This document shows positions 1 to 64,000 of a stretch of 64,000 nt of DNA, one piece after another. The position numbers and the translations under genes are program-made. The DNA is from an uncultured delta proteobacterium (GTDB lineage Bacteria; Desulfobacterota; Binatia; Binatales; Binataceae): contig CAWEEQ010000004.1 in assembly GCA_963808235.1 (NCBI GenBank), positions 2,112,001 through 2,176,000 on the forward strand. The letters are read 5' to 3'. Numbering within the stretch: the first letter of the stretch is position 1; each line of letters opens with the position of its first letter. The notes beneath the pieces were generated by a model. The model saw only the letters and a list, made by a program, of their open reading frames with translations, searched no databases and had not been told where the DNA came from.

Positions 1-38
1 CCCGCAGCTATAATCAGAGTTTTCTTGAAAGCCTCCAT
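1..38 (-). CDS. 5' end of a probable secreted protein running off the window (MEAFKKTLIIAA...)
   Basis: ATG at 38 with purine-rich upstream (GAGAGGAAG); KK followed by hydrophobic residues resembles a signal peptide. Confidence 0.35.
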   Translation of the reverse strand, partial: MEAFKKTLIIAA

Positions 39-402
39 GGGGTCTTCCTCTCGTCAGCGCTCCGGAAATCTTCACTATTGAAGGCGTGAAAAGTGCCGTC
101 ACAAATCGTGCGTCGTGGGATTCTTTGCGTTTTGCATCCTTATGTGGGTGCTTAATTGTGTTAAGCAGCCACTTAAATCATGCACGCAAGAGCCATGCCC
201 GAACCCGTTCACGGCAAGCCTTGGAAATTTCTGCCGGCGCAACGTCCGCCGGGTCGCGAATGGCGAATTGCGAGAGGTCGCACCGTCTAGGCGCCGGGAG
301 GAAACTAAGAGCAGGCCGCTGGCAGCTACTCCGCTACCAGCGGCCCGCTCGGCTATGTCTGCTGTTCCGACGATACAGTCCTGGACCACTGTCGGACCTG
401 GC

Positions 403-759
403 TTACGGCGCGCAGACCGGGGTGCTGCACGGGCCCCCTGTAGGCCCCAGCGGATTCAACGTATTCAATTGGCCGCCCGTGGCCGTTCCCTGCACGCGCG
501 GGGTCACTGCCGGCACCAGCACCGCCCCGCTGGGCAGTACGGTGATTCCGTTCATTGTAATCGAACCGGGTACGTTCGTGGCGCCGACGCGGCCACCGAT
601 AGAGCCAGCCCTTACTGATCCCATCGAACCCATGCCGCCGACATGCGCACCACCGACTCCGCCCATCGCGCCCATCGCGCCGAACGCGAACGCCTGCTGC
701 GCGGATAGTGCAATCGCACCCACCAGCAGGGCTGTGTTGAAGGTCTTGGTTATGAACAT
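403..759 (-). CDS. Small secreted Gly-rich hypothetical protein
   Basis: Signal peptide ending AQQAFA; Gly/Met-rich mature N-terminus; two C-terminal Cys. Confidence 0.55.
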   Translation of the reverse strand: MFITKTFNTALLVGAIALSAQQAFAFGAMGAMGGVGGAHVGGMGSMGSVRAGSIGGRVGATNVPGSITMNGITVLPSGAVLVPAVTPRVQGTATGGQLNTLNPLGPTGGPCSTPVCAP

Positions 760-895
760 TCTCGCTCTCATTCTTCTACTTCGTCCTTTCCTTTTGCCAA
801 TTTAGCTTGGCAGCTTGTCTTCGAAACTCAGCTCGCAAGCATAGTTCGTTAGTGAGCTTGCTATAGTCGGTTAGTTAGCTTGCCTAAGTGCCACG

Positions 896-1768
896 TCATC
901 GATCGGCCCGATGCTCCGTCTCTCGCAATTCGAAGTCGGTGGAGACGCTCAACTCGTGCCACTTTCTGTCGGCTTCGATCCGCGCAAGGTCGTTCTGTTC
1001 GGCTCGGTGAACAGCGTCGCTGCCCAGTAGTAGCCGCAGTGGCGGCTCATCAAGGTTCGCAATATGCATGATGACCGCGGCCGCTTTGGCGGGATCGCCC
1101 GGCTGGGCGCCGTTATACTTGCGTTGGAATCGAGCCGTCGCTCCAACGGTGGAATCGTATTCGGGCCGGCCGCCACGGATGGTCGTGGAAGATCCCGCGA
1201 AGTCGGTGCGGAAACCACCCGGCTCGACGATCGTCACCTTGATTCCAAGTGGCGCGAGCTCTTTGGCAAGCACCTCCGAGAATCCTTCGACACCCCATTT
1301 GGCCGCCGAATAGGCACCACGGCCGGGCGACCCGTGTCGTCCTCCGATCGACGACAACTGGATGATGTGACCCGACCCTTGCTCTCGCATGAGCGGGATC
1401 GCAGCCTTGGTGACATTGATGACGCCAAAAAGATTGGTGTCGATCTGCGCGTGGAAGTCGGCCAGGCTCGTATCCTCGATCGATCCGACGTCGCCATAGC
1501 CGGCGTTGTTGACCAGCACGTCCAGGCGCCCGAACCCGTCGACACTCGCCCAGATCGCATCTCTTGCGGCGCGCGGATCAGTCACATCCAGCGCGACGAT
1601 GCGAACCTGGCCGTTGTAGCGTTGCACCAGGTCGGCGAGATGCATCGTATTGCGTGCCGTGGCAACCAGCCGTTGTCCTCCGGCGAGCACCGCTTCCGCG
1701 AGCGCGCGCCCGAGGCCGCGGGAACTGCCGGTGATCAACCATACCTTTGACATGCAAGCCTCACTCAA
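896..1768 (-). CDS. Short-chain dehydrogenase/reductase (SDR)
   Basis: TGSSRGLG, NNAG and YSAAK catalytic motifs. Confidence 0.95.
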   Translation of the reverse strand: MSEACMSKVWLITGSSRGLGRALAEAVLAGGQRLVATARNTMHLADLVQRYNGQVRIVALDVTDPRAARDAIWASVDGFGRLDVLVNNAGYGDVGSIEDTSLADFHAQIDTNLFGVINVTKAAIPLMREQGSGHIIQLSSIGGRHGSPGRGAYSAAKWGVEGFSEVLAKELAPLGIKVTIVEPGGFRTDFAGSSTTIRGGRPEYDSTVGATARFQRKYNGAQPGDPAKAAAVIMHIANLDEPPLRLLLGSDAVHRAEQNDLARIEADRKWHELSVSTDFELRETEHRADR

Positions 1769-1897
1769 TTACCCAGGTTGTGACTGCGTGGTGTTTGGTC
1801 TGGAAGACGCGGCCGTGATTGCTCTTTCTCAACCGCCGGCTCTGAGGGTGGCTTAACTAATCACTCCGTGCCCGTCCTGAAGGCGTGAAATTCGCGG

Positions 1898-2410
1898 CTA
1901 TCGCTCGGCGACTATTTCTGACAGGAACCAGGTTCGGCGCTCGGTCTCGTCGATCCAGTTCTCGATCAGGCTCGCGGTAGCAACGTCGTCATGCTGCTCG
2001 CAGACTTTATGCGCGGAACGCAGCTCTCGCGTCAGTTGCTGGTTGTCGTCACGAAGCTCGATCAGCATGTCGTTGGGCGGAACGAATTCGGCGTTGTTGT
2101 CTTTCAAGCGTTGATGCTCCGCGATGTCTCTGATCGAATGGATCGTAGTCCCGCCGATCTTGCGCGCGCGCTCGGCGATAGCATCGGTCATGGCGAAGAT
2201 CTGGGCAGACTGTTCGTCGAGCAGCAGATGGTAGTCGCGGAAATGCTTCCCGCTCATGTGCCAGTGGAAGTTCTTTGCCTTTACGTAGAGAGTGAACACG
2301 TCGGCCAGTAGTTTGCGGAGCTCACCCGAGACCTCCACCACTGCGTCTCCGCTGAGATCGGTCGGCGTTTCCCAAATGGTTTTCGTTCGCGCTGTGGAAT
2401 GGCTCTTCAT
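1898..2410 (-). CDS. dps: Dps family DNA starvation/stationary-phase protection protein
   Basis: KNFHWHMSG..HLLLDEQ..DAIAERAR ferroxidase signature. Confidence 0.95.
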   Translation of the reverse strand: MKSHSTARTKTIWETPTDLSGDAVVEVSGELRKLLADVFTLYVKAKNFHWHMSGKHFRDYHLLLDEQSAQIFAMTDAIAERARKIGGTTIHSIRDIAEHQRLKDNNAEFVPPNDMLIELRDDNQQLTRELRSAHKVCEQHDDVATASLIENWIDETERRTWFLSEIVAER

Positions 2411-2451
2411 TGCCTGTTCTCCTTTCAAGTTACGTTCAAATCACCGAACCT

Positions 2452-3966
2452 TCAGTCAGCGCCGCGCAATACCATGCGGCTGGGGCTTGATTCCCTGGCC
2501 GTCCGCGACGTTCGCCGCTTTGTCACTTCGTCTGCGATGCGGCGGCCATACTCCGGATCGGCCTTGCGAAAGTGCTCGACTGAGCGTTCGATGATGTCGT
2601 CGCGGCTCACTTGCGAGAGGCTCGCGGCGAGGTTCGCGATCAACCTGCCCTTCTCCACATCGCTCATCAGGCGGTAGAGATCTCCGGCCTGAACGAAGTC
2701 GCTGTCATCGCGATGATTCACTGGCGCGTGATTTCCGCTCAGGCCTGCGACCTCAATCGGTGCCCATAGCGGCGCACCGGTTTGCTGCGGACCTCCGAAG
2801 CTGTTGGGCTCATAGTTCTTCGCGCGCCCGTGATTGCCATCGGAGCGCATCGCCCCGTCGCGGCAGTAGTTGCGAGCTTCAGCCGCATGCGGCTGATTGA
2901 CCGGCAGCTGCATGTGATTTGCGCCTAGCCGGTAGCGATGCGTATCGCCGTAGGAGAACAGGCGGCCTTGCAACATCTTGTCGGGGGAGGGACCGATGCC
3001 CGGCACGAAATGAGCCGGATTGAAGGCCGCCTGTTCAACTTCGGCGAAATAATTTTCTGGATTGCGATTCAAAACGATTCTGCCGACCGTAGTCAGCGGG
3101 TACTCGCGATGCGACCAGACCTTGGTCACGTCAAACGGATTGAAGCGGTATTTCGTAGCCGCGGCCGCCGGCATGATCTGCATTTTGAGCGTCCACGACG
3201 GATACTGGGCGCAGCCGATCGCCCGCAGCAGATCGCGTTGATGATGGTCAGCGTCGTGGCCGGCTATGCGGGTCGCATCCTCGGCGATGAGACTCTTGAT
3301 CCCCTGCTCGGTCTTGAAATGATACTTCACCCAGAACACTTCGCCGCGCGCATTGACCCACTGGAAAGTGTGCGATCCGAAGCCGTCCATGTTGCGAAAG
3401 CTCGCGGGTATGCCGCGATCGCCGAACAGAATCGTGAACTGATGCGTCGCTTCGGGACTGAGCGAGAAAAAGTCCCAGATGTTGTCGGGCTCCTGGATGT
3501 TGGTGAAAGGGTCGCGCTTTTGCGAGTGGATAAAATCAGGAAATTTCAGCGGATCGCGGATGAAGAATACCGGCGTATTGTTGCCGACCAGGTCGTAGTT
3601 GCCGTCCTCGGTGTAAAACTTGATCGCAAATCCCCGCGGGTCGCGCACCGTGTCGGCTGAGCCCTTTTCGCCGGCCACGGTCGAGAAGCGAACGAATACC
3701 TCAGTTCGCTTTCCGACCGGAGCTAGAAATCTGGCCTTGGTCCACCGCGTCACATTGGCCAATACCTCGAAGTAGCCGTAAGCACCCGAGCCCTTCGCAT
3801 GCACGACGCGCTCGGGAATCCGCTCGCGATCGAAATGCGCGAGTTTCTCGATCAGATGATGGTCCTCGATTAGAACTGGTCCGGCCGGTCCCGCGGTGCG
3901 CGAGTTCTGATTGTCGGCGACCGGCGCTCCGTTATCGGTTGTCAGAACCTTCTTGGACTCCATCAC
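2452..3966 (-). CDS. katA: Monofunctional heme catalase
   Basis: [15 protein letters not shown] and RLFSYGDTH signatures. Confidence 0.97.
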
Positions 3967-4007
3967 TCTTCTCCGCCTCGGCTGGCGCGGTTGTTACCCG
4001 TTAAAAG

Positions 4008-4313
4008 TTACCAAACCCAAACTGGCCGAAGCGCTTCATCGACCTGCTGCTGAGCGACCTGCTGTCCAGCTTCCATGCGCGCAACGACTTGTTCGATCTC
4101 GTAGCTCTTCTGCGCAAAGGCGGGGTTGTTTTTATTTCCCTCGCGAGCTTCGCGCTGCGCGGCGTCTGCGGCCTGCTGCAGATCGGCGATAGTCTGGGTG
4201 TCGGGCTGGGCGGCTGGGTAGCTTCTTGAAACTCCGACCGAGCCGGCCAGAACCGGCGTTGACAAAGCCAACGTCATCATTCCGGCGGCGAATATTATTG
4301 AAAGATTCTTCAT
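4008..4313 (-). CDS. Small secreted hypothetical protein
   Basis: AGGAGG RBS before MKNLSIIFAAGMMTLALSTPVLA signal peptide. Confidence 0.7.
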   Translation of the reverse strand: MKNLSIIFAAGMMTLALSTPVLAGSVGVSRSYPAAQPDTQTIADLQQAADAAQREAREGNKNNPAFAQKSYEIEQVVARMEAGQQVAQQQVDEALRPVWVW

Positions 4314-4427
4314 GATATGTAACCTCCTGCTCAATTGACCGGAGATGTGTGCCTGGTATTCCCGGTCTTTGGCCTCTTTCATCAAACAAGGCGTGAAAAT
4401 TGATCGCACAACCCTGGTGCGTATCGG

Positions 4428-5468
4428 TCAGCCGTTCTCCTGGATTCGCCGAGTCAATCGAGCGTCCTGCCGCCAGTTGACCGGCTTCGCGGGCGGCGCC
4501 ATGAACTCCGGTCCCACCGGATCCACGATTGCCGCTGCGGTGATGCGCACAATTTGCTCGCGATCTTCCGGGCTAAGATGCCATCCCGTCACCTCGTCGA
4601 CCGGAGCGAGTTGGTCGGGGCGACGGGCGCCCCATAGCGCCGCGCTGACTCCGGGCCTATCCAGAACCCACCTGAGCGCGAGGTGGATGACAGTCTTGCC
4701 GAAGTTTTCGCGCGCGAATCGATCCAGGCGCTCGACCGCCTCTAGGTAGTGGCCATAGCGGGGCTGCTGGAATTTTGGGTCGGTACGGCGCAGATCGTCG
4801 CCCTCGAAAACAGTCTCGGCCTTCATCCGCCCGCTCAACAGGCCGCGGCAGATCGAGCCGTACACCAGGGTCGAAATGCCGTACTGGAAACAATGCGGCA
4901 GCACGTCGCTCTCGATGCCGCGCTCGAAGAGATTGTAGGGCGGTTGCGCAGTATGAATCGGCGCCACCTTGCTGAACTGAATCATTTGCTCGGGCGAAAA
5001 ATTACTGACCCCGATCGCTCGAATCTTTCCCTGCTTGAAGAGCAGACCCATCGCCGCAGCCGTTTCTTCGATCGGCGTGGCGGGATCAGGCCAATGCACC
5101 TGGTAGATGTCGATCACGTCGGTCTTGAGTCTTCGCAGCGACGCCTCTACTTCCTTGAAGATCCGGCGGGGGCTGGCGTCGCGAATCGGCTGCGCTCCGC
5201 GCCAGTCCAGCCCGACCTTCGTCGCGAGGACCGTTTGATGCCGCAAGTTGCCTTCGGACAGCGCTTTGCCGACGATTTCTTCCGACCTGCCGAACCCGTA
5301 TACCGGCGCGGTATCGATCAGATTGATGCCATGATCGAACGCCGATCGAATCGTGCGAATCGATTCCTGCTCATCCGTTCCGCCCCACATCCATCCGCCG
5401 ATCGCCCAGGTTCCAAGACCGATCCGGGAAGCATCGATGCCCGTATTGCCAATTTTGCTGAACTCCAT
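4428..5468 (-). CDS. Aldo/keto reductase (general stress protein 69-like)
   Basis: GLGTW, DTAPVYG, IDIYQVHWPD and IGVSNF motifs. Confidence 0.95.
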   Translation of the reverse strand: MEFSKIGNTGIDASRIGLGTWAIGGWMWGGTDEQESIRTIRSAFDHGINLIDTAPVYGFGRSEEIVGKALSEGNLRHQTVLATKVGLDWRGAQPIRDASPRRIFKEVEASLRRLKTDVIDIYQVHWPDPATPIEETAAAMGLLFKQGKIRAIGVSNFSPEQMIQFSKVAPIHTAQPPYNLFERGIESDVLPHCFQYGISTLVYGSICRGLLSGRMKAETVFEGDDLRRTDPKFQQPRYGHYLEAVERLDRFARENFGKTVIHLALRWVLDRPGVSAALWGARRPDQLAPVDEVTGWHLSPEDREQIVRITAAAIVDPVGPEFMAPPAKPVNWRQDARLTRRIQENG

Positions 5469-5481
5469 TTTCTCTCTCCTG

Positions 5482-6677
5482 TTATGACTTGCTAGGACTT
5501 CCTTGCACCGGCTGGACCGCTTCGCCCTCGTGCGCTGCCTCGCCGACGTTCACCGCGATCTGCTCGCCCGGCTTAAGGTCACCGCTGACTTCGACCGTGT
5601 AGCCGTCGTCGTGCCCAAGCGTCACCTCAACCAGTTTGAGATGGTTGTCACGCACCACGGGCAAATAGATTTTGTCGTTACGGAATACGAGCGCGTCGTC
5701 GGGCGCGGTGAAGTTCGCGGTCGTCACGTGTGCGGTCATCTTCATGTTCGCGTACATCCCGGGAAACAAAGTTCGATCCTGGTTCGGCAGATCGACCTCG
5801 ACCTGCATGGTGCGCGTGGCTTGATCGAGCGCCTCGGGATGACGGGTGACGGTGCCCACGTATTTGCGGTTCGGATAGTCGATTACGGTTATCGTCGCGG
5901 GATCACCATCTTTGATAAGCGAGCCAAAGGTCTGCGGTACAAAAGCGTAGATTCTGAGCGGCGCCTGGCTTGCCAGCGAGACGATTGGCGAAGACGTGTT
6001 GTTAGTGGGTTGGAAAACCGCGTTCGGCGTCGCTGAGACGGGTGCGGTCGCCGCCGGAATCAAGGTGCCGGGATCGACGAAGCGCGCCGTCACGATGCCG
6101 TCAAAAGGTGCCCGCACTACCTCGTACTGCTGCATCGCTAGTTCTTGTTGGTAGGCCGCCCTGGCTTGGAGCATCGCGGAGTGAGTCTGGTCGGCGGTCT
6201 GTTGCGGAACGACCTGCTGGCGAACGAGTTCCTGGTTGCGTACGTCGGTGACGTTTTGAATCCAATAGAAGGAACGCGCATCCGCCACTTGTTTGTCCGT
6301 CTCCGGCGATTCGATGATTGCGATAACTTCACCCGCCGTGACGTGGTCGCCCTTGTCCACGTTGATGGTCTTCATGTAGCCGGGAACCTTCGCGTAGACC
6401 GGAGTTTCGATGTAGCCATGAATCGTGGCCGGAAGCTCGATCGTTCGCGAGGAGCCTTCCCAGATATCTGCGTCACCAGCACATGCGGTCCGCGCGCGAC
6501 GGTCTCAGTAAGTTGCGTCGTCTGGCGTGCAAGGAGCTGCTGCCGCGCCAGCACGAACCCACCCGAGACGCTGAAAGCGACAAATACCGCCGCAAACAAT
6601 CCGATCACGAGCAAACGGCCGGGCTTGCGCTGATTGCGATTCTCTTCTGCTGGCATAGCGTTGGTACTCATTGTCAT
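5482..6677 (-). CDS. RND efflux periplasmic adaptor (MFP), frameshifted near 6445-6455
   Basis: N-terminal TM (ORF 6372-6677) continues in another frame as TIELPATIHGYIETPVYAKVPGY into ORF 5482-6375, which has lipoyl/hairpin motifs (RAPFDGIV). Confidence 0.85.
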
Positions 6678-9600
6678 GCTCCTGGCTCTGCGATCGCTTG
6701 TACGCGTTCGTCGCGCTGACGCTTGGTGATGAGCGTGCGGCTGAAGATTGAATAGACCGCTGGCACCACGAACAGCGTCATCAGGGTTGCCGCAAAAAGT
6801 CCGCCGATCACGGCTCGACCCAGCGGCGCGTTTTGCTCCGAGCCCTCACCGAGCGCGAGCGCCATCGGCAGCATTCCCAGGATCATTGCGAGCGCCGTCA
6901 TGATGATCGGCCGGAAGCGGACGTGGCCTGCCTCGATCGCGGCCTCGACCGGCCCCATTCCTTCCTCGCGCATCTCGTTGGCGAAAGTGATGAGCAGGTT
7001 GCCATTGGCGACGCCCACGCCGACCGCCATGATCGCGCCCATCATCGACTCGACGTTGATCGTCGTGCCCGTCAGCACCAGCATCCAAAGCACGCCGGCC
7101 AGGGCGCCCGGAACCGCCATTATGATGATGAACGGCTCGAGCCAGGACTGAAAATTCGCGACCATCAGCAGATAGACGAGAACGATCGCGAGAATCAGCC
7201 CGAGGCCCATCGTCTTGAACGATTGGTTCATCGCCTGGCTCTGCCCGCGAATGACGACCTTGGTGCCGGCCGGTAGTTCGCCGAGACTGTCGATCGCCTT
7301 TTGCACCGCGCCGGTCGTACTGCCGAGGTCTCGTCCACTTACGCCGCAGTCCACGTCGATAACTCGCTGCACCGTGTAATGCGCGACCACCGCGGGGTCG
7401 TTGTTGTGACTGATAGAGGCAACGTTGCCGAGAAATTGCACCGCCTGCCCGCTGGTGCCATTGGTCAGCGGCGTATTGGCAATTTGATCGACCGACGCGG
7501 TCATCTGAATAGGCGCCTGGGTCACGACGTTGTAATTGACGCCGTTAACCGGATCGAGCCAGTAGTTCGGTGAGATGAGCGTGTTACCACTCAACGAAGA
7601 GAGCAGCCCTGACGCGACCTGCTGCTCGGTCACGCCCAGCTCGAGCGCTTTGGCCCGATCGACGTTGACCTTGAAGGACGGGTAGTCCAGCGGCTCCGCA
7701 ATCCGCATATCGGCGACGCCCGGAATCAGCGCCATCTTCGCTGCGAGGCGCGTCGCGATCTGGTAGTCGGAGTGGAGATCATTGCCGTTGATCTGAGCGT
7801 CGATAGCCGCCGGAAGTCCGAAGTTCAACACCTGATTCACGATGTCTGCGGCCATGAAGTAGCCTTCGACATTCGGAAACTGCGTAGCCATCATTTGGCG
7901 GATGCGATCCTGGTAGATCGCGGTCGGATGATGCTTCGGTTTGAGCTGGATGAGGATTTCGCCGTCCTGGGGGCCGAGGTTGTCGGTCGGAAAAAACGCG
8001 ATCGCATAAGGTTGCGGCAGATCGATGTCGTCGCTTATCTGCTGCAGCTCGTCAGCGGGAATTATCTGCCGAATCGCGCGTTCGATATCGTCAACAATCA
8101 AGGCGGTCCGTTCGATGCGTGTCCCGCTCGGCGCGCGCACGTGAAATTTCAGGAGTCCGGCGTCGACCGTCGGGAAGAAATCTTCGCCGGTTACGTACAG
8201 CAGCGGGAGCGTCCCCAGAATCATCAACCCGGCACATGTCAGTGACAGGCCGCGATGCGCGATGAAGCTGGTCACGCCCGACACGTAATGCTTGCGCAGC
8301 CGCTCGAAGCCGGCTTCGAACCCGCGCAGGAACCCGCTCCAGAATCCCGTGGTCGGGACCCCCTGGTGCTTCTCCGGCAGCAGGTAAGAGGCCATCGTCG
8401 GTACCAGCGTGCGCGACAGCAAGTACGAAGTCAGCATCGCGAAAACGACTGCAAGAGCGAGCGGAGTAAAAAGAAATCGGGCGACGCCGGTAAGCAGCAC
8501 GACCGGAAAAAAGACGATGCAGATGGAAAGTGTGCCGATGAATGTCGGCGTCGCGATCTGATGCGCACCGTCGAGAATCGCGACCAGCAGCGGCTTGTCC
8601 ATCGCGTGATTGCGATGAATGTTCTCGACCTCCACGGTCGCGTCGTCGACCAACATTCCGACCGCAAGCGCGATCCCGCCCAGCGTCATCGTGTTGATCG
8701 TCTGGCCCGCAAGGTGCAAGCACGCGATCGAAGTGAGGATCGAGAGCGGTATCGACGCGATCACGATCAGCATGCTGCTCGGCGAACCGATGAACACCAG
8801 CACCATCAACGCCACCAACGCCGCCGCGATCACCGCCTCGCGCACGACTTCCCACAGCGACGCACGAACGAAGGCGGACTGATCGAAGGTGAGCGCCACC
8901 TTGAGGCCCTTGGGCGCAACCGCAAGAATTTCAGGGATGCGATTCCGCACCGCATCGACTACTGACAGCGTTGACGCGGCCGCGTGCTTGATCACGAGCA
9001 GGAAAGTCGCAGGACGCCCGTCGATACGTACGACGTTGCTCTGCGGCTGATGCGTATCGCTGACCGGTGCGATATCGCCAAGAAAGATCGGAATGCCGTT
9101 GGTTACCCTTATCGGCAGCCGGTTGAACTCAGACACCTTGCTCGGATTCATGTTCAGGTCGACGTCGTACTCGTAGTTGCCCATGCGAGCGGTGCCCGAG
9201 GGGATGACGACGTTGGTCGTCGAGAGCGCATTGCCGATATCTACCGGCGACAGCCCGTTGGCATACATCTGTTTTGGATCGAGGTTGACGACGACCGCGC
9301 GCTGAACGCCGCCGATCGGAGCAGGCGACGAAAATCCAGGTATCGTGAAAAGTTGCAGCCGAATGAAATTCAGACCGTAGTCAAAGAGCTGCTGTTGCGA
9401 GAGCGTCTCGCTATAGATGTTGAGTTGTGCAACCGGAACGTTCGCCGCGTTGTAGGAAATGATATTCGGAGCCGTCGTGCCGGTCGGAGCCTGGCGCAGG
9501 ATTGTCTCCGAGACCGAGTCGATTTGCGCGATCGCGGCGCCGATATCGGTGCCCGGCTGGAAATAAACCTTGAGTATGCCGATTCCGAGAATTGACTCAG

Positions 9601-9850
9601 ATTCGATGTGCTCGATTCCGTCAACGGTGGTCGAATAGGCCCGCTCGCTGATGATCACGAGCCGGCGCTCCATGTCGACCGCGTTCAGCCCGGGATAGCT
9701 CCAAACCACCATCACCACCGGCAGATTGATCGCCGGGAAGATGTCCACGTTCATCATGGTGAACGACAAGACACCCATCACCAGCATCAGCATCGCCATG
9801 ACCGCTACTGACAGCGGACGCCGCAGCGCGAGTCGAACGATCCACATCAT
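6674..9850 (-). CDS. RND efflux permease (AcrB/AcrD/AcrF family)
   Basis: 1058 aa; GMLVDDATVEVEN and RFRPIIMTALAMILGMLP motifs. Confidence 0.96.
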   Translation of the reverse strand: MMWIVRLALRRPLSVAVMAMLMLVMGVLSFTMMNVDIFPAINLPVVMVVWSYPGLNAVDMERRLVIISERAYSTTVDGIEHIESESILGIGILKVYFQPGTDIGAAIAQIDSVSETILRQAPTGTTAPNIISYNAANVPVAQLNIYSETLSQQQLFDYGLNFIRLQLFTIPGFSSPAPIGGVQRAVVVNLDPKQMYANGLSPVDIGNALSTTNVVIPSGTARMGNYEYDVDLNMNPSKVSEFNRLPIRVTNGIPIFLGDIAPVSDTHQPQSNVVRIDGRPATFLLVIKHAAASTLSVVDAVRNRIPEILAVAPKGLKVALTFDQSAFVRASLWEVVREAVIAAALVALMVLVFIGSPSSMLIVIASIPLSILTSIACLHLAGQTINTMTLGGIALAVGMLVDDATVEVENIHRNHAMDKPLLVAILDGAHQIATPTFIGTLSICIVFFPVVLLTGVARFLFTPLALAVVFAMLTSYLLSRTLVPTMASYLLPEKHQGVPTTGFWSGFLRGFEAGFERLRKHYVSGVTSFIAHRGLSLTCAGLMILGTLPLLYVTGEDFFPTVDAGLLKFHVRAPSGTRIERTALIVDDIERAIRQIIPADELQQISDDIDLPQPYAIAFFPTDNLGPQDGEILIQLKPKHHPTAIYQDRIRQMMATQFPNVEGYFMAADIVNQVLNFGLPAAIDAQINGNDLHSDYQIATRLAAKMALIPGVADMRIAEPLDYPSFKVNVDRAKALELGVTEQQVASGLLSSLSGNTLISPNYWLDPVNGVNYNVVTQAPIQMTASVDQIANTPLTNGTSGQAVQFLGNVASISHNNDPAVVAHYTVQRVIDVDCGVSGRDLGSTTGAVQKAIDSLGELPAGTKVVIRGQSQAMNQSFKTMGLGLILAIVLVYLLMVANFQSWLEPFIIIMAVPGALAGVLWMLVLTGTTINVESMMGAIMAVGVGVANGNLLITFANEMREEGMGPVEAAIEAGHVRFRPIIMTALAMILGMLPMALALGEGSEQNAPLGRAVIGGLFAATLMTLFVVPAVYSIFSRTLITKRQRDERVQAIAEPGA

Positions 9851-9882
9851 GGCTGGTTTACCTCCCTGGAAGCGTCAATCGC

Positions 9883-10836
9883 TCATCGCGCGGCCGCAGC
9901 TTTCAGTCTTGAAGTCAGGCTGGCCGGCTCAGAATTCCCATGGACCCGCGCGAGGCGTTCCATTTCGCAGATCACGCTCGAGAAATCCTCGTCGCCATTG
10001 AGCGCAGTCCGCGCTGCATTAATCTGTAGCGCCGCCGCGGTTGTCGGCATCGGCGCACCCAGCTCACCTGCCTTCTCGAGAATCAATCTGAAGTCCTTGT
10101 TCATGAGGCGGAGCGGGAATTGAGGCGAATAGTCGTCGTGCCCGGCACGAATCAATTTGTTCTGATGTGCCGCGGACACCACCGCGGTCTTCGCGAGCAC
10201 CTCCAAAAGAAGTTCGCGATCGAGGCCCGCCTTTTCTCCGAACGCCACCGCTTCCGCGATCGCCTGCATATTCACCCCGAGCAACGCGTTCACCACCAGC
10301 TTCATCGTGGTCCCGGAACCGCTCGGCCCGAGAAGGAAATACTGCTTCGCCACTGCCGAGAAGATTGGTTGGCATGCGTCGAATGTGCGCGCGTCGCCGC
10401 CGCCGAGAAGCGTCAAAGCGCCCTGCTCCGCCGCGGGCGTGCTGCCCGAAATGGCGACGTCCAGAACTTCGAGCCCGCGCTCTACTCCCATCCGATGGAG
10501 CACTCGCGATGTATCTGGCGAGACCGTACTCATCTCGATCACGACGCTGCCGTGGTTCGCGCAAGCGAGAACTCCTTCCTCGCCTTGATAGACACTCAGC
10601 ACCGCTTCGTCAGTCGGCAGGCACGAGATGATCACTTCCGATTTTCGCGCGAGCTGGCGAAGGCTCGGCGCAACTATCGCTCCGAAGGAAGCGAGTTCTG
10701 CCGTCTTACGAATCGTGTGGTCGTATGCAAAAACCTGGAAGCCGCTATTCAGCAGTCGGCGCGCCATCAGCTGTCCCATGGCGCCAAGCCCGATGAATCC
10801 GATCGTGGAATGCTTGGTAATCATTGGTCCCTCCAT
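9883..10836 (-). CDS. NAD(P)-dependent beta-hydroxyacid dehydrogenase (3-hydroxyisobutyrate/6PGD family)
   Basis: IGFIGLGAMG, DVAISGS, GTTMKLVVN and MNKD motifs. Confidence 0.92.
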   Translation of the reverse strand: MEGPMITKHSTIGFIGLGAMGQLMARRLLNSGFQVFAYDHTIRKTAELASFGAIVAPSLRQLARKSEVIISCLPTDEAVLSVYQGEEGVLACANHGSVVIEMSTVSPDTSRVLHRMGVERGLEVLDVAISGSTPAAEQGALTLLGGGDARTFDACQPIFSAVAKQYFLLGPSGSGTTMKLVVNALLGVNMQAIAEAVAFGEKAGLDRELLLEVLAKTAVVSAAHQNKLIRAGHDDYSPQFPLRLMNKDFRLILEKAGELGAPMPTTAAALQINAARTALNGDEDFSSVICEMERLARVHGNSEPASLTSRLKAAAAR

Positions 10837-10856
10837 TAACTCCGCAGCGAGATTGG

Positions 10857-11141
10857 CTAGAGAATTCTGAACTTGATCAGGATCGAAAAGAGCGCCACGG
10901 CGAGCACGACGAGCCCGATCAGCATCAGGGAGTCCGCGGCCGCGGTCTCAGTGTAGGATCCGTACGGAATCGCGCGGGCGCGAAAATTCTTCGTTTGGTG
11001 ATTCGCTATCATTGTGAAGTACCGGTATCTGTCGAGTAATTTCGAGTCCATTTTCGTAAGCCTCCGATTCAAACTCTTCATCGCTTTCACTACAGAAGGC
11101 GTGAAAAATCGCGGCACAATCGGGCTGCGATGAGATTTCAC
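10857..11141 (-). CDS. Small hypothetical membrane protein
   Basis: C-terminal hydrophobic helix; co-oriented with the downstream operon; start uncertain. Confidence 0.35.
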   Translation of the reverse strand: MKSHRSPIVPRFFTPSVVKAMKSLNRRLTKMDSKLLDRYRYFTMIANHQTKNFRARAIPYGSYTETAAADSLMLIGLVVLAVALFSILIKFRIL

Positions 11142-11145
11142 GGCG

Positions 11146-11177
11146 GAAAGTTAAAAGTGAAAAGTGAAAAGTGAAAA
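11146..11177. repeat. Short tandem repeat of an AAAAGTG-like unit (about 4 copies)
   Basis: gaaagttaaaagtgaaaagtgaaaagtgaaaag read directly. Confidence 0.7.
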
Positions 11178-11327
11178 GGCGGCAGCTCCCGCATTCGGAG
11201 TGGCGGGCATCGGCGGATTTACGATGGATTCGTGAAGCAGAAGGGAAGTGCGCGCGAGAGCGAGGCTGCTGCTGCGAGCTGTTGGGTCAACGGAATTGCG
11301 ATGCGAGAAACCGGGTCCGACCCCTCG

Positions 11328-11519
11328 TCACTGGACCGGTCGGACGTGCTCAAGCTCTTCCGGAAACACCACGCAGTCGCCTCCGGTCTGCCACCTTACC
11401 TTCATTAAGGTGCGATCGATGTTGCGTATGACGCCAAGGATCGTCACCTCTTCGCTGGGCAGGTGAACTTCGCCGCTGCGTGGATCTCGCACCCATTTTA
11501 CTAGAGTCGCCGTATCCAT
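11328..11519 (-). CDS. Small hypothetical protein (63 aa, beta-rich)
   Basis: ATG start; protein-like composition with alternating hydrophobic strands (KVRW..GGDCVVFPEEL). Confidence 0.5.
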   Translation of the reverse strand: MDTATLVKWVRDPRSGEVHLPSEEVTILGVIRNIDRTLMKVRWQTGGDCVVFPEELEHVRPVQ

Positions 11520-11595
11520 GAGCGTTAGGCGTGAAAAATGGCCGCACAGCGGGTGTGTGCTGATAATTGCTCAGGTGGTACGATCTTCTTGAAAC

Positions 11596-14500
11596 GTGGT
11601 CCCCCTGGAATTTCTCTCGAATCCAAGCGGAACAAATCCCATGGCACGTGAGACATGGAGCGCCCGATCCGGATCGGCTGGCATCGTCGACTTGGGGCCG
11701 ACCGCCGGTGCCGGGCAGAACGAAAAAGGGGTATTCCGCAAAGAGGGCGAGTACTGGACCGTCGGCTACGGCGGAAAAACCTTTCGCCTGAAAGACACCA
11801 AGGGACTCGGGTATCTCGCCCATCTCCTGCGTCATCCTTCGGTCGAATTCCACGTGCTCGATCTGGCCGGTGGAATCGCAAGTCAGCGCGAGGAAGACGA
11901 AACCATTGCGTCAGCGCATGGCTTGCCGCGCGGGGCTGAGGACCTCGAAAAAACGGGAATCCATATCGCGAGCCTCGGCGATGCGGGCGAAATGCTTGAC
12001 GAGCAAGCCAAGTCGGCTTACCGACGCCGACTCTCCGAGCTGCAGGAAGAACTGGAAGAGAGTAAGGAACTCGGGAACGTCGAACGCGCGGAGCAAACGG
12101 AGCAGGAGATCGATGCGCTGACTTCGGAACTCTCGCGCGCAGTCGGACTCGGCGGACGCAATCGCCGCGCAGCGTCAGCTTCGGAACGGGCCCGACAGAG
12201 CATCACCAAGACGATCAAGGCGGTACTGGACAGAATCGCGCAGAGCGATGCGACCCTCGGAAGCATCCTGTCGCGATGCATCAAGACCGGCACCTTCTGC
12301 TCCTACCTGCCTGATCCCGACTTCCCCATTGCGTGGGAATTCGAGGCTATCGAACCAGCGGAACAGCCGACCTTCAGTGTCAGTAACGCTCCGGCGCCTG
12401 TCGAGTCCCATGGCGATGCTGCGCATTCCGCACCTGCAGTTCTGGGAGTTTCGCCATTCTCGCTCGCGGAGCGAACCGCTTTCGTGGGGCGGGAGAGCGA
12501 ACGTGGCGTCATTCGCGCGGCAATCGATCGCGCGCTTGAGGGCCACGGCTCGCTGATCATGCTCGGCGGCGGACCCGGCGTGGGCAAGAGCCGCCTGGCG
12601 ATGGAGATGGGGGAGTACGCGTCGCGAGTCGGCTTTCGATGCCTGGTCGGGCACTGCTACGAAAGAGACGAGCCTTTTCCATTTCTTCCTTTCGCGGAGA
12701 TCCTTGAAAGCAGCCTCGCTCAGGCGGCAAGCCGCGATGAATTCCGCCGTCGGATGGGCGAAAATGCACCCGAACTGGCGCAGATCGCGCCAAGCCTTCG
12801 ACGAGCTTTTCCGGATATTCCGCAACCATTGGAACTGCCACCGGCGCAGAGGCGCCGCTATCTTTTCCAGAGCGTTTCAGAGGCGCTTGGGCGCGCGTCT
12901 CGAACCCGTTCGCAGTTGCACATCCTGGAGGATCTCCATTGGGCCGACGAATCGACGCTGGGGCTTTTGATTCATCTGGCCAATCGCGTCGCCCAGCTTC
13001 CGGTTGTGATCATCGGCACCTATCGCGACGGATATTCGGAACATAATTCCGCCTTGGTCCGAACCCTTGAAGAGCTGATTCGGATGGGTACTCGTCCGCT
13101 GAAGCTGGGCGGTCTGTCCAGAGACGCCGTCGCGGAGATGTTGCACGGACTAAGCCGTGGGCGAGCTCCGGAAAATCTGGTGAGCCTCATCTTCGAGGAA
13201 AGCCAGGGATATCCGTTCTTCGTCGAAGAGGTCTACCGGCACCTGGTTGAAGAGGGGAAAGTCTTCGATGCGGCCGGGCAGTTCCGCACTGACATAAAGA
13301 TCGACGATCTCGACGTTCCGGAAAACGTACGCTTGATCATCGGGCGCCGCCTCGAGCGGTTCGACGAGTCCGAAAAGCGGGTCCTGGCGGCGGCCGCGAT
13401 GATCGGGCGCAGTTTCAGCTTTCGACTCCTGACTGCAGTCAGCCAAATCGACGTTGACGATCTTTTCACCGTCATCGAGAAGGCGCAGCAGATGGGAATA
13501 ATCGTCGCCAGCTCGCAGGGACCCGAAACGCCGTTCACCTTCGCCCATGAACTCGTGCGGCAGACCCTGCTTGGCAGGATCTCGGCTCCGCGCCAACAAC
13601 AATTGCACGCCGGGGTCGCCGACGCGATCGAGTTGGTCTATCCGCGTTTCGTCAACGAACGCGCCGGAGAGATCACTGACCATCTGCTAAAAGCGGGATC
13701 GTTCGCCGATGAACGCAGACTGGTCCGTTACCTGACGTTGGCGGGCAAGAACGCTCTTGAAGCTGCGGCATTTGAAGAATCGCGGCGCAGCTTTAAGTCT
13801 GCCCTGTCGTACCAAGGCACTCGTGACCCCAGGGAAAAGGCTGAGTTGCTGGTGAACCTCTCGGCGGCGGAGCTGAGTCTCGAGCGATGGGACGCGGTAC
13901 TGGCCAATCTTCGCGAGGCGCTCGAAATTTACACTCATCTCGAAGACCGGGAGATGATCGGAAGGAGCTTCGTCCGGTTGACCAACGTCTTGATCTGGGT
14001 GGGTCGCTTCCGGGAAGCCGCCGAGACCGGTCGGCGCGGACTCGACTACCTTAAGGGTGAGGTGAGCGCTACCCGAGGACGCCTTCTTGCCGCCTTGGGC
14101 CAGGCGATCGCGGCCAACGGCGTCTGCGAGTCGGCCACCGATGCGCTGCAGGAAGCCTTAAACATCGCATCGCAGCTCTCCGATACGAAGCTTGAGGCCA
14201 GAGTGCTCGGCGCTCGGTCGATCGTAAATTTACATTTCTTCCGATTGCGAGAGGCTGCCGCGGATGGATTGCTCAGCGAGCAACTGGGTGGATCTGAATT
14301 GAATCCCTGGCAGCGCGCCCTGCAGCTACGGGTTCTGCATCAGACATTGGTAGCGCTCGGGCGGGTGGAAGAGGCGATCGAAATAGCAGACCAGCTGGAG
14401 CCTCTGGCGACCAGGATAGGGCAGGCTTACTCCATAGCGCTCTGCCTGAGCACCCGCACCTGGCTCGAATTCGGCAAAGAGCTTGACTTGGCCAAACTCG

Positions 14501-15231
14501 AAGCCGGTTTCCGTGAGGTTGCGAAATCCGACCAGAAAGTGCGGTTTCCGTTTTGGGAAGTCCTCTCCGAGGTACAACTGAGCGTGGTCGATCACATTCG
14601 CGGAGACTGGGCACGTGCTCTGTCGCATGTGCAGGCCTCATCCCGCCCCGACCCTGGGATGAGTTCAATCATCGGACTCGCCGAAGGCGCGCTCTTCAGG
14701 CAGATGGCTTACGCGGGCGAGCGCGCCGGTGCGTTGGCTATCTTTCGTGAAAAGCGCGCACTGCTCCCTGGTAGCGGCCATCAGAACCTTAGAGGTTCGT
14801 GGTGGATGCTCGCGCTGGTAGTTGAGGGCCTCGTGATGCTCGGCGAGCAATCGCAAGCGGCGGAGTTCTACCCACTGGTTCGAGAGTTGGTCGCAACCGG
14901 TGCGGTAGCGCTGTGGCCGATCTCACGTTTGACGCAAACGATCGCGGGTATCGCGGCGGCAGCCGCTCATGAGTGGAGCGCCGCTGAAGACCACTTCAAG
15001 ATTGCGACGCAACAGGCTGAGTCATTTCCGCAGCGCCTCGAACTGGCGGAGATCAGACGCTTCCACGCGATGATGTTGATCGAGCGCGGCGCCCGAGGCG
15101 ATCGCGAGAAAGCGCGAACGCTGCTCGTCGAATCGCTTGACACCTACACGCAGATTGGCATGCCCCGCCATATCAAGATCGTTCAGGCTCTGCTCAACCA
15201 GGCGAGTGTCCGAATCAGTTCGACCGGCTAG
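11596..15231 (+). CDS. STAND-like AAA ATPase with N-terminal putative DNA-binding region and C-terminal TPR-like region
   Basis: FVGRESE, Walker A GGPGVGKS, Walker B LEDLHWAD, GYPFF, FAHELVR; likely start ATG 11641. Confidence 0.88.
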   Translation: MVPLEFLSNPSGTNPMARETWSARSGSAGIVDLGPTAGAGQNEKGVFRKEGEYWTVGYGGKTFRLKDTKGLGYLAHLLRHPSVEFHVLDLAGGIASQREEDETIASAHGLPRGAEDLEKTGIHIASLGDAGEMLDEQAKSAYRRRLSELQEELEESKELGNVERAEQTEQEIDALTSELSRAVGLGGRNRRAASASERARQSITKTIKAVLDRIAQSDATLGSILSRCIKTGTFCSYLPDPDFPIAWEFEAIEPAEQPTFSVSNAPAPVESHGDAAHSAPAVLGVSPFSLAERTAFVGRESERGVIRAAIDRALEGHGSLIMLGGGPGVGKSRLAMEMGEYASRVGFRCLVGHCYERDEPFPFLPFAEILESSLAQAASRDEFRRRMGENAPELAQIAPSLRRAFPDIPQPLELPPAQRRRYLFQSVSEALGRASRTRSQLHILEDLHWADESTLGLLIHLANRVAQLPVVIIGTYRDGYSEHNSALVRTLEELIRMGTRPLKLGGLSRDAVAEMLHGLSRGRAPENLVSLIFEESQGYPFFVEEVYRHLVEEGKVFDAAGQFRTDIKIDDLDVPENVRLIIGRRLERFDESEKRVLAAAAMIGRSFSFRLLTAVSQIDVDDLFTVIEKAQQMGIIVASSQGPETPFTFAHELVRQTLLGRISAPRQQQLHAGVADAIELVYPRFVNERAGEITDHLLKAGSFADERRLVRYLTLAGKNALEAAAFEESRRSFKSALSYQGTRDPREKAELLVNLSAAELSLERWDAVLANLREALEIYTHLEDREMIGRSFVRLTNVLIWVGRFREAAETGRRGLDYLKGEVSATRGRLLAALGQAIAANGVCESATDALQEALNIASQLSDTKLEARVLGARSIVNLHFFRLREAAADGLLSEQLGGSELNPWQRALQLRVLHQTLVALGRVEEAIEIADQLEPLATRIGQAYSIALCLSTRTWLEFGKELDLAKLEAGFREVAKSDQKVRFPFWEVLSEVQLSVVDHIRGDWARALSHVQASSRPDPGMSSIIGLAEGALFRQMAYAGERAGALAIFREKRALLPGSGHQNLRGSWWMLALVVEGLVMLGEQSQAAEFYPLVRELVATGAVALWPISRLTQTIAGIAAAAAHEWSAAEDHFKIATQQAESFPQRLELAEIRRFHAMMLIERGARGDREKARTLLVESLDTYTQIGMPRHIKIVQALLNQASVRISSTG

Positions 15232-16351
15232 ATCCGTCGAACCGTAGAACAGCATACTTTGCGATGAGTCGCGCTGGTCGCAGGAAGTAGTACAAAAAAT
15301 ATAACGCGGGGGGAAGTTGCAAGGCTTTGTAATCGGCCCAGGAAGGTGCGAAGTGGCCGAGCAGGTAGCGCATACGATGTGGCGCTGACTCGAAAAGCCG
15401 CAAGCAGAAAGGGATTAACTCGGACTCCGGAGTCCGAATAGGCGCGCCTGCCAGCACCCGGTTTCTCACCTGCCGAACAAGTTCATCTACCGCGGTATCG
15501 GCAGGCAGCGTCAACGGCAGCGCGACCCCGAATAGATCCTCCGACAGCTTCAACCCAAGCAAAAGCTCGCGCATCGTGCCGGCGCGAGTCGACGCGGCTA
15601 TCACCTCGGGCCAACGCAAATTCGGAAAGGCGATCGCACATGATGCGACGTCGCAGATCCAGCCGAGGCGTTCGAAGGCATGCTTGGACCCGTGCGCGCA
15701 CAGCAACAGCAGTAGATGTTCCGGACACAGGAGTGGGATCGTGCGGCCGCAGAACGCAGTCGACACGAGCGATCGCCACACTACTTCGTGATCGAAAGGA
15801 CTCGCAAAATAGCTGGGCATGATCCGCCAATGCAGGTCCACGAAGTGGGAATCATCGACCAGCGAGATTTCCGCTTCTCTGCCGCGAAGAAAAGCAGAAT
15901 CGCACGGCCAGTGCAGAGGGCTTGCGACCCGGTAGCCTCGGGCGGTCAAAACGTCGCGGACTCGCAAGACATCGCGCGGATGAACCAGCCAATCGAGATC
16001 TGCGGAAGAGCGCATCGACAGATCGCCATAAAGTTGCTGACTCAGCGCGGGACCTTTCAACGGAACGAAATCGATCTCGTGTTCCTTAAACGATTCGGCC
16101 AATCTGCAGAGCTCTGCACTGAGTGCCAGGTTCCACCGGGTATTCTGTTGGAACGCCAGGCGAAGATTTTCCGCGGCGTGCGGCGGTATCGGGACCGATC
16201 CAAGCGCCCGGTAAAGCATCGGCGTAACGGCATGGCCTGACGAAAGGCGCATCAATTCGGCCCAGTCGATCCCGCCCGGGTCCGGTGGCGGATCTTCAGG
16301 ATGAAAAAACCGGCGCAATGCCGCGACCAGAAATTCGCACTCCCGGCTCAC
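15215..16351 (-). CDS. Nucleotidyltransferase family protein (NTP_transf_5-like), lasso cluster tailoring enzyme
   Basis: LKGPAL..Y....R.SADLDWLV, VDLHW and LCAHG.KH motifs; GTG start overlaps the ABC stop codon. Confidence 0.88.
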   Translation of the reverse strand: MSRECEFLVAALRRFFHPEDPPPDPGGIDWAELMRLSSGHAVTPMLYRALGSVPIPPHAAENLRLAFQQNTRWNLALSAELCRLAESFKEHEIDFVPLKGPALSQQLYGDLSMRSSADLDWLVHPRDVLRVRDVLTARGYRVASPLHWPCDSAFLRGREAEISLVDDSHFVDLHWRIMPSYFASPFDHEVVWRSLVSTAFCGRTIPLLCPEHLLLLLCAHGSKHAFERLGWICDVASCAIAFPNLRWPEVIAASTRAGTMRELLLGLKLSEDLFGVALPLTLPADTAVDELVRQVRNRVLAGAPIRTPESELIPFCLRLFESAPHRMRYLLGHFAPSWADYKALQLPPALYFLYYFLRPARLIAKYAVLRFDGSSRSN

Positions 16352-18159
16352 TGGAGGTTTTGGGCCGACCACCACATCGCGTAGCGTCCTCCTCGCGCGA
16401 TCAACTCCTTGTGCGAACCCGATTCGAGCACGCGCCCCTCTTCCATCACGTGAATCTCGTCGGCAAGCATCGCGGTGGTGAACCGATGCGTAATCACCAG
16501 GGCGGTGCGTCCCACTGCAAGATCGCGAAAGCGCCGCAACCAGTCAGCCTCGGCCCACGGATCCATTGCGCTGGTCGGCTCGTCCAGAATCAGGATTGGA
16601 GCCTGCCGCACAAATGCCCGCGCAAGCGCCAGCCGCTGCCACTCGCCCACGCTCAACTCGACGCCCTTGTCGAACCAGTGACCGAGCAGGTTTTCATAGC
16701 CGGCGGGAAGGCGGCGGATGAAAGTCTCGGCGCCGGCAGCCTCCGCGGCGGCGCAAATCAGCCCGTCGTCTCCCATCTTGGAAAGATCGCCCAGGCCGAT
16801 GTTCTCGCGGACCGAGGCGTTGTAGTGGACCGGCTGCTGGAACAACACGGTGACCTGCTGACGAAGCTCGTCGACTGCGAAGTTCCGCAAATCGGTCCCG
16901 TCGATTGTGATCGAGCCGGTCTCGGGATCGTAGAATCGGCACAGCAACTTGACCAGGGTACTCTTGCCCGCTCCGTTGGGACCAACGATCGCTACCACCT
17001 GGCCCTTGGGCACAAAGAGCTCAAAGTCGTTGAGCGCCAGACGTTGTCTGTCTGGGTAGCGAAAACAGATGTTTTGAAAACGAATACCCTCTTGTAGCTG
17101 GCGCGGAACCGGAACCGGCGAAACTGGTGAGATGACTCGCGGCACGAGCTCCAGGAATTCGAACAGGTTGCCGAGGAAGAGCGTGTTTTGATACAGCTCG
17201 CCGACGTTTTGCAAAAGCTCCCGCGCAAGACGCAAGCCTTGCTGAAACGCCTGATACAAAAGCGCCAGATCGCCGAGCGAGAGCTGGCCGCGCAGCGTCC
17301 TGAAAACCATCCAGACGCATGCTGCCGCGGTCACCGCCAGCGTGGACGCGCCCGCCAGCAGCTCCGCCAACCCCTGCGAGCGAGCCAGGTTGATGCGCTT
17401 CTCGCGCAGGAACTTACGCAGCTCGCGATACGCGCCCTCAAAGTAATCTCCCAGCGCAAAGAGGCGGACTTCGGAAGCGTGTTCTCCCGACGTGAGAATC
17501 CAATCGTAATACCAGATTCGGCGTACCACTGGGGTCGTCGTCATGCGAAGCTGGTGCTGCACGACGGCGTAGCGAAGCACCACGGCGAGCGCCGGGATCG
17601 TGCTCAACAACAGCGCCACCGGAAGCCAGATACCGAAACCCGCCAGCACCGCGAGCATCGCGGCAAGTGTGACGCCATTCTGGACCACGGTGCCAAGCTT
17701 TTCGACCAACACCATCGGCCGGCTGCCGGCTTCATCGCGCGCGCGATGGAGATGGTCGTAAAAATCGGGCGATTCGTAAAACGCCAGATCGGCGGCAATC
17801 GACTTGCGGTGAATGAGTCCCGAGATGTGGTCCTGCACCAGCTCGGCCTCGGCAGTGCGGGCCCAGTTGATCACGCCACCCAGCAACTCGGAGAGCAGCA
17901 GCACCATCGCCATCAAGAGCGCAGGCCAGAGCATCGGCCGCCAGTTGCCTCCGGAGCGGACCCCGGCGACAATTCCATTGACCAGGGGCCGGGTCAGATA
18001 AACCGTCGCGACCGGAAGAAATCCTTGAACGAGAAGCAGGGCGGTCCAGATGATGGTCCAGCCGGGCGCGGCTCGCCACACGAGGAGGATCGCGCGAGAG
18101 AGATCAGTCAGCAGAAGCGCCGCGCGACGAAAGCTGATGACAGCAGAGTATTCTGACAA
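16348..18159 (-). CDS. ABC transporter, fused permease/ATPase (peptide exporter, lasso D-like)
   Basis: TM domain, GPNGAGKST, LSVGEWQR, ILDEPTSAMD; no C39 peptidase domain. Confidence 0.93.
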   Translation of the reverse strand: MSEYSAVISFRRAALLLTDLSRAILLVWRAAPGWTIIWTALLLVQGFLPVATVYLTRPLVNGIVAGVRSGGNWRPMLWPALLMAMVLLLSELLGGVINWARTAEAELVQDHISGLIHRKSIAADLAFYESPDFYDHLHRARDEAGSRPMVLVEKLGTVVQNGVTLAAMLAVLAGFGIWLPVALLLSTIPALAVVLRYAVVQHQLRMTTTPVVRRIWYYDWILTSGEHASEVRLFALGDYFEGAYRELRKFLREKRINLARSQGLAELLAGASTLAVTAAACVWMVFRTLRGQLSLGDLALLYQAFQQGLRLARELLQNVGELYQNTLFLGNLFEFLELVPRVISPVSPVPVPRQLQEGIRFQNICFRYPDRQRLALNDFELFVPKGQVVAIVGPNGAGKSTLVKLLCRFYDPETGSITIDGTDLRNFAVDELRQQVTVLFQQPVHYNASVRENIGLGDLSKMGDDGLICAAAEAAGAETFIRRLPAGYENLLGHWFDKGVELSVGEWQRLALARAFVRQAPILILDEPTSAMDPWAEADWLRRFRDLAVGRTALVITHRFTTAMLADEIHVMEEGRVLESGSHKELIARGGRYAMWWSAQNLQ

Positions 18160-18203
18160 TCCGTTTATGCCGTGCGCTACTTGACATATTATACCGGCGC
18201 ATA

Positions 18204-19763
18204 GTGGTCAATCTGGAAGCCTCTGAGATTCCACCAGCTGGATTTTCGGCGCCTCGGTCGCGATACGCCGATTGGACCAAATGGAATCCGTTGCCTTGCG
18301 CCCTCGCGGTGCAGGCTGCGCTCCTGTTTTACCGCCTCGATCTGCTCGAACCGTGGGGCGACGAATGGTTCACTCTCACGATAGTTCCACAGCCGTTGAA
18401 CCAAATCCGCGCTGTCGTCGAACGAGTCGCCCATCCGCCGCTCTATTTCTTCCTGCTGCATTTCTGGATTCAACTTCCGTGGCCCGCAAGTCCGCTCACA
18501 AAGATGCGTGCGATGTCGGTCCTGTGGACCTTGCTAGCCACCGTAATTTTAGACCGGCTGTGGCTGATCGAATTGGAGCCGAGGGTGCGGCGAATGTTCC
18601 TTTCGCTATGGGTACTATCGCCTTGCCTGCTGCTCTACGCGCGGATGGCGAGGTCCTACAGCATGCAGTTGGCGCTGGCACTGCTCACGATCTACGCCGC
18701 GTCGAAATGGCTGGCTCGGCCGCAAAGTTTACGATGGCTGCTGGCGTATAGCTGCTCTTTGGTCGCGCTTCTATACACGCACTATTTGCCGGGCTTGGCG
18801 ATTATGGCATCAGCATGGATGTTATTACTTGCAAAGCCGGAGTTGTCGCCGAAGATCCGCATGATGATCGCCGCTGCGCCGATTCTGGCGATCGCGCTCT
18901 TGTACCTATCGGGGCTAACGTTTCCCTTTCTGGCGCTTGGTGCGTGGAGAGCTTCCACCACGTATCGTGTAGGAAACCCGTTCGTCGATCAGCTCGTCCG
19001 GTTCGCCTATTGGTTCGTGTCGTTCTGCTTCGGCGAGACGATTTCCGCGCTCAGCATCGTACTTGGCGCATTACTGACGCCCGCGATTGCGTTCGCGTTG
19101 TATCGCGGTGTGCGGTCGCGACCGGAATGGATGAGCCTCCTTGCCGTGGCTTCCCTGGTCGGTTACATCGGAGTGAGTCGATGGACCGGGTTCCCGTTCA
19201 CACCCGCCCGGGTTCTGTTCGCATTGCCTTTCTTTCTGATCCTGCTGGTGAAAGGAATTGATGCGGGCGCGCGCGGCTCCATCGTATTCGCGGGTCTTTT
19301 GGTCGTATACATTTCCGGCGACTATAGCTACTTCGCAAAGACCGGCTACTTGAACAAGGCGTATTGCGTGCCCTACCAAACGATGGCCGACGTTATCGTC
19401 CGCGACTCACCAGTCAGCGGCGCCGTGCTCCTTGTCGATGGATACAGCTCCGTCCCTGCCCCATTGCTGATTCGGTTGGGAAAAGGGATCAGAGTGATCT
19501 TCCTTGACGACGAACAATCGGCCGAGCCCGAAGTGGAGACGGTCCGGCATCAGACGGGCATCATATGGTTCTGGCGCCACACCAACGATACTTCGCCGGA
19601 CAAATTTGTCAGCCGCCTGGAAACGGATTTGGCTCAGGGCAGGACTGTGAAGGAATACGACTATCTCCCCTACTCGATGCCCGAGCGTTGGATACTGCGC
19701 TTCCTGCGTGGTCCTGGACAGCCCAATTACTTTTACCAGCTATCAGAGCTGAAGCTGGACTAA
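18204..19763 (+). CDS. GT-C fold membrane glycosyltransferase (GT39/PMT-like)
   Basis: WGDE in the first loop, HPPLYF, ARMARSYS, LYTHY; multiple TM helices. Confidence 0.8.
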   Translation: MVNLEASEIPPAGFSAPRSRYADWTKWNPLPCALAVQAALLFYRLDLLEPWGDEWFTLTIVPQPLNQIRAVVERVAHPPLYFFLLHFWIQLPWPASPLTKMRAMSVLWTLLATVILDRLWLIELEPRVRRMFLSLWVLSPCLLLYARMARSYSMQLALALLTIYAASKWLARPQSLRWLLAYSCSLVALLYTHYLPGLAIMASAWMLLLAKPELSPKIRMMIAAAPILAIALLYLSGLTFPFLALGAWRASTTYRVGNPFVDQLVRFAYWFVSFCFGETISALSIVLGALLTPAIAFALYRGVRSRPEWMSLLAVASLVGYIGVSRWTGFPFTPARVLFALPFFLILLVKGIDAGARGSIVFAGLLVVYISGDYSYFAKTGYLNKAYCVPYQTMADVIVRDSPVSGAVLLVDGYSSVPAPLLIRLGKGIRVIFLDDEQSAEPEVETVRHQTGIIWFWRHTNDTSPDKFVSRLETDLAQGRTVKEYDYLPYSMPERWILRFLRGPGQPNYFYQLSELKLD

Positions 19764-19769
19764 ACAGGA

Positions 19770-21500
19770 TTGACCTTGTCCCTATCTGACCGCCCTCTTC
19801 TGAAGCACCTACTGCCCGTGAGCGCGTGCGCCACGGCCTTGCTCGCGCTGGGCCTGACGCCGTATGTTGTCACTTGGCTCTCAGGATACGGCTTTTTATG
19901 TCCTACCCAGGGCGACATGCCGTACTACCTGCAGTTAGCCGCGCAGCCTTACTACAATCACTCTCTCTACCTTAGCGATCCTATGATCCAGGGTGGCCCT
20001 ACGTTCTATCCCTGGCTTCAATACATACCGCTGGTCTGCTTGACCCGATTGCTAGGCTTACCGATCTTTGCGATTCAGGTTCTGTGGACAATAGCGGCCG
20101 CGCTCGGAACGAGTCTTACACTCTACTTGTTGCTGTGGCTGGTCTGCCGAAACAGATGGCTTGCGGCAGCTATCACGATTTGCGCCTGGGCCGACATCGA
20201 CTTGGGTATGAACAGGATCGCCCACCGGCCCTTGTTCATACACCAGATCTACCTGGTCGCTTCCGACTTGATCGCGCACCTGCGGGGGCATCGCCTGGTG
20301 GACAGGCCATGGTTTCCCTGGCAATGGCGACTTACCAATCCGGCGTTGGACTTCCCGTTCCTGTTTCTTCAGTTGATCGCGACTTCCATCGCTCGCGAGC
20401 ATCCGAACCGGCGCAACCTCGTTCTTTCCGGCTTAGTCCTCGCGCTGACGTTCTATATCTATTTCTACCTGTGGACGATGATAGCCGTGGGGCTCGGCCT
20501 GGCGATCCTGGTCGATCGGCCCGGCCGCCGGACTTACGTCTGGACGTTGGCATTGGGATTCGCGCTCGGATGGCCGCAGATCGCTCATGATTACCTGGTC
20601 AGAAGTGCATCGTCGGCCGAGGGGCTGAGATATTTCGGGCTAACTACCGACCGCTTGACTACTCTGTCTAAATCTTCTCCATATTTTCATCCTTACCTGG
20701 TTATAGGTGAGCTGGTTATTCTCGGTGTCTGGATTACCCGTCGAAAGGTCCCCTCTCTCGTTCTGACGTGGTGCATTACTTGCGCCGGCGTGGGCCTCTC
20801 ATTGGTTAACTTTGTGACAAGTGTCTATCTGCACAACTACCACTGGTCATGGCTGGTCGCTCCGCTCATACACATTCTGATGGTAGCTGTCGCGCTCGAC
20901 CTGATTATGCTTTGGAAACCGAGGCTGCAGATACCTGTTTGGGTGGGCGCACTATTTGTCTGCGCATTTCTGGCCAGCGGAATCTATCTCACAGAATCCA
21001 CCCTCACGGTCGTCGACTACGACGAGACCACATCACTTTACTCTGAATATGTTCGCCAAAGACTTTCGCCCGGAGTAACGCCTCTTAAGCCTGGCGCGGT
21101 GATTGCGGGCGAATGGAACGTCGTCGATCTCGCCGCGATCGCGGAGCGACAGAGGCCGCTGCGCGGGCGATTTCTGGATAACAACGTGCTCCTTGACGAC
21201 AAGGAGCGGCGAGACCGGTTCGTCCTCGATCACTATCTATCTGGAATCGACACCCACGACGACTTCGCAGTTCGATTGAAGGAGTACTTCTTTATTCCCC
21301 ACCCTCAACTGCCAGCCTATCTGCACACCTTCGACGAAGTATCTCGCGATCCGGACCGCTTCATCGATGATCTTAAGGTACGCTACCTCGTGCTCCCAGC
21401 AACTCAGCCTATCCCGAAGTCCCTGAGCCGCAGGTGGAATCTCATCCAGCCGGGTCCCTACTTCCGGATTTGGGAATGGACTGACAGCGCTCCGAAATAA
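19770..21500 (+). CDS. Polytopic membrane protein, probable GT-C-like
   Basis: GDMPYY acidic first loop; many TM helices; C-terminal periplasmic region (LKVRYLV). Confidence 0.6.
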   Translation: MTLSLSDRPLLKHLLPVSACATALLALGLTPYVVTWLSGYGFLCPTQGDMPYYLQLAAQPYYNHSLYLSDPMIQGGPTFYPWLQYIPLVCLTRLLGLPIFAIQVLWTIAAALGTSLTLYLLLWLVCRNRWLAAAITICAWADIDLGMNRIAHRPLFIHQIYLVASDLIAHLRGHRLVDRPWFPWQWRLTNPALDFPFLFLQLIATSIAREHPNRRNLVLSGLVLALTFYIYFYLWTMIAVGLGLAILVDRPGRRTYVWTLALGFALGWPQIAHDYLVRSASSAEGLRYFGLTTDRLTTLSKSSPYFHPYLVIGELVILGVWITRRKVPSLVLTWCITCAGVGLSLVNFVTSVYLHNYHWSWLVAPLIHILMVAVALDLIMLWKPRLQIPVWVGALFVCAFLASGIYLTESTLTVVDYDETTSLYSEYVRQRLSPGVTPLKPGAVIAGEWNVVDLAAIAERQRPLRGRFLDNNVLLDDKERRDRFVLDHYLSGIDTHDDFAVRLKEYFFIPHPQLPAYLHTFDEVSRDPDRFIDDLKVRYLVLPATQPIPKSLSRRWNLIQPGPYFRIWEWTDSAPK

Positions 21501-21525
21501 ATCTGTTCCCGGCCGATCGTGGAAA

Positions 21526-22666
21526 TCAGTTGCTATATCGCTCGGACAGATTCGCCGCCCTGGTCAGCGCGGCGTTCCAATTCTCGAAGCGTTCCGGATA
21601 TTGCGCGAGAAGCGCCTTTGCGATCTCATCGAGCGTAAGCTTCTGCAGCATGAGATCGAGCACCAGGCTGTCGATCCGCGAGTCTTCGTTGGGCTCCGGA
21701 ACAAAGCTATGTGCGCGTTTGCGCAGGCGGCCGGGCGAAAGCATTGCGCCATCGAAGGTCGATTGCCGAAACCGGGCCTTCACTCGCTCGCAACTCGTCA
21801 CCCGCGTTTCCCACGACCATTGGTAGTCCGACCGGACGAAGGCGGCGCGGAGCTGAACCTCGACCTGGTCGCCCGCCATCAGTTCGACGGCTTCAGGCCA
21901 TGGAAAGAACGAGTTGCTTGTAAACGTGCCGCTCGCCGGAGGCGGGCGAATTGGAATACCCCATCCCCGGGGCGGTTTCGCAATCAAACCAGGTGCACAG
22001 ACCGTGAGCCGTGGCGGCTCGATCGATCACCCACCGCATCTCGCCGTCAACGTTGATGCCCGCGAGGTTCTTGTAGTCCAGGGCCACCCATCGTTGCGGT
22101 GCCGCGATCAAGTCTTCCGCGCTAAGCCGAAATCCGAAATTGTTATTCACTGCTTTGAGACGCGCGCGGTCGAAATCGAATTGATACTCGTTGCCCCACG
22201 CACCGATGAACTTGTCGTAAAGCTCGCGGCAAGAGACAGGCGCGGCCCATATCGTGTCGCGTGCCGGGATGATCCAGCCGTCGGGCTTCAGAAATCTGTC
22301 GCGTGCGTCGAGAATCGAAACGATACTCTTGCCGAAAAGCGGACTGCCGCCGCGAATGTCCGCGACGATACCGTCGACCTTCTCTGGAAGATCGATATCG
22401 GTCGTCATCGCCTGAATGAATTCGATGCGGTCCGAAAACCCGTTGTCTGCCGCGATCTGCTCGGCGAGCTTGATCACGTCATCAGGTTCGACCGCGTAAA
22501 CTTTGCGAGCGCCGGCACGACACGCAAGAAACGCCATGATTCCAGGTCCGGCGCCGATATCCAAAACGACCGCGCCTGGCCGGACGTTAGCCCTCAGCGC
22601 GCGGTCATAAGATGAGGTACGCCCTTTGTCGGCGACCATTTCGCCGTAGGCTACGAGATCATACAT
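21526..22666 (-). CDS. PRMT-like SAM-dependent methyltransferase (~379 aa; +1 frameshift near 21910)
   Basis: EMVAD..RT..Y, VLDIGAGPG, KVYAVE, LPEKVD, ARDRFLKPDG; ORFs 21893-22666 and 21526-21987 join at RHVYKQL/FFPWP. Confidence 0.85.
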
Positions 22667-22684
22667 CCGGGCGCTTGAACCGGC

Positions 22685-22856
22685 TCAAGTATTGTCGGAA
22701 GTGTGGGTCCCGTCGCCAGTATCCTGCATAGTGTTTCTGTGCATCATTTTGGTGATGGACCCTAGATCGCCGTAGACTTGTACCTGCGGTTTGCCATACG
22801 GCTTCTTTCCTTCAGGGCTCACTGCTCGAGTCGTCCTTCTGATCTTCCAAAACCAT
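22685..22856 (-). CDS. Lasso peptide precursor A2 (leader ...KKPYGKPQVQVYGDLGSITK, core MMHRNTMQDTGDGTHTSDNT)
   Basis: Hand-translated; YxxP..G....T(-2) lasso leader motif. ATG 22856 needs a 1-nt correction, but an in-frame GTG at 22822 gives an intact 45-aa ORF. Not in the ORF track. Confidence 0.9.
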
Positions 22857-22876
22857 TGTTGCTCCCTCCCGACTAT

Positions 22877-22978
22877 TCAGTTTCGCGATGTTAGGTAACC
22901 ATAATAAAGTTCGCCCCCAGCCCCTCTTTCATCATCTATCTCGGCGACCATTTCGCCGTAGTTTACGAGATCATACAT
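22877..22978 (-). pseudogene. 33-aa stub starting like the methyltransferase (MYDLVNYGEMVAE vs MYDLVAYGEMVAD)
   Basis: Direct similarity to the first 13 codons of the gene starting at 22666; part of the tandem duplication. Confidence 0.6.
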
Positions 22979-22998
22979 CCTGATCGCTTTAGACCTTT

Positions 22999-23173
22999 TC
23001 AGGTGTTGTCCGAAGTATGCGTCCCGTCGCCAGTATCCTGCATAGTGTTTCTGTGCATCATTTTGGTGATGGACCCTGAGATCTCCATAGATTTGTAACT
23101 GCGGTTTGCTATACGGCTTCTTTTCTTTGGGTCCGACCGCCCCATCAACATCCTTCCGACTCTCCAAAACCAT
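22999..23173 (-). CDS. Lasso peptide precursor A1 (57 aa after removing 1 nt near 23078; same core as A2)
   Basis: MVLESRKDVDGAVGPKEKKPYSKPQLQIYGDL-GSITK-MMHRNTMQDTGDGTHTSDNT*; GATCTCAGGGTCC here vs GATCTAGGGTCC in A2 shows the extra base. Confidence 0.88.
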
Positions 23174-25008
23174 TCCTCAATCCCTCCTGACCATTCAATT
23201 TCATGACGTTAGAACACCATAACCAATGATTAAGAACAACCGGCCGCAGGTTCAGCCAGAACTCCCGCGCGTCGGTGGGCATCGTGCCTGGCACCTTCCG
23301 CGGATCCACGTACTTGAGAAGTTCTCCGGTCGGAACCAGCGGCGGCATCCCGGCGCGCCGAACGGCTTGAAATAGCGGAGATCTCAGCCAGCGGCGCCTT
23401 GTCCCTGCGAACCACTTCGTCCGGCAATATATTGCGCATCGCCCGCCTGAGCAAATACTTCCGCCGACACCATGGCAGAGCAGGCACCGAAAGCATATAG
23501 CGGAGCAGTCTCAGATCCACATACGGATGCCAAAACTCCACCGGCGCTTCCGTGAAACCGGGATCCATCGATTCGAACAACCTCGACCACGACGCGCTGG
23601 CGAATGACCCAAACCCAACGGGTCGGACCGGATGAAGCGAATTTGTGGGAGATTGCACCGTCTCCCATCGAGTGCGCGCGTGAATCCTCGATGCGAACTC
23701 ATCGTCAAGCCAGGGTGGAAATCCCGGTTGAGGCACTTCACCGCCGTTGCGCGTGACGTAAGATGCAATCGCCGACGTGGGAAGAACCCGCCGATGTGCG
23801 ATCGCATGCTGGAAAACATCTCGTATCAGTCTGCTCCAGAGGTGCTGTTGTGCCAGGTAACGGAGATACGGCTTCCATTCGTACATCAGCGCGTTGTCCG
23901 AGCCCTCTCCATAAAAGAACACGCGTCCATGTTCGGCCAGTCCGCGATATTCCTCGAGTTTGAACGCGCGCTTGACGGAATAGACTGCCGGTTCAGGAGT
24001 CCGAAAGGGACGGCTGTTCCACTCCCAATCTATTTGCTTGTCGTCGCACGATCGGTAGTGAATCGGAATACCGAGGTGCTGGGCGACCAACCCCGCATAG
24101 TAACGCTCCTCGTCAGGAATCAGATGATCGAAGACGTTGGTGAAGGCCTCCACCGCCGGTCGACGCTCCGAGAACTTGCACGCGGCCGCCGCGAGCGAGG
24201 TCGAGTCCAGTCCGCCCGACATGAACACACCAACCCACGGGGTGCGGGTTCGATCCCGGACTGCAAGCGTCAGTAATTCCGTGAAGCGATCCACGTAATC
24301 CGAGCTGCGCTTGTAGAACACCGGCTCATCGACCGGCATCGACCAGTAACTGCGCGCGACGCAATTGTCTTTTGAGATGGCGAGTGAATGAGCAGGCGCT
24401 AACCGCTGGATATCGGAAAAAATGGTCGTGGCTTTTTCCTGGTTCGTGCCGAAAAGCAAAAAATCGGCAACCGCCTGCTCGTTCAGCTTGCTGGAAACAT
24501 CCGGATGCCGCCGTACGCAGTTCAGAGTATTGCTGAAGACGAACGTTTTACCGGATCGAAAATAGTAGAAAGGTCTGACCCCCAGGTGATCGCGAGCGCA
24601 AAACACCCGTCGAATATGTCCGTCCCAGATCGCGAAGGCGAAATCGCCGAGCAAATGCTCTACGCACTCCTCTTTTAAGGCGTGGTATGCGTGCAGGATG
24701 AGTTCCGCATCAGGCGCCGCGGACACTACCTCCTGACCCTTTGATTTTAGCTTTTCAACCAGGTTCTCGCGGTCATCGATGCGCGCGTCAGCCGTGATCC
24801 AGACTTGGCCGTCCAGACTGAACGGCTGATGCTCCCGCTCGGACTCCCAGGTGGTCCGCAGCATCGTATGACCGAAGCCGACATTCCCCTCGATCCACAT
24901 GCTCTGCGCATCAGGACCCCGGAAGGCCTGATGATCGGTCATCTCCTTGAGCAATAGACGGTCGACCGGTGCGCCGTCCAAATTGACTATGCCGACGATT
25001 CCACTCAT
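23145..25008 (-). CDS. Lasso peptide cyclase (asparagine synthetase-like, C protein); +1 frameshift near the C-terminus
   Basis: Begins MSGIVG, lacking the AsnB catalytic Cys; ARDHLGVRP, SGGLDS PP-loop, FYGEGSD, HPYVD, KYLLRRAM..ILPDEVVRRDK; adjacent to the precursors. Confidence 0.9.
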
Positions 25009-26858
25009 TGCGAATTACGCGACTCAGCGGAAAGAGCCCGCGAGGAACCCTTCACCTTTTCCGGTTTGTTGGCTGGCAGCGCCCCGCTTACGACCTGCTG
25101 ATAGAAATTCTCCAATGCCACGACACTTCGCTTGTCCGAATAAAGTCCCTGCCAGCCGGCGACCAGACGTTGAACGACGCGCTCCCGCCATTCCCGATCG
25201 AGCCCAAGATTGACGGCGATCTCAACGTAGTCGGATTTGTCGCGCGCGATAGTCTCGGTCACTCCGAGCTGGGTCAGGATGGCATACGAGTGCCGGCCGC
25301 GCATGAACCTTCCCGGCAATGTCACCACGGGCAACTTGCATGCGATCGCCTCGAAGGTGGAATTGCAGCCGGACCATTCGATGTTATCCAGAAAAATGTC
25401 GCAGAGAGAATTGAGGTTCCAGTAAGTGATCTCGTCAACGGTTGGTACGAATACCACGCGGTCGGCAATCGGCACTCGGGCCGCGGAAAACGCTTTGTCG
25501 AGTCTTCGCTGGAAATCGTTTTTGAGCGCCTCGTTCCACGCAATGAAAACAAATTGCGCGTCCGGTACTCGCTTTGCGATCGCCGGGAACACGTCATCGT
25601 GTTGCGGCAGATACTTGATAGTCGACTGGCATGACAAGTAGGCGATAGCGTCGTCCCGAATCCCAAAATCCGCTCGCGTTTTGTAAAACAAAGCTCTGGG
25701 AATCACCGGCTTCCGGTAACAGATGCCGATACCGGGCAGAGAAACCAACTTTTCAGTATAGAAGCTCTGCGCGCCCTCAGGCTCCATCAGATCACTCGAC
25801 AAAAAGTAGTCGATCGTAGGCAGTCCCGAGGTCATGGGATGGCCCCAGGTGGTGCATTGGATCGGAGCCAGGCGCAGCGCTCCCAGTTGGGTCATTCGCG
25901 GATCCATCCCGATGTCCAGGAAGACCAGGACATGTAACTGATCCGAGAGGATCGCGCGGCAGGTCTCTTCCAGATCGCCCGCCAGGTGTCGGAAGCGGAA
26001 ACTTGCGCGCCGCGCATCCTCGGTCCGGCCGTCTGCCTCACTTCCGAGGTAATAGGAAAAAATCTGGAATCTGTCTCGACTGTGTTCCTCGAGCCATCCC
26101 AGGTGATCCTTGGCGACGCTATGATTGCGCAAATTGGCCGAGACGTAACCGATGCGCAGCTTGCCGTCATCCGGCGGCATTCGAAGCCGCTGCACCCAAT
26201 CCGGATAGTTCGCCGCCATGATGCGATGCGCGACGTCGCCGTACATCGCCTGGAGTGTTCGGTCATCGTGCCCTTGGTACGCGAGTTGAAAATTAACGTG
26301 ACGTTTGAGTCCCGCCAGGCAACTCTCCCTTTCCTCCGCAGTGTCGAGGCGCAGTCCATCCGCGATTTCGCGTAGACCTTCGGTGAACCGGCAGCGGTAC
26401 CGCTCAACTTCATCCGAATCCGAGTACAACATCGGCAGGAGCAGTCCCTCCTGGAGCTTGAATAAGAAATCGGAAGGAAACTTCGCGCGCGCAGCCCGAA
26501 CTATTTCAAGGGCGTCCGCGGTGCGATTGCTGTCTTCCAGGAGCCGGATGCATCGCCGATAAAGTTTCACCGGCGCCGCGCACTGCTTGATCCCCGTTCG
26601 AAGCGTGTCGATCGCGGCTTCGTACCCGCCAAGCGCCTCCTGACATCGCGCCGCCTCCATGTAGGCTTCCGGATCCCGATCGCGAACTCGCAACTCTGCG
26701 CAAGCCTTCTCCAACGCCGCCAGGTGCGCTTTGTGCTCTTCGACTTTGAACGATTCGCACTGTTGCCTGAAGATGTCTTTCACAGAATTCAATTGCAAAA
26801 AACTCTTCTCATGCAGTGCTGGAAATCTTTTCGTCGCTCGCGCGACCGCCATCGGCAA
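25005..26858 (-). CDS. TPR + GT41 glycosyltransferase (O-GlcNAc transferase/SPINDLY-like)
   Basis: N-terminal TPR-like helices; LRIGYVS..LRNHSV, RLAPIQCTTWGHPMTSGLPTIDYF, DIFLD..WSG.NST.EA...LPVVTLPG..MRGR. Confidence 0.9.
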   Translation of the reverse strand: MPMAVARATKRFPALHEKSFLQLNSVKDIFRQQCESFKVEEHKAHLAALEKACAELRVRDRDPEAYMEAARCQEALGGYEAAIDTLRTGIKQCAAPVKLYRRCIRLLEDSNRTADALEIVRAARAKFPSDFLFKLQEGLLLPMLYSDSDEVERYRCRFTEGLREIADGLRLDTAEERESCLAGLKRHVNFQLAYQGHDDRTLQAMYGDVAHRIMAANYPDWVQRLRMPPDDGKLRIGYVSANLRNHSVAKDHLGWLEEHSRDRFQIFSYYLGSEADGRTEDARRASFRFRHLAGDLEETCRAILSDQLHVLVFLDIGMDPRMTQLGALRLAPIQCTTWGHPMTSGLPTIDYFLSSDLMEPEGAQSFYTEKLVSLPGIGICYRKPVIPRALFYKTRADFGIRDDAIAYLSCQSTIKYLPQHDDVFPAIAKRVPDAQFVFIAWNEALKNDFQRRLDKAFSAARVPIADRVVFVPTVDEITYWNLNSLCDIFLDNIEWSGCNSTFEAIACKLPVVTLPGRFMRGRHSYAILTQLGVTETIARDKSDYVEIAVNLGLDREWRERVVQRLVAGWQGLYSDKRSVVALENFYQQVVSGALPANKPEKVKGSSRALSAESRNSQ

Positions 26859-27790
26859 GGTCGGCGAGGATCCGGGCGCGAACTTCCGGAAGCAGCGCGA
26901 GGTCTCTTGGATACGAAATTCGTTTCACTGGCACTTGAGAGGCCAGCTGCCGCGATTTCGAAAATAGTTGCTGCAGACGTTCGCGGATCAGTCATCACGC
27001 TATTAAAAGTGTGGCGAATCAGTTCGACTAGCGCCTCGCGCTGAGAAAGCGTGGCGATCTGGATGCGCTGCTTGCGAAAGACCTCGCGCGGACCGCTGAG
27101 CACATAAACGGTGTGCAACGGCACCGGACTGGCCTGGTGGTGATGCTCTCCGAGCGGCAGTACCAGCTTCTCCGACCAATCGTTCATGCGCACGCCCTCG
27201 CCGCTCAGACCCAGGCAGCGGCGCGCCACCCACGGGAACACCTTGATTCGAGGTGGACCCGGCTGTGCCTCAAAACCGCCCGACGACTTTTGCGATACCA
27301 GCAGCAGATCGTCGGTGAGCAGCCGATGCCCATCGCTTAGAAATGTCGCCGCAAGCGAGGACTTCCCGAATCCACTCTCGCCAACGAATGCCAGCGCGTC
27401 CCCATCCAACACAACCGTGCTCGAATGAATCGGCTCAAAGCCCTGCTTCACCAGCGCAAACGACAGCGCGCGCCCCAAAAGGTAGACCTGCAACGATTCA
27501 CGAGACTCCGCACCGAGCCACCCGAACCAGATCCGGCGTCCGTCGCCATCCACCACGAACTCACAAAGGCCATCCCAGCGCAGGTAGACCTGATCATTGT
27601 CGAGGATAGCGTACTCGTACTGACGGTACGCGGCGGACTTCAGGAGCGCATCGCGACTCTTCTCACGAAAGAAGCTATCCGATTCGCTGAGCAGGTCGAC
27701 GTCCGGTTCCCCGATCGGGGAACCTTCCGCGAAGGAAAGCTCGACGTCGCTTCGCAGACGAATTCCGTAGATTTCATAGCGGTGCGTCAT
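26809..27790 (-). CDS. HPr kinase-like peptide kinase; +1 frameshift near 26980
   Basis: IHSS.V, P-loop GESGFGKSS, LLTDD; corrected C-terminus RLQQLFSKSRQLASQVPVKRISYPRDLALLPEV. Confidence 0.85.
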
Positions 27791-28074
27791 CAGGTGATCT
27801 CGACCAGCCCCTGCTCCGCCAGCTGTTCCACCAGGTCACGGATATCGGCCTCGAGTTGCGCCGCCTCGACATCGTATTCAGCCTGCAAAATGTCATGAAT
27901 CTGCCCGAGAGTCATCGGCTCCTGGATCAGCTGCCAAACCCGCGCGCCCACCGGATCGAGGCCGTAGTAAACGCTGTTCTTGAGATTCAGAATGGCCGCC
28001 TCGCCCTCCAGATCGCACGAAACCTGATCTTTTGACGCGATAACACGTGACTCGATCCCAAGTTTTACGGCCAC
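27790..28074 (-). CDS. PqqD-family RiPP recognition element (lasso B1/E), copy 1
   Basis: DLEGEAAILNL...YYGLDPVGARVWQLI...EYDV...LVEQLAEQGLV. Confidence 0.92.
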   Translation of the reverse strand: MAVKLGIESRVIASKDQVSCDLEGEAAILNLKNSVYYGLDPVGARVWQLIQEPMTLGQIHDILQAEYDVEAAQLEADIRDLVEQLAEQGLVEIT

Positions 28075-28188
28075 TGCGAGCTTCCTCTGTTAAGAGACTT
28101 AAATAACTCTACGTATGTTAACCGATGTTCCGTTCGAGTGTAAAGGCTTTACGGGTTCGCAGCCTTAAAGGTGCCTATTTTACGAAGA

Positions 28189-29373
28189 TTACGTAGCGAT
28201 CTTCAGCAGCCCTTCCTGGATTAGGCGCCGAACCAGGACGACCTTGGACTGCTCGGTGAGCATATCGGGCAGGTCATCGACCCGGAACCGCTCGTGTTTC
28301 GCAACGAATTCCAACGCTTCGGCTATACTTGGAGGACCGCTCACGACGCGCGTACCGAACTCGATACTCGCATTCGAATTCGTTCGGGTTACCCGGATGC
28401 TCCAGCCGAGGCGTCGGACCACCTCGGTGTGAGCCGCTATCGAACGTGCTCGCTCGATCGCGTTGAAATGAGGCTCCGGCGACGTCCGAAATTCGCGGCT
28501 GCGAGCGCCCGCGCATCGCGTCATCGCCTCCATCGCAACCTCGCGTCCCTGTACTGCCTTAAGAAGCGACGCGAACTCGCGCCCAATCTCGTCGGCTCGC
28601 GATTCGTCGCCCGGCGTAAACGACGGAACCGCATGGCGGAAAAGCTCGTTCCGCTCCGCGACGACGCGCAGACCCGCTTCCAGCAGATCGAGCCATCGAA
28701 GCGGGAAAATTCCGATCGTAAGATGCATCGACGGAACTTCGGTTCTCACCGCCTCATGGATGAATCCTCGCGGCAGATAAACAATTTGCCCCGGCTCCGT
28801 TGTTACTTCGAGGACCGGCGTGCCTAGCTCATGCTCCCCGCGTTTCACCACGGTTTCCTGCGGCTCCAGCGGCAACAGGTACTGCGGAGCGTAAACCCGC
28901 CATGACTTCCGACCCTCGAGTTGCAGGATGATCACGTCGTGCGAGTCGGCGTGCGCCGAAAATCCCTTCGCTTCCGACGGCGTGCAGTAAAGATTCACCG
29001 TGACCTTGTGCCCGATATCGAGCGCGACACCGCTCGCCAGCCGCGCCACCGGAGTGCTCCGCCGATGCAACTTGTGCACGCCGATACTCCAGCCCTTGGC
29101 GTAGGCCCGATAGATCGCCGACATGTCGGGGAGCCCGTCCGGCCCTCGCTCGACGGAGTACGACTCGACCCCGTAAGCATCGGACCGCACCATGTAGTCC
29201 TTCGAGCCTGACTCCTGCGCCGTCGTATGATCGAGGATCGCATCGAGGTCGTCGAACGTAGGCATGTCGCGGCACCAATCGGGCATCGGCCTCGCCACAT
29301 AGAGCGGCCGCTTCTCCCAGTACTCGGACCAGAACGTCGCGAGAGAAACCGGATCGATTAGCTGCTGCAACAT
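28189..29373 (-). CDS. JmjC/cupin 2-oxoglutarate-Fe(II) oxygenase (NO66/YcfD-like)
   Basis: FWSEYWEKRP, NLYCTP....GFSAHAD (HxD), QLEGRKSW, YLPRGFIH (distal His); C-terminal winged-helix-like LVRRLIQEGLL. Confidence 0.9.
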   Translation of the reverse strand: MLQQLIDPVSLATFWSEYWEKRPLYVARPMPDWCRDMPTFDDLDAILDHTTAQESGSKDYMVRSDAYGVESYSVERGPDGLPDMSAIYRAYAKGWSIGVHKLHRRSTPVARLASGVALDIGHKVTVNLYCTPSEAKGFSAHADSHDVIILQLEGRKSWRVYAPQYLLPLEPQETVVKRGEHELGTPVLEVTTEPGQIVYLPRGFIHEAVRTEVPSMHLTIGIFPLRWLDLLEAGLRVVAERNELFRHAVPSFTPGDESRADEIGREFASLLKAVQGREVAMEAMTRCAGARSREFRTSPEPHFNAIERARSIAAHTEVVRRLGWSIRVTRTNSNASIEFGTRVVSGPPSIAEALEFVAKHERFRVDDLPDMLTEQSKVVLVRRLIQEGLLKIAT

Positions 29374-29441
29374 CAGATGTTAAAAATTGAGTTCAGATTG
29401 ATCGCAGGCGCGAAGATCGTCACGCCGCAATGCAACGCCCT

Positions 29442-29834
29442 TCACTTCCCCGCCTTCACGTATGCCTCGAGCGGCGGCGTCTTGGCGACGTGTCTAAGAT
29501 CGCGCGCGTTGGACAGTCCTTCGGAAAGCAAGTCCTCATCGCTGATCTCGACCCTGCCGTCCGCGCGCTTCGTGGATACTGACGCGGGCGGCAAAACCAG
29601 GTGCACCGAGTCCGCCGACGAAAGATGAACTTCGAGCGTCGTCTCAGCCGGTATGACGATTCCACACCGCCGCTCGAACACCTCTCTCGGATTCTTTTGC
29701 AGCTCGCGCGCAAAGTCCGGATTTCGCATCGCCTCGGTAAGCATCGCCACCACTCGCGAGCTCCGCATCGAGGCCGGAATCGACAGCACGCAAGCGAGCA
29801 CGAGCTGCACTTCGAGTTTGGGCTGCTCGCCCAT
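29442..29834 (-). CDS. NHLP (nitrile hydratase-like) leader peptide family protein, 130 aa
   Basis: AMRNPDFARELQKNPREVF...G..IP...LEVH....HLVLPP...EISDEDL; ATG overlaps the upstream TAA (TAATG). Confidence 0.72.
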   Translation of the reverse strand: MGEQPKLEVQLVLACVLSIPASMRSSRVVAMLTEAMRNPDFARELQKNPREVFERRCGIVIPAETTLEVHLSSADSVHLVLPPASVSTKRADGRVEISDEDLLSEGLSNARDLRHVAKTPPLEAYVKAGK

Positions 29835-32173
29835 TAGTCCTTGCTCATCGACGAGATATCGCGAAAAATCGTGACCGAATTGGCCGGAGCATAACATGCG
29901 ATTCCGCTCGCTGTACAGGCTCCTTTTGCGTGCGCGGGGCTGGCGACTGCCGAGGTTCGAATCGCGCCGAGAGCTTGCGGCGCAAACACCATTAGCAGCA
30001 GTTGCGGTGATGCCGCCCCGCCGTCCAGGTGGCCCACATATTGGGCAGGATAGGGAAAATAGATTTTCTCCGCGATGCTGCCATAGTTCGAAAGCACCGA
30101 GCGCAATCCCTGTGGCGTGCCGACGACGCCGATCGCTATAGCTCCATCATCCCACGGCCCCAGCCAGATTCCGGCGGTCGTGGCCGCAAACTTGGGCGCC
30201 GGGCCCAGCTCCTGTGCGAGCCGGTACCTGAGCGGGACAGTCCGCATGATCCACGATACAATCCGCTGGAACGAGGCTCTTCGGCGGATCGCGCTGATTG
30301 GCCAGTAGCCGTACACCTGGGATCGAGGTTCATCTCGCACCACTTCCGGCGGCAGCCCCATCGATGCGGCCTGCACCGGGCTGAGCTTGTCGAGCGGCTT
30401 CCCCGAAGCAAGGTAACTTTGCGCGGCCCCAAAGAGCATCCGGAAGCGGAGCAGGTTGTAGCGCGATTCCATCTCGTCCGCCCCCAGACTGCGATACGGA
30501 GCGAGACTTTCGCGGTCGATGCGGTAGAGAAAAACCCCGCCGACGTCGACTCGTTGCGCGCTTACCGTGGAGACCAGACGGCCATAGGCGGCATAGTCGC
30601 CCTCTTTGACGACGATCGCGCTGACATCGTGATCTGCAATGAACGCTTTGAACTGGTCCTCATAACCGGGGATATATGGTGCGTCCTTGTTCAGAGCGTC
30701 GACGATCGGCCACGCCTGGAACTCGTGCGGCACGATCCCGAGCAGCCCTTGCGGCATCCGGAAGTAGAACTTGCTGGACGACTGCCAGAGCATACAGTTG
30801 CCGCTCTCTCCGTAAGGCAGAATAAGCACGGTCTCGTCGCGCTTTAGATAGTTCGCGTAAATCCCGTCGCGAAAGAATTCCGGTAAATCCGCCTTGCCGA
30901 TCCACCGGCTGAACGGGATCGCGGGCATCAGCGAAACAACTACCGCGCCGGCCAGCAGCCACCGGAGTGGACTCGGCTTGCCGGCCGGTTCTGCTTCTGC
31001 CAGCCACAACGCCACGATCAATCCTCCCACAAGGAACGCGTACATCATGAACCGGGCCGGCAACGCATTGTTCAGGATCGGTACCGGCACCGCCCAGATC
31101 CATAGCCACGGCGCGACCCCGAAACCGCTCACATGCAGAACCGGCCCGATCGAGGCGATACAGATCAGAGCAAGCATCGCGGTCAGGTAACGGGCTAGAT
31201 CGCGTCGAGGCGATCGCCAGAGAAACAACGCACCGAGCACGGGCAGCAGGCCAAGGTAGCCGGCTGCCTCTTTGAGATCGTCGTTGCGAATCGTCACCGC
31301 GTTCAAGGAAGGGAGCCAGGCACCCATCGCACTGACCCCGGTGGGAAAGAAAAAATTCAGCAGATCGGTCGAGCAATGCGCCGGGTTGTAGATCGGAAGC
31401 CAGTCATATTGCCTGGCGAGGAACCTGACCAGGTATGGCGACAGAACCACGATCGCAACGCCGTAAGCGATCGTCAGCGAAACCGCCGCCCTCTTGAACT
31501 CGGCCATGTTGATCTCAGGAAAAAATCGCCGCGCCGCTACTATTGCCAGCGCGCCGAAGATTGTCGCCGTAGCAAAGATCTCCGGAGAAAGGAGGAACTG
31601 AAAAACCAGGCAAGCCGCGAACCACATTACAAAGGTGATGCGCCCCAGGCGCCCATGCCAATGCAGCAGCACGAGCCACGGCAGAATCGGAATGACGAAC
31701 ACCAGGACCAGGTCCAGATGCCCGGTGAGCTGCTCCTGCATATACGGAGAGAAGCCGAAGATGCCTCCGCCGATTAGCGCTGGCCAGAACGCGCCGGTGA
31801 CATAGCGGTAAAGGACGAATGCGGTGAACGAAGCGAGGATTGGAGCGAGCAAGGTGAGGACGTTGTAAGACGCAACCACGCCCACTATACGGGTCAGCGG
31901 CCAGGCGGCGAGACTCGCACCGGGAATCGTGGTTGCCCATGCCAGATTAAAGCCGCTGGGAGCCCACACCACACTGGTTTCAAGCGGGACTAGGCGATGG
32001 CTGATGGCGTGCGGATACCAGGCCAGGCCCCACATGTAGATTTGTGGCTCCCCCGTATAACCGCCGAAGCATGAAGTTGCAAAGCCCCGCGCTATCAACG
32101 GGGTTCCGAAAATGCTCACCGAGAGCGCGGCGAAGATCGCAAGCGCGCCGAGAGTAGTCAGGAGTTTCCGCAT
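29834..32173 (-). CDS. Polytopic membrane protein, YfhO/GT-C-like
   Basis: N-terminal TM bundle (WAP.GFNLAWATT, FGFSPY, GHL, GYLG, PARFM) and a periplasmic C-terminal region. Confidence 0.7.
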   Translation of the reverse strand: MRKLLTTLGALAIFAALSVSIFGTPLIARGFATSCFGGYTGEPQIYMWGLAWYPHAISHRLVPLETSVVWAPSGFNLAWATTIPGASLAAWPLTRIVGVVASYNVLTLLAPILASFTAFVLYRYVTGAFWPALIGGGIFGFSPYMQEQLTGHLDLVLVFVIPILPWLVLLHWHGRLGRITFVMWFAACLVFQFLLSPEIFATATIFGALAIVAARRFFPEINMAEFKRAAVSLTIAYGVAIVVLSPYLVRFLARQYDWLPIYNPAHCSTDLLNFFFPTGVSAMGAWLPSLNAVTIRNDDLKEAAGYLGLLPVLGALFLWRSPRRDLARYLTAMLALICIASIGPVLHVSGFGVAPWLWIWAVPVPILNNALPARFMMYAFLVGGLIVALWLAEAEPAGKPSPLRWLLAGAVVVSLMPAIPFSRWIGKADLPEFFRDGIYANYLKRDETVLILPYGESGNCMLWQSSSKFYFRMPQGLLGIVPHEFQAWPIVDALNKDAPYIPGYEDQFKAFIADHDVSAIVVKEGDYAAYGRLVSTVSAQRVDVGGVFLYRIDRESLAPYRSLGADEMESRYNLLRFRMLFGAAQSYLASGKPLDKLSPVQAASMGLPPEVVRDEPRSQVYGYWPISAIRRRASFQRIVSWIMRTVPLRYRLAQELGPAPKFAATTAGIWLGPWDDGAIAIGVVGTPQGLRSVLSNYGSIAEKIYFPYPAQYVGHLDGGAASPQLLLMVFAPQALGAIRTSAVASPAHAKGACTASGIACYAPANSVTIFRDISSMSKD

Positions 32174-32302
32174 CCTCTCCCGGCACGGGCGTCTCTAGTG
32201 ACACGGGCGGGCATTTCCTCCGTGTAGATACCGGGTGCAGGGGTCACCCCTGCCGCCAGCCGCGCAGGCGTGACCAAGATTCCTATGCGAATCGCGCTCC
32301 CA

Positions 32303-32758
32303 TCACTGCGCGAGGGGATCCCGCGCAGTCAACGGCACAAACTGATCGAGTTGAAAATCCCCAATCACCACGCTGCCGCCACTCTCCAGCCATGCGTGCG
32401 CTTCAAGCCGCCCACCCGCCGGCTTCATGACCCCGATCTTCAGCTCGGCCGGATAACCGTAACGCTTGAGCACGATGCCCGTCGCGAGCGCTCTTACCAG
32501 ACAGTTGCCCGCCCCCGGCACGACCCGGCTGAGCGCCGCGACCGCCCACGCAATCCTGCGCGCCGTCGGTAGTGGCACAGGCGTTCCTGCCCGTGATGTG
32601 CGCCGCACCGGCCGGCTCATCGCGTCGGCAATCCGGTTCACACGCTCAAACGGCATCGTCCACATCGCGATGCGCATCGCAACGATCGGCGCGATCGTGT
32701 TCAGTACGAGCGTCCGATCCGATCGATTAAGAACTATGAACTTGCCAATCCGGCTCAT
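32303..32758 (-). CDS. Lasso leader peptidase (B2, transglutaminase-like)
   Basis: NCLVRALA catalytic Cys, LKIGV, AHAWLE catalytic His; ATG overlaps the RRE stop. Confidence 0.92.
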   Translation of the reverse strand: MSRIGKFIVLNRSDRTLVLNTIAPIVAMRIAMWTMPFERVNRIADAMSRPVRRTSRAGTPVPLPTARRIAWAVAALSRVVPGAGNCLVRALATGIVLKRYGYPAELKIGVMKPAGGRLEAHAWLESGGSVVIGDFQLDQFVPLTARDPLAQ

Positions 32759-33042
32759 CCCGTGACCTGGATAAGCCCACGTTCTTGAAGTGCGCCCAGC
32801 AACTCGATCAACTCCCCCGAGCATCGCTCCGTTTCAACGTCGTACTGCGCCAGGATCGCGTCGCGAATGTCAACCACTCGCCGCGGCTGCGCGATCAGGT
32901 TCCACACCGTCGCGCCGACCTGGTCAAGTCCGAAGTAGGTGCCAGTCTTCAATTCCAGGATCGCTGCTTCGCCGGCGAGATCGCAGGAAATCTGATCCTT
33001 CGATGCGACCACTACGGACTCTTGCGAAATTCGCCTTTTCAC
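32755..33042 (-). CDS. PqqD-family RiPP recognition element (lasso B1/E), copy 2
   Basis: DQISCDLAGEAAIL...YFGLDQVGATVWNLI; clear paralogue of 27790-28074. Confidence 0.92.
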   Translation of the reverse strand: MKRRISQESVVVASKDQISCDLAGEAAILELKTGTYFGLDQVGATVWNLIAQPRRVVDIRDAILAQYDVETERCSGELIELLGALQERGLIQVTG

Positions 33043-33141
33043 GTTTTCACGTCTTCACTTTTTCACGAACCGATGGGTCACTGCCGATCACTTGTGACTG
33101 TTTTTGAACAGTTGAACAGTGAAACAGTTAAACGGTGAAAC
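33036..33141. repeat. Two short ~8-nt repeat arrays in roughly inverted orientation (TTTTCACG x4; AACAGT(T/G)(G/A) x4)
   Basis: ttttcacgttttcacgtcttcactttttcacg and gaacagttgaacagtgaaacagttaaacggtgaaac. Confidence 0.55.
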
Positions 33142-33394
33142 ATGCCATATCGCTATCATCATCGAAAAAGAGAGCCCGAACTCTACAGAACCGGCGCGCC
33201 ACCGGCAAGGCCAACCGTCAGGCGCGATGCGCTAACATTCAGTCACGTATTCCGCCCTCCTGTTAGTTTCATTTATCTCTTGTCATGCCAAGGCGCGCGA
33301 CCAATGTTCCATGTTTAGTCAGAAGTGCTCGATGTGGATGTTTATAACTAAGCTAGGAATATCTTTGTAAAGTAGAACTTGAAAAAGATTCTGC

Positions 33395-35145
<1,751 letters not shown>

Positions 35146-35166
35146 AAGCGATGTAATCAATCGACC

Positions 35167-35193
35167 GGAGCGGCGGGCTCAACCCGCCGCTCC
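35167..35193 (+). other. Conserved GC-rich hairpin between collagen gene and partner gene (copy 1)
   Basis: GGAGCGGCGGG-ctcaa-CCCGCCGCTCC; no U-tract. Confidence 0.75.
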
Positions 35194-35249
35194 ATGTCAG
35201 TCGGATTCAGGGAAGAGCAGGGAAGCGGAAGAGACCAGGAGTAATAAAA

Positions 35250-35609
35250 ATGCAACATTCAACCAGTGCGAGGCGCGCGCTGACAGCCATCCTGGCCGGA
35301 ACGGTCGTGCTGTTCTGTTCCGCCATCTCGTTCGCGGGCGTGCCGACCCTCGGATCCAATTGTGGTTCTGCCGGCGCGGCCGTCGCGGGTTCAGATTCGG
35401 CTGGCAAGATAACTCTGGGCATCGGCACCACCAACACCTGCACCCTCTCTTTTTCGGTGCCGTACCCCAACGCGCCCGCGTGCATGGCGACCAACGAAAC
35501 CGGTGGAACCGCGGTTGGGATCAGTACTACGCCGGCGGGCGCCGTGCTGAGCGGGCCTTATCCTTTCGCCGCCGGCAACGTGATCAGTTACATCTGTCAG
35601 GACTACTGA
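35250..35609 (+). CDS. Small secreted four-Cys protein (collagen partner family, copy 1)
   Basis: Signal peptide; GVPTLGxxCG..GSDxAGKITLG..TC.L.FSVPY.NAPAC...YIC. Confidence 0.85.
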
Positions 35610-35646
35610 CATTAAGGATTCGATAAGTTTGGTTCGGGGGTCCACA

Positions 35647-37328
<1,682 letters not shown>

Positions 37329-37402
37329 GGCCGATTCACGATGCGAACTGTGAGCGCGCGCAATACGAACATCAGCAAGAAGATCAGCAAGGACATCGGG
37401 AT

Positions 37403-37429
37403 GAGCGGCGGGCTATCCGCCCGCCGCTC
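37403..37429 (+). other. Conserved hairpin (copy 2)
   Basis: GAGCGGCGGGC-tatcc-GCCCGCCGCTC. Confidence 0.75.
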
Positions 37430-37458
37430 CGTATCCACAAAGCGGGGGCTCTAGATTT

Positions 37459-37809
37459 ATGCAACGACTTCAGGCAGGATCGAGGGTTGCCATCTTGGCG
37501 GCAATCCTGATGATTCTATCTTCAACCTTCGCCCTCGCCGGCACCCCAACCCTCGGCCCCGAATGCGGCTCCGGCGCAGTCATCACCGGCTCCGACGCCG
37601 GCGGTAAGGCAACTCTCGGCAAGGCGACCCAAAACACCTGCACCATCAATTTTTCGGTCCCGTTCACCAACGCTCCCGCCTGCATGACCACCAACGAGAC
37701 CCAGGGCAGACCCGTCGGAGTCAGCACCACCCAGTCATCCGCAACCCTGAGCGGCCCCTACCCCTTCAGCCCCGGCGACACGATCTCGTACATCTGCGCA
37801 GGTTACTGA
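37459..37809 (+). CDS. Small secreted four-Cys protein (copy 2)
   Basis: GTPTLGPECG..GSDAGGKATLG..TC..FSVPFTNAPAC..YIC. Confidence 0.85.
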   Translation: MQRLQAGSRVAILAAILMILSSTFALAGTPTLGPECGSGAVITGSDAGGKATLGKATQNTCTINFSVPFTNAPACMTTNETQGRPVGVSTTQSSATLSGPYPFSPGDTISYICAGY

Positions 37810-37813
37810 TCTG

Positions 37814-38182
37814 CTAATGCCGCAGTTTCTTCCCACTCTCTCTTGGTAATTTTTGCTGATTCCCCTCCGCCGCAACCAAATCTTCCAGCTTGCGGCGGTG
37901 GTACAGGACCCGCTGAGCGTAGAGTTTTAGATGCTCACGCAGCGTTTCAAGAGACTTATGAGTCTTCTTCCTGATAATCTCGATATCAGGCTCGTCTTCG
38001 TCAAACAATTGCCTGTCCCTGAGGCCCTCAAAACCAGCAAGAATTGTTCCCTTCCCCTTGTCGCAGAGCGGTTTGCACAACTCAGTGCAGGTCGTGACGC
38101 GAGCGCACATCGCTTCGCGGAATTGCAATCGTAGGTCCAGATAGGCAGCGTTGAGGTCCGGGAGGTCAGTCTCGAATTTCAT
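37814..38182 (-). CDS. Hypothetical helical protein
   Basis: 122-aa charged ORF, visibly more AT-rich than its neighbours; no family recognised. Confidence 0.45.
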   Translation of the reverse strand: MKFETDLPDLNAAYLDLRLQFREAMCARVTTCTELCKPLCDKGKGTILAGFEGLRDRQLFDEDEPDIEIIRKKTHKSLETLREHLKLYAQRVLYHRRKLEDLVAAEGNQQKLPRESGKKLRH

Positions 38183-38289
38183 CGTTCTGGGAAAGAACTC
38201 GAGCCGCGCAGGCTCAACTGCGCGATCGCGATCGGCTGTTCGCGGCCTGGCTCGGCGCCGCCGCGGTAGTTATCAAGGCGCGCCTCGAT

Positions 38290-40110
38290 GTGCTCGAGTT
38301 TGCGCAGCCGATGTTTCGTCCGCAGCCGGAGCTGGTGCGATGGCTTCCGCTCGCCGCCTGGCAGGACATCGCGATGCTCGCGCTGCTCAGCTGGACCTCG
38401 TGGATCGTAATCCCGATGCTGACCCGCGCGCGCGTTCGCCGCGCTGCGTATGTCGTCGCGTGGGCGGTCGCGCTGTTCGCGGCGGCCTATGCGGCGCTCA
38501 ACGCGGAGCTGTACAGCTTCTTTCAGGGCTCGCTCACCTACCAGCTCCTCGTCCTGTCCAATCACCTCGACTATATCCGCGACAGCCTGGTCTACTTCGC
38601 GCAGACCGGAGAACACGTTCACGGGATTATGCTCGCGCCGATCGCGGCGCTTGCGATCGCGATCGCGATCTACTGGGCCGCGCCCGATTGGCTGCGGCGC
38701 GCGGCGCGCGGGTTCCATTCGCGGGCGGGACTCGTGTGCCTCGTGCTCTACCTGATGGCGGGTGTGGTCTGGGGCGCGGAGTCGCGCGCGTATCAGAGCG
38801 CGTTTCTAAATCCGGAGTGGGCGTTTGTGAAGTCGCTCTTCTATCACAACGAAGGAGCATTCCTGGCCGGAAACTTCCCGCGCGATTACCTGGACGACTT
38901 CATGCCGGCACCGGTGGCACGGGCGTCCATCCCCGTGATCGATCCGGCGGCACCCCGTCCGCGAAACGTAGTGATGCTGATCGGAGAATCGCTCGGGGCG
39001 CGCTACCTCGGACTCTACGGCGCGCCGTACGACAACACTCCCGAGATGCAGAAACTTGCGGAACACGGCGCGGTCTTCGAGAGAACCTACGTGTCGTGCC
39101 CGTACAGCGACAATGCGATGGCGGCGCTGTTCACCTCCGTCTACCCGGCTCACTACTGGCAGGCGGTGCTGACCCGCGCGCCGGAGCTCTCGATTCCCGG
39201 AATCGGCACGGTGCTGCAAAGCAAGGGTTACCGGGTGGCGATGATCCACTCGGGAAATCTCGCCTTCAAGGAGCAATACTACCTGCGCAGCCACGGCTTC
39301 CCCGAGGTCCACGACAAGAGCGACTTGCCGGGATTCGCGCCGGGGCACGCGCCGCTGATCTGGAAATACGATCTTATTTCGCGCGACTCGAAGCTGATGC
39401 CGGCCGCGATGACCTGGATCGGGACCGATCGCACCAAGCCGTTCTTCCTGGTGCTGTGGACCGACGACACCCATGCGCCGTACACGCCGCCGGCGCCGAA
39501 GTCATATGGGGTTAGCGACGAGGACCTCAACCGCTACATCGGCGCGGCGGCGGAAACCGACTCGATGGTCGGAGTGCTCGAGCGCGAACTCGCGCAGCGC
39601 GGGCTGCTCGACGACACCCTGGTGGTGGTCACCGGAGACCATGGCGAACAATTCGGGCAGCATGGGCATCCGGGGCATGGATTTTCTCTGTACGACGAAG
39701 AAGTCAGGGTGCCGCTCGTCATCGCGAATCCGCGGCTCTTCCCCAAGGGCGAAAAAATCGATCGGATCGCCCGGCAGATCGACATCGCACCAACGATCGT
39801 TGCGACGCTCGGCTTCGATGCGCCCGTAGAGTGGCAGGGGCAGAACCTATTCAGCGCGGGGCCCGAGCGGCGCGCGTATCTATTTGCCGACTATCACTTT
39901 GGAGTGGTCGAGGGTAATTACAAATACATTTACGATGCGAATTCCGCGCACTCGGAGATCTACGATCTGAGCCGCGATCCTCTCGAGCTGCACAATCTAA
40001 GTGGCGATCCCGAAGTGTCGAAGTCGGCGAAAGAGGCCTACATGAGGCTGGCGGCATGGTCTGCGTTCCAGAACAAATACCTGGACAAGTTCGACCTGCA
40101 TCACCATTGA
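38290..40110 (+). CDS. LTA synthase-like / sulfatase-family membrane enzyme
   Basis: N-terminal TMs; NVVMLIGES, THAPY, VVTGDHGE, IDIAPT; the frame is open upstream of 38290, so the start is uncertain. Confidence 0.85.
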   Translation: MLEFAQPMFRPQPELVRWLPLAAWQDIAMLALLSWTSWIVIPMLTRARVRRAAYVVAWAVALFAAAYAALNAELYSFFQGSLTYQLLVLSNHLDYIRDSLVYFAQTGEHVHGIMLAPIAALAIAIAIYWAAPDWLRRAARGFHSRAGLVCLVLYLMAGVVWGAESRAYQSAFLNPEWAFVKSLFYHNEGAFLAGNFPRDYLDDFMPAPVARASIPVIDPAAPRPRNVVMLIGESLGARYLGLYGAPYDNTPEMQKLAEHGAVFERTYVSCPYSDNAMAALFTSVYPAHYWQAVLTRAPELSIPGIGTVLQSKGYRVAMIHSGNLAFKEQYYLRSHGFPEVHDKSDLPGFAPGHAPLIWKYDLISRDSKLMPAAMTWIGTDRTKPFFLVLWTDDTHAPYTPPAPKSYGVSDEDLNRYIGAAAETDSMVGVLERELAQRGLLDDTLVVVTGDHGEQFGQHGHPGHGFSLYDEEVRVPLVIANPRLFPKGEKIDRIARQIDIAPTIVATLGFDAPVEWQGQNLFSAGPERRAYLFADYHFGVVEGNYKYIYDANSAHSEIYDLSRDPLELHNLSGDPEVSKSAKEAYMRLAAWSAFQNKYLDKFDLHHH

Positions 40111-40120
40111 GGAGTTTGCA

Positions 40121-40609
40121 ATGAGGCGAAGCGTAATCCTTGTCTGCGACATCATCGCAGCCGTCGTGGTGTTCGAGTGGACGCGGCTGGGCCCATGGAA
40201 CCGGCTGCTGGGCTTCACCTATTACCACAGCCGTGGCGACGTCTGGCTGCCCACCCCGCCGGCCGCGGCCGACTATTTTCGCGCGATGGTATCGACCGGC
40301 ACATTGTTCTTCGTGATTTTCTTTTTGTTCATCTCACTGGTTTTGTACGCCGTCGGATCGCGAGGCGAAATTGTCCACCGGGTTTTTTATGGTGACGCGC
40401 GAAAGCTATCGGTAAAGTATTTCGCCTTTTTGCTTATTTCGTTTCTCTCGCCACTTTTCTACAACCGCATGTGGCGATACCACCTCACGCGTTCCGGGCG
40501 CATCGAGGGCGGACTCGCGATAACGATCGCGGTGTTCATAGTGGTGCTGATAGTCGGCGAGTTGCTGGCACACCTCGCGCCCCGGCGGCAGCAGGTCTCC
40601 AGCCGCTAG
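40121..40609 (+). CDS. Hypothetical membrane protein (about 4 TM)
   Basis: GAGGAG RBS; hydrophobic helices. Confidence 0.6.
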   Translation: MRRSVILVCDIIAAVVVFEWTRLGPWNRLLGFTYYHSRGDVWLPTPPAAADYFRAMVSTGTLFFVIFFLFISLVLYAVGSRGEIVHRVFYGDARKLSVKYFAFLLISFLSPLFYNRMWRYHLTRSGRIEGGLAITIAVFIVVLIVGELLAHLAPRRQQVSSR

Positions 40610-40798
40610 TTCAAAAATCAGAAAACCCGTTCGGAACATTCGGGCTCATCGGCGCCTTTCGAGTTGGGCAGCCGCGGCACATCTTCGATCGAAATTAGAA
40701 CCATCGGAATTCGAAGCTCGACGGCCCATAACATCCGAAAATGGGCAAAAGTCTACAACTCGGCGTATAAACACGTGAATATGGCCCAAAAAACGGTG

Positions 40799-43256
<2,458 letters not shown>

Positions 43257-43261
43257 GGTTA

Positions 43262-43291
43262 GGAGCGGCGGGCGGCTCCGCCCGCCGCTCC
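43262..43291 (+). other. Conserved hairpin (copy 3)
   Basis: GGAGCGGCGGGCGG-ct-CCGCCCGCCGCTCC. Confidence 0.75.
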
Positions 43292-43371
43292 GTGTCCACC
43301 GACAAGGACTTAGGCATCAGCCAGGCGTAATCAGTAGTTTCGAGGAACGAGGGGTAGCAGGAGCAATAAAC

Positions 43372-43728
43372 ATGAGACGATATTCATCAGGTACGAGGGG
43401 TTCGCTGACCGCCATACTGGCCGGAACGGTCGTGCTGTTCTGGTCGGCCTTCGCTTTCGCAGGCGTTCCAACCCTCGGATCCGATTGTGGCACCGGCGCG
43501 TCGATCGCGGGCTCCGACTCCGCGGGCAAGGTGACGTTGGGCGCAGGTCCGAGCACCTGCACACTCACGTTTTCGGTGCCGTACACTAATGCGCCCGCAT
43601 GTACGACAACCGACGAAACCAGCGGTCGGGGAGTCGGGCTCACTACCTCGTCTTCCGGGATCTTGCTAAACGGACCTTATCCCTTCAATGCCGGCGACGT
43701 GCTCGCTTACATTTGCGCGGAGTACTGA
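43372..43728 (+). CDS. Small secreted four-Cys protein (copy 3)
   Basis: Close paralogue of 35250-35609. Confidence 0.85.
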   Translation: MRRYSSGTRGSLTAILAGTVVLFWSAFAFAGVPTLGSDCGTGASIAGSDSAGKVTLGAGPSTCTLTFSVPYTNAPACTTTDETSGRGVGLTTSSSGILLNGPYPFNAGDVLAYICAEY

Positions 43729-43762
43729 TCCCATGGGCGTTTTCCCGCGAGGAGCATCAATT

Positions 43763-44134
43763 ATGCGACATCGATCTTCGATGGCGACCGGCAAACTGAC
43801 CCTGCTGATGATGACGGCGGCGGCCGTGCTGATGCTGTCCGCCACCTCATTTGCGGGCACGCCGACGCTGGGCGCCGGCTGCGGCAGCGGCGCGACCGTC
43901 GCTGGCTCTGACACCGGTGGAAAGGTGACGCTCGGCACCGGCAACACGTACTGCATACTGACGTTTTCGGGGACGTATACTAATGCGCCGGCGTGCGTGG
44001 CGACCAACGAAACCAACGGCGGAGCGCATGCGATCGCGGTGGGGGTGAAGACCTCGACGACGCAACTGATGATAGATGCGGCGGCGCCATGGGCAGATGG
44101 CGACACGATCGCGTACGTCTGCTCGACCTACTGA
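43763..44134 (+). CDS. Small secreted four-Cys protein (copy 4)
   Basis: GAGGAG RBS; GTPTLGAGCG..GSDTGGKVTLG..C..FSGTYTNAPAC..YVC. Confidence 0.85.
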   Translation: MRHRSSMATGKLTLLMMTAAAVLMLSATSFAGTPTLGAGCGSGATVAGSDTGGKVTLGTGNTYCILTFSGTYTNAPACVATNETNGGAHAIAVGVKTSTTQLMIDAAAPWADGDTIAYVCSTY

Positions 44135-47100
44135 CGCGCAGGACTACCGAGCCGATCGCCCTGATGCCTTCGGCGGCCGCCGGCGTAGGCGGCCGCAATC
44201 GCGAGCAGCAGAGCGATCAGCGTCCCGATCGAAAGCAACACCGCGAAATGCCTCACGCTGGTTTGTCGCAGCTCAACCGTGACGGCATGCTGGCCGGCGG
44301 GAACGGTGAATGAGATCAAACCGGACCGGGCCGCCGGCGTGACCTCAGTCTCGTGCCCATCTATCAGTACCGTCCAGCCGGGATAGTAGTTGGTTGAATC
44401 CGTGACAGTCGCAGGCGCGGACGCGGTAACCGAATACTCGTGGCGGGTCGAAGTCCGCGACACGGCGCGCGCCGATATCGACGGCGGCGGCGTCACCAAT
44501 CCGTCGGCGGTATAGCCGATCAGCGTCCGCATCCATCGCGGCTGGTATTCGCCGCGGCTGGTGGTCTCGTAGCCGGTCTTCGCGATCAAGGTGGGCGAGA
44601 AGTATTCCTCGTCGAAAGTCTGGTAGCCCTTGGGCTGGGTGTGGTGCAGATTGGCCAGCACCAGAATCGCGATCAGCGCGATGGCCGGCTTGGTGCCGAC
44701 ACGCTCGAAGACATAAAGCGTCAGCAGTGGCATAAAGAGCGCCGGCACAAGAAGCGTACGCCATGGAAACTGCAGGTACTGCAGCGTGGTGACGTGTTGC
44801 CATATAAAGGAGGTCCAGTCGGTGGCGAGCAATGCGCCGGCAAGAGCGGCGCCGGCGAAAACGATCGCATCGAGGCGGCGGGTGCGGTTGAGCGCGCGGA
44901 CTCCGATCAGGACTCCCGCAATCGCAAGCGCGATATGAGGCAGGCCGAGCGAGAACGAAATTCCGTCGTTAGGACCGGCCACCGAGTAGCCGAAGCCCCA
45001 GTGTCCCCAAAACAATTGCCACCACGAGATAATGTGAATGCGCCAATCGAAATAACCGCTGCGCAGGAGTTCGGTCTTTACGAAATCCTTTTCGAAGATG
45101 GCGGGGAGCCAGAAAAATGCGCTGAGGCCAACCCCGCCGGCGAGCGCTGCAAAACCGGACGCGGCGGTGCGAAAAGGGCTCCTCGAGATGGCGGCACGGA
45201 CCACGACGATCGCCGCGAAAATCGGGAACATCAGCAGCGCAACCCCATTGTGCGCGAGCGGTACCAATGCGATCGCAGCCGCGCCGAGCACGACGCTCAG
45301 TATCGTCGGACGCTCCAACACCGCGATCAGTCCAAGCAACGCGAGTGGCGCGACGCAGAGCGCGCTCACTTCGGCCATCCGCACCGACACATACATATCG
45401 AGCGCCTGGTACGGCGCGAACAGCCATGCCGCCGCCGCGCCAATCGAGGCGACCTGCGAAAATGATAATTTTCTTCCGATCAGATAGACGGAGATCGCGC
45501 CGATCGCGAAGAGCATGATGAGGCCGAACTGGAGCGAATCCGCCAGCCCCATCCCACATTTGAAGAACGGCAATGCCGCCGCATAGACCATCGGCGGTGC
45601 GAACTCGAACATCGGCTGCCCGTGTCCGCTGCTGAAATCAGGGGCCCAGAGCGGCGGGAATTGATGGTCGGCGATTACGCGCGCGAACTCGGTCAGACGG
45701 GCGGGATAGGCCAGCGAGTCGTGACCATCGACGAGCACGCCCCGGAAAAGCGATCGCGTGAAGAGAAGGATCAGCAGTCCGAGCGCGATTGCCGTCTTCG
45801 CGCGGTCGGTGGAGAGCCGCTCGCCCAGCAGCGCGAGCTGCTCCCCGAGCCAGCCCTCTCCGCGCTCCCAGTACACGCCGAGCGCAGGCTGTCGCGCGAC
45901 GAGAACGAACATCAGGATTCCGACGAGAAACAGAAATGGCTTCAGCGGACCCGGCTGGTAGCTGACCTCGACCTCATGATGGCCCGCGGTGAGCGGGATT
46001 GCGCCGAAGTCAGGAAGAACCCGGATGAGACGTTCGCGCTTACCGTCGACGGTTGCGACCAGGCTCGGGAAGTAAGTGATCTTGATGAAGGCGTAGCAGG
46101 GACGTTGAACGTCGACGCTCATGTGATAAGTCTCGTCGACTTTCGATTCCGAGAGGATTGTGCCGCGCGGCTTCATAAAATTGAGGTTCGGGTCGGGCAG
46201 CGCCTGCCATCGGCCGATAGCAGGGACGCCGGGGAAGGTTCCCGAATTGACCGCGATGACCTCGCCCGCACGAAGCATCCAGCTCGGCAGCCATCTGGAA
46301 ATTGGCTCGTACCATAGCGAGGGAGGCGCTTCGTAACTGGCGCCGATATCGACCAGGCCGAAGTAACCTTCCGGCGAGACTTCGTAGACCGCGAAGCGGC
46401 CATGCACCGAGCGCTTGCGAAAATACGACGGCACTCTCTGCGTGGCTGGAGCGAGTACCGCGCGAATCGCAAAGAAATCCTCATTGGCGGGATTGTTCTC
46501 GTCGCGGAGCACCATGTAGTCCGAAGTCATCGAAATGGTGTGGTAGAGGTTGGTCGCTTCGTCGAGGCGGTAGCGGGTCAGAAAAGAGTAGACCCGCGCG
46601 TCGCCGATTTTGAAGCTTTCGCCCCAATCCAGCGCCTGTCCGGCTGAGACGCGGCCGGGACGTTGCGCGAGGATTGCCCGGATGTCCGCGATCGCCGCTT
46701 CCAGGTCGCCACGCTCGCGCTCGAACGCGGCGTTGGTTGCCTCGCCCGAGAGCTTGTTGATCTTGAGAAACTCGGCGCGGTCCATCGTGAGGAACAGAAT
46801 TGCTGCGCCGAGCGCCGCGCCCGCCGCGAGCGTGACGAATCGCGGCGCGCGCATCGCCGCATCGAGCACTCGCTCGAGTCCCCACGCCGCCAGTATCATC
46901 GCGAACAGCTCGAAGGCGCCCTGTAGCCGATGCAGGTGGAACAGGCTCGGCACTCCGACCAGCACCAGCAGGTGCCCCCACGTCTCGCGTCCAAAGAACA
47001 GCGCGAGCCATACCGCGGTCAGCGCGAGCAAGCGTCTTGCGAGCACGTCCTTGAGATTAAACACCGCGACCAAAGTCCCGAGCGCCACCATCAGTGACAG

Positions 47101-48033
47101 CACCGGGAAGCGATCGAAATCGAGCAGGCGTCCGGAAAAAAGCTCGCCCAGAATTATTGGCGCGCCGTACGAATCGAACTTGTAGCCGGGATCCCACCTG
47201 CTGTGGTTGACTTCGCCGCCCGCGAGCACCATCGGCACCACGAACCACAGCAGCAGGAGCATCGCCATCCCCGCGATCGACGCCGCGCGCGCGATGCGTT
47301 GCGAGCGGCCCTCGCGCGGGCTTACCAGCGCCCAGACTGCCGTCGATACGAACGCGATGTAGCCGAAAAATATGTGCGAGAGTGCGGTTAGCGCCAGACC
47401 GAGCGCGGCGCTTGCCCGCCGCTTGCCGGAGTCGATCGCATAGGCGACCAGGCCGAGCGCCGGAATCATCACCTCGATCGCAAACAGTTCCGTGTAGAGG
47501 CCTGAGCCGCGCCACACATAGGAGCCGTAGCTAAGTCCGTAGCGTCCGAAGTCCCCGCCCTCGTTCGGCGCCAGGACCAGGATCGAGGCGAGGCCCGCGG
47601 CAAGTGGGTTGAGCCCTAAAAGGCGCGCGCCCAGATAAACGCTCAGGGGGAGTAACACCAACAACACGTAATAGAAGGCGGCGAAACTCGAGGCCGGCGC
47701 GGCGAACGGGCGCGAAACCGCGATCACTCCGCCGGCGACCAGGTGTGGCAGTGGCTGATAAATCCGCCATAGCGGAAACCCCAGTGACCACTGCGAGACC
47801 CACGGATCCATGAACGGCTCGCCATCCACAATGCTGTCGGCAAGCCGCTGCGAGGCACCGATGTGAAACGGCAGATCGTTTACCGGCACGCGCTCGATTC
47901 GCGTCTCGGGGAAAAGCATCACCGCGTTGAAAAGAAGCGCCAGCGCCAGCATCACCAGGCCGGCGATCTCGGGATACGGCCGGCGCGATGTCTCCATAGC
48001 CGCGAGCGCCGGTTCAGATGTGGGACTCGTCAT
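44128..48033 (-). CDS. Large YfhO/PTPS-related GT-C-like membrane protein with two tandem modules
   Basis: Two halves, each with an acidic first loop (ND..FH, HD..AY), W....S.G.P and a C-terminal YF/YYP.W/L...DG...GxH.V motif. Confidence 0.75.
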   Translation of the reverse strand: MTSPTSEPALAAMETSRRPYPEIAGLVMLALALLFNAVMLFPETRIERVPVNDLPFHIGASQRLADSIVDGEPFMDPWVSQWSLGFPLWRIYQPLPHLVAGGVIAVSRPFAAPASSFAAFYYVLLVLLPLSVYLGARLLGLNPLAAGLASILVLAPNEGGDFGRYGLSYGSYVWRGSGLYTELFAIEVMIPALGLVAYAIDSGKRRASAALGLALTALSHIFFGYIAFVSTAVWALVSPREGRSQRIARAASIAGMAMLLLLWFVVPMVLAGGEVNHSRWDPGYKFDSYGAPIILGELFSGRLLDFDRFPVLSLMVALGTLVAVFNLKDVLARRLLALTAVWLALFFGRETWGHLLVLVGVPSLFHLHRLQGAFELFAMILAAWGLERVLDAAMRAPRFVTLAAGAALGAAILFLTMDRAEFLKINKLSGEATNAAFERERGDLEAAIADIRAILAQRPGRVSAGQALDWGESFKIGDARVYSFLTRYRLDEATNLYHTISMTSDYMVLRDENNPANEDFFAIRAVLAPATQRVPSYFRKRSVHGRFAVYEVSPEGYFGLVDIGASYEAPPSLWYEPISRWLPSWMLRAGEVIAVNSGTFPGVPAIGRWQALPDPNLNFMKPRGTILSESKVDETYHMSVDVQRPCYAFIKITYFPSLVATVDGKRERLIRVLPDFGAIPLTAGHHEVEVSYQPGPLKPFLFLVGILMFVLVARQPALGVYWERGEGWLGEQLALLGERLSTDRAKTAIALGLLILLFTRSLFRGVLVDGHDSLAYPARLTEFARVIADHQFPPLWAPDFSSGHGQPMFEFAPPMVYAAALPFFKCGMGLADSLQFGLIMLFAIGAISVYLIGRKLSFSQVASIGAAAAWLFAPYQALDMYVSVRMAEVSALCVAPLALLGLIAVLERPTILSVVLGAAAIALVPLAHNGVALLMFPIFAAIVVVRAAISRSPFRTAASGFAALAGGVGLSAFFWLPAIFEKDFVKTELLRSGYFDWRIHIISWWQLFWGHWGFGYSVAGPNDGISFSLGLPHIALAIAGVLIGVRALNRTRRLDAIVFAGAALAGALLATDWTSFIWQHVTTLQYLQFPWRTLLVPALFMPLLTLYVFERVGTKPAIALIAILVLANLHHTQPKGYQTFDEEYFSPTLIAKTGYETTSRGEYQPRWMRTLIGYTADGLVTPPPSISARAVSRTSTRHEYSVTASAPATVTDSTNYYPGWTVLIDGHETEVTPAARSGLISFTVPAGQHAVTVELRQTSVRHFAVLLSIGTLIALLLAIAAAYAGGRRRHQGDRLGSPARQ

Positions 48034-48166
48034 GATTCGTGGAAGATTACTCTACCGAAAAATCAGATCAGATTCGCATAGGGGACTTGTCACTTTATCC
48101 AGATGCGCCAACGCCGGCCCCGCGATGGGGCCGGCGTTGCCGGTTAGGTTCGGTTGTGTTGCGCTG

Positions 48167-51100
48167 CTAGGGCAGATCTGCCGACGCAGGACCGTTGACC
48201 GGCAGCACACTGGCATTGCTGCCGGGGCCGACGGTCCAGGTCGGGTTCGGGCTGGCGCTGGGATCGAACAACTCCGAGTAGTCGCTCGGCGCAGCCGCAT
48301 CGCATGCCGACGAATTGCTCGACCCGACTACGAACGAGGTCAAGTGTCCGTTGGCGCACTCGCCGCCCATGACGATGAAGTCGCCACTGTTGGAACCCAC
48401 TCCGACGAAGCCCGCGCCCATACCGCCGCGGTTCTGGTTCATCGACGTAGTGGCGCTGATCGTGCCCTCCGTTCCGCTGCTCGGGTCAAAGATGTCGACC
48501 AGGGCAGTCGTGGTCTGCTTGAGGCTCGAGACTATCGTGCACGTGCAGCCAGCTGCATTCGTAGGGCTGCATGTCGCTCCGAACGTCCCGGCTTCGATAT
48601 CGATGCCGCCGACTATCATTGCTTTGCCCGACAGTGGTCCCGAAGGCCAAAGGACCGTGCCATGACCGGCGCGCCTGAAGCGCATCGTATTGGCTGAGGC
48701 GGTTCCACCCGTCCCGGTGAACAAGCTCCCCGTCGGGTCGGCGTAGGTAAACGAGGTGGTGGGCGTAATGCCGGTTACGATGAAGCCGCCGTTGAATCCC
48801 GCCTTGCTTGCGCCGGCAATTGTAACGCCGCCGCCGACGACCAAGCCGACCGGATTCGCTGCGCTGGTAACTGTTACGGTGTTACCGCTCTCAGATAGAG
48901 ACGTAATCGCACTTGGGGCGTCCGAAACCGTCGTCCAGGTGCCCGTGCCCGGATTGTACAGCTCTGCGGTGCTTTGCGTCGTCGCGACCACGTTGCCGGT
49001 CGGATTGCAAACGATCGACGCCCCATAGACGCCGCCGGTGGCCAGCACCTGTCCGGCCAGGGGACCGCTCACCGACGCGGGATCAAGCGCCGTCAACTGG
49101 AACAACTCACGATTAGCGGTCATGCTGCCGGTCGCCGTGAACATCTGCGTCGAGGGGTCGAAGATGAACGCCTGGGTTGAGGCCGCCGCCAGGAAGGTGA
49201 AGTTGTCACCGCCGGCAACCAGCACTTTGCCTCCGTCGTTGGGGATCAGCGCTGCCTCATGGTCTTCGAGACCGCACTCGACGGTGTTCGCCGCCGCGGT
49301 TCCAAATGCGGTTCCAGCCCCCAATCCGGACGTTGCGTCGGTGTAAGTAAACGTGTTGCCGCTGATGCCGGTCACAATGAAGGTCCCGTTGTATCCGGTC
49401 GGAGTTACCTGCGAAATTGTAACGTTGTCACCCATGATCAGGTTAGGCGTAGGCGACGAGGTAGTGATCGTTACAGTTGTGCTGCTTTCAGACGCAGCCG
49501 TAATCGGTGTGGTAACTCCTCCCGTGCAGATCGAAGGAATTGCGGTGGCGCATACCGTTCCCGCCGGGCATCCCGGAACCGAGTTGGTGGCGGCGAAGCT
49601 GTCGCCCGTCGGGTCATAGATCTCCGCCGAGTTGAGCGCGACCTGCCCCGGGGGCGACCCTGCCGGCGGATTGGTCGCGGTCGAGAGGAACGAGGAACCC
49701 GAAGCGCCACCCAGGATCAGTACCTTGCCGTCCAGTGAGGTCCCCGACCCGGTTATCAAGGTCGCGGTCGGGAAGTTGCGCGCAACGGTCATCAAGCCGC
49801 TGCTGCCCGTGCCGGCTATGGCAAACGTCTTGGTGGCCGGGTTGTACAACTCTGCTGTTTGCAGCGCGTCGCACTGGAAACCGGTAGTCGTGCCATAGGT
49901 CTGCGAGTAGCAGTGCGAACCGCCAATCACCAGTACCTTGCCGTTGGGCAGCACCACATCGACGGAGCTTTCGCGATCGTGATTGAGCTGTCCGGTGGTC
50001 TCGGTCATCAGATTGGTGGTGCCGTCGAAGAACTGCGCGCCATTAGTCGAATTGCCGAAGCTCGCCAGCGAGACCAATCCGCCGAGCAGATTGGCGGCGT
50101 CTCCGCCGGAGATCAGTACGTCACCCGCCTGCGGTCCCGGCGTGCCGGTCGAGGTTGGGGTTGGAGAAGTAGTCGAGGTTGAAGTCGAAGTCGCGGTCGC
50201 AGTGGCGGTGGCGGTCCGTGTCGCCGTCGCGGTGGCAGTGGCAGTCGCGGTCGCGGTGGCCGTAGTGGTTGCGGTGGCGGTGTTAGTAGCCGTCGCAGTC
50301 GGCGTCGCGCTGCCAGTCGAGGTCGCGGTCGCCGTATTAGTCGCAGTCGCGGTGGCCGTCGCGGTCCGTGTCGCGGTCGCGGTGTTAGTCGCGGTCGCGG
50401 TGTTAGTGGCCGTCGCGTCGGCGTCGCGCTGCCAGTCGAGGTCGAAGTCGCGGTCGCCGTATTGGTCGCAGTCGCGGTCGCGGTCCGCGTCGCGGTTGCA
50501 GTGTTGGTAGCCGTTGCAGTTGCGGTCGGGCTGCCACTCGAAGTCGAGGTCGAAGTCGCAGTCGCGGTGTTGGTGGCCGTCGCGGTCGCAGTATTGGTCG
50601 CCGTCGCAGTCTGCGTCGCGGTGGCGGTCGGCGTTGCGCTGCCGGTTGAGGTCGAGGTCGCGGTCGCCGTGTTGGTGGCGGTCGCGGTTGCAGTATTGGT
50701 CGCCGTCGCAGTCTGCGTCGCGGTGGCGGTCGGCGTTGCGCTGCCGGTTGAGGTCGAGGTCGCAGTCGCCGTGTTGGTCGCCGTTGCAGTTGCAGTATTG
50801 GTTGCAGTCGCGGTCTGCGTCGCGGTTCGAGTTGCAGTATTGGTTGCGGTCGCAGTCGACGTTGGAGTTGCAGTCGCCGTATTGGTTGCCGTGGCGGTGT
50901 TGGTCGCCGTGGCGGTGTTGGTCGCGGTGGCAGTTGCAGTCGAGGTCGCGGTCGAGGTTGCAGTCGGAGTCGCAGTCGGGGTCGGGCTGCTCTGAGTCAC
51001 TCCGGTTCCGACCAGCATGATGAACTTTTTTTTCGGAGTCGCATCGGAGGTGATCACCAGGCCCTTCGCGTCTTTGACCTTGCCGGTGGTGGTCGGATCG

Positions 51101-51437
51101 AACCCGACGTGGATTGTGCACGCGTCGCCGGGCGTGAGGGTGCCGACGCAGTCGTTGATTCGACGAAGGGCGGCTTGGCAACCACGCTCGAGATCGTAAT
51201 CGTCTTGCTGGTGGACTTATTGGTGACGTCGACATCCTGGGTTGGACTGTCGGTGCCGACGAAGACACTTCCGAACTGGAGCTTGTTGACGCCGCCGTAG
51301 CTGAGCTTGGCGCTGGCATCGAATAGCTCGGAAGCATCGCTGGATTGCGCCAGTGCCGGTCGCGCGAGCGCGGCGAGCACAAACATCATTGAGAAACTGA
51401 TCGCGACGACTGATCGCGTGAACGACTTGCAACGCAT
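48167..51437 (-). CDS. Large secreted surface protein: Ig/ASH-like domain, Thr/Ala mucin-like linker, Kelch-type propeller; two frameshifts
   Basis: Signal peptide in 51054-51437, (TATATN)n in 50113-51057, GKVLVIGG/AELYNP/AEIYDP Kelch motifs in 48167-50420. Confidence 0.8.
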
Positions 51438-52078
51438 CGAACTCCTCCTAAGCCACGAACATCAAACTCTGCCCTGCGCTTGCGATTCGTGCGTTGAATC
51501 GCGTCTGATCGCCCCACCCGTTCTCGATCTACTTAAAGTAGGATCGTCACCGCACGCCCCATCGCATCGCAAGGCCGGATTCAGAACGAGCGAAGTTAGT
51601 CTGTGAGGTGCAAGATTGTCAAACGAAGCTGCTCATTTATGACGACTAAAGAGTGCAATATCGGGCTTCTGGAGGCCTAAATCAGCCCCTTCGAAGTCAG
51701 GAGTTACCAAAATATGCGTCGAGAAAATGTTATTTCACAAAAACTGACGCTATTTTTCCAAATCGTGATGAACGTTTTTCATGCAATGCGATTAGAGTGG
51801 CGCTCCACAGTACGGCATGGATTGTGGTCCAGAGGTGCTCGACAACCGCGTGCGACTTGGACTCGGGCGCACAGCAGACGATGCGCAGAAGGGATATTTC
51901 GGTGTCACGCGGCACGAGTCCGCGGGCGTCGTGAGAAAGGAGGTTTGAAAGTCTCCGCTGAAGCCCGAGCCGATTTCAGGGCGGACGCATTTTTTGAAGC
52001 AGTCGGTTTGGGGAATCGATTCGACCGAGAATTTTGGGGATCAAGGTTTCTAACTCAGTAAATGTTTCGGGAGGATGT

Positions 52079-53819
52079 ATGAAAAGGATACTGCTCAGTT
52101 TAATGTTAGTGGGAGGCCTCATGATGGCAGCCCCCAATGCGCACGCTGTGCTTGCGGCAAGCTGCGGTTTGCTGGCCGGGAATAGCTACGCGATAAGCCT
52201 CAACGGCGCGGAGTACCAGGATGGCACGGCTAATATACCGAATCCGACCCCGGTAGCAGGCACCGGTGTCATCCAGGTTTCGGGTGGCTGCGCTATCAGC
52301 GGCGAGTTGATCTACGACGACAACGACTCACTCACTGGACCGGCGAGCTGTTCGCCGGGCGGACATGGATTGTCGTGGGTTCCTCAAGGTGGGGCCACTA
52401 CCACACAGCCGTTCGCTTTCCCGGAGACCGGATCGGTTCCGTGTTTCAATGGCACCACCGCCCAGTTGAGCGGCACCGTGGCCACCAATTCGGCGAACCA
52501 GGGGACGATGTCTATCACCGATTCCGTCAGCGGACTAACCTTCAACTTCTCGATAGTGCTCGGACCCAAGGCTGGTACGCCGTCTGCAACCACGAGCTTC
52601 GGCGGAAACCAGGTACCGGGAGACGTGGCAGAAACAAACGGGCCGCCACCGACTCCGGCGATTATCGAGATCATTGGCCAGAAGCAGGGAACCGCCTCAA
52701 CCACGGGCATTCAGAACACCACCTACGGCGCATCTCCGTGGAAGGGTGAGAGCTTTGCGGCGGGAACCGGAATCAGCACTGCTGATTCGACCACCGGCCC
52801 GGGCAGCATGTCGGCAACCACCAATGCACTCCTCACCAATGCTGACACTACGGCGGCTGGAACCGCCACTTTCGACGCCAACAACGGTTGGCTGTGGGTG
52901 TTCTCGGCGGCTCTGCCGGGACTCAACTGCCATTTCGACCTTGGAAGGGACAACACCGGTTCGGGACCCTTCGCGGACGGAACGATCAACATATCGGCGG
53001 TTATTCACGAGCCGTTCACTGGTGCATGCGGGTATGCCAACGTCGCTGGAGCGTTCGCGGTTAGCGCGGCGATCTACGGCACAAGCAATACCAGCAATTT
53101 CAATATGTTTACGGGCACCAGCTCGGCGCTCACGACTCCGGGTTTGTACAGCGTACCGAATGGCGCAAGCTCTGGTCCGTCCAATCCGACGACGGCCGGC
53201 ACAATTTCCGCTCCAGTGGGCGCTATACATGTAGCGGCAGCCGGCAACTTCCCGCTGACTTACACCAATACTTCACCCGAGGACTGCATAGTCGTAGCCC
53301 ATCTGATCCCTGCTACCGGCAGCAACTTCGCTTCAGTTTGCGGTCTCGGCCAGGCGCCAGCCGCGACGAACGATCAGCCGCTACTGGAAGTGCCGGTATG
53401 GTGTCCGGCCGATGCGGATAGTTCACAGTGCACAGGCCTTCATACCCCAGCCACATGCTGCAGCGGGGCAGGCACTGGAAATTGCGGTGATACGTTCTGC
53501 ACCGCCCCCGCGACCCCGTTCGCGTGCTGCACTGGGTTGACCACGGGAACCTGTCCGGGTAGCCCTCCGGCAGCGCTGGGCGGCTCCTGCACCACAGCAC
53601 CTGGACAATTTACTTATCTCGACGCGTCCAACGCGGTTGGTACGGTTCCGGCCTACGATGTGAATCCTGGTTATCAGGACAGCCCTGCGGCTATGATCTA
53701 TCTGACCTGCGGCGCAGCGCCCTCGAAGACCGGAAACAAGATCGCGATTACGCTCGCCGAACTGCCCCAAGCTCGGCACGATCGCGTTGCCTAAGAACAT
53801 CCTCGTGGACACTCCGTAG
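52079..53819 (+). CDS. Secreted Gly/Thr/Cys-rich surface protein; +1 frameshift near 53752
   Basis: GGAGG RBS, signal MKRILLSLMLVGGLMMAAPNAHA; corrected end ITSPNCPKLGTIALPKNILVDTP*. Confidence 0.75.
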
Positions 53820-53845
53820 TCTTCACGCGGTAACTCAGTAACCAG

Positions 53846-53873
53846 ACGGCGGGCTCGCAAGAGCCCGCCGTTT
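53846..53873 (+). terminator. Probable intrinsic terminator hairpin
   Basis: ACGGCGGGCTC-GCAA-GAGCCCGCCGT followed by a short T run. Confidence 0.65.
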
Positions 53874-53900
53874 GCAATTCCAGCGGCGCGCAGCCGAACA

Positions 53901-54320
53901 GTGGTTATGAAAAGCTACGTCCGGAAAGAGACGATACGGTTGTACGGCGGTCCGGTGCTCGCGGCGCTCTCGCTTGCCATGCTCGGGATGACGGGATGCG
54001 CGAATCTCCGGCAGCCGGCGCCGGAGGTTGTGCAGGCTACGGTGCTTCCGTCGGTGCTGGTGGTCACGATCTATCATCCCGATACGCGAGTCATGTACGT
54101 GTGGGGCGGAGATCCGCGTCCGACCGCGAAGCTGGCGATGACTTGCCTTCAGATCCAACTGAGCGCAGACCCGAGCGTCGCTCCCACCAGGCAGGTTTGC
54201 CCGGGTACCACGCCCGGCCCGGATTTCAGCAAGATGGCGAGCGAACTCCTTAAGGTGCCGGTTCCCAATGTTCCTGCCAACCCTCCCGGCAGTCCGGCCA
54301 GCGCTCCCGTTAAAAAATAG
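53901..54320 (+). CDS. Putative lipoprotein
   Basis: Hydrophobic stretch followed by a lipobox-like MTGC. Confidence 0.55.
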   Translation: MVMKSYVRKETIRLYGGPVLAALSLAMLGMTGCANLRQPAPEVVQATVLPSVLVVTIYHPDTRVMYVWGGDPRPTAKLAMTCLQIQLSADPSVAPTRQVCPGTTPGPDFSKMASELLKVPVPNVPANPPGSPASAPVKK

Positions 54321-54385
54321 GTAGCGGGATCAGCGAACAGACTTCAGAGCGGCGATGGTGGAACCTTGAACCGCGCGAGGCTGCG

Positions 54386-55922
54386 ATGCTCGCGGGAATC
54401 ATCGTTGCGACGGTCGCGATCTACATGCCGAGCCTGCGCAACGGCTGGGTGTGGGACGATTGGATCGAATTTGTAGATAACCGGCTGATTCATAGTTGGT
54501 CGTTCGTCTGGAAGTCGTTCATCTACGATAGCTGGTGGTTCCAGAGTCCGCGGCATCTTCCGCAAAGCGCCTACTATCGGCCGCTCGAGAACGCATGGTT
54601 CGCGGCGAATGCGGCGATATTCGGGGCGCATCCCGCGGGATGGCATCTGGCGAAAATCGCATTGCACATAGTCGCGGTGGTTCTCAGCTTCCGGGTCGCG
54701 CAATTGCTCAGCGGCCGGGTCGCGGTAGGGTTGCTGAGCCGCGGCGATTTTTGCGGTCATGCCGGCCAACGTCGAAGCGGTGGTGTGGGCGAGTGCGATT
54801 CCAGAGCCTCTGTCGACAGTGTTCGAGTTGGGCGCGCTGCTCTTCCTGATCGGTCGAAAGCCCGGCTGGTCGCGGGGATTGTTCATCTCGGCAATCTTGT
54901 ATGGGTTCGCGACATTGACCCATGAGAGCGCGATCCTGTTTCCGCTGATCGTCGCCGCATACGTATTTCTGTTCCAAGGCGGTAAAGAGACGACAGCGCG
55001 CATCGTCGCGGCGTTGCGCGTCTGTGCGCCGTTCGCGATCGTCACGATCGCTTACATGTGCGCGCGGCTGAATGCGCTCGGGCTCAAGACCCTGTTCGGC
55101 GTTCATTACAACATCACAGACATGATGATCCGTGCCGGCTATGTAGGCAGACCTCATCACAGTCTCGCTGAGATCCTGATGACTCTGCCAGCGGTGATGA
55201 TCACTTATCTTGCCGTGCTGGCGCTTCCGGCGATGGCCGATGCGACTCATGCGATCGAGTGGATCACGCATCCGGAACCGCTCGTATTCATCTCCGCGGG
55301 CGGATTCGCGCTCCTTTCGGCTGCGGCGTTCGTGCTGGCGTGGCGCAGTTCCAATCGGCGCATCTATTTGTTTTGCGCGGCCTGGGGCATTTTCACGATG
55401 GCGCCTGCGCTCAATCTCAACGGTCTATGGTGGCCGGCCGAAGACCGCTTTCTCTACGCACCGTCATTCGGATGGAGTCTCGCGGTCGCGCTTGCCGTCG
55501 TAGAGATCGCCGCCAGCGGTGCGCGAGCACGCAAGTTCGTCGGCGCGGCGACGGCATTGCTGTTGGCGGCATACGCGCTATCGACAATTCAGACCGAGCA
55601 CTATTGGCACGACGACGTAACGTTCTTCCATCGATGCGCGCAAATTGCGCCGCACGATCCTAACATTCACATCTGGCTGGCCGCCGCGATGAAGAAGGCG
55701 GGCGACCCCGACGGAGCTGTGCAAGAGCTCGAGCGTGGGGCGAGTCTGAATCCGGACAACGCACTTATCCACCTCAAGCTGGCGGAGCAGTGTGTGATGA
55801 TGGGAAGAGACCTGGAGTCTCAGCGGGAGTTCAAGAAGTTCCATGAACTTTCCGCGGCAATGATCGAAGCGCGGCACGCCGCATCGAGTTCGAGCGCATC
55901 GCAACCCGCCGCTGCACCTTAA
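54386..55922 (+). CDS. TMTC-like membrane glycosyltransferase with C-terminal TPR; +1 frameshift near 54740
   Basis: NGWVWDD, YYRPL, P.NVEAVVW, HESA, EDRFLYAPS, WHDD..F followed by TPRs. Confidence 0.8.
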
Positions 55923-55977
55923 GCACGCGATTGATTAGCGGCTGCGCGCGAACTATGTTCATCGCAACTGAAACAAT

Positions 55978-56448
55978 ATGGGTGACGAAGCAGTGACGAC
56001 ATTGGAGACAGGCACCTCGCGAAGGTTGCTCGGGCTGGTGGCGATCGCGGCGCTGGCGTTCTGCGTCGGGCTCGCATCGGCGCAAGTCGCGGTGGCGCGG
56101 GCGCAGAGCGATGGCACCTCCGCAGATGCGTCCGCCGCGCCGTCGGCGGATCAACAGGATCAGAACGCGGCGACCGATCAGCAGGAGACTCAGACAGCAC
56201 CCGACCCTGCCCAGGCGGAGCATGATGCCGCCGAGGCGGCAGACGAGGCGCTAGACAACGCGAACGAAGCCCGCGAGAATCTCGACGAGAACGCGACGCC
56301 GGAACAGATCACCGCGGCCGATCAGGCAGTCGCGCAGGCGCAAGCCGCCAAGGATGCCGCGGACGAGGCAGCGGACAAAGCAGAAGACGCCGCCAACGAG
56401 GACACGGACGCCGACCAGACCGCGGACCAGGCATCACAAGATCAGTGA
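55978..56448 (+). CDS. Secreted acidic Ala/Asp/Gln-rich low-complexity protein
   Basis: Signal peptide followed by a D/E/Q/A-rich helical region. Confidence 0.65.
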   Translation: MGDEAVTTLETGTSRRLLGLVAIAALAFCVGLASAQVAVARAQSDGTSADASAAPSADQQDQNAATDQQETQTAPDPAQAEHDAAEAADEALDNANEARENLDENATPEQITAADQAVAQAQAAKDAADEAADKAEDAANEDTDADQTADQASQDQ

Positions 56449-56956
56449 GCTGATTTTTCTCCTTTCCACGATACGTCACATTTCACGTTCACGCGCGCGT
56501 CATCAGATTCGGCTACCGTTTTCACATTTTAGTTCCTCATCTCGCGGTAATCGCTCCGTTTCGGCAGAGGACGCATCCCCAGATCCGAAAATATCCTGGC
56601 AAGCATCGGGAAACGTAAACTTTTGACGCCTGTAGTTTCGGGCTGAAAAAACAGAAATCGTAGGCAACGTGTGGCTTTTATACGCATTGCTTCGAAAACC
56701 GCAGGCGTGAAACCGAGCGTCGAGGCGAGTTTCTGATCCGGTCAAACGTTACCATTAGTGGATTTGATCGGCGTATCACTGGATCATTGTCTCTCAATGA
56801 GCTATTTCTTCGCTTTATTAGGCTCTGAGTGGCGCAATTCGACTGTGGATGCGGTGGGTGCTGTAGATGCTAGCAATGCTCTAGAGTGCATAGGTCACTT
56901 AACGTGACCTGGATCGTCGAGGGGTCAGGATTTACCAAGGTCGTCGATTTTTGAAG

Positions 56957-58147
56957 ATGGGAAGCGAAAATCTCAGCGAGACGAGGCAACATGCCGGGCG
57001 GCGTCGCGCAGTGCTGCATCTGTTGACCGGCAAAGTATTTGGCGGCGCGGAGGAGCATGCACTGTCAATCCTGACCGGGATGAGCGCGTACGGATTCGAG
57101 CCGTATCTGGCGGCGCCGAGCGAGCTTATCGAATCGATGGAGCCGGCGCTTACTGACGCTGGCGTCAAGTGCATGAGGCTGCAGTTTTCGTCGCGACTCG
57201 ATGTGCTGTCGGGTGCGCGACTGCTGCGCTTCATCCGGCGCGAAAATATCGCGCTGGTGCATTGTCATCTGTTCACTGCGAGTTTGCACGGGGCTGGAGT
57301 CGCGCGGATGGCGGGCGTCGACGGGGTGATCGAGACCTGTCACGGTCCCGAGGTCTGGCGGATGGGGAAAGGACTGCGCGGCAGCTTCTGGGTGGATCGG
57401 CAGGTCGGACGGCTGGTGGATAAGTATGTCGCGGTGTCGCACGCGGCGGCGCGCCATCTGATCGAAACGAAGGGAGTGCCGAAGAGCAAAATCCGGGTCA
57501 TCCACAACGGGCGCGATCTGGATCGTTTCGCTCCAGCGGACACGCAGCGGGGCATCGCGACTCGCGCGGCGCTCGAGCTGGACGATGAACCGACGATCCT
57601 GACGCTGGCGCGGCTGGAAGATCAGAAGGGTCATCGGCATCTGATCGATGCGCTCGCGATGCTGGCTGCGCGCCGGCCAAACCTGGTCACGCTGCTCGCG
57701 GGCTCGGGTCCGCTCGAGCATCTATTGCGCGCGCAGTGCGCGGCGCTGGGAATTGCCGATCGCGTACGCTTTCTCGGCTATCGGCGCGACGTGGCGGAGT
57801 TGCTCGAAGCGGCTGACCTGGTCGTGTTGCCATCGCTATACGAAGGTCTTCCGCTGGTCGCTATCGAGGCGCTGGCGGCGGGACGCGCGATGATCGCGAC
57901 GGAAGTCGACGGCACACCCGAAGTTGTGATCCATGAAAAAACCGGGCTGCTGGTGCCGCCCGCGAATCCTGTGGCGCTGGCGGCGGCTATAGAGCGATTG
58001 CTCGACGATCCGGCGTTGGCGTCGCGGCTGGCATCGCAGGGACGCAAATTCGTGCAACAAAACTTCGCACTGCAACGACAAATCGAACAGACGGTGGCGC
58101 TCTACGCAGAGCTGACCGGTCTGGGGAGGAAAGGCGAAGCTGCCTAG
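56957..58147 (+). CDS. Glycosyltransferase family 4
   Basis: GGAEEH, IHNG.D, RLEDQKG, EGLPLVAIEA. Confidence 0.93.
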   Translation: MGSENLSETRQHAGRRRAVLHLLTGKVFGGAEEHALSILTGMSAYGFEPYLAAPSELIESMEPALTDAGVKCMRLQFSSRLDVLSGARLLRFIRRENIALVHCHLFTASLHGAGVARMAGVDGVIETCHGPEVWRMGKGLRGSFWVDRQVGRLVDKYVAVSHAAARHLIETKGVPKSKIRVIHNGRDLDRFAPADTQRGIATRAALELDDEPTILTLARLEDQKGHRHLIDALAMLAARRPNLVTLLAGSGPLEHLLRAQCAALGIADRVRFLGYRRDVAELLEAADLVVLPSLYEGLPLVAIEALAAGRAMIATEVDGTPEVVIHEKTGLLVPPANPVALAAAIERLLDDPALASRLASQGRKFVQQNFALQRQIEQTVALYAELTGLGRKGEAA

Positions 58148-58169
58148 GGGGCGCGCGTCGGGGGTCTGA

Positions 58170-59300
58170 ATGCTCGCGGGGATTTTTTACATTGCAGCAG
58201 CACTGCTGCTGTACGCGTACGTGCTTTACCCGCTGGTGCTGATCGCACTGGCGGCGGGCATGGGCGACAGCGATAATCGCGCCAATTCATCGAGCGGCGG
58301 CGCAGATGTGCCGTCGTTGTCGGTGATCGTAGCGGCGTACAACGAAGAGAGCTGTATCGCGGAAAAGATCGAGAATTTCCTCGCATGCCGCTACGCGGGC
58401 ATCGCGGAGATGATCGTGGTGTCGGACGGGTCGAGCGATCGGACCGCGGAAATCGCAAAATCGATGGAGAGTGAGCGGGTGCGCGTGATTGCGAATCGCT
58501 CGCGCGCGGGCAAGGGAGTCGCGGTGAATGCGGGCGCGGCGGCCTCACGCGGAGAAGTGCTGGTCTTCACCGATGCGAACACTTTGTTCGCGGCCGATGC
58601 GCTGGAAAACGTGGCGCGGCCGCTGCGCGACAAATCGATCGGATTGGTGACCGGAGTATCGCGCTACCTGGATGGGGCAATCGGGTCGGCATACCAGCGC
58701 TACGAGCAGATGCTGAAGGCGATGGAGTCGCGGCTGGGCGTGGTGGCAGGGGCTGACGGCGCACTGTACGCGATGCGAAAGAACCTGTTCAAGGAAATGG
58801 ATCCAGCGCTGATCAATGATTTCATGCATCCAATTCTGGCGTCGCTGCAAAACACGAACTCAGTGATGTCGCGCGACGCGGTCTGCTTCGAAGAATTCAC
58901 GGCGGCGAGCGAATTCGCGCGGCAGGTGCGGATGGTCTCGCAGGCGGCGGCGGTTTATTTCCGGTTTCTTCCGGAGCTCATCCGCAAGGGCCGCTGGCGC
59001 TCGATCCTGGTGCTGACCTCGCACAAGATGCTGCGCTGGCTGACGGCGCCGATTCTGGCGATCGCAATAGTGACGACGCTGGCGCTGGCGGATCGGGGCG
59101 GAATCTACCGAATCGCGCTCACCGGAGAGATTTTGTTCGCAATCGTCGCAGGCTTGGGGCTCTTCGCGCGGCGGCGCGGACTGGAAGGAAAATTGACCTT
59201 CGCGTACCAGTTCGTCGCGCTGAATTGCGCGCAGGCGGTCGGGCTGTGGCGATGTTTTTTCGGGGAAATTCCCGCGGTCTGGGAACCAAGAAATCTTTAG
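58170..59300 (+). CDS. Glycosyltransferase family 2 (membrane)
   Basis: IVAAYNEE, SDGSSD.T, FTDAN, RQVRM, HKMLRW. Confidence 0.92.
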   Translation: MLAGIFYIAAALLLYAYVLYPLVLIALAAGMGDSDNRANSSSGGADVPSLSVIVAAYNEESCIAEKIENFLACRYAGIAEMIVVSDGSSDRTAEIAKSMESERVRVIANRSRAGKGVAVNAGAAASRGEVLVFTDANTLFAADALENVARPLRDKSIGLVTGVSRYLDGAIGSAYQRYEQMLKAMESRLGVVAGADGALYAMRKNLFKEMDPALINDFMHPILASLQNTNSVMSRDAVCFEEFTAASEFARQVRMVSQAAAVYFRFLPELIRKGRWRSILVLTSHKMLRWLTAPILAIAIVTTLALADRGGIYRIALTGEILFAIVAGLGLFARRRGLEGKLTFAYQFVALNCAQAVGLWRCFFGEIPAVWEPRNL

Positions 59301-59317
59301 GAGGGTGGGGGGAACGG

Positions 59318-60376
59318 TTGAGCGTTGTAGTTTGCAGTGAAGATCGGCGCGCCGATTGGGACGAACTGATTGCGCAGTGCGCTGACGCAACCTCGGGCCA
59401 TCTCTGGAATTGGCGCGAGGTGGTCGGCTCGGCGTATGGGTTCGATTCCTTCTACCTGCTCGCTCAGGACGGACGCGACCGTCCGATCGCCGCGGCGCCG
59501 TTTGTTTTCATGCGCAGCTTTCTTTACGGCAACGAACTCGCGTCGATGCCCTACATCGATTACGGCGGGGTCTGTCATGCTGACGGGCTTGATTCCGCGC
59601 AGCGCGAGGCGGCGAACGCCGAGCTGATCGCCTATGCGCGGACGCTCTCGGGAAAGCTCGGTGCGAAGCGGCTGCATATCCGCAGTTTGCGCAAACTTGA
59701 GCCGCCATTTGAAATCAGCACAGAGAAAGTGACGCAGCATCTGGCGCTCGCATCGACCGTCGAGGAGCAGATGCGTCGGCTGCCTTCGGAGCGGCGCAAT
59801 CGGCTGAGGCGCATCGAAAAGCTGGGACTCAACGTTGACTTGAGTGACCCCGCCGATCCGGTCGCGCAGGCTCAACTGTGCGCGATCTATTCGGAGAATA
59901 TGCGCGACCTCGGATCGCCGACGCATAGCAGGCGCTTCTTCGCCCAACTCGTGCACCATCTGCGCGATCGGCTTTCGCTGATTCGCGTGCGCAGCAAGGG
60001 GCGCGTCGTCGCGGCCGGCCTGGCAATGAATTTCCGCGGCTCGATGATGCTTCCGTGGACGGGCGCCACCGCGGAGTCGCGTCCGGTATACGGCACCAAC
60101 GCTCTATACTGGGCCGGGATACAACTCGGCATCGAATCGGGATGCCACACTTTCGATTTCGGGCGATCGACGTTCGGCTCGGGCATCTTTGAATTCAAGC
60201 GCCAATGGGGCCCGACTCCGGTGCAGCCGTATTGGAGCACGCTGTATCTCTCGCCGCGGGCCGCGGCGCCGCGCGGGCGCAAGAGCCTGCAGGCGATCAG
60301 CCGTCTCTGGCGTTATCTGCCGCTCAGCGTCGCCAGCGCGGTGGGACCGGGGCTTAGACGGGGGATCTCAAATTGA
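59318..60376 (+). CDS. FemAB-related GNAT protein of EPS loci
   Basis: SMPYIDYGG, NMRDLGSP, FDFGRS, FKRQWG. Confidence 0.88.
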   Translation: MSVVVCSEDRRADWDELIAQCADATSGHLWNWREVVGSAYGFDSFYLLAQDGRDRPIAAAPFVFMRSFLYGNELASMPYIDYGGVCHADGLDSAQREAANAELIAYARTLSGKLGAKRLHIRSLRKLEPPFEISTEKVTQHLALASTVEEQMRRLPSERRNRLRRIEKLGLNVDLSDPADPVAQAQLCAIYSENMRDLGSPTHSRRFFAQLVHHLRDRLSLIRVRSKGRVVAAGLAMNFRGSMMLPWTGATAESRPVYGTNALYWAGIQLGIESGCHTFDFGRSTFGSGIFEFKRQWGPTPVQPYWSTLYLSPRAAAPRGRKSLQAISRLWRYLPLSVASAVGPGLRRGISN

Positions 60377-61197
60377 GTTCAGTTGCGGCAACGCGATTTG
60401 GTATCGAGAAAGCTGCGGGCGAGCCCTCGCGCATCCGCCGCAATGCGTATCGCTTGATCGGCGAGATTCACATCCCAGGACGGATTCGGCTGGGCCACGT
60501 GTTCCGCGAGATCGACGCGCTGGGCCTGCCGGAAAGCGGCGTGCGGATGCTCGATGCGGGCACCGGGCGCGGCGATATCGCGCTGCACTGCGCCCGGCTC
60601 CATCCGGATTGGCAGGTTCATGGAATCGATCTGCTCGATGAGCGCGTGGAGCGCTGTCTCACGGCGGCGGGAAACTTGAAGCTGGGCAACGTTACGTTCA
60701 GCCGCGACAACCTGCTCAACCTGGCGGAGAAGTCGAAATACGATCTGATCACCAACACCGACGTGCTCGAACACATCGAGGACGATCGCGGTGCGATGGC
60801 GAATCTCGCGGGGGCGTTGGCGCCCGGCGGATATCTGCTGTTGACCTTTCCCTCGGTGCCGCAGCGCCGCCATCTGCGCATGGTCACATGGCGCGAGCGC
60901 CGGATCGGATTCAAGCCCGAGGACATCGGGCATGTGCGTCCGGGCTACTCGCCGGAGATGATTAACGGGTTGGCGCGCGAGGTCGGGCTCGAGCCGGTCA
61001 AGACGGTCTGGACGTACGGGCCGTTCGGCAATTTCGCGCACGACATTTTTTTCGTGCTCGGAGACAGCAAGCCGAATCCGATCGTATTCGCCGCCGCCCT
61101 GCCCTTTCTGCTCGCGCTGAGTTTTCTCGAGCTTCACACTCCGACCCGGCATGGTTCCGGGCTGCTCGCGATCGTGAGGAAGCCGGCAATCCGATGA
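60373..61197 (+). CDS. Class I SAM-dependent methyltransferase
   Basis: LDAGTGRG, DVLEHIEDD, GHVRPGY. Confidence 0.9.
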   Translation: MSSVAATRFGIEKAAGEPSRIRRNAYRLIGEIHIPGRIRLGHVFREIDALGLPESGVRMLDAGTGRGDIALHCARLHPDWQVHGIDLLDERVERCLTAAGNLKLGNVTFSRDNLLNLAEKSKYDLITNTDVLEHIEDDRGAMANLAGALAPGGYLLLTFPSVPQRRHLRMVTWRERRIGFKPEDIGHVRPGYSPEMINGLAREVGLEPVKTVWTYGPFGNFAHDIFFVLGDSKPNPIVFAAALPFLLALSFLELHTPTRHGSGLLAIVRKPAIR

Positions 61198-62327
61198 AAG
61201 CAAATATTTTCGTGCTAATGGATGCGCTCGGCTGGGAATGGATCAAAGATCATCCGTTCCTGAAGGAGGTTGCGCCCTTCCGGCGTCCTCTCGATTCCGT
61301 ACTTGGATTCAGCACCGCCGCGATTCCATCGATACTCACCGGGCGATTTCCGCAAGAGCACGGACGTCTCTCGTTGTTCCATCGCGCCAACGGACACTCG
61401 CCATTCTCGAAGCTGAGCCTCATCTGCGCGATGCCTGCGCGGATGGTCGAGAATCGTTACGCGCGCTTCGCGGTGAAAACGATCGCCCGGCGGATTAATC
61501 ATCTGAGCGGATATTTCCAGCTTTACGGCGTGCCGCTGAGCTACCTGCCGAAGCTCGACGTGTGCGAGAAGCGCAACATCTATGCACCCGGCGGAATTCC
61601 CGGTTCCACGTCCATTTTCGACCTGCTCGAGCGCAGCGGCACCTCCTACAAGGCCTACTGCTATCACGACGGAACGGATCAGCAACTGCTGGCAACTATC
61701 GAAGCGGACTTACGCGCGGGAGAGGCGAAATTCTATTTTCTGTACCTGGCGGAGCTTGACCATTTTCTTCACCTGCACGCCGATGATCGCGCCGGCGTCG
61801 CTGAAGTACTGAACAAATATTCGGCCGCGCTCGCGCGCTTGCACCAGATCGCACTGAAGACTTATGGCGCCGCGGATATTCACGTGTTCGGCGATCACGG
61901 AATGGCGCCGACTGTGGCGACGTTAAATATCCAGGCCATGCTGGCGGCGCTTCCGATTAGCGCGCCCGCCGATTACATGTGCCTGCTGGATTCCACGATG
62001 GCGCGTTTTTGGTTCTTCTCCGACCGCGCCCGAACTCTGGTGACGGCAGCTCTGAAAGAGGTCGATGGTGGAAGATGGCTCGAATCCGCCGACCTCAAGG
62101 AGCTTCGCGCGTGGTTTCCAGATGGGAAGTACGGCGAACAGATTTTTCTGACTGAGCCCGGAACGGTAATCGCACCGAGTCACATGGGCGTGCAGGCTCC
62201 GGCCGGGATGCACGGTTTTCACCCAACGGCGCCGCATTCGCGGTCGGCATTCGTGTCGAGCGTCGATCACGGCGACAGCATCAATCAGATCACAGACATA
62301 TTCGGCGTTATGAAGGCGCAAATATGA
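61194..62327 (+). CDS. Alkaline phosphatase superfamily nucleotide pyrophosphatase/phosphodiesterase
   Basis: MDALGW, LGFS...PSILTG, LDHFLH, FGDHGM, GMHG. Confidence 0.87.
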   Translation: MKANIFVLMDALGWEWIKDHPFLKEVAPFRRPLDSVLGFSTAAIPSILTGRFPQEHGRLSLFHRANGHSPFSKLSLICAMPARMVENRYARFAVKTIARRINHLSGYFQLYGVPLSYLPKLDVCEKRNIYAPGGIPGSTSIFDLLERSGTSYKAYCYHDGTDQQLLATIEADLRAGEAKFYFLYLAELDHFLHLHADDRAGVAEVLNKYSAALARLHQIALKTYGAADIHVFGDHGMAPTVATLNIQAMLAALPISAPADYMCLLDSTMARFWFFSDRARTLVTAALKEVDGGRWLESADLKELRAWFPDGKYGEQIFLTEPGTVIAPSHMGVQAPAGMHGFHPTAPHSRSAFVSSVDHGDSINQITDIFGVMKAQI

Positions 62328-62342
62328 AGCGGGGGCGCGGCT

Positions 62343-63251
62343 ATGATACACGCAGAAATTAGTCACGCGACATTGATTCACCTCACGTCGTTAGTGATGG
62401 CGATCGGCGCCGTATGCGAGGAAGGCTACGTGCGGCTGCGGAAAAACTTCAGCCACTGGCGCGTGCCGAGTGGCATCGTCGAGGATCTCGTCGATCATCG
62501 AAGCACGGTCAGCTTCCGGCGCGGCGCGATGGTATTTCTCGAAGGATCGCCGGGCGACTTATTCGGATGCGTGCTGGCCGGTTACGTGAAGGTGTATTGC
62601 AACGCGGCCAATGGCACTCGAGTGCTCGCGCGGCTGGCGGGTCCGGGTGACATAGTCGGTTACGCGGATTGCGAAGACGGCAGGGGGCGGCGGTCGAAGA
62701 TATTTGAGACGCAGGCGCTGACTAAGTGCTCGATTGCGCTTTTCACCCGAGAGCGGGCGGTACGGCTCCTGCGCACGCTTGACCCCGATCAGGCTATAGA
62801 GCTCTACCAATCGTTAAACTCGTTCTGGTCGTTGACGCTCCATTGGTGGACGAGTTTTCTTGGCTTGTCGTTCCAACAGCGCCTGGAAGTCGTGCTAGGT
62901 GATCTAGGCCGACGGGTAGGTGTCCATGACAATCGTGGCACGGTCATAATTCCTGAGCTGTCACAAGCCGATTTGGCAGAGATGATCGCGAGCTCGCGAC
63001 CGCTGGTCAGCCGGCTTTTGAATGAAATGGAGGGCCGTGGTCTGGTTCAGCGGCGCGGGAAACAGTATGTTCTATTGAACGGCTGGGACTCCAGGGAACA
63101 TGGTTTCGCGCGGATGCAGAGTCCGCTAGGTGAGGAGCCGCGCTCGGCGGAGCCGGCTGGGCAGCAGCACTATGGCCGGCTTGCGGTCGTCGGCGAGCGG
63201 CCGGGGGATACGAGGGGAAGGACGACGCTAAGTGGTGTGGCGGGAAAGTAG
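62343..63251 (+). CDS. Crp/Fnr family transcriptional regulator
   Basis: cNMP-binding-like barrel (FLEGSPGD, GYVKV, GPGDIVG) and HTH LSQADLAEMIASSRPLVSRLL. Confidence 0.88.
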   Translation: MIHAEISHATLIHLTSLVMAIGAVCEEGYVRLRKNFSHWRVPSGIVEDLVDHRSTVSFRRGAMVFLEGSPGDLFGCVLAGYVKVYCNAANGTRVLARLAGPGDIVGYADCEDGRGRRSKIFETQALTKCSIALFTRERAVRLLRTLDPDQAIELYQSLNSFWSLTLHWWTSFLGLSFQQRLEVVLGDLGRRVGVHDNRGTVIIPELSQADLAEMIASSRPLVSRLLNEMEGRGLVQRRGKQYVLLNGWDSREHGFARMQSPLGEEPRSAEPAGQQHYGRLAVVGERPGDTRGRTTLSGVAGK

Positions 63252-63255
63252 TTTG

Positions 63256-63909
63256 ATGAGAATTAGTGCGATCGAGTTCGCCGCCGATATTGCGAGCGGG
63301 GATGCGGCGTTGTTCGGAATAATTCTGCTCGCGGTCGCGATTTCAATGTCGACGGCTGCGTGCAGCCTGTTCAATTCCACTCCGGTGCGGCAGACAGTCG
63401 TGCCCCGCGCGACTGGAAAGAACGCCGATCCTTACATTATCGGCCGCGACGATGAGCTCGAGATCATCGTCTGGACCCAGCCGCAGCTCAGCGGCAAGGT
63501 TATCGTCGCGTCGGACGGAACTATCTCGATGCCGCTGATTGGGCGGGTCCCCGCCGCCGGTCTTACGCCGGACCTGCTCAAAGTGGACCTCGAGAAGCGC
63601 TACGCGCGCTACGTTCATGGGGCGAATGCTACGGTGCGAGTGAGCGATCCGGCAAGCCACGTGTTCTACGTGCTGGGCGAGGTGAACAAGCCGGGGGTGT
63701 ACAAGCTGCATTCCGGCGAAGTACTTTCGCAGGCGCTGGCAGAGGCTGGTGGTTTGGGTCAATACGCGGATTCGGGGAAGATCCGGATTCTACGCCATAG
63801 AGAAACTGAGACCGTTGTTCTGACGGTCAACTACAACGTGGTAAGGTCCGGCGGCGATCAATCCGCGGACATACCAGTCGAGCCTGGAGACACGGTCTCT
63901 GTGCCATAG
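63256..63909 (+). CDS. Polysaccharide biosynthesis/export protein (Wza-like, Poly_export + SLBB)
   Basis: YIIG.DD.L.I.VW, DGTISMPLIG, VLGEVNKPG, PGDTV.VP. Confidence 0.92.
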   Translation: MRISAIEFAADIASGDAALFGIILLAVAISMSTAACSLFNSTPVRQTVVPRATGKNADPYIIGRDDELEIIVWTQPQLSGKVIVASDGTISMPLIGRVPAAGLTPDLLKVDLEKRYARYVHGANATVRVSDPASHVFYVLGEVNKPGVYKLHSGEVLSQALAEAGGLGQYADSGKIRILRHRETETVVLTVNYNVVRSGGDQSADIPVEPGDTVSVP

Positions 63910-63921
63910 GTTAAGCAGGGT

Positions 63922-64000
63922 ATGCGGCAAAGCATTCGACTTACTATCCCACGCATCGTTGCAGTCCTGGTCCTGGCTATGCCTGCCGTGGCACGCGCTG
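63922..64000 (+). CDS. 5' end of a secreted protein, truncated by the window
   Basis: MRQSIRLTIPRIVAVLVLAMPAVARA signal peptide. Confidence 0.5.
   Translation, partial: MRQSIRLTIPRIVAVLVLAMPAVARA

Follow-up and report, generated by a model that had tools for sequence, protein, structure and literature searches.

What do the genes at positions 15215-33042 of the window (the whole 64,000-nucleotide stretch of DNA analysed here) encode, and could they still make a product? An earlier note had described a complete lasso-peptide cluster with an unusually large tailoring set. Judged by gene content, these genes are a split-B, kinase-type (paeninodin-like) lasso-peptide biosynthetic cluster of uncultured soil-type bacteria. 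Every gene named in the note was located on the minus strand with Pfam and NCBIfam, and the lasso assignment holds on these identities. The tight packing is also there: the GT41 and cyclase genes overlap by 4 nt, RRE2 and kinase by 1 nt (the RRE2 stop overlaps the kinase start), and 18 nt separate A2 from the methyltransferase gene. The array is broken by two plus-strand genes (18204-19763 and 19770-21500). These are among four genes that had been overlooked: three large membrane proteins, two of them on the plus strand, and an NHLP-leader-like ORF adjoining the JmjC gene. The features follow from the start of the operon, L001 being the closest relative.

32755..33042, minus strand: RRE1 (B1, PqqD-like leader-binding protein), first gene of the operon; Pfam PqqD, 59.2 bits
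32303..32824, minus strand: B2 leader peptidase (transglutaminase-like cysteine protease); Transglut_core3, 90.1 bits
29834..32173, minus strand: 779-aa multi-pass membrane protein; GT-C-glycosyltransferase-like as a lead only
29442..29834, minus strand: 130-aa NHLP-leader-like ORF; TIGR03793, 34.6 bits (cutoff 50.9), E 1.2e-8
28189..29373, minus strand: JmjC (ribosomal-oxygenase-type) Fe/2OG hydroxylase; JmjC_2, 87.5 bits
27790..28074, minus strand: RRE2 (second PqqD-like protein); PqqD, 70 bits
about 26806..27790, minus strand: HPr-kinase-like peptide kinase; Hpr_kinase_C, 27.2 bits (below the cutoff of 33.3)
25005..26858, minus strand: TPR + GT41 (OGT-like) glycosyltransferase; Glyco_transf_41, 105.8 bits
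about 23200..25008, minus strand: lasso cyclase (Asn-synthase-like); GATase_7 and Asn_synthase (Pfam)
22999..23173, minus strand: precursor A1, frameshifted at about 23078, between leader and core
22685..22856, minus strand: precursor A2, with an open 45-aa GTG-start ORF at 22685-22822
21526..22666, minus strand: PRMT-fold SAM methyltransferase with a C-terminal four-helix domain; PrmA, PRMT_C (Pfam)
19770..21500, plus strand: 576-aa multi-pass membrane protein, kept at the same position in L001 (65% identity)
18204..19763, plus strand: 519-aa multi-pass membrane protein; PMT_2/GT-C-like as a lead only
16348..18159, minus strand: ABC exporter (fused permease/ATPase, MsbA-like); ABC_tran, 113 bits
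15215..16375, minus strand: NTP_transf_5 nucleotidyltransferase (PsmN-type), 192.2 bits

The B2 peptidase exceeds its NCBIfam cutoff (NF033537, 95.1 bits against 33). The cyclase does not reach its own (NF033535, 376.6 against 525), nor do RRE1 (NF033536, 68.6 against 80) and precursor A2 (NF033528, 19.1 against 33); such scores, for the cyclase, both RREs and the precursor in NCBIfam and for the kinase in Pfam, count against the reading that we favour. As the note had said, the AsnB-like cyclase is Cys-less, residue 2 being Ser; its 3' end falls somewhere in 23145-23205. The two RREs are 46-52% identical to each other and match separate L001 genes, RRE1 at 6166-6447 (79% identity) and RRE2 at 8702-8992 (69%).

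We compared the window's proteins with 80 cyclase-related loci by tblastn (E at most 1e-5, coverage at least 40%), a search that misses divergent family members because its queries were the window's own proteins at these thresholds; contig ends cut 35 of the 80 loci. The closest relatives in the genome collection are uncultured delta proteobacterium MAGs, with further ones in Acidobacteriota and cyanobacteria. One such MAG contig, L001 (CAWHWI010000003.1), shares 14 genes in the same order at 64-79% identity: RRE1-B2-NHLP-JmjC-RRE2-kinase-cyclase-A-methyltransferase, then two opposite-strand membrane proteins, then ABC-nucleotidyltransferase (the last at 77%). It differs in lacking the GT41 and 779-aa genes, in having a single precursor with a different core, in two additions behind the PRMT-fold methyltransferase (a Methyltransf_25 gene and a weakly 2OG-oxygenase-like ORF), and in an ABC gene split into three pieces, which is unbroken in the window. 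Across the 80 loci the kinase is found in 73 (44 of the 45 whose flanks both extend 8 kb or more) and the nucleotidyltransferase and PRMT-fold methyltransferase in 30 each. All three occur together in 21/80, so this trio is the normal equipment of a widespread subfamily. "Unusually large" is thus half right: what is rare in the set is JmjC and GT41 (2/80 each), together with the membrane proteins (1/80 or 0/80) and the NHLP-like ORF (1/80), and not the trio. Our literature searches turned up no characterised lasso pathway that uses a PRMT-fold methyltransferase, a GT41 or a JmjC enzyme, and the novelty of the combination is supported to that extent.

"Complete" does not hold for the cluster as assembled: all named genes are present, but the kinase, cyclase, methyltransferase and both precursors carry +1 insertions. 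Relative to both closest relatives, single extra bases lie at 26984 (kinase), 23384 (cyclase), 22833 (A2 leader) and about 21910 (methyltransferase, which is one frame in L001 and L002); the insertion in A1, at about 23078, was placed relative to A2. The kinase match to L001 is accordingly split over two frames (residues 1-269 and 269-326); in the L001 orthologue the His, GKS and DD positions align with HPrK. As assembled, the cluster is therefore not intact, and with these five insertions it may not work.

Assembly error seems to us a likelier explanation of the insertions than genuine mutation. All five are +1 insertions, with no deletions; the segments downstream retain 57-79% identity to L001 in the shifted frame, and we saw no premature stops in the shifted frames. 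Three of the five are also no more than 2 nt from a GATC, a distance at which 6.6% of all positions in the window lie; this would fit a systematic base-calling artefact, although the threshold was picked after the data were seen. L001, a long-contig MAG of the same kind, has comparable breaks in another gene (ABC), and the open GTG-start ORF of A2 keeps the whole recognition motif. All of this argues against a decaying relic in which the insertions are real and no lasso peptide is made, a reading that we regard as unlikely but that has its own evidence. The lesions are packed into about 5 kb (21.9-27.0 kb), where a uniform error rate would have spread them; the other cluster genes compared with L001 look unbroken, as do neighbouring genes matched by Pfam over their full length (catalase, AcrB, aldo-keto reductase, sulfatase). 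Moreover, every essential step is struck: both precursors and the cyclase.

A 315-nt tandem duplication comprises the precursor genes A1 and A2 and took in the first ~45 nt of the methyltransferase gene as well; a shift of the repeat spacing from 314 to 315 is part of the evidence for the insertion in A1. In A2 the insertion at about 22833 puts the upstream ATG (22856) out of frame. The A2 leader carries Y(-17)xxP(-14)xV(-12)...T(-2), in line with the Y-17/P-14/L-12 register described in PMC10368454, and is followed by the core MMHRNTMQDTGDGTHTSDNT, with Asp9. From 71/80 related loci we collected 83 cores, one of them (L041) clearly spurious, and the leader and core registers of the window agree with the ~82 plausible precursors. 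Asp or Glu stands at core position 9 in 59/83 and at position 10 in a further 18, and a [K/R]-Thr lies at most three residues from the C-terminus in 62/83. The presence of the methyltransferase tracks the architecture of the core C-terminus: in loci that have the gene, 32/39 cores carry their last Thr at the C-terminal or penultimate position, and in loci that lack it, two to three residues follow the last Thr in 33/44. The window core ends in Thr.

The methyltransferase was rightly called PRMT-like in fold: PDB searches gave PRMT matches at E 1e-29, and the predicted model (pLDDT 90.4) superposes on PRMT6 with TM 0.68/0.78. We considered arginine methylation as its activity and judged it unlikely, since the double-E loop lacks the second glutamate and most cores associated with the enzyme contain no arginine. 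The nearest solved structures to the JmjC protein are NO66 (E 1.8e-26), MINA53 and YcfD, which are His and Arg hydroxylases, and its HxD and distal His align with theirs.

The identities and order of the genes, their co-occurrence statistics, the motifs of the precursors and the active-site differences of the methyltransferase were established directly; from these we infer the enzymology and the product. In the pathway that we propose, and hold to be probable, the two precursor genes would encode an identical 20-residue core behind a leader recognised through Y(-17)xxP(-14)x[L/V](-12)...T(-2). An RRE would hand the linear precursor to the HPr-kinase-like enzyme, whose most likely phosphorylation site is the C-terminal Thr, conserved in position across the family. 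The PsmN-type nucleotidyltransferase would then extend the phosphate with a hexose or a nucleotide, and the PRMT-fold methyltransferase would act at or near this C-terminal appendage rather than on arginine. The JmjC oxygenase would hydroxylate a side chain, and the OGT-like GT41 may O-glycosylate one of six core Ser/Thr. B2 and an RRE would cleave after Lys(-1), the cyclase would join the Met1 alpha-amine to Asp9 in a 9-residue ring, and the ABC transporter would export the product. The bulky C-terminal modification is probably the lower plug that holds the tail threaded, as the tail has no Phe, Trp or Tyr; the same idea was put forward for pseudomycoidin (PMC6993621). Several points weigh against this pathway. 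Met is unusual as core position 1, the acceptor would be a C-terminal Thr where paeninodin has a C-terminal Ser, and a product or enzyme activity is known for no member of the subfamily. BsfA, moreover, is described as phosphorylated at Ser3, so the phosphorylation site here is not to be taken for granted.

The role given to GT41 is challenged by its absence, with that of the 779-aa gene, from both closest relatives, and by neighbouring secreted collagen-like proteins, rich in Gly-Pro-Thr repeats, that offer another glycosylation substrate. GT41 and the three membrane proteins could instead be cell-surface glycosylation genes merely in or beside the lasso operon, acting on those collagen-like proteins or an exopolysaccharide locus; the lasso peptide would then carry the phospho, nucleotidyl(glycosyl) and methyl set only, perhaps with hydroxylation. 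The membrane proteins look, as a lead only, like GT-C glycosyltransferases. No Pfam family matched any of them, and no NCBIfam family the 779-aa protein, whose Atlas look-alikes are DUF6311, RgtA-like and YfhO clusters at 0.97-0.98; for the 519-aa protein, 21/30 Atlas matches are clusters with PMT_2 as the family set (45% of members in the listed cluster). Three signal-peptide-bearing Gly-Pro-Thr-repeat proteins (33466-43256) diverge from the operon, and a polysaccharide locus lies at 44-64 kb (YfhO-like, GT4, GT2, FemAB-like and Wza-like genes). The lasso cluster of L022 sits inside a polysaccharide locus, an arrangement also reported for Bacilli in PMC13381572. GT41 aligns over both catalytic lobes to human OGT (E 2e-33) and weakly matches HMW1C/NGT-type members, which glycosylate secreted adhesins in the cytoplasm. 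We nonetheless think a surface role for these genes improbable. Although an insertion relative to L001 and L002, GT41 is wedged between kinase and cyclase, where stop and start codons overlap, and both it and the 779-aa gene are translationally coupled to lasso neighbours, the TAA stop of the latter overlapping the ATG of the NHLP-like ORF. In L015, which has two copies (41-42%), GT41 again stands beside the kinase and nucleotidyltransferase, and in L027 it lies near both; runs of at least 10 Gly-X-Y repeats occur in 0/80 loci. The plus-strand membrane proteins hold their place between methyltransferase and ABC exporter in L001 (77% identity for the 519-aa protein), but tblastn matched the 779-aa protein in 0/80 loci, L001 included.

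The NHLP-like ORF is possibly a second RiPP precursor or an accessory protein. If a precursor, the locus could hold two co-located systems, a lasso system (RRE2-kinase-cyclase-A-methyltransferase...nucleotidyltransferase) and an NHLP-like peptide with JmjC and possibly RRE1, in the manner of the lasso and linear polyphosphorylated peptide (LPP) clusters found paired in Bacillota. Double RREs are rare (2/80 loci, L001 and L019), and two-RRE lasso clusters serving two precursor families are documented in PMC13381572. L002 has RRE2-kinase-cyclase-A-methyltransferase-nucleotidyltransferase, with RRE1, B2, NHLP and JmjC absent within 10 kb, and in L001 the ORF (64% identity) and JmjC are conserved together, side by side. 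Against the NHLP leader model the ORF scores E 1.2e-8, and its last 32 residues, behind an acidic "DEDL" stretch, are strongly conserved. This arrangement still seems to us quite improbable. The match falls short of the curated cutoff (34.6 vs 50.9); the ORF has neither a Gly-Gly cleavage motif nor a [Y/W]xxP RRE motif; and the protein, for which only five more homologues were found (65-69% identity), is conserved uniformly along its length, unlike a hypervariable core. The lasso pathway also requires B2, which adjoins RRE1, and in L022 JmjC stands directly behind the lasso cyclase and precursor with the NHLP-like ORF absent. The SpI-type peptidase that is a hallmark of LPP clusters was not found among the 19 ORFs scanned.

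A single lasso pathway, which we prefer, can be set beside known systems. The LPP clusters co-located with Bacillota lasso clusters, as described in PMC13381572, have a SipW-like signal peptidase, which was not found in the window among the 19 ORFs scanned, and the window yielded no further precursor whose leader is of the YxxPxVLxHQ type, its sole extra peptide candidate being NHLP-like. Canucin also has an Fe/2OG oxygenase encoded in its lasso cluster, CanE, a beta-hydroxylase assisted by CanB1 (PMC9266682), whereas the window's oxygenase is of the JmjC ribosomal-oxygenase type; by analogy with CanE, it presumably acts on the leader-bearing precursor with RRE help. Like lassomycin-type LasF and StspM, C-terminal O-methyltransferases, and the aspartimide-forming O-methyltransferases, the SAM methyltransferase is encoded directly after the precursor, but its fold is PRMT-like and includes a beta-barrel and, in addition, a four-helix domain. 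The nearest parallel is the paeninodin/pseudomycoidin type (PadeK, ThcoK, PsmK; PsmN), as the note had proposed for the kinase and nucleotidyltransferase; that parallel is upheld by Pfam, NCBIfam and the roles of PadeK, PsmK and PsmN outlined in the review PMC9266682. Shared features are the split B1/B2, Asn-synthase-like cyclase, HPr-kinase-like kinase, NTP_transf_5 protein, MsbA-like exporter and YxxPxL leader motif. The window's host is not a member of the Bacillota, as the hosts of that type are, and the acceptor-like residue of its subfamily is a C-terminal or penultimate Thr after Lys/Arg, not a C-terminal Ser. To this set the window adds a PRMT-fold methyltransferase, JmjC, GT41, a second RRE, the NHLP-like ORF and three membrane proteins.

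Every lasso-peptide gene named in the earlier note was recovered by ORF listing and family scans within 15215-33042, all on the minus strand. That inventory had missed, however, a 779-aa membrane protein, an NHLP-leader-like ORF and two plus-strand genes, all of which are included below in transcription order of the main strand.

32755-33042, minus: RRE1, a PqqD-like leader-binding protein, first in transcription order
32303-32824, minus: B2 leader peptidase (NF033537, 95.1 bits, above the cutoff of 33)
29834-32173, minus: 779-aa membrane protein, no family assigned
29442-29834, minus: NHLP-leader-like ORF, 130 aa (TIGR03793, 34.6 bits, below the cutoff of 50.9)
28189-29373, minus: JmjC_2 oxygenase (87.5 bits, cutoff 22)
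27790-28074, minus: RRE2, the second PqqD-like protein
to 27790, minus: HPr-kinase-like protein (Hpr_kinase_C, 27.2 bits, below the Pfam cutoff of 33.3)
25005-26858, minus: TPR plus GT41 protein (Glyco_transf_41, 105.8 bits, above the cutoff of 25)
to 25008, minus: Asn-synthase-like cyclase with Ser at position 2 (NF033535, 376.6 bits, below the cutoff of 525)
between cyclase and methyltransferase, minus: tandem precursors A1 and A2 (A2 at 22685-22822)
21526-22666, minus: PRMT-like methyltransferase
18204-19763 and 19770-21500, plus: two membrane-protein genes between methyltransferase and ABC exporter
16348-18159, minus: ABC exporter
15215-16375, minus: NTP_transf_5 protein, PsmN-like (192.2 bits, cutoff 31.2)

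The core genes have a split-B arrangement, with B2 accompanied by discrete RREs that score 70 and 59 bits against Pfam PqqD (cutoff 23.4) and 68.7 and 68.6 bits against NF033536, both below its cutoff of 80. The cyclase matches GATase_7, GATase_6 and Asn_synthase, its best NCBIfam match is the lasso cyclase model NF033535 (E 2.6e-112), and its N-terminus, Met-Ser-Gly, lacks the glutaminase Cys, as in a macrolactam cyclase. Stop and start codons overlap between RRE2 and kinase, GT41 and cyclase, and the 779-aa gene and NHLP-like ORF. A scan of 15000-33600 for promoter-like sites (4 found, 6.2 expected) and terminator-like sites (18 found, 16.7 expected) was uninformative. On the plus strand, 11596-15231 encodes a 1211-aa AAA_16 plus TPR protein, convergent with the nucleotidyltransferase gene with a 17-nt overlap of the 3' ends; it may be a regulator, and its partial match to the TOMM kinase/cyclase fusion model reaches 135 bits, well short of the 705.75 cutoff.

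The A2 ORF encodes a 45-aa peptide whose leader fits the register Y(-17)xxP(-14)x[L/V](-12)...T(-2), with Val at -12; the rule Y(-17)xxP(-14)x[L/V](-12) is taken from the accessible part of PMC10368454. The core, MMHRNTMQDTGDGTHTSDNT, has an Asp acceptor at position 9, ends in Thr and carries no Phe, Trp or Tyr in its tail. A1 lies within a 315-nt tandem duplication that also copies approximately the first 45 nt of the methyltransferase gene. Between A1 and A2, the core-coding stretches share 94% identity; they apparently differ only at synonymous positions and specify an identical core. As assembled, A1 is frameshifted and the ATG start of A2 is out of frame.

We scanned genome contigs with the cyclase, obtained 595 confirmed relatives and analysed the best 80. 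Among these 80, the closest cyclases were those of L001 (76%) and L002 (73%), two MAG contigs titled "uncultured delta proteobacterium", with the next locus at 54%. The other loci of the best 80 are mostly from Acidobacteriota, with cyanobacteria and several further phyla. In a quick IQ-TREE analysis of 78 loci plus the window (SH-aLRT support only; L055 and L079 omitted as partial cyclase matches), the window grouped with L001 and L002 at a support of 100, and a separate 29-member clade had neither methyltransferase nor nucleotidyltransferase. That clade (for example L020, L026, L052 and L066) is mostly acidobacterial, and its cores are typically Arg-rich and end in Arg/Lys-Thr plus 2-3 residues.

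Loci with homologs of the window proteins among the best 80 of 595. Homologs were identified by tblastn with the window proteins (E<=1e-5, at least 40% coverage), which misses divergent homologs; 35 of the 80 loci are truncated by contig ends, and 45 have at least 8 kb on both flanks.
Kinase: 73/80; 44 of the 45 with both flanks
Nucleotidyltransferase: 30/80
PRMT-like methyltransferase: 30/80
Kinase, nucleotidyltransferase and methyltransferase together (the trio): 21/80; 15 of the 45 with both flanks
JmjC: 2/80 (L001, L022)
GT41: 2/80 (L015, in two copies, and L027)
Two RREs: 2/80 (L001, L019)
NHLP-like ORF and both plus-strand membrane proteins: 1/80 (L001 only)
779-aa protein: 0/80

The tailoring set described earlier as unusually large is therefore unusual only in part among these best 80 of 595 loci: the trio is common rather than unique, but JmjC and GT41 are rare. 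L001 matches the window in gene order, except that it has no GT41 and no 779-aa gene. Two genes absent from the window follow its PRMT-fold methyltransferase, ahead of the genes for the membrane proteins: one of the Methyltransf_25 family (13188-13985) and an ORF with weak resemblance to 2OG-Fe(II) oxygenases (14016-14651, E 1e-4). L002 has only RRE2, kinase, cyclase, A, methyltransferase and nucleotidyltransferase, and no B2 peptidase or ABC exporter was found within 10 kb on either side in this 21.6-kb locus. In L015, a lasso locus from Desulfobaccales, a radical-SAM gene separates B2 from the cyclase, and two TPR plus GT41 genes follow the kinase and nucleotidyltransferase (8074-9525, 14439-16298 and 17393-19210 for these features).

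A leader-motif scan of the best 80 of 595 loci yielded 83 candidate precursors in 71 of them, at least one of which is spurious (L041). Across these loci, Asp or Glu occupies core position 9 in 59 of the 83 candidates and position 10 in 18 more, and 62 of 83 carry [K/R]-Thr no more than 3 residues from the C-terminus. The position of the last Thr differed with the methyltransferase: it is C-terminal or penultimate in 32 of 39 cores from methyltransferase-bearing loci, and 2-3 residues follow it in 33 of 44 cores from methyltransferase-free loci. In the same set, Arg is absent from 27/39 methyltransferase-linked cores but from only 3/44 of the others, and 32/39 methyltransferase-linked cores have no Phe, Trp or Tyr after position 10. 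The window core fits with the methyltransferase-plus-nucleotidyltransferase group. Several methyltransferase-linked cores, those of L029, L031, L048 and the window, are Met-rich (for example 4/16 to 5/18 residues).

We then consider the tailoring enzymes. In the L001 kinase, which is 74% identical to that of the window, the His, the GKS Lys and the DD pair have aligned counterparts in HPrK. These residues can also be read in the window ORF, where the gene is frameshifted and the Hpr_kinase_C match falls below cutoff. The accessible part of the review PMC9266682 describes this His-Lys-Asp-Asp motif for HPr-kinase-like tailoring kinases. With the strong NTP_transf_5 match of a PsmN-like partner, the parallel drawn earlier to the kinase/nucleotidyltransferase pair of known clusters probably holds. 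The JmjC protein has the His and Arg hydroxylases NO66, MINA53 and YcfD as its nearest solved relatives, and its H-A-D and distal His align with the iron triad of NO66. The GT41 protein combines N-terminal TPRs with a two-lobed GT-B domain, and the two catalytic lobes of human OGT are matched by its residues 212-376 and 386-601 (E 2e-33); the OGT domain between the lobes is missing. We set aside NGT-like Asn N-glycosylation by this enzyme, as the core has no N-X-S/T sequon and the NGT model scores 34.8 bits against a cutoff of 1000. Atlas look-alikes provide leads only that the 779-aa protein and a 519-aa membrane protein are GT-C-type glycosyltransferases; a low-stringency Pfam scan of the three membrane proteins gave nothing useful.

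The methyltransferase sequence matched PRMT1, PRMT6, PRMT2 and CARM1 in the PDB (E 1e-29 to 1e-22). A predicted model of the intact L001 protein (pLDDT 90.4) had PRMT6 as its best Foldseek match (E 3.5e-29, TM 0.68/0.78), with PRMT6, PRMT2 and PRMT1 at query-normalised TM 0.68-0.74. By sequence and predicted fold, with a Rossmann SAM domain and the PRMT beta-barrel, the enzyme is thus a PRMT. The model has an additional C-terminal four-helix domain; we rejected this extension as an RRE, since four predicted helices do not form the beta3-alpha3 RRE fold. PRMTs are defined by the double-E loop, in which two Glu hold the guanidinium, and by the THW loop. Relative to 6cu3, Asp stands in for the first Glu; at the second, the window enzyme has Gly and the L001 enzyme Lys. 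Among 30 lasso-linked homologs, 27 have Asp at the first position, with the second variable, and THW is replaced by IYG or IYK. Because these loop residues are altered and most of the linked cores (27 of 39, from the best 80 of 595 loci) are Arg-free, the target is probably not arginine: the earlier label "PRMT-like" survives for the fold, but arginine methylation is rejected. The link with terminal Thr position suggests that the enzyme may instead act on a C-terminal appendage.

The best-supported model is a paeninodin-like pathway, each step of which we infer, drawn on the accessible parts of the review PMC9266682 and the pseudomycoidin paper PMC6993621. Leader-dependent phosphorylation, probably of Thr20, would come first; the PsmN-type enzyme would then extend the phosphate, and the linear precursor would be methylated, hydroxylated and possibly O-glycosylated. 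B2 would then cleave, the macrolactam would close between Met1 and Asp9, and the product would finally be exported. Since bulky side chains are missing from the tail, the modified C-terminus probably acts as the plug. A wider proposal, which we consider improbable as a whole, is that a widespread, uncharacterised lasso subfamily (Acidobacteriota, cyanobacteria, Binatia-like and other phyla) enzymatically builds its lower plug on a C-terminal Thr, without encoding a bulky residue. The plug would consist of phosphate, a nucleotidyl or sugar group and a cap added by a PRMT-fold methyltransferase re-purposed for a non-arginine substrate; this lineage would add JmjC together with its own NHLP-like partner peptide, and a further RRE, with GT41 and a GT-C membrane enzyme in this genome alone. 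If true, the pathway would yield either a lasso peptide with more decorations than any yet known, or a lasso peptide together with a second RiPP.

The cluster had been called complete. Its gene set is indeed present, but the copy is damaged as assembled, by five +1 insertions. L001 and L002 served as references for the window in tblastn and DNA alignments, and A1 was judged against A2. Relative to both relatives, there is one extra base each in the kinase (~26984, breaking the frame at about residue 269), the cyclase (~23384), the N-terminal leader of A2 (~22833) and the methyltransferase (~21910); A1 has one at ~23078 relative to A2. Because the other cluster genes keep a single frame against L001 and the flanking genes look whole (catalase 1-382 of 383, AcrB 1-1020 of 1021, aldo-keto reductase and sulfatase are full-length against Pfam), the lesions are concentrated in 21.9-27.0 kb. 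This local clustering would fit real insertions in a decaying cluster, a possible but less likely explanation. All five are, however, +1 insertions, the shifted downstream parts keep 57-79% identity to L001, and the ABC gene of L001 is broken as well. Moreover, a GATC is no more than 2 nt away from three of the insertions, compared with 6.6% of all window positions (binomial P ~0.005, at a threshold chosen post hoc). We conclude that the insertions are probably artefacts rather than decay. GATC occurs 531 times in the window, against ~229 expected from base composition, and two insertion sites have the common context GAGATCTC. Elsewhere, an HlyD-type membrane-fusion gene upstream of the AcrB-type pump (5482-6677, minus) is split into ORFs of 101 and 297 aa with a 4-nt overlap, which may be a further frameshift or two genuine genes.

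Two other readings reassign some of the genes, and both, like decay, are compatible with each other and with the paeninodin-like model. The NHLP-like ORF, JmjC and RRE1 could form a second RiPP module, for which the accessible part of PMC13381572 offers a precedent: Bacillota lasso clusters that carry two RREs and also encode another family of peptides. We regard this as quite unlikely: there is no SipW-like peptidase, Gly-Gly site or RRE motif, the NHLP-like ORF scores below the TIGR03793 cutoff, and none of 7 aligned sequences has Gly-Gly. Complex prediction for RRE1 (37-row alignment) and the NHLP-like protein (7 rows) reached 0.02, with the mark at 0.32, and weighs neither for nor against this reading. 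A linear polyphosphorylated peptide (LPP) system, characterised according to that part of PMC13381572 by a SipW-like signal peptidase I of the archaeal type and by an RRE and precursor of its own, was rejected, as the 19 ORFs scanned contained no signal-peptidase family. Alternatively, GT41 and the GT-C-like proteins may serve neighbouring Gly-Pro-Thr collagen-like proteins or a polysaccharide locus, which is conceivable though doubtful, given the operon coupling of GT41 and its recurrence, within the best 80 of 595 loci, in L015 and L027, both without collagen-like genes. Collagen-like genes as regular companions of GT41 lasso loci were rejected, with 0 of these 80 loci having a run of at least 10 Gly-X-Y repeats.

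Beyond the cluster, three plus-strand genes (33466-35145, 35629-37164 and 40875-43256) encode proteins that match Pfam Collagen (E 9e-40 to 3e-63), each with a signal peptide and long collagen-like Gly-Pro-Thr/Gly-X-Thr repeats. A gap of 424 nt separates the first gene from the lasso operon, to which it is divergent; these proteins are possible O-glycosylation substrates. A cell-surface polysaccharide-type locus follows at 44128-63909, with a 1301-aa protein with a YfhO-like C-terminus, a 1071-aa Kelch protein, GT4, GT2, a FemAB-like acyltransferase, a methyltransferase, a phosphodiesterase, a Crp-type regulator and a Wza-like export protein. The L022 lasso cluster likewise lies inside a polysaccharide locus, and lasso clusters of this type occur in such loci in Bacilli (PMC13381572, accessible part).

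The trio occurs in 21 of the 80 nearest loci, in several phyla, and tracks the conserved Thr position; it therefore looks like a conserved chemical module deserving characterisation, for which intact relatives, for example L001 and L003, or the cultured cyanobacterial L008 and L010 are better starting points than the frameshifted window copy. If the cluster works, it would bring up to three new types of tailoring enzyme to lasso chemistry (PRMT-fold methyltransferase, JmjC and GT41). The cluster is a worthwhile natural-product target.

Set against known systems, the earlier statement that no characterised pathway has this combination needs dividing. In our full-text literature search, which covered few subscription-journal papers, no lasso pathway that has been characterised turned up with a PRMT-fold methyltransferase, GT41 or JmjC, but the trio itself is common, and the lasso chassis and the kinase/nucleotidyltransferase module are already known. 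The tailoring known for lasso peptides is sparse. None of the three enzymes is among the lasso tailoring in the accessible part of the 2022 review PMC9266682, which lists disulfides, phosphorylation (with or without hexose), C-terminal methyl ester, acetylation, two hydroxylations, epimerisation, citrullination, succinimide formation and linearisation. A search for "lasso peptide" with GT41 returned a single paper, by its title a soil-resistome study. In the accessible parts of two further papers, bacterial JmjC_2 homologs occur in RiPP-like contexts (a 2025 paper) and JmjC-type hydroxylases in biphenomycin-like clusters. The nearest known system also differs at the phospho-acceptor: paeninodin-type peptides have a conserved C-terminal Ser, by a rule in the same part of PMC9266682, whereas the window core has Thr instead.

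Follow-up and report, generated by a model that had tools for sequence, protein, structure and literature searches.

Class II lasso leaders carry the motif YxxPxLx3Gx5Tx, with Thr at position -2. Binding of the leader by an RRE is the textbook pairing, and bulky residues in the tail, the plug residues, hold the lasso thread. The leader motif is partly confirmed in the accessible part of PMC10368454, and the accessible part of PMC12214591 gives the rule that Asp or Glu at core position 7, 8 or 9 serves as the acceptor.

The systems closest to the locus described here are lasso peptides phosphorylated by HPr-kinase homologues. According to the accessible sections of PMC8498205 and PMC9266682, these kinases phosphorylate the C-terminal Ser of linear precursors and, for pseudomycoidin, a nucleotidyltransferase adds hexoses to the phosphate. 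The paeninodin type, a putative peptide of Sphingobium yanoikuyae and pseudomycoidin, as presented in these sections, resemble our locus in having split B1 and B2 proteins, a cyclase, an ABC exporter, an HPr-kinase homologue and a nucleotidyltransferase; the likeness extends to a C-terminal hydroxyl amino acid and a YxxP...T(-2) leader. In contrast to these systems as described there, the peptides of our locus end in Thr rather than Ser and are predicted to have Met at position 1. The cluster adds a JmjC protein, a PRMT-like methyltransferase, a second RRE and a GT41 glycosyltransferase.

The BsfA/BsfK system of Bradymonas sediminis is also a Gram-negative, kinase-containing lasso cluster with a YxxPxL leader, and similar precursors are noted in Sphingomonadales and in Acidobacteriaceae, where they are predicted phosphorylated lasso precursors (PMC10368454, accessible part). 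As reported there, BsfA has Ile(-2) and a Ser3 that is phosphorylated by BsfK, whereas the precursors described here have Thr(-2) and no Ser in the predicted ring. The cyclases of fusilassin, cellulassin and halolassin use a large first residue (Trp1-Glu9 and Tyr1-Glu8) and provide examples of a 9-member ring; in contrast to our locus, these systems are actinobacterial, have an unrelated leader and core, use Glu as acceptor and, in the portion of the source available, come without a kinase or tailoring set (bioRxiv 10.1101/2020.11.25.399105). Precedents for an oxygenase and a methyltransferase are provided by canucin A, which carries beta-hydroxy-Asp introduced by the Fe/2-OG enzyme CanE, and by the C-terminal methyl esters of the lassomycin type. 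The CanE-type oxygenase and the methyltransferase are described as acting on linear lasso precursors with the aid of B1 (PMC9266682, accessible part). They belong to other enzyme families than those found here, which are a JmjC protein (PF08007) and a PRMT-like fold. In the open-access literature, supplements aside, we found neither a JmjC-tailored lasso peptide nor one with a C-terminal phospho-Thr.

Judged from its genes alone, the locus is a member of the lasso class that resembles the phosphorylated subgroup. It lies within a window of 64,000 nucleotides, the whole stretch of DNA that was analysed. An HPr-kinase homologue is present in the cluster (26809-27790, with matches below curated cut-offs), and its orthologues lie beside related precursors. 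Where the phosphorylated subgroup has a C-terminal Ser, both precursor copies of the window and all 13 aligned close relatives have Thr. The recognizable genes of the cluster are as follows; G008, G124 and G188 are genomes of the same genus.

15215 to 16375, minus strand: NTP_transf_5 nucleotidyltransferase (PF14907, 192 bits), syntenic in relatives.
16348 to 18159, minus strand: ABC exporter, permease/ATPase, syntenic in G008, G124 and G188.
21526 to 22666, minus strand: PRMT-like SAM methyltransferase (PrmA, Methyltransf_25, PRMT_C), 375-379 residues long in relatives.
23145 to 25008, minus strand: lasso cyclase, asparagine-synthase-like (Pfam GATase_7 and Asn_synthase).
25005 to 26858, minus strand: TPR and GT41-family glycosyltransferase, between kinase and cyclase.
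26809 (lower bound approximate) to 27790, minus strand: HPr-kinase-like kinase (Hpr_kinase_C, E 3.3e-6, below the Pfam cut-off).
27790 to 28074, minus strand: PqqD-family RRE (B1), next to the kinase (PF05402, 70 bits; NF033536, 68.7 bits against a cut-off of 80).
28189 to 29373, minus strand: JmjC (PF08007) Fe/2-oxoglutarate oxygenase-type protein, with 70% identity to the G124 and G188 genes.
32303 to 32824, minus strand: lasso leader peptidase B2, transglutaminase-core (PF13471, 90.9 bits; NF033537, 95.1 bits against a cut-off of 33).
32755 to 33042, minus strand: second PqqD-family RRE, directly upstream of B2, with 79% identity to the G124 protein.

Read along the minus strand, the order is PqqD, B2, a 779-residue ORF, a 151-residue protein, JmjC, PqqD (B1), HPr-kinase homologue, TPR-GT41, cyclase, precursor copy A, precursor copy B and methyltransferase, with the ABC exporter and the NTP_transf_5 nucleotidyltransferase further along. 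This order puts the cyclase directly upstream of the precursors; B2, encoded on the same strand, is some 9 kb upstream. B2 is the only match of the genome to PF13471 above the cut-off. The truncated frame of the cyclase scores 376.6 bits against the NF033535 lasso cyclase family (cut-off 525), and HprK-related families match the kinase weakly, all of them below curated cut-offs. The G124 counterpart of the second RRE scores 69.1 bits on NF033536. In G124, as in the window, one of the two PqqD-type RREs is beside the kinase and the other beside B2. This layout suggests that the two RREs share out tailoring and leader removal between them.

The two precursors lie between the cyclase and the methyltransferase, and the analysis confirmed, on the minus strand, the paired leader motif and common core described by the sequence-only reading:

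22999 to 23173, minus strand: precursor copy A, with a Shine-Dalgarno sequence and ATG at 23173, leader, 20-residue core and stop codon at 22999-23001.
22685 to 22856, minus strand: precursor copy B, with a Shine-Dalgarno sequence and ATG at 22856; the leader/core frame runs from 22822 to the stop codon at 22685-22687.
22941 to 22978, minus strand: remnant of the methyltransferase start, its first ~38 bases (MYDLVNYGEMVA...), duplicated together with the unit and marking the tandem duplication.

Both copies encode a lasso-type leader, KKPYxKPQxQxYGDLGSITK, followed by the identical 20-residue core MMHRNTMQDTGDGTHTSDNT with Asp at position 9. Both are broken in the window as assembled. Translation of copy A from the ATG at 23173 gives MVLESRKDVDGAVGPKEKKPYSKPQLQIYGDL, passing through KKPYSKPQLQIYGDL before the frame is lost; the second half is found in the frame ending at 22999, which gives ...GSITKMMHRNTMQDTGDGTHTSDNT, that is GSITK and the core. 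The break is due to one extra base at 23078, between ...YGDL and GSITK, and once this base is skipped the leader of copy A fits YxxPxLx3Gx5Tx. Copy B is an open frame of 45 codons (22685-22822) with the product MSPEGKKPYGKPQVQVYGDLGSITKMMHRNTMQDTGDGTHTSDNT (GTG written as M), in which the leader KKPYGKPQVQVYGDLGSITK precedes the core and the segment PYGKPQVQVYGDLGSITK is an exact fit to YxxPxLx3Gx5Tx, Thr(-2) included. The ATG at 22856, 34 bases upstream of this open frame, follows a strong Shine-Dalgarno sequence, GGGAGGGAG. Translation from this ATG is one base out of register with the leader and core and ends after 14 codons, an additional base near 22831 lying between the two frames. When bases 22831 and 23078 were removed by script, open frames of 56 (B) and 57 (A) codons resulted, each from an ATG preceded by a Shine-Dalgarno sequence. 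The proposed identity of these genes as lasso precursors is supported by the fit of the leader motif, by Asp9, by the context of cyclase, B2 and two PqqD/RRE genes and by the keeping of the frame in relatives.

Translation of copy B from the GTG at 22822, giving 45 residues, was considered and is unneeded: there is no Shine-Dalgarno sequence at the GTG and a strong one at the ATG at 22856. A weak additional tblastn match to the leader at about 19838-19897 of the window (E 2.9) was taken as chance. A scan of 21300-23600 was uninformative: it detected 0 promoter-like sites, and its 5 terminator-like sites compare with an expectation of 2.1. Automatic annotation of the assembly would probably leave the cluster without a substrate; the two precursors are supplied here.

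The two units form a tandem duplication of about 316 bp. Pairwise alignment gave 82% identity over 275 aligned bases and displayed the extra base of copy A as GATCTCAGGG, against GATCTAGGG in copy B. Over the 78 bases that encode GSITK, the core and the stop codon, the copies differ at five sites, all within the core. As the sequence-only reading had listed, and as was recovered exactly, these are the third positions of codons 14 (ACG/ACC), 15 (CAT/CAC), 17 (TCG/TCC), 19 (AAC/AAT) and 20 (ACC/ACT), and every change is synonymous. When 3 transitions and 2 transversions were placed randomly in the 60-base core, all five were synonymous by chance with P = 0.0002-0.0003 (200,000 simulations). The conserved leader segment differs between A and B by three conservative replacements (S/G, L/V, I/V) and two more clean synonymous differences (Tyr, Gly). 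The N-terminal parts of the leaders have diverged, in line with the earlier reading, and the spacers after the stop codons have diverged through indels. Because the core differences are all synonymous, the leader changes conservative and the spacers altered by indels, the leader/core reading frame is, as far as sequence comparison can tell, under purifying selection, which bears out the claim of selection on this frame. The first 56 bases of the compared 78-base stretch are identical between the copies; this identity could also come from gene conversion.

Relatives of the precursors are intact. A search of 5.8 billion proteins returned eight matches (P0001-P0008), all of them uninterrupted and 56-66 residues long, with a core, [T/A][Q/V]HRNT[K/M]QD[S/G]GDG[T/S]HTSDNT, that is near-identical to that of the window. 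Their N-terminus reads MVLxDxKxAxxVSPEGKKPY, which copy B gives only with base 22831 removed. G008, G124 and G188 have intact 55-residue precursors at the same position. Thirteen aligned sequences keep Y, K, P, YGDL, Thr(-2) and the C-terminal Thr without exception, with a constant distance between YxxP and Thr(-2), and 12 of the 13 have Asp9. The core frame is therefore kept in homologous loci, on the evidence of the eight proteins and the three precursors of the genus, a point on which the earlier reading had staked itself.

The clusters of G124 and G188 are also intact, with a 604-residue cyclase, the 55-residue precursor and a 379-residue methyltransferase; the GT41 gene and the 779-residue ORF are missing from both, and no GT41 gene is found at the same position in either. 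In G008 (L017/L018, G008:C6:920001-946000), the intact 55-residue precursor, methyltransferase, ABC exporter and nucleotidyltransferase are kept. Within the 26 kb examined there, the N-terminus of the cyclase, the kinase, the RREs, JmjC and B2 are absent, so that this cluster is truncated with its precursor still open. Many metagenome loci have homologues of the methyltransferase and kinase and more distant homologues of JmjC beside precursors. Loci L076-L140 contain a large soil family of precursors with the leader ...KPQLQVYGDLxEITK, a core with Asp9 and mostly ...HPNKHFTS tails. Next to these precursors lie homologues of the kinase and of the same PRMT-like methyltransferase, together with a distant JmjC protein. 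We found no description of a tailoring set of PRMT-like methyltransferase, kinase and JmjC protein in the open-access literature searched. That the set is conserved beside related precursors on many contigs from soil suggests lasso tailoring steps for which this literature gives no description.

We regard it as probable that copies A and B are two genuine, tandem-duplicated lasso precursor genes of about 56-57 codons with the same core, and that their breaks are most likely insertion errors of the assembly. To assess the breaks, contigs, rather than raw reads, of four soil-metagenome runs from two studies were compared with window positions 21400-25200. Contigs from runs X1 and X2 are without the extra base at every suspected frameshift in this interval; their depths are low (2.7-4.9), and the evidence at 22831 and 23078 comes from a single contig each.

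21506, just beyond the stop of the methyltransferase frame (21526): base missing in a contig of run X2.
21910, in the methyltransferase, which the extra base splits: base missing in contigs of runs X1 and X2.
22831, in precursor copy B: base missing in a contig of run X1.
23078, in precursor copy A: base missing in a contig of run X1.
23379 (X1) or 23381 (X2), in the cyclase: base missing in contigs of both runs.

The earlier prediction of extra bases at about 23078 and 22825 was accurate, in that independent contigs lack them at 23078 and 22831. In addition, a loose end of an X2 contig has 18 letters before 22834 where the window has 19, and X1 is without three bases at 23142, equal to one in-frame codon. 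The cyclase switches frame near 23379-23387 relative to G124, and the sequence for its actual C-terminus (...LNLRPVVLNHWLWCS...) runs into the beginning of copy A. Outside the compared interval, the kinase switches frame near 26985 relative to the intact 325-residue gene of G124 and is probably broken by the same kind of extra base. Since the independent contigs are without the extra bases and the metagenome homologues are intact, the breaks in both precursor copies are most likely insertion errors of an indel-prone assembly. Run X1 may represent the source sample itself or a closely related, distinct strain, and real frameshifts specific to the strain of the window are accordingly conceivable.

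The main alternative is that the frameshifts are real and that the cluster is decaying in this strain, with both precursors, the cyclase, the methyltransferase and the kinase as pseudogenes while related strains are intact. We judge this unlikely. The six breaks within about 5.5 kb, that near 26985 included, are far denser than the genome average, as would fit local decay; G008, having lost the cluster upstream of the C-terminal part of the cyclase in the 26 kb examined, shows that decay occurs in the lineage; and the contigs without the extra bases carry some substitutions relative to the window and may represent other strains. However, every break checked in 21400-25200 consists of one base inserted in the window when it is compared with contigs of otherwise 98-100% identity, and the cores diverge purely synonymously. 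The breaks at 23078 and 23379/23381 also share their surrounding 8-mer, GAGATCTC, a hint of systematic error of technical origin; two local break sites share CGAGT. A methylation motif was not supported as a genome-wide cause, as GATC was near just 10 of 26 frame-switch junctions and counts of NAGATCTN were unremarkable.

The genome is also prone to indels overall. It comprises 4.59 Mb in 4 contigs, with 92.95% marker completeness. When 426 kb of G008 were compared with it, the 75,053 aligned residues contained 26 frame switches; in the opposite direction 24 were counted, of which codon-position GC assigned 13 to the window genome and 11 to G008. This corresponds to about one break per 17-23 kb of coding sequence in both genomes (13 in 225 kb for the window genome), counts that are rough and were made with no clean control genome. 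The sequence-only reading had described the precursors as hidden genes. Their frames are indeed broken in the window, but the cause is most likely assembly error rather than biology. Annotated pseudogenes in this genome therefore warrant suspicion, and its frame breaks need a read check before they are read biologically.

A second alternative concerns the processing register. The predicted cleavage after ITK and the predicted ring between Met1 and Asp9 are supported by the conservation of Thr(-2), Asp9 and the C-terminal Thr in relatives. The residues at core position 1 were tabulated in this register:

Closest proteins (n = 8): T 5, A 3.
Five genes of related genomes: K in G008; H in G124 and H in G188; T and H in the two genes of G016.
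Other genome loci of the class (n = 24, not counting the two loci of the unpublished genomes G363 and G233): S 8, A 7, G 5, H 2, K 2.
Regex matches in 65 metagenome loci (n = 56, including two apparent chance matches on the opposite strand of L118): A 18, S 16, T 13, G 4, H 3, N 2.

In the regex set, Asp9 is the sole acceptor in 46 of the 56; 36 of the matches end in Ser and 9 in Thr. Among the relatives compared, Met1 occurs only in the two window copies, with Thr or Ala in the closest relatives. The sequence-only reading had called Met at position 1 rare; this holds in that no relative has it, but position 1 is loose in the family anyway (T, A, K, H, S, G, N). No Met1 lasso peptide was found in the open-access literature, supplements aside, where the matches opened concerned Met13. 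If true, a Met1-Asp9 ring would widen the known range of ring-forming first residues.

The copies might instead be lasso precursors with another register, for example with cleavage two residues later and a 7-residue His-to-Asp ring, or they might yield a branched-cyclic, unthreaded product. Within the close family, variation is greatest at core positions 1 (T/A/M) and 2 (Q/V/M), with HRNT.QD fixed, and the tail has few bulky residues. Moreover, leaders with Ile or Val at -2 are reported for phosphorylated lasso peptides, those of Acidobacteriaceae included, so that register rules are not absolute (PMC10368454, accessible part). Against this, Thr is invariant two residues before the predicted cut at constant distance from YxxP, and Asp follows nine after the cut in all but one of the 13 aligned sequences. 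The same register also places Asp at position 9 in most of the metagenome matches, with mainly A, S, T or G at position 1. A different register or an unthreaded product is in our estimation very unlikely. With cleavage after ITK and the ring to Asp9, a stable threaded lasso through the 9-residue ring is nevertheless not assured, because His15 is the sole moderately bulky residue of the tail TGDGTHTSDNT.

It is similarly improbable that each genome has one precursor and that the tandem pair is an assembly artefact joining two strain alleles. In a contig of run X4, positions 23145 and 22812 are connected by 14 other letters, which by a hand-counted frame makes an in-frame single-copy precursor. 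In addition, metagenomes contain separate proteins with A-like and with B-like leader N-termini, and as no listed contig bridges the whole spacer between the copies, the duplication rests mainly on the assembly. Yet the copies are just 82% identical and are separated by a unique spacer with the methyltransferase-start remnant, the hallmark of a tandem duplication that is old. Run X1 contains both leader variants, X2 has depth in the spacer bins 22797-22923 and 22924-23050, and G016 likewise has two tandem precursors. Judging from the X4 single-copy haplotype, natural populations vary in copy number. The Met-Met codons are independently seen, since the X1 piece over 22587-22768 (record 4) has 0 differences from the window. 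Finally, programmed +1 ribosomal frameshifting past real extra bases, which would need the same shift direction in both copies with one base skipped, is rejected as next to inconceivable, because the two sites have no sequence in common, the homologues are read in uninterrupted frames and the additional bases are absent from independent contigs.

Taking the copies as two genuine precursors, we infer the cleavage site, ring, threading and all tailoring by analogy with described systems. A PqqD-type RRE would bind the YxxP leader, and the B2 peptidase would cleave after Lys(-1), with Thr at -2. The asparagine-synthase-like cyclase would then link the alpha-amine of Met1 to the side chain of Asp9, yielding a 9-residue ring and an 11-residue tail, and the ABC transporter would export the product. 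The probable phosphorylation target of the HPr-kinase homologue is the invariant C-terminal Thr, by analogy with the C-terminal Ser of paeninodin-type peptides. Further modifications are probably added by the nucleotidyltransferase, the JmjC oxygenase, the PRMT-like methyltransferase and the GT41 glycosyltransferase.

A more far-reaching proposal is that the locus is the first known example of an uncharacterised, multiply tailored branch of phosphorylated lasso peptides that is common in soil bacteria. In this branch, the cyclase would take almost any first residue (Met, Thr, Ala, Lys and His in the close clade), a C-terminal Thr would be phosphorylated in place of Ser, JmjC, PRMT-like and, in this genome, GT41 enzymes would decorate a tail nearly devoid of bulky residues, and these modifications, rather than side chains, would supply the steric lock. 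We put this forward tentatively and consider it rather doubtful as a whole. Thousands of such lasso clusters have already been predicted, and the understanding of the lasso class is unchanged by the Met1 ring or the tailoring set.

Several further genes of the region were noted. The GT41 gene has a weak match to HMW1C-like N-glucosyltransferase, and a homologue with 48% identity lies beside the methyltransferase in the related metagenome locus L103. The 779-residue ORF (29834-32173, minus strand), located between B2 and the NHLP-like gene, has no Pfam or NCBIfam match, and a search of the G379 cluster, as of those of G124 and G188, did not find it. The 151-residue protein (29442-29897, minus strand) matches NHLP-leader/nitrile-hydratase-alpha models below threshold (TIGR03793, 34.6 bits; cut-off 50.9) and is kept at 64% identity between B2 and JmjC in G124 and G188; it could serve as an accessory protein or as another precursor of RiPP type. 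Two ORFs of 519 and 576 residues (18204-19763 and 19770-21500, plus strand) have no family match. Both are syntenic in G124 and G188, where they lie between the methyltransferase and the ABC exporter on the opposite strand with 65-77% identity.
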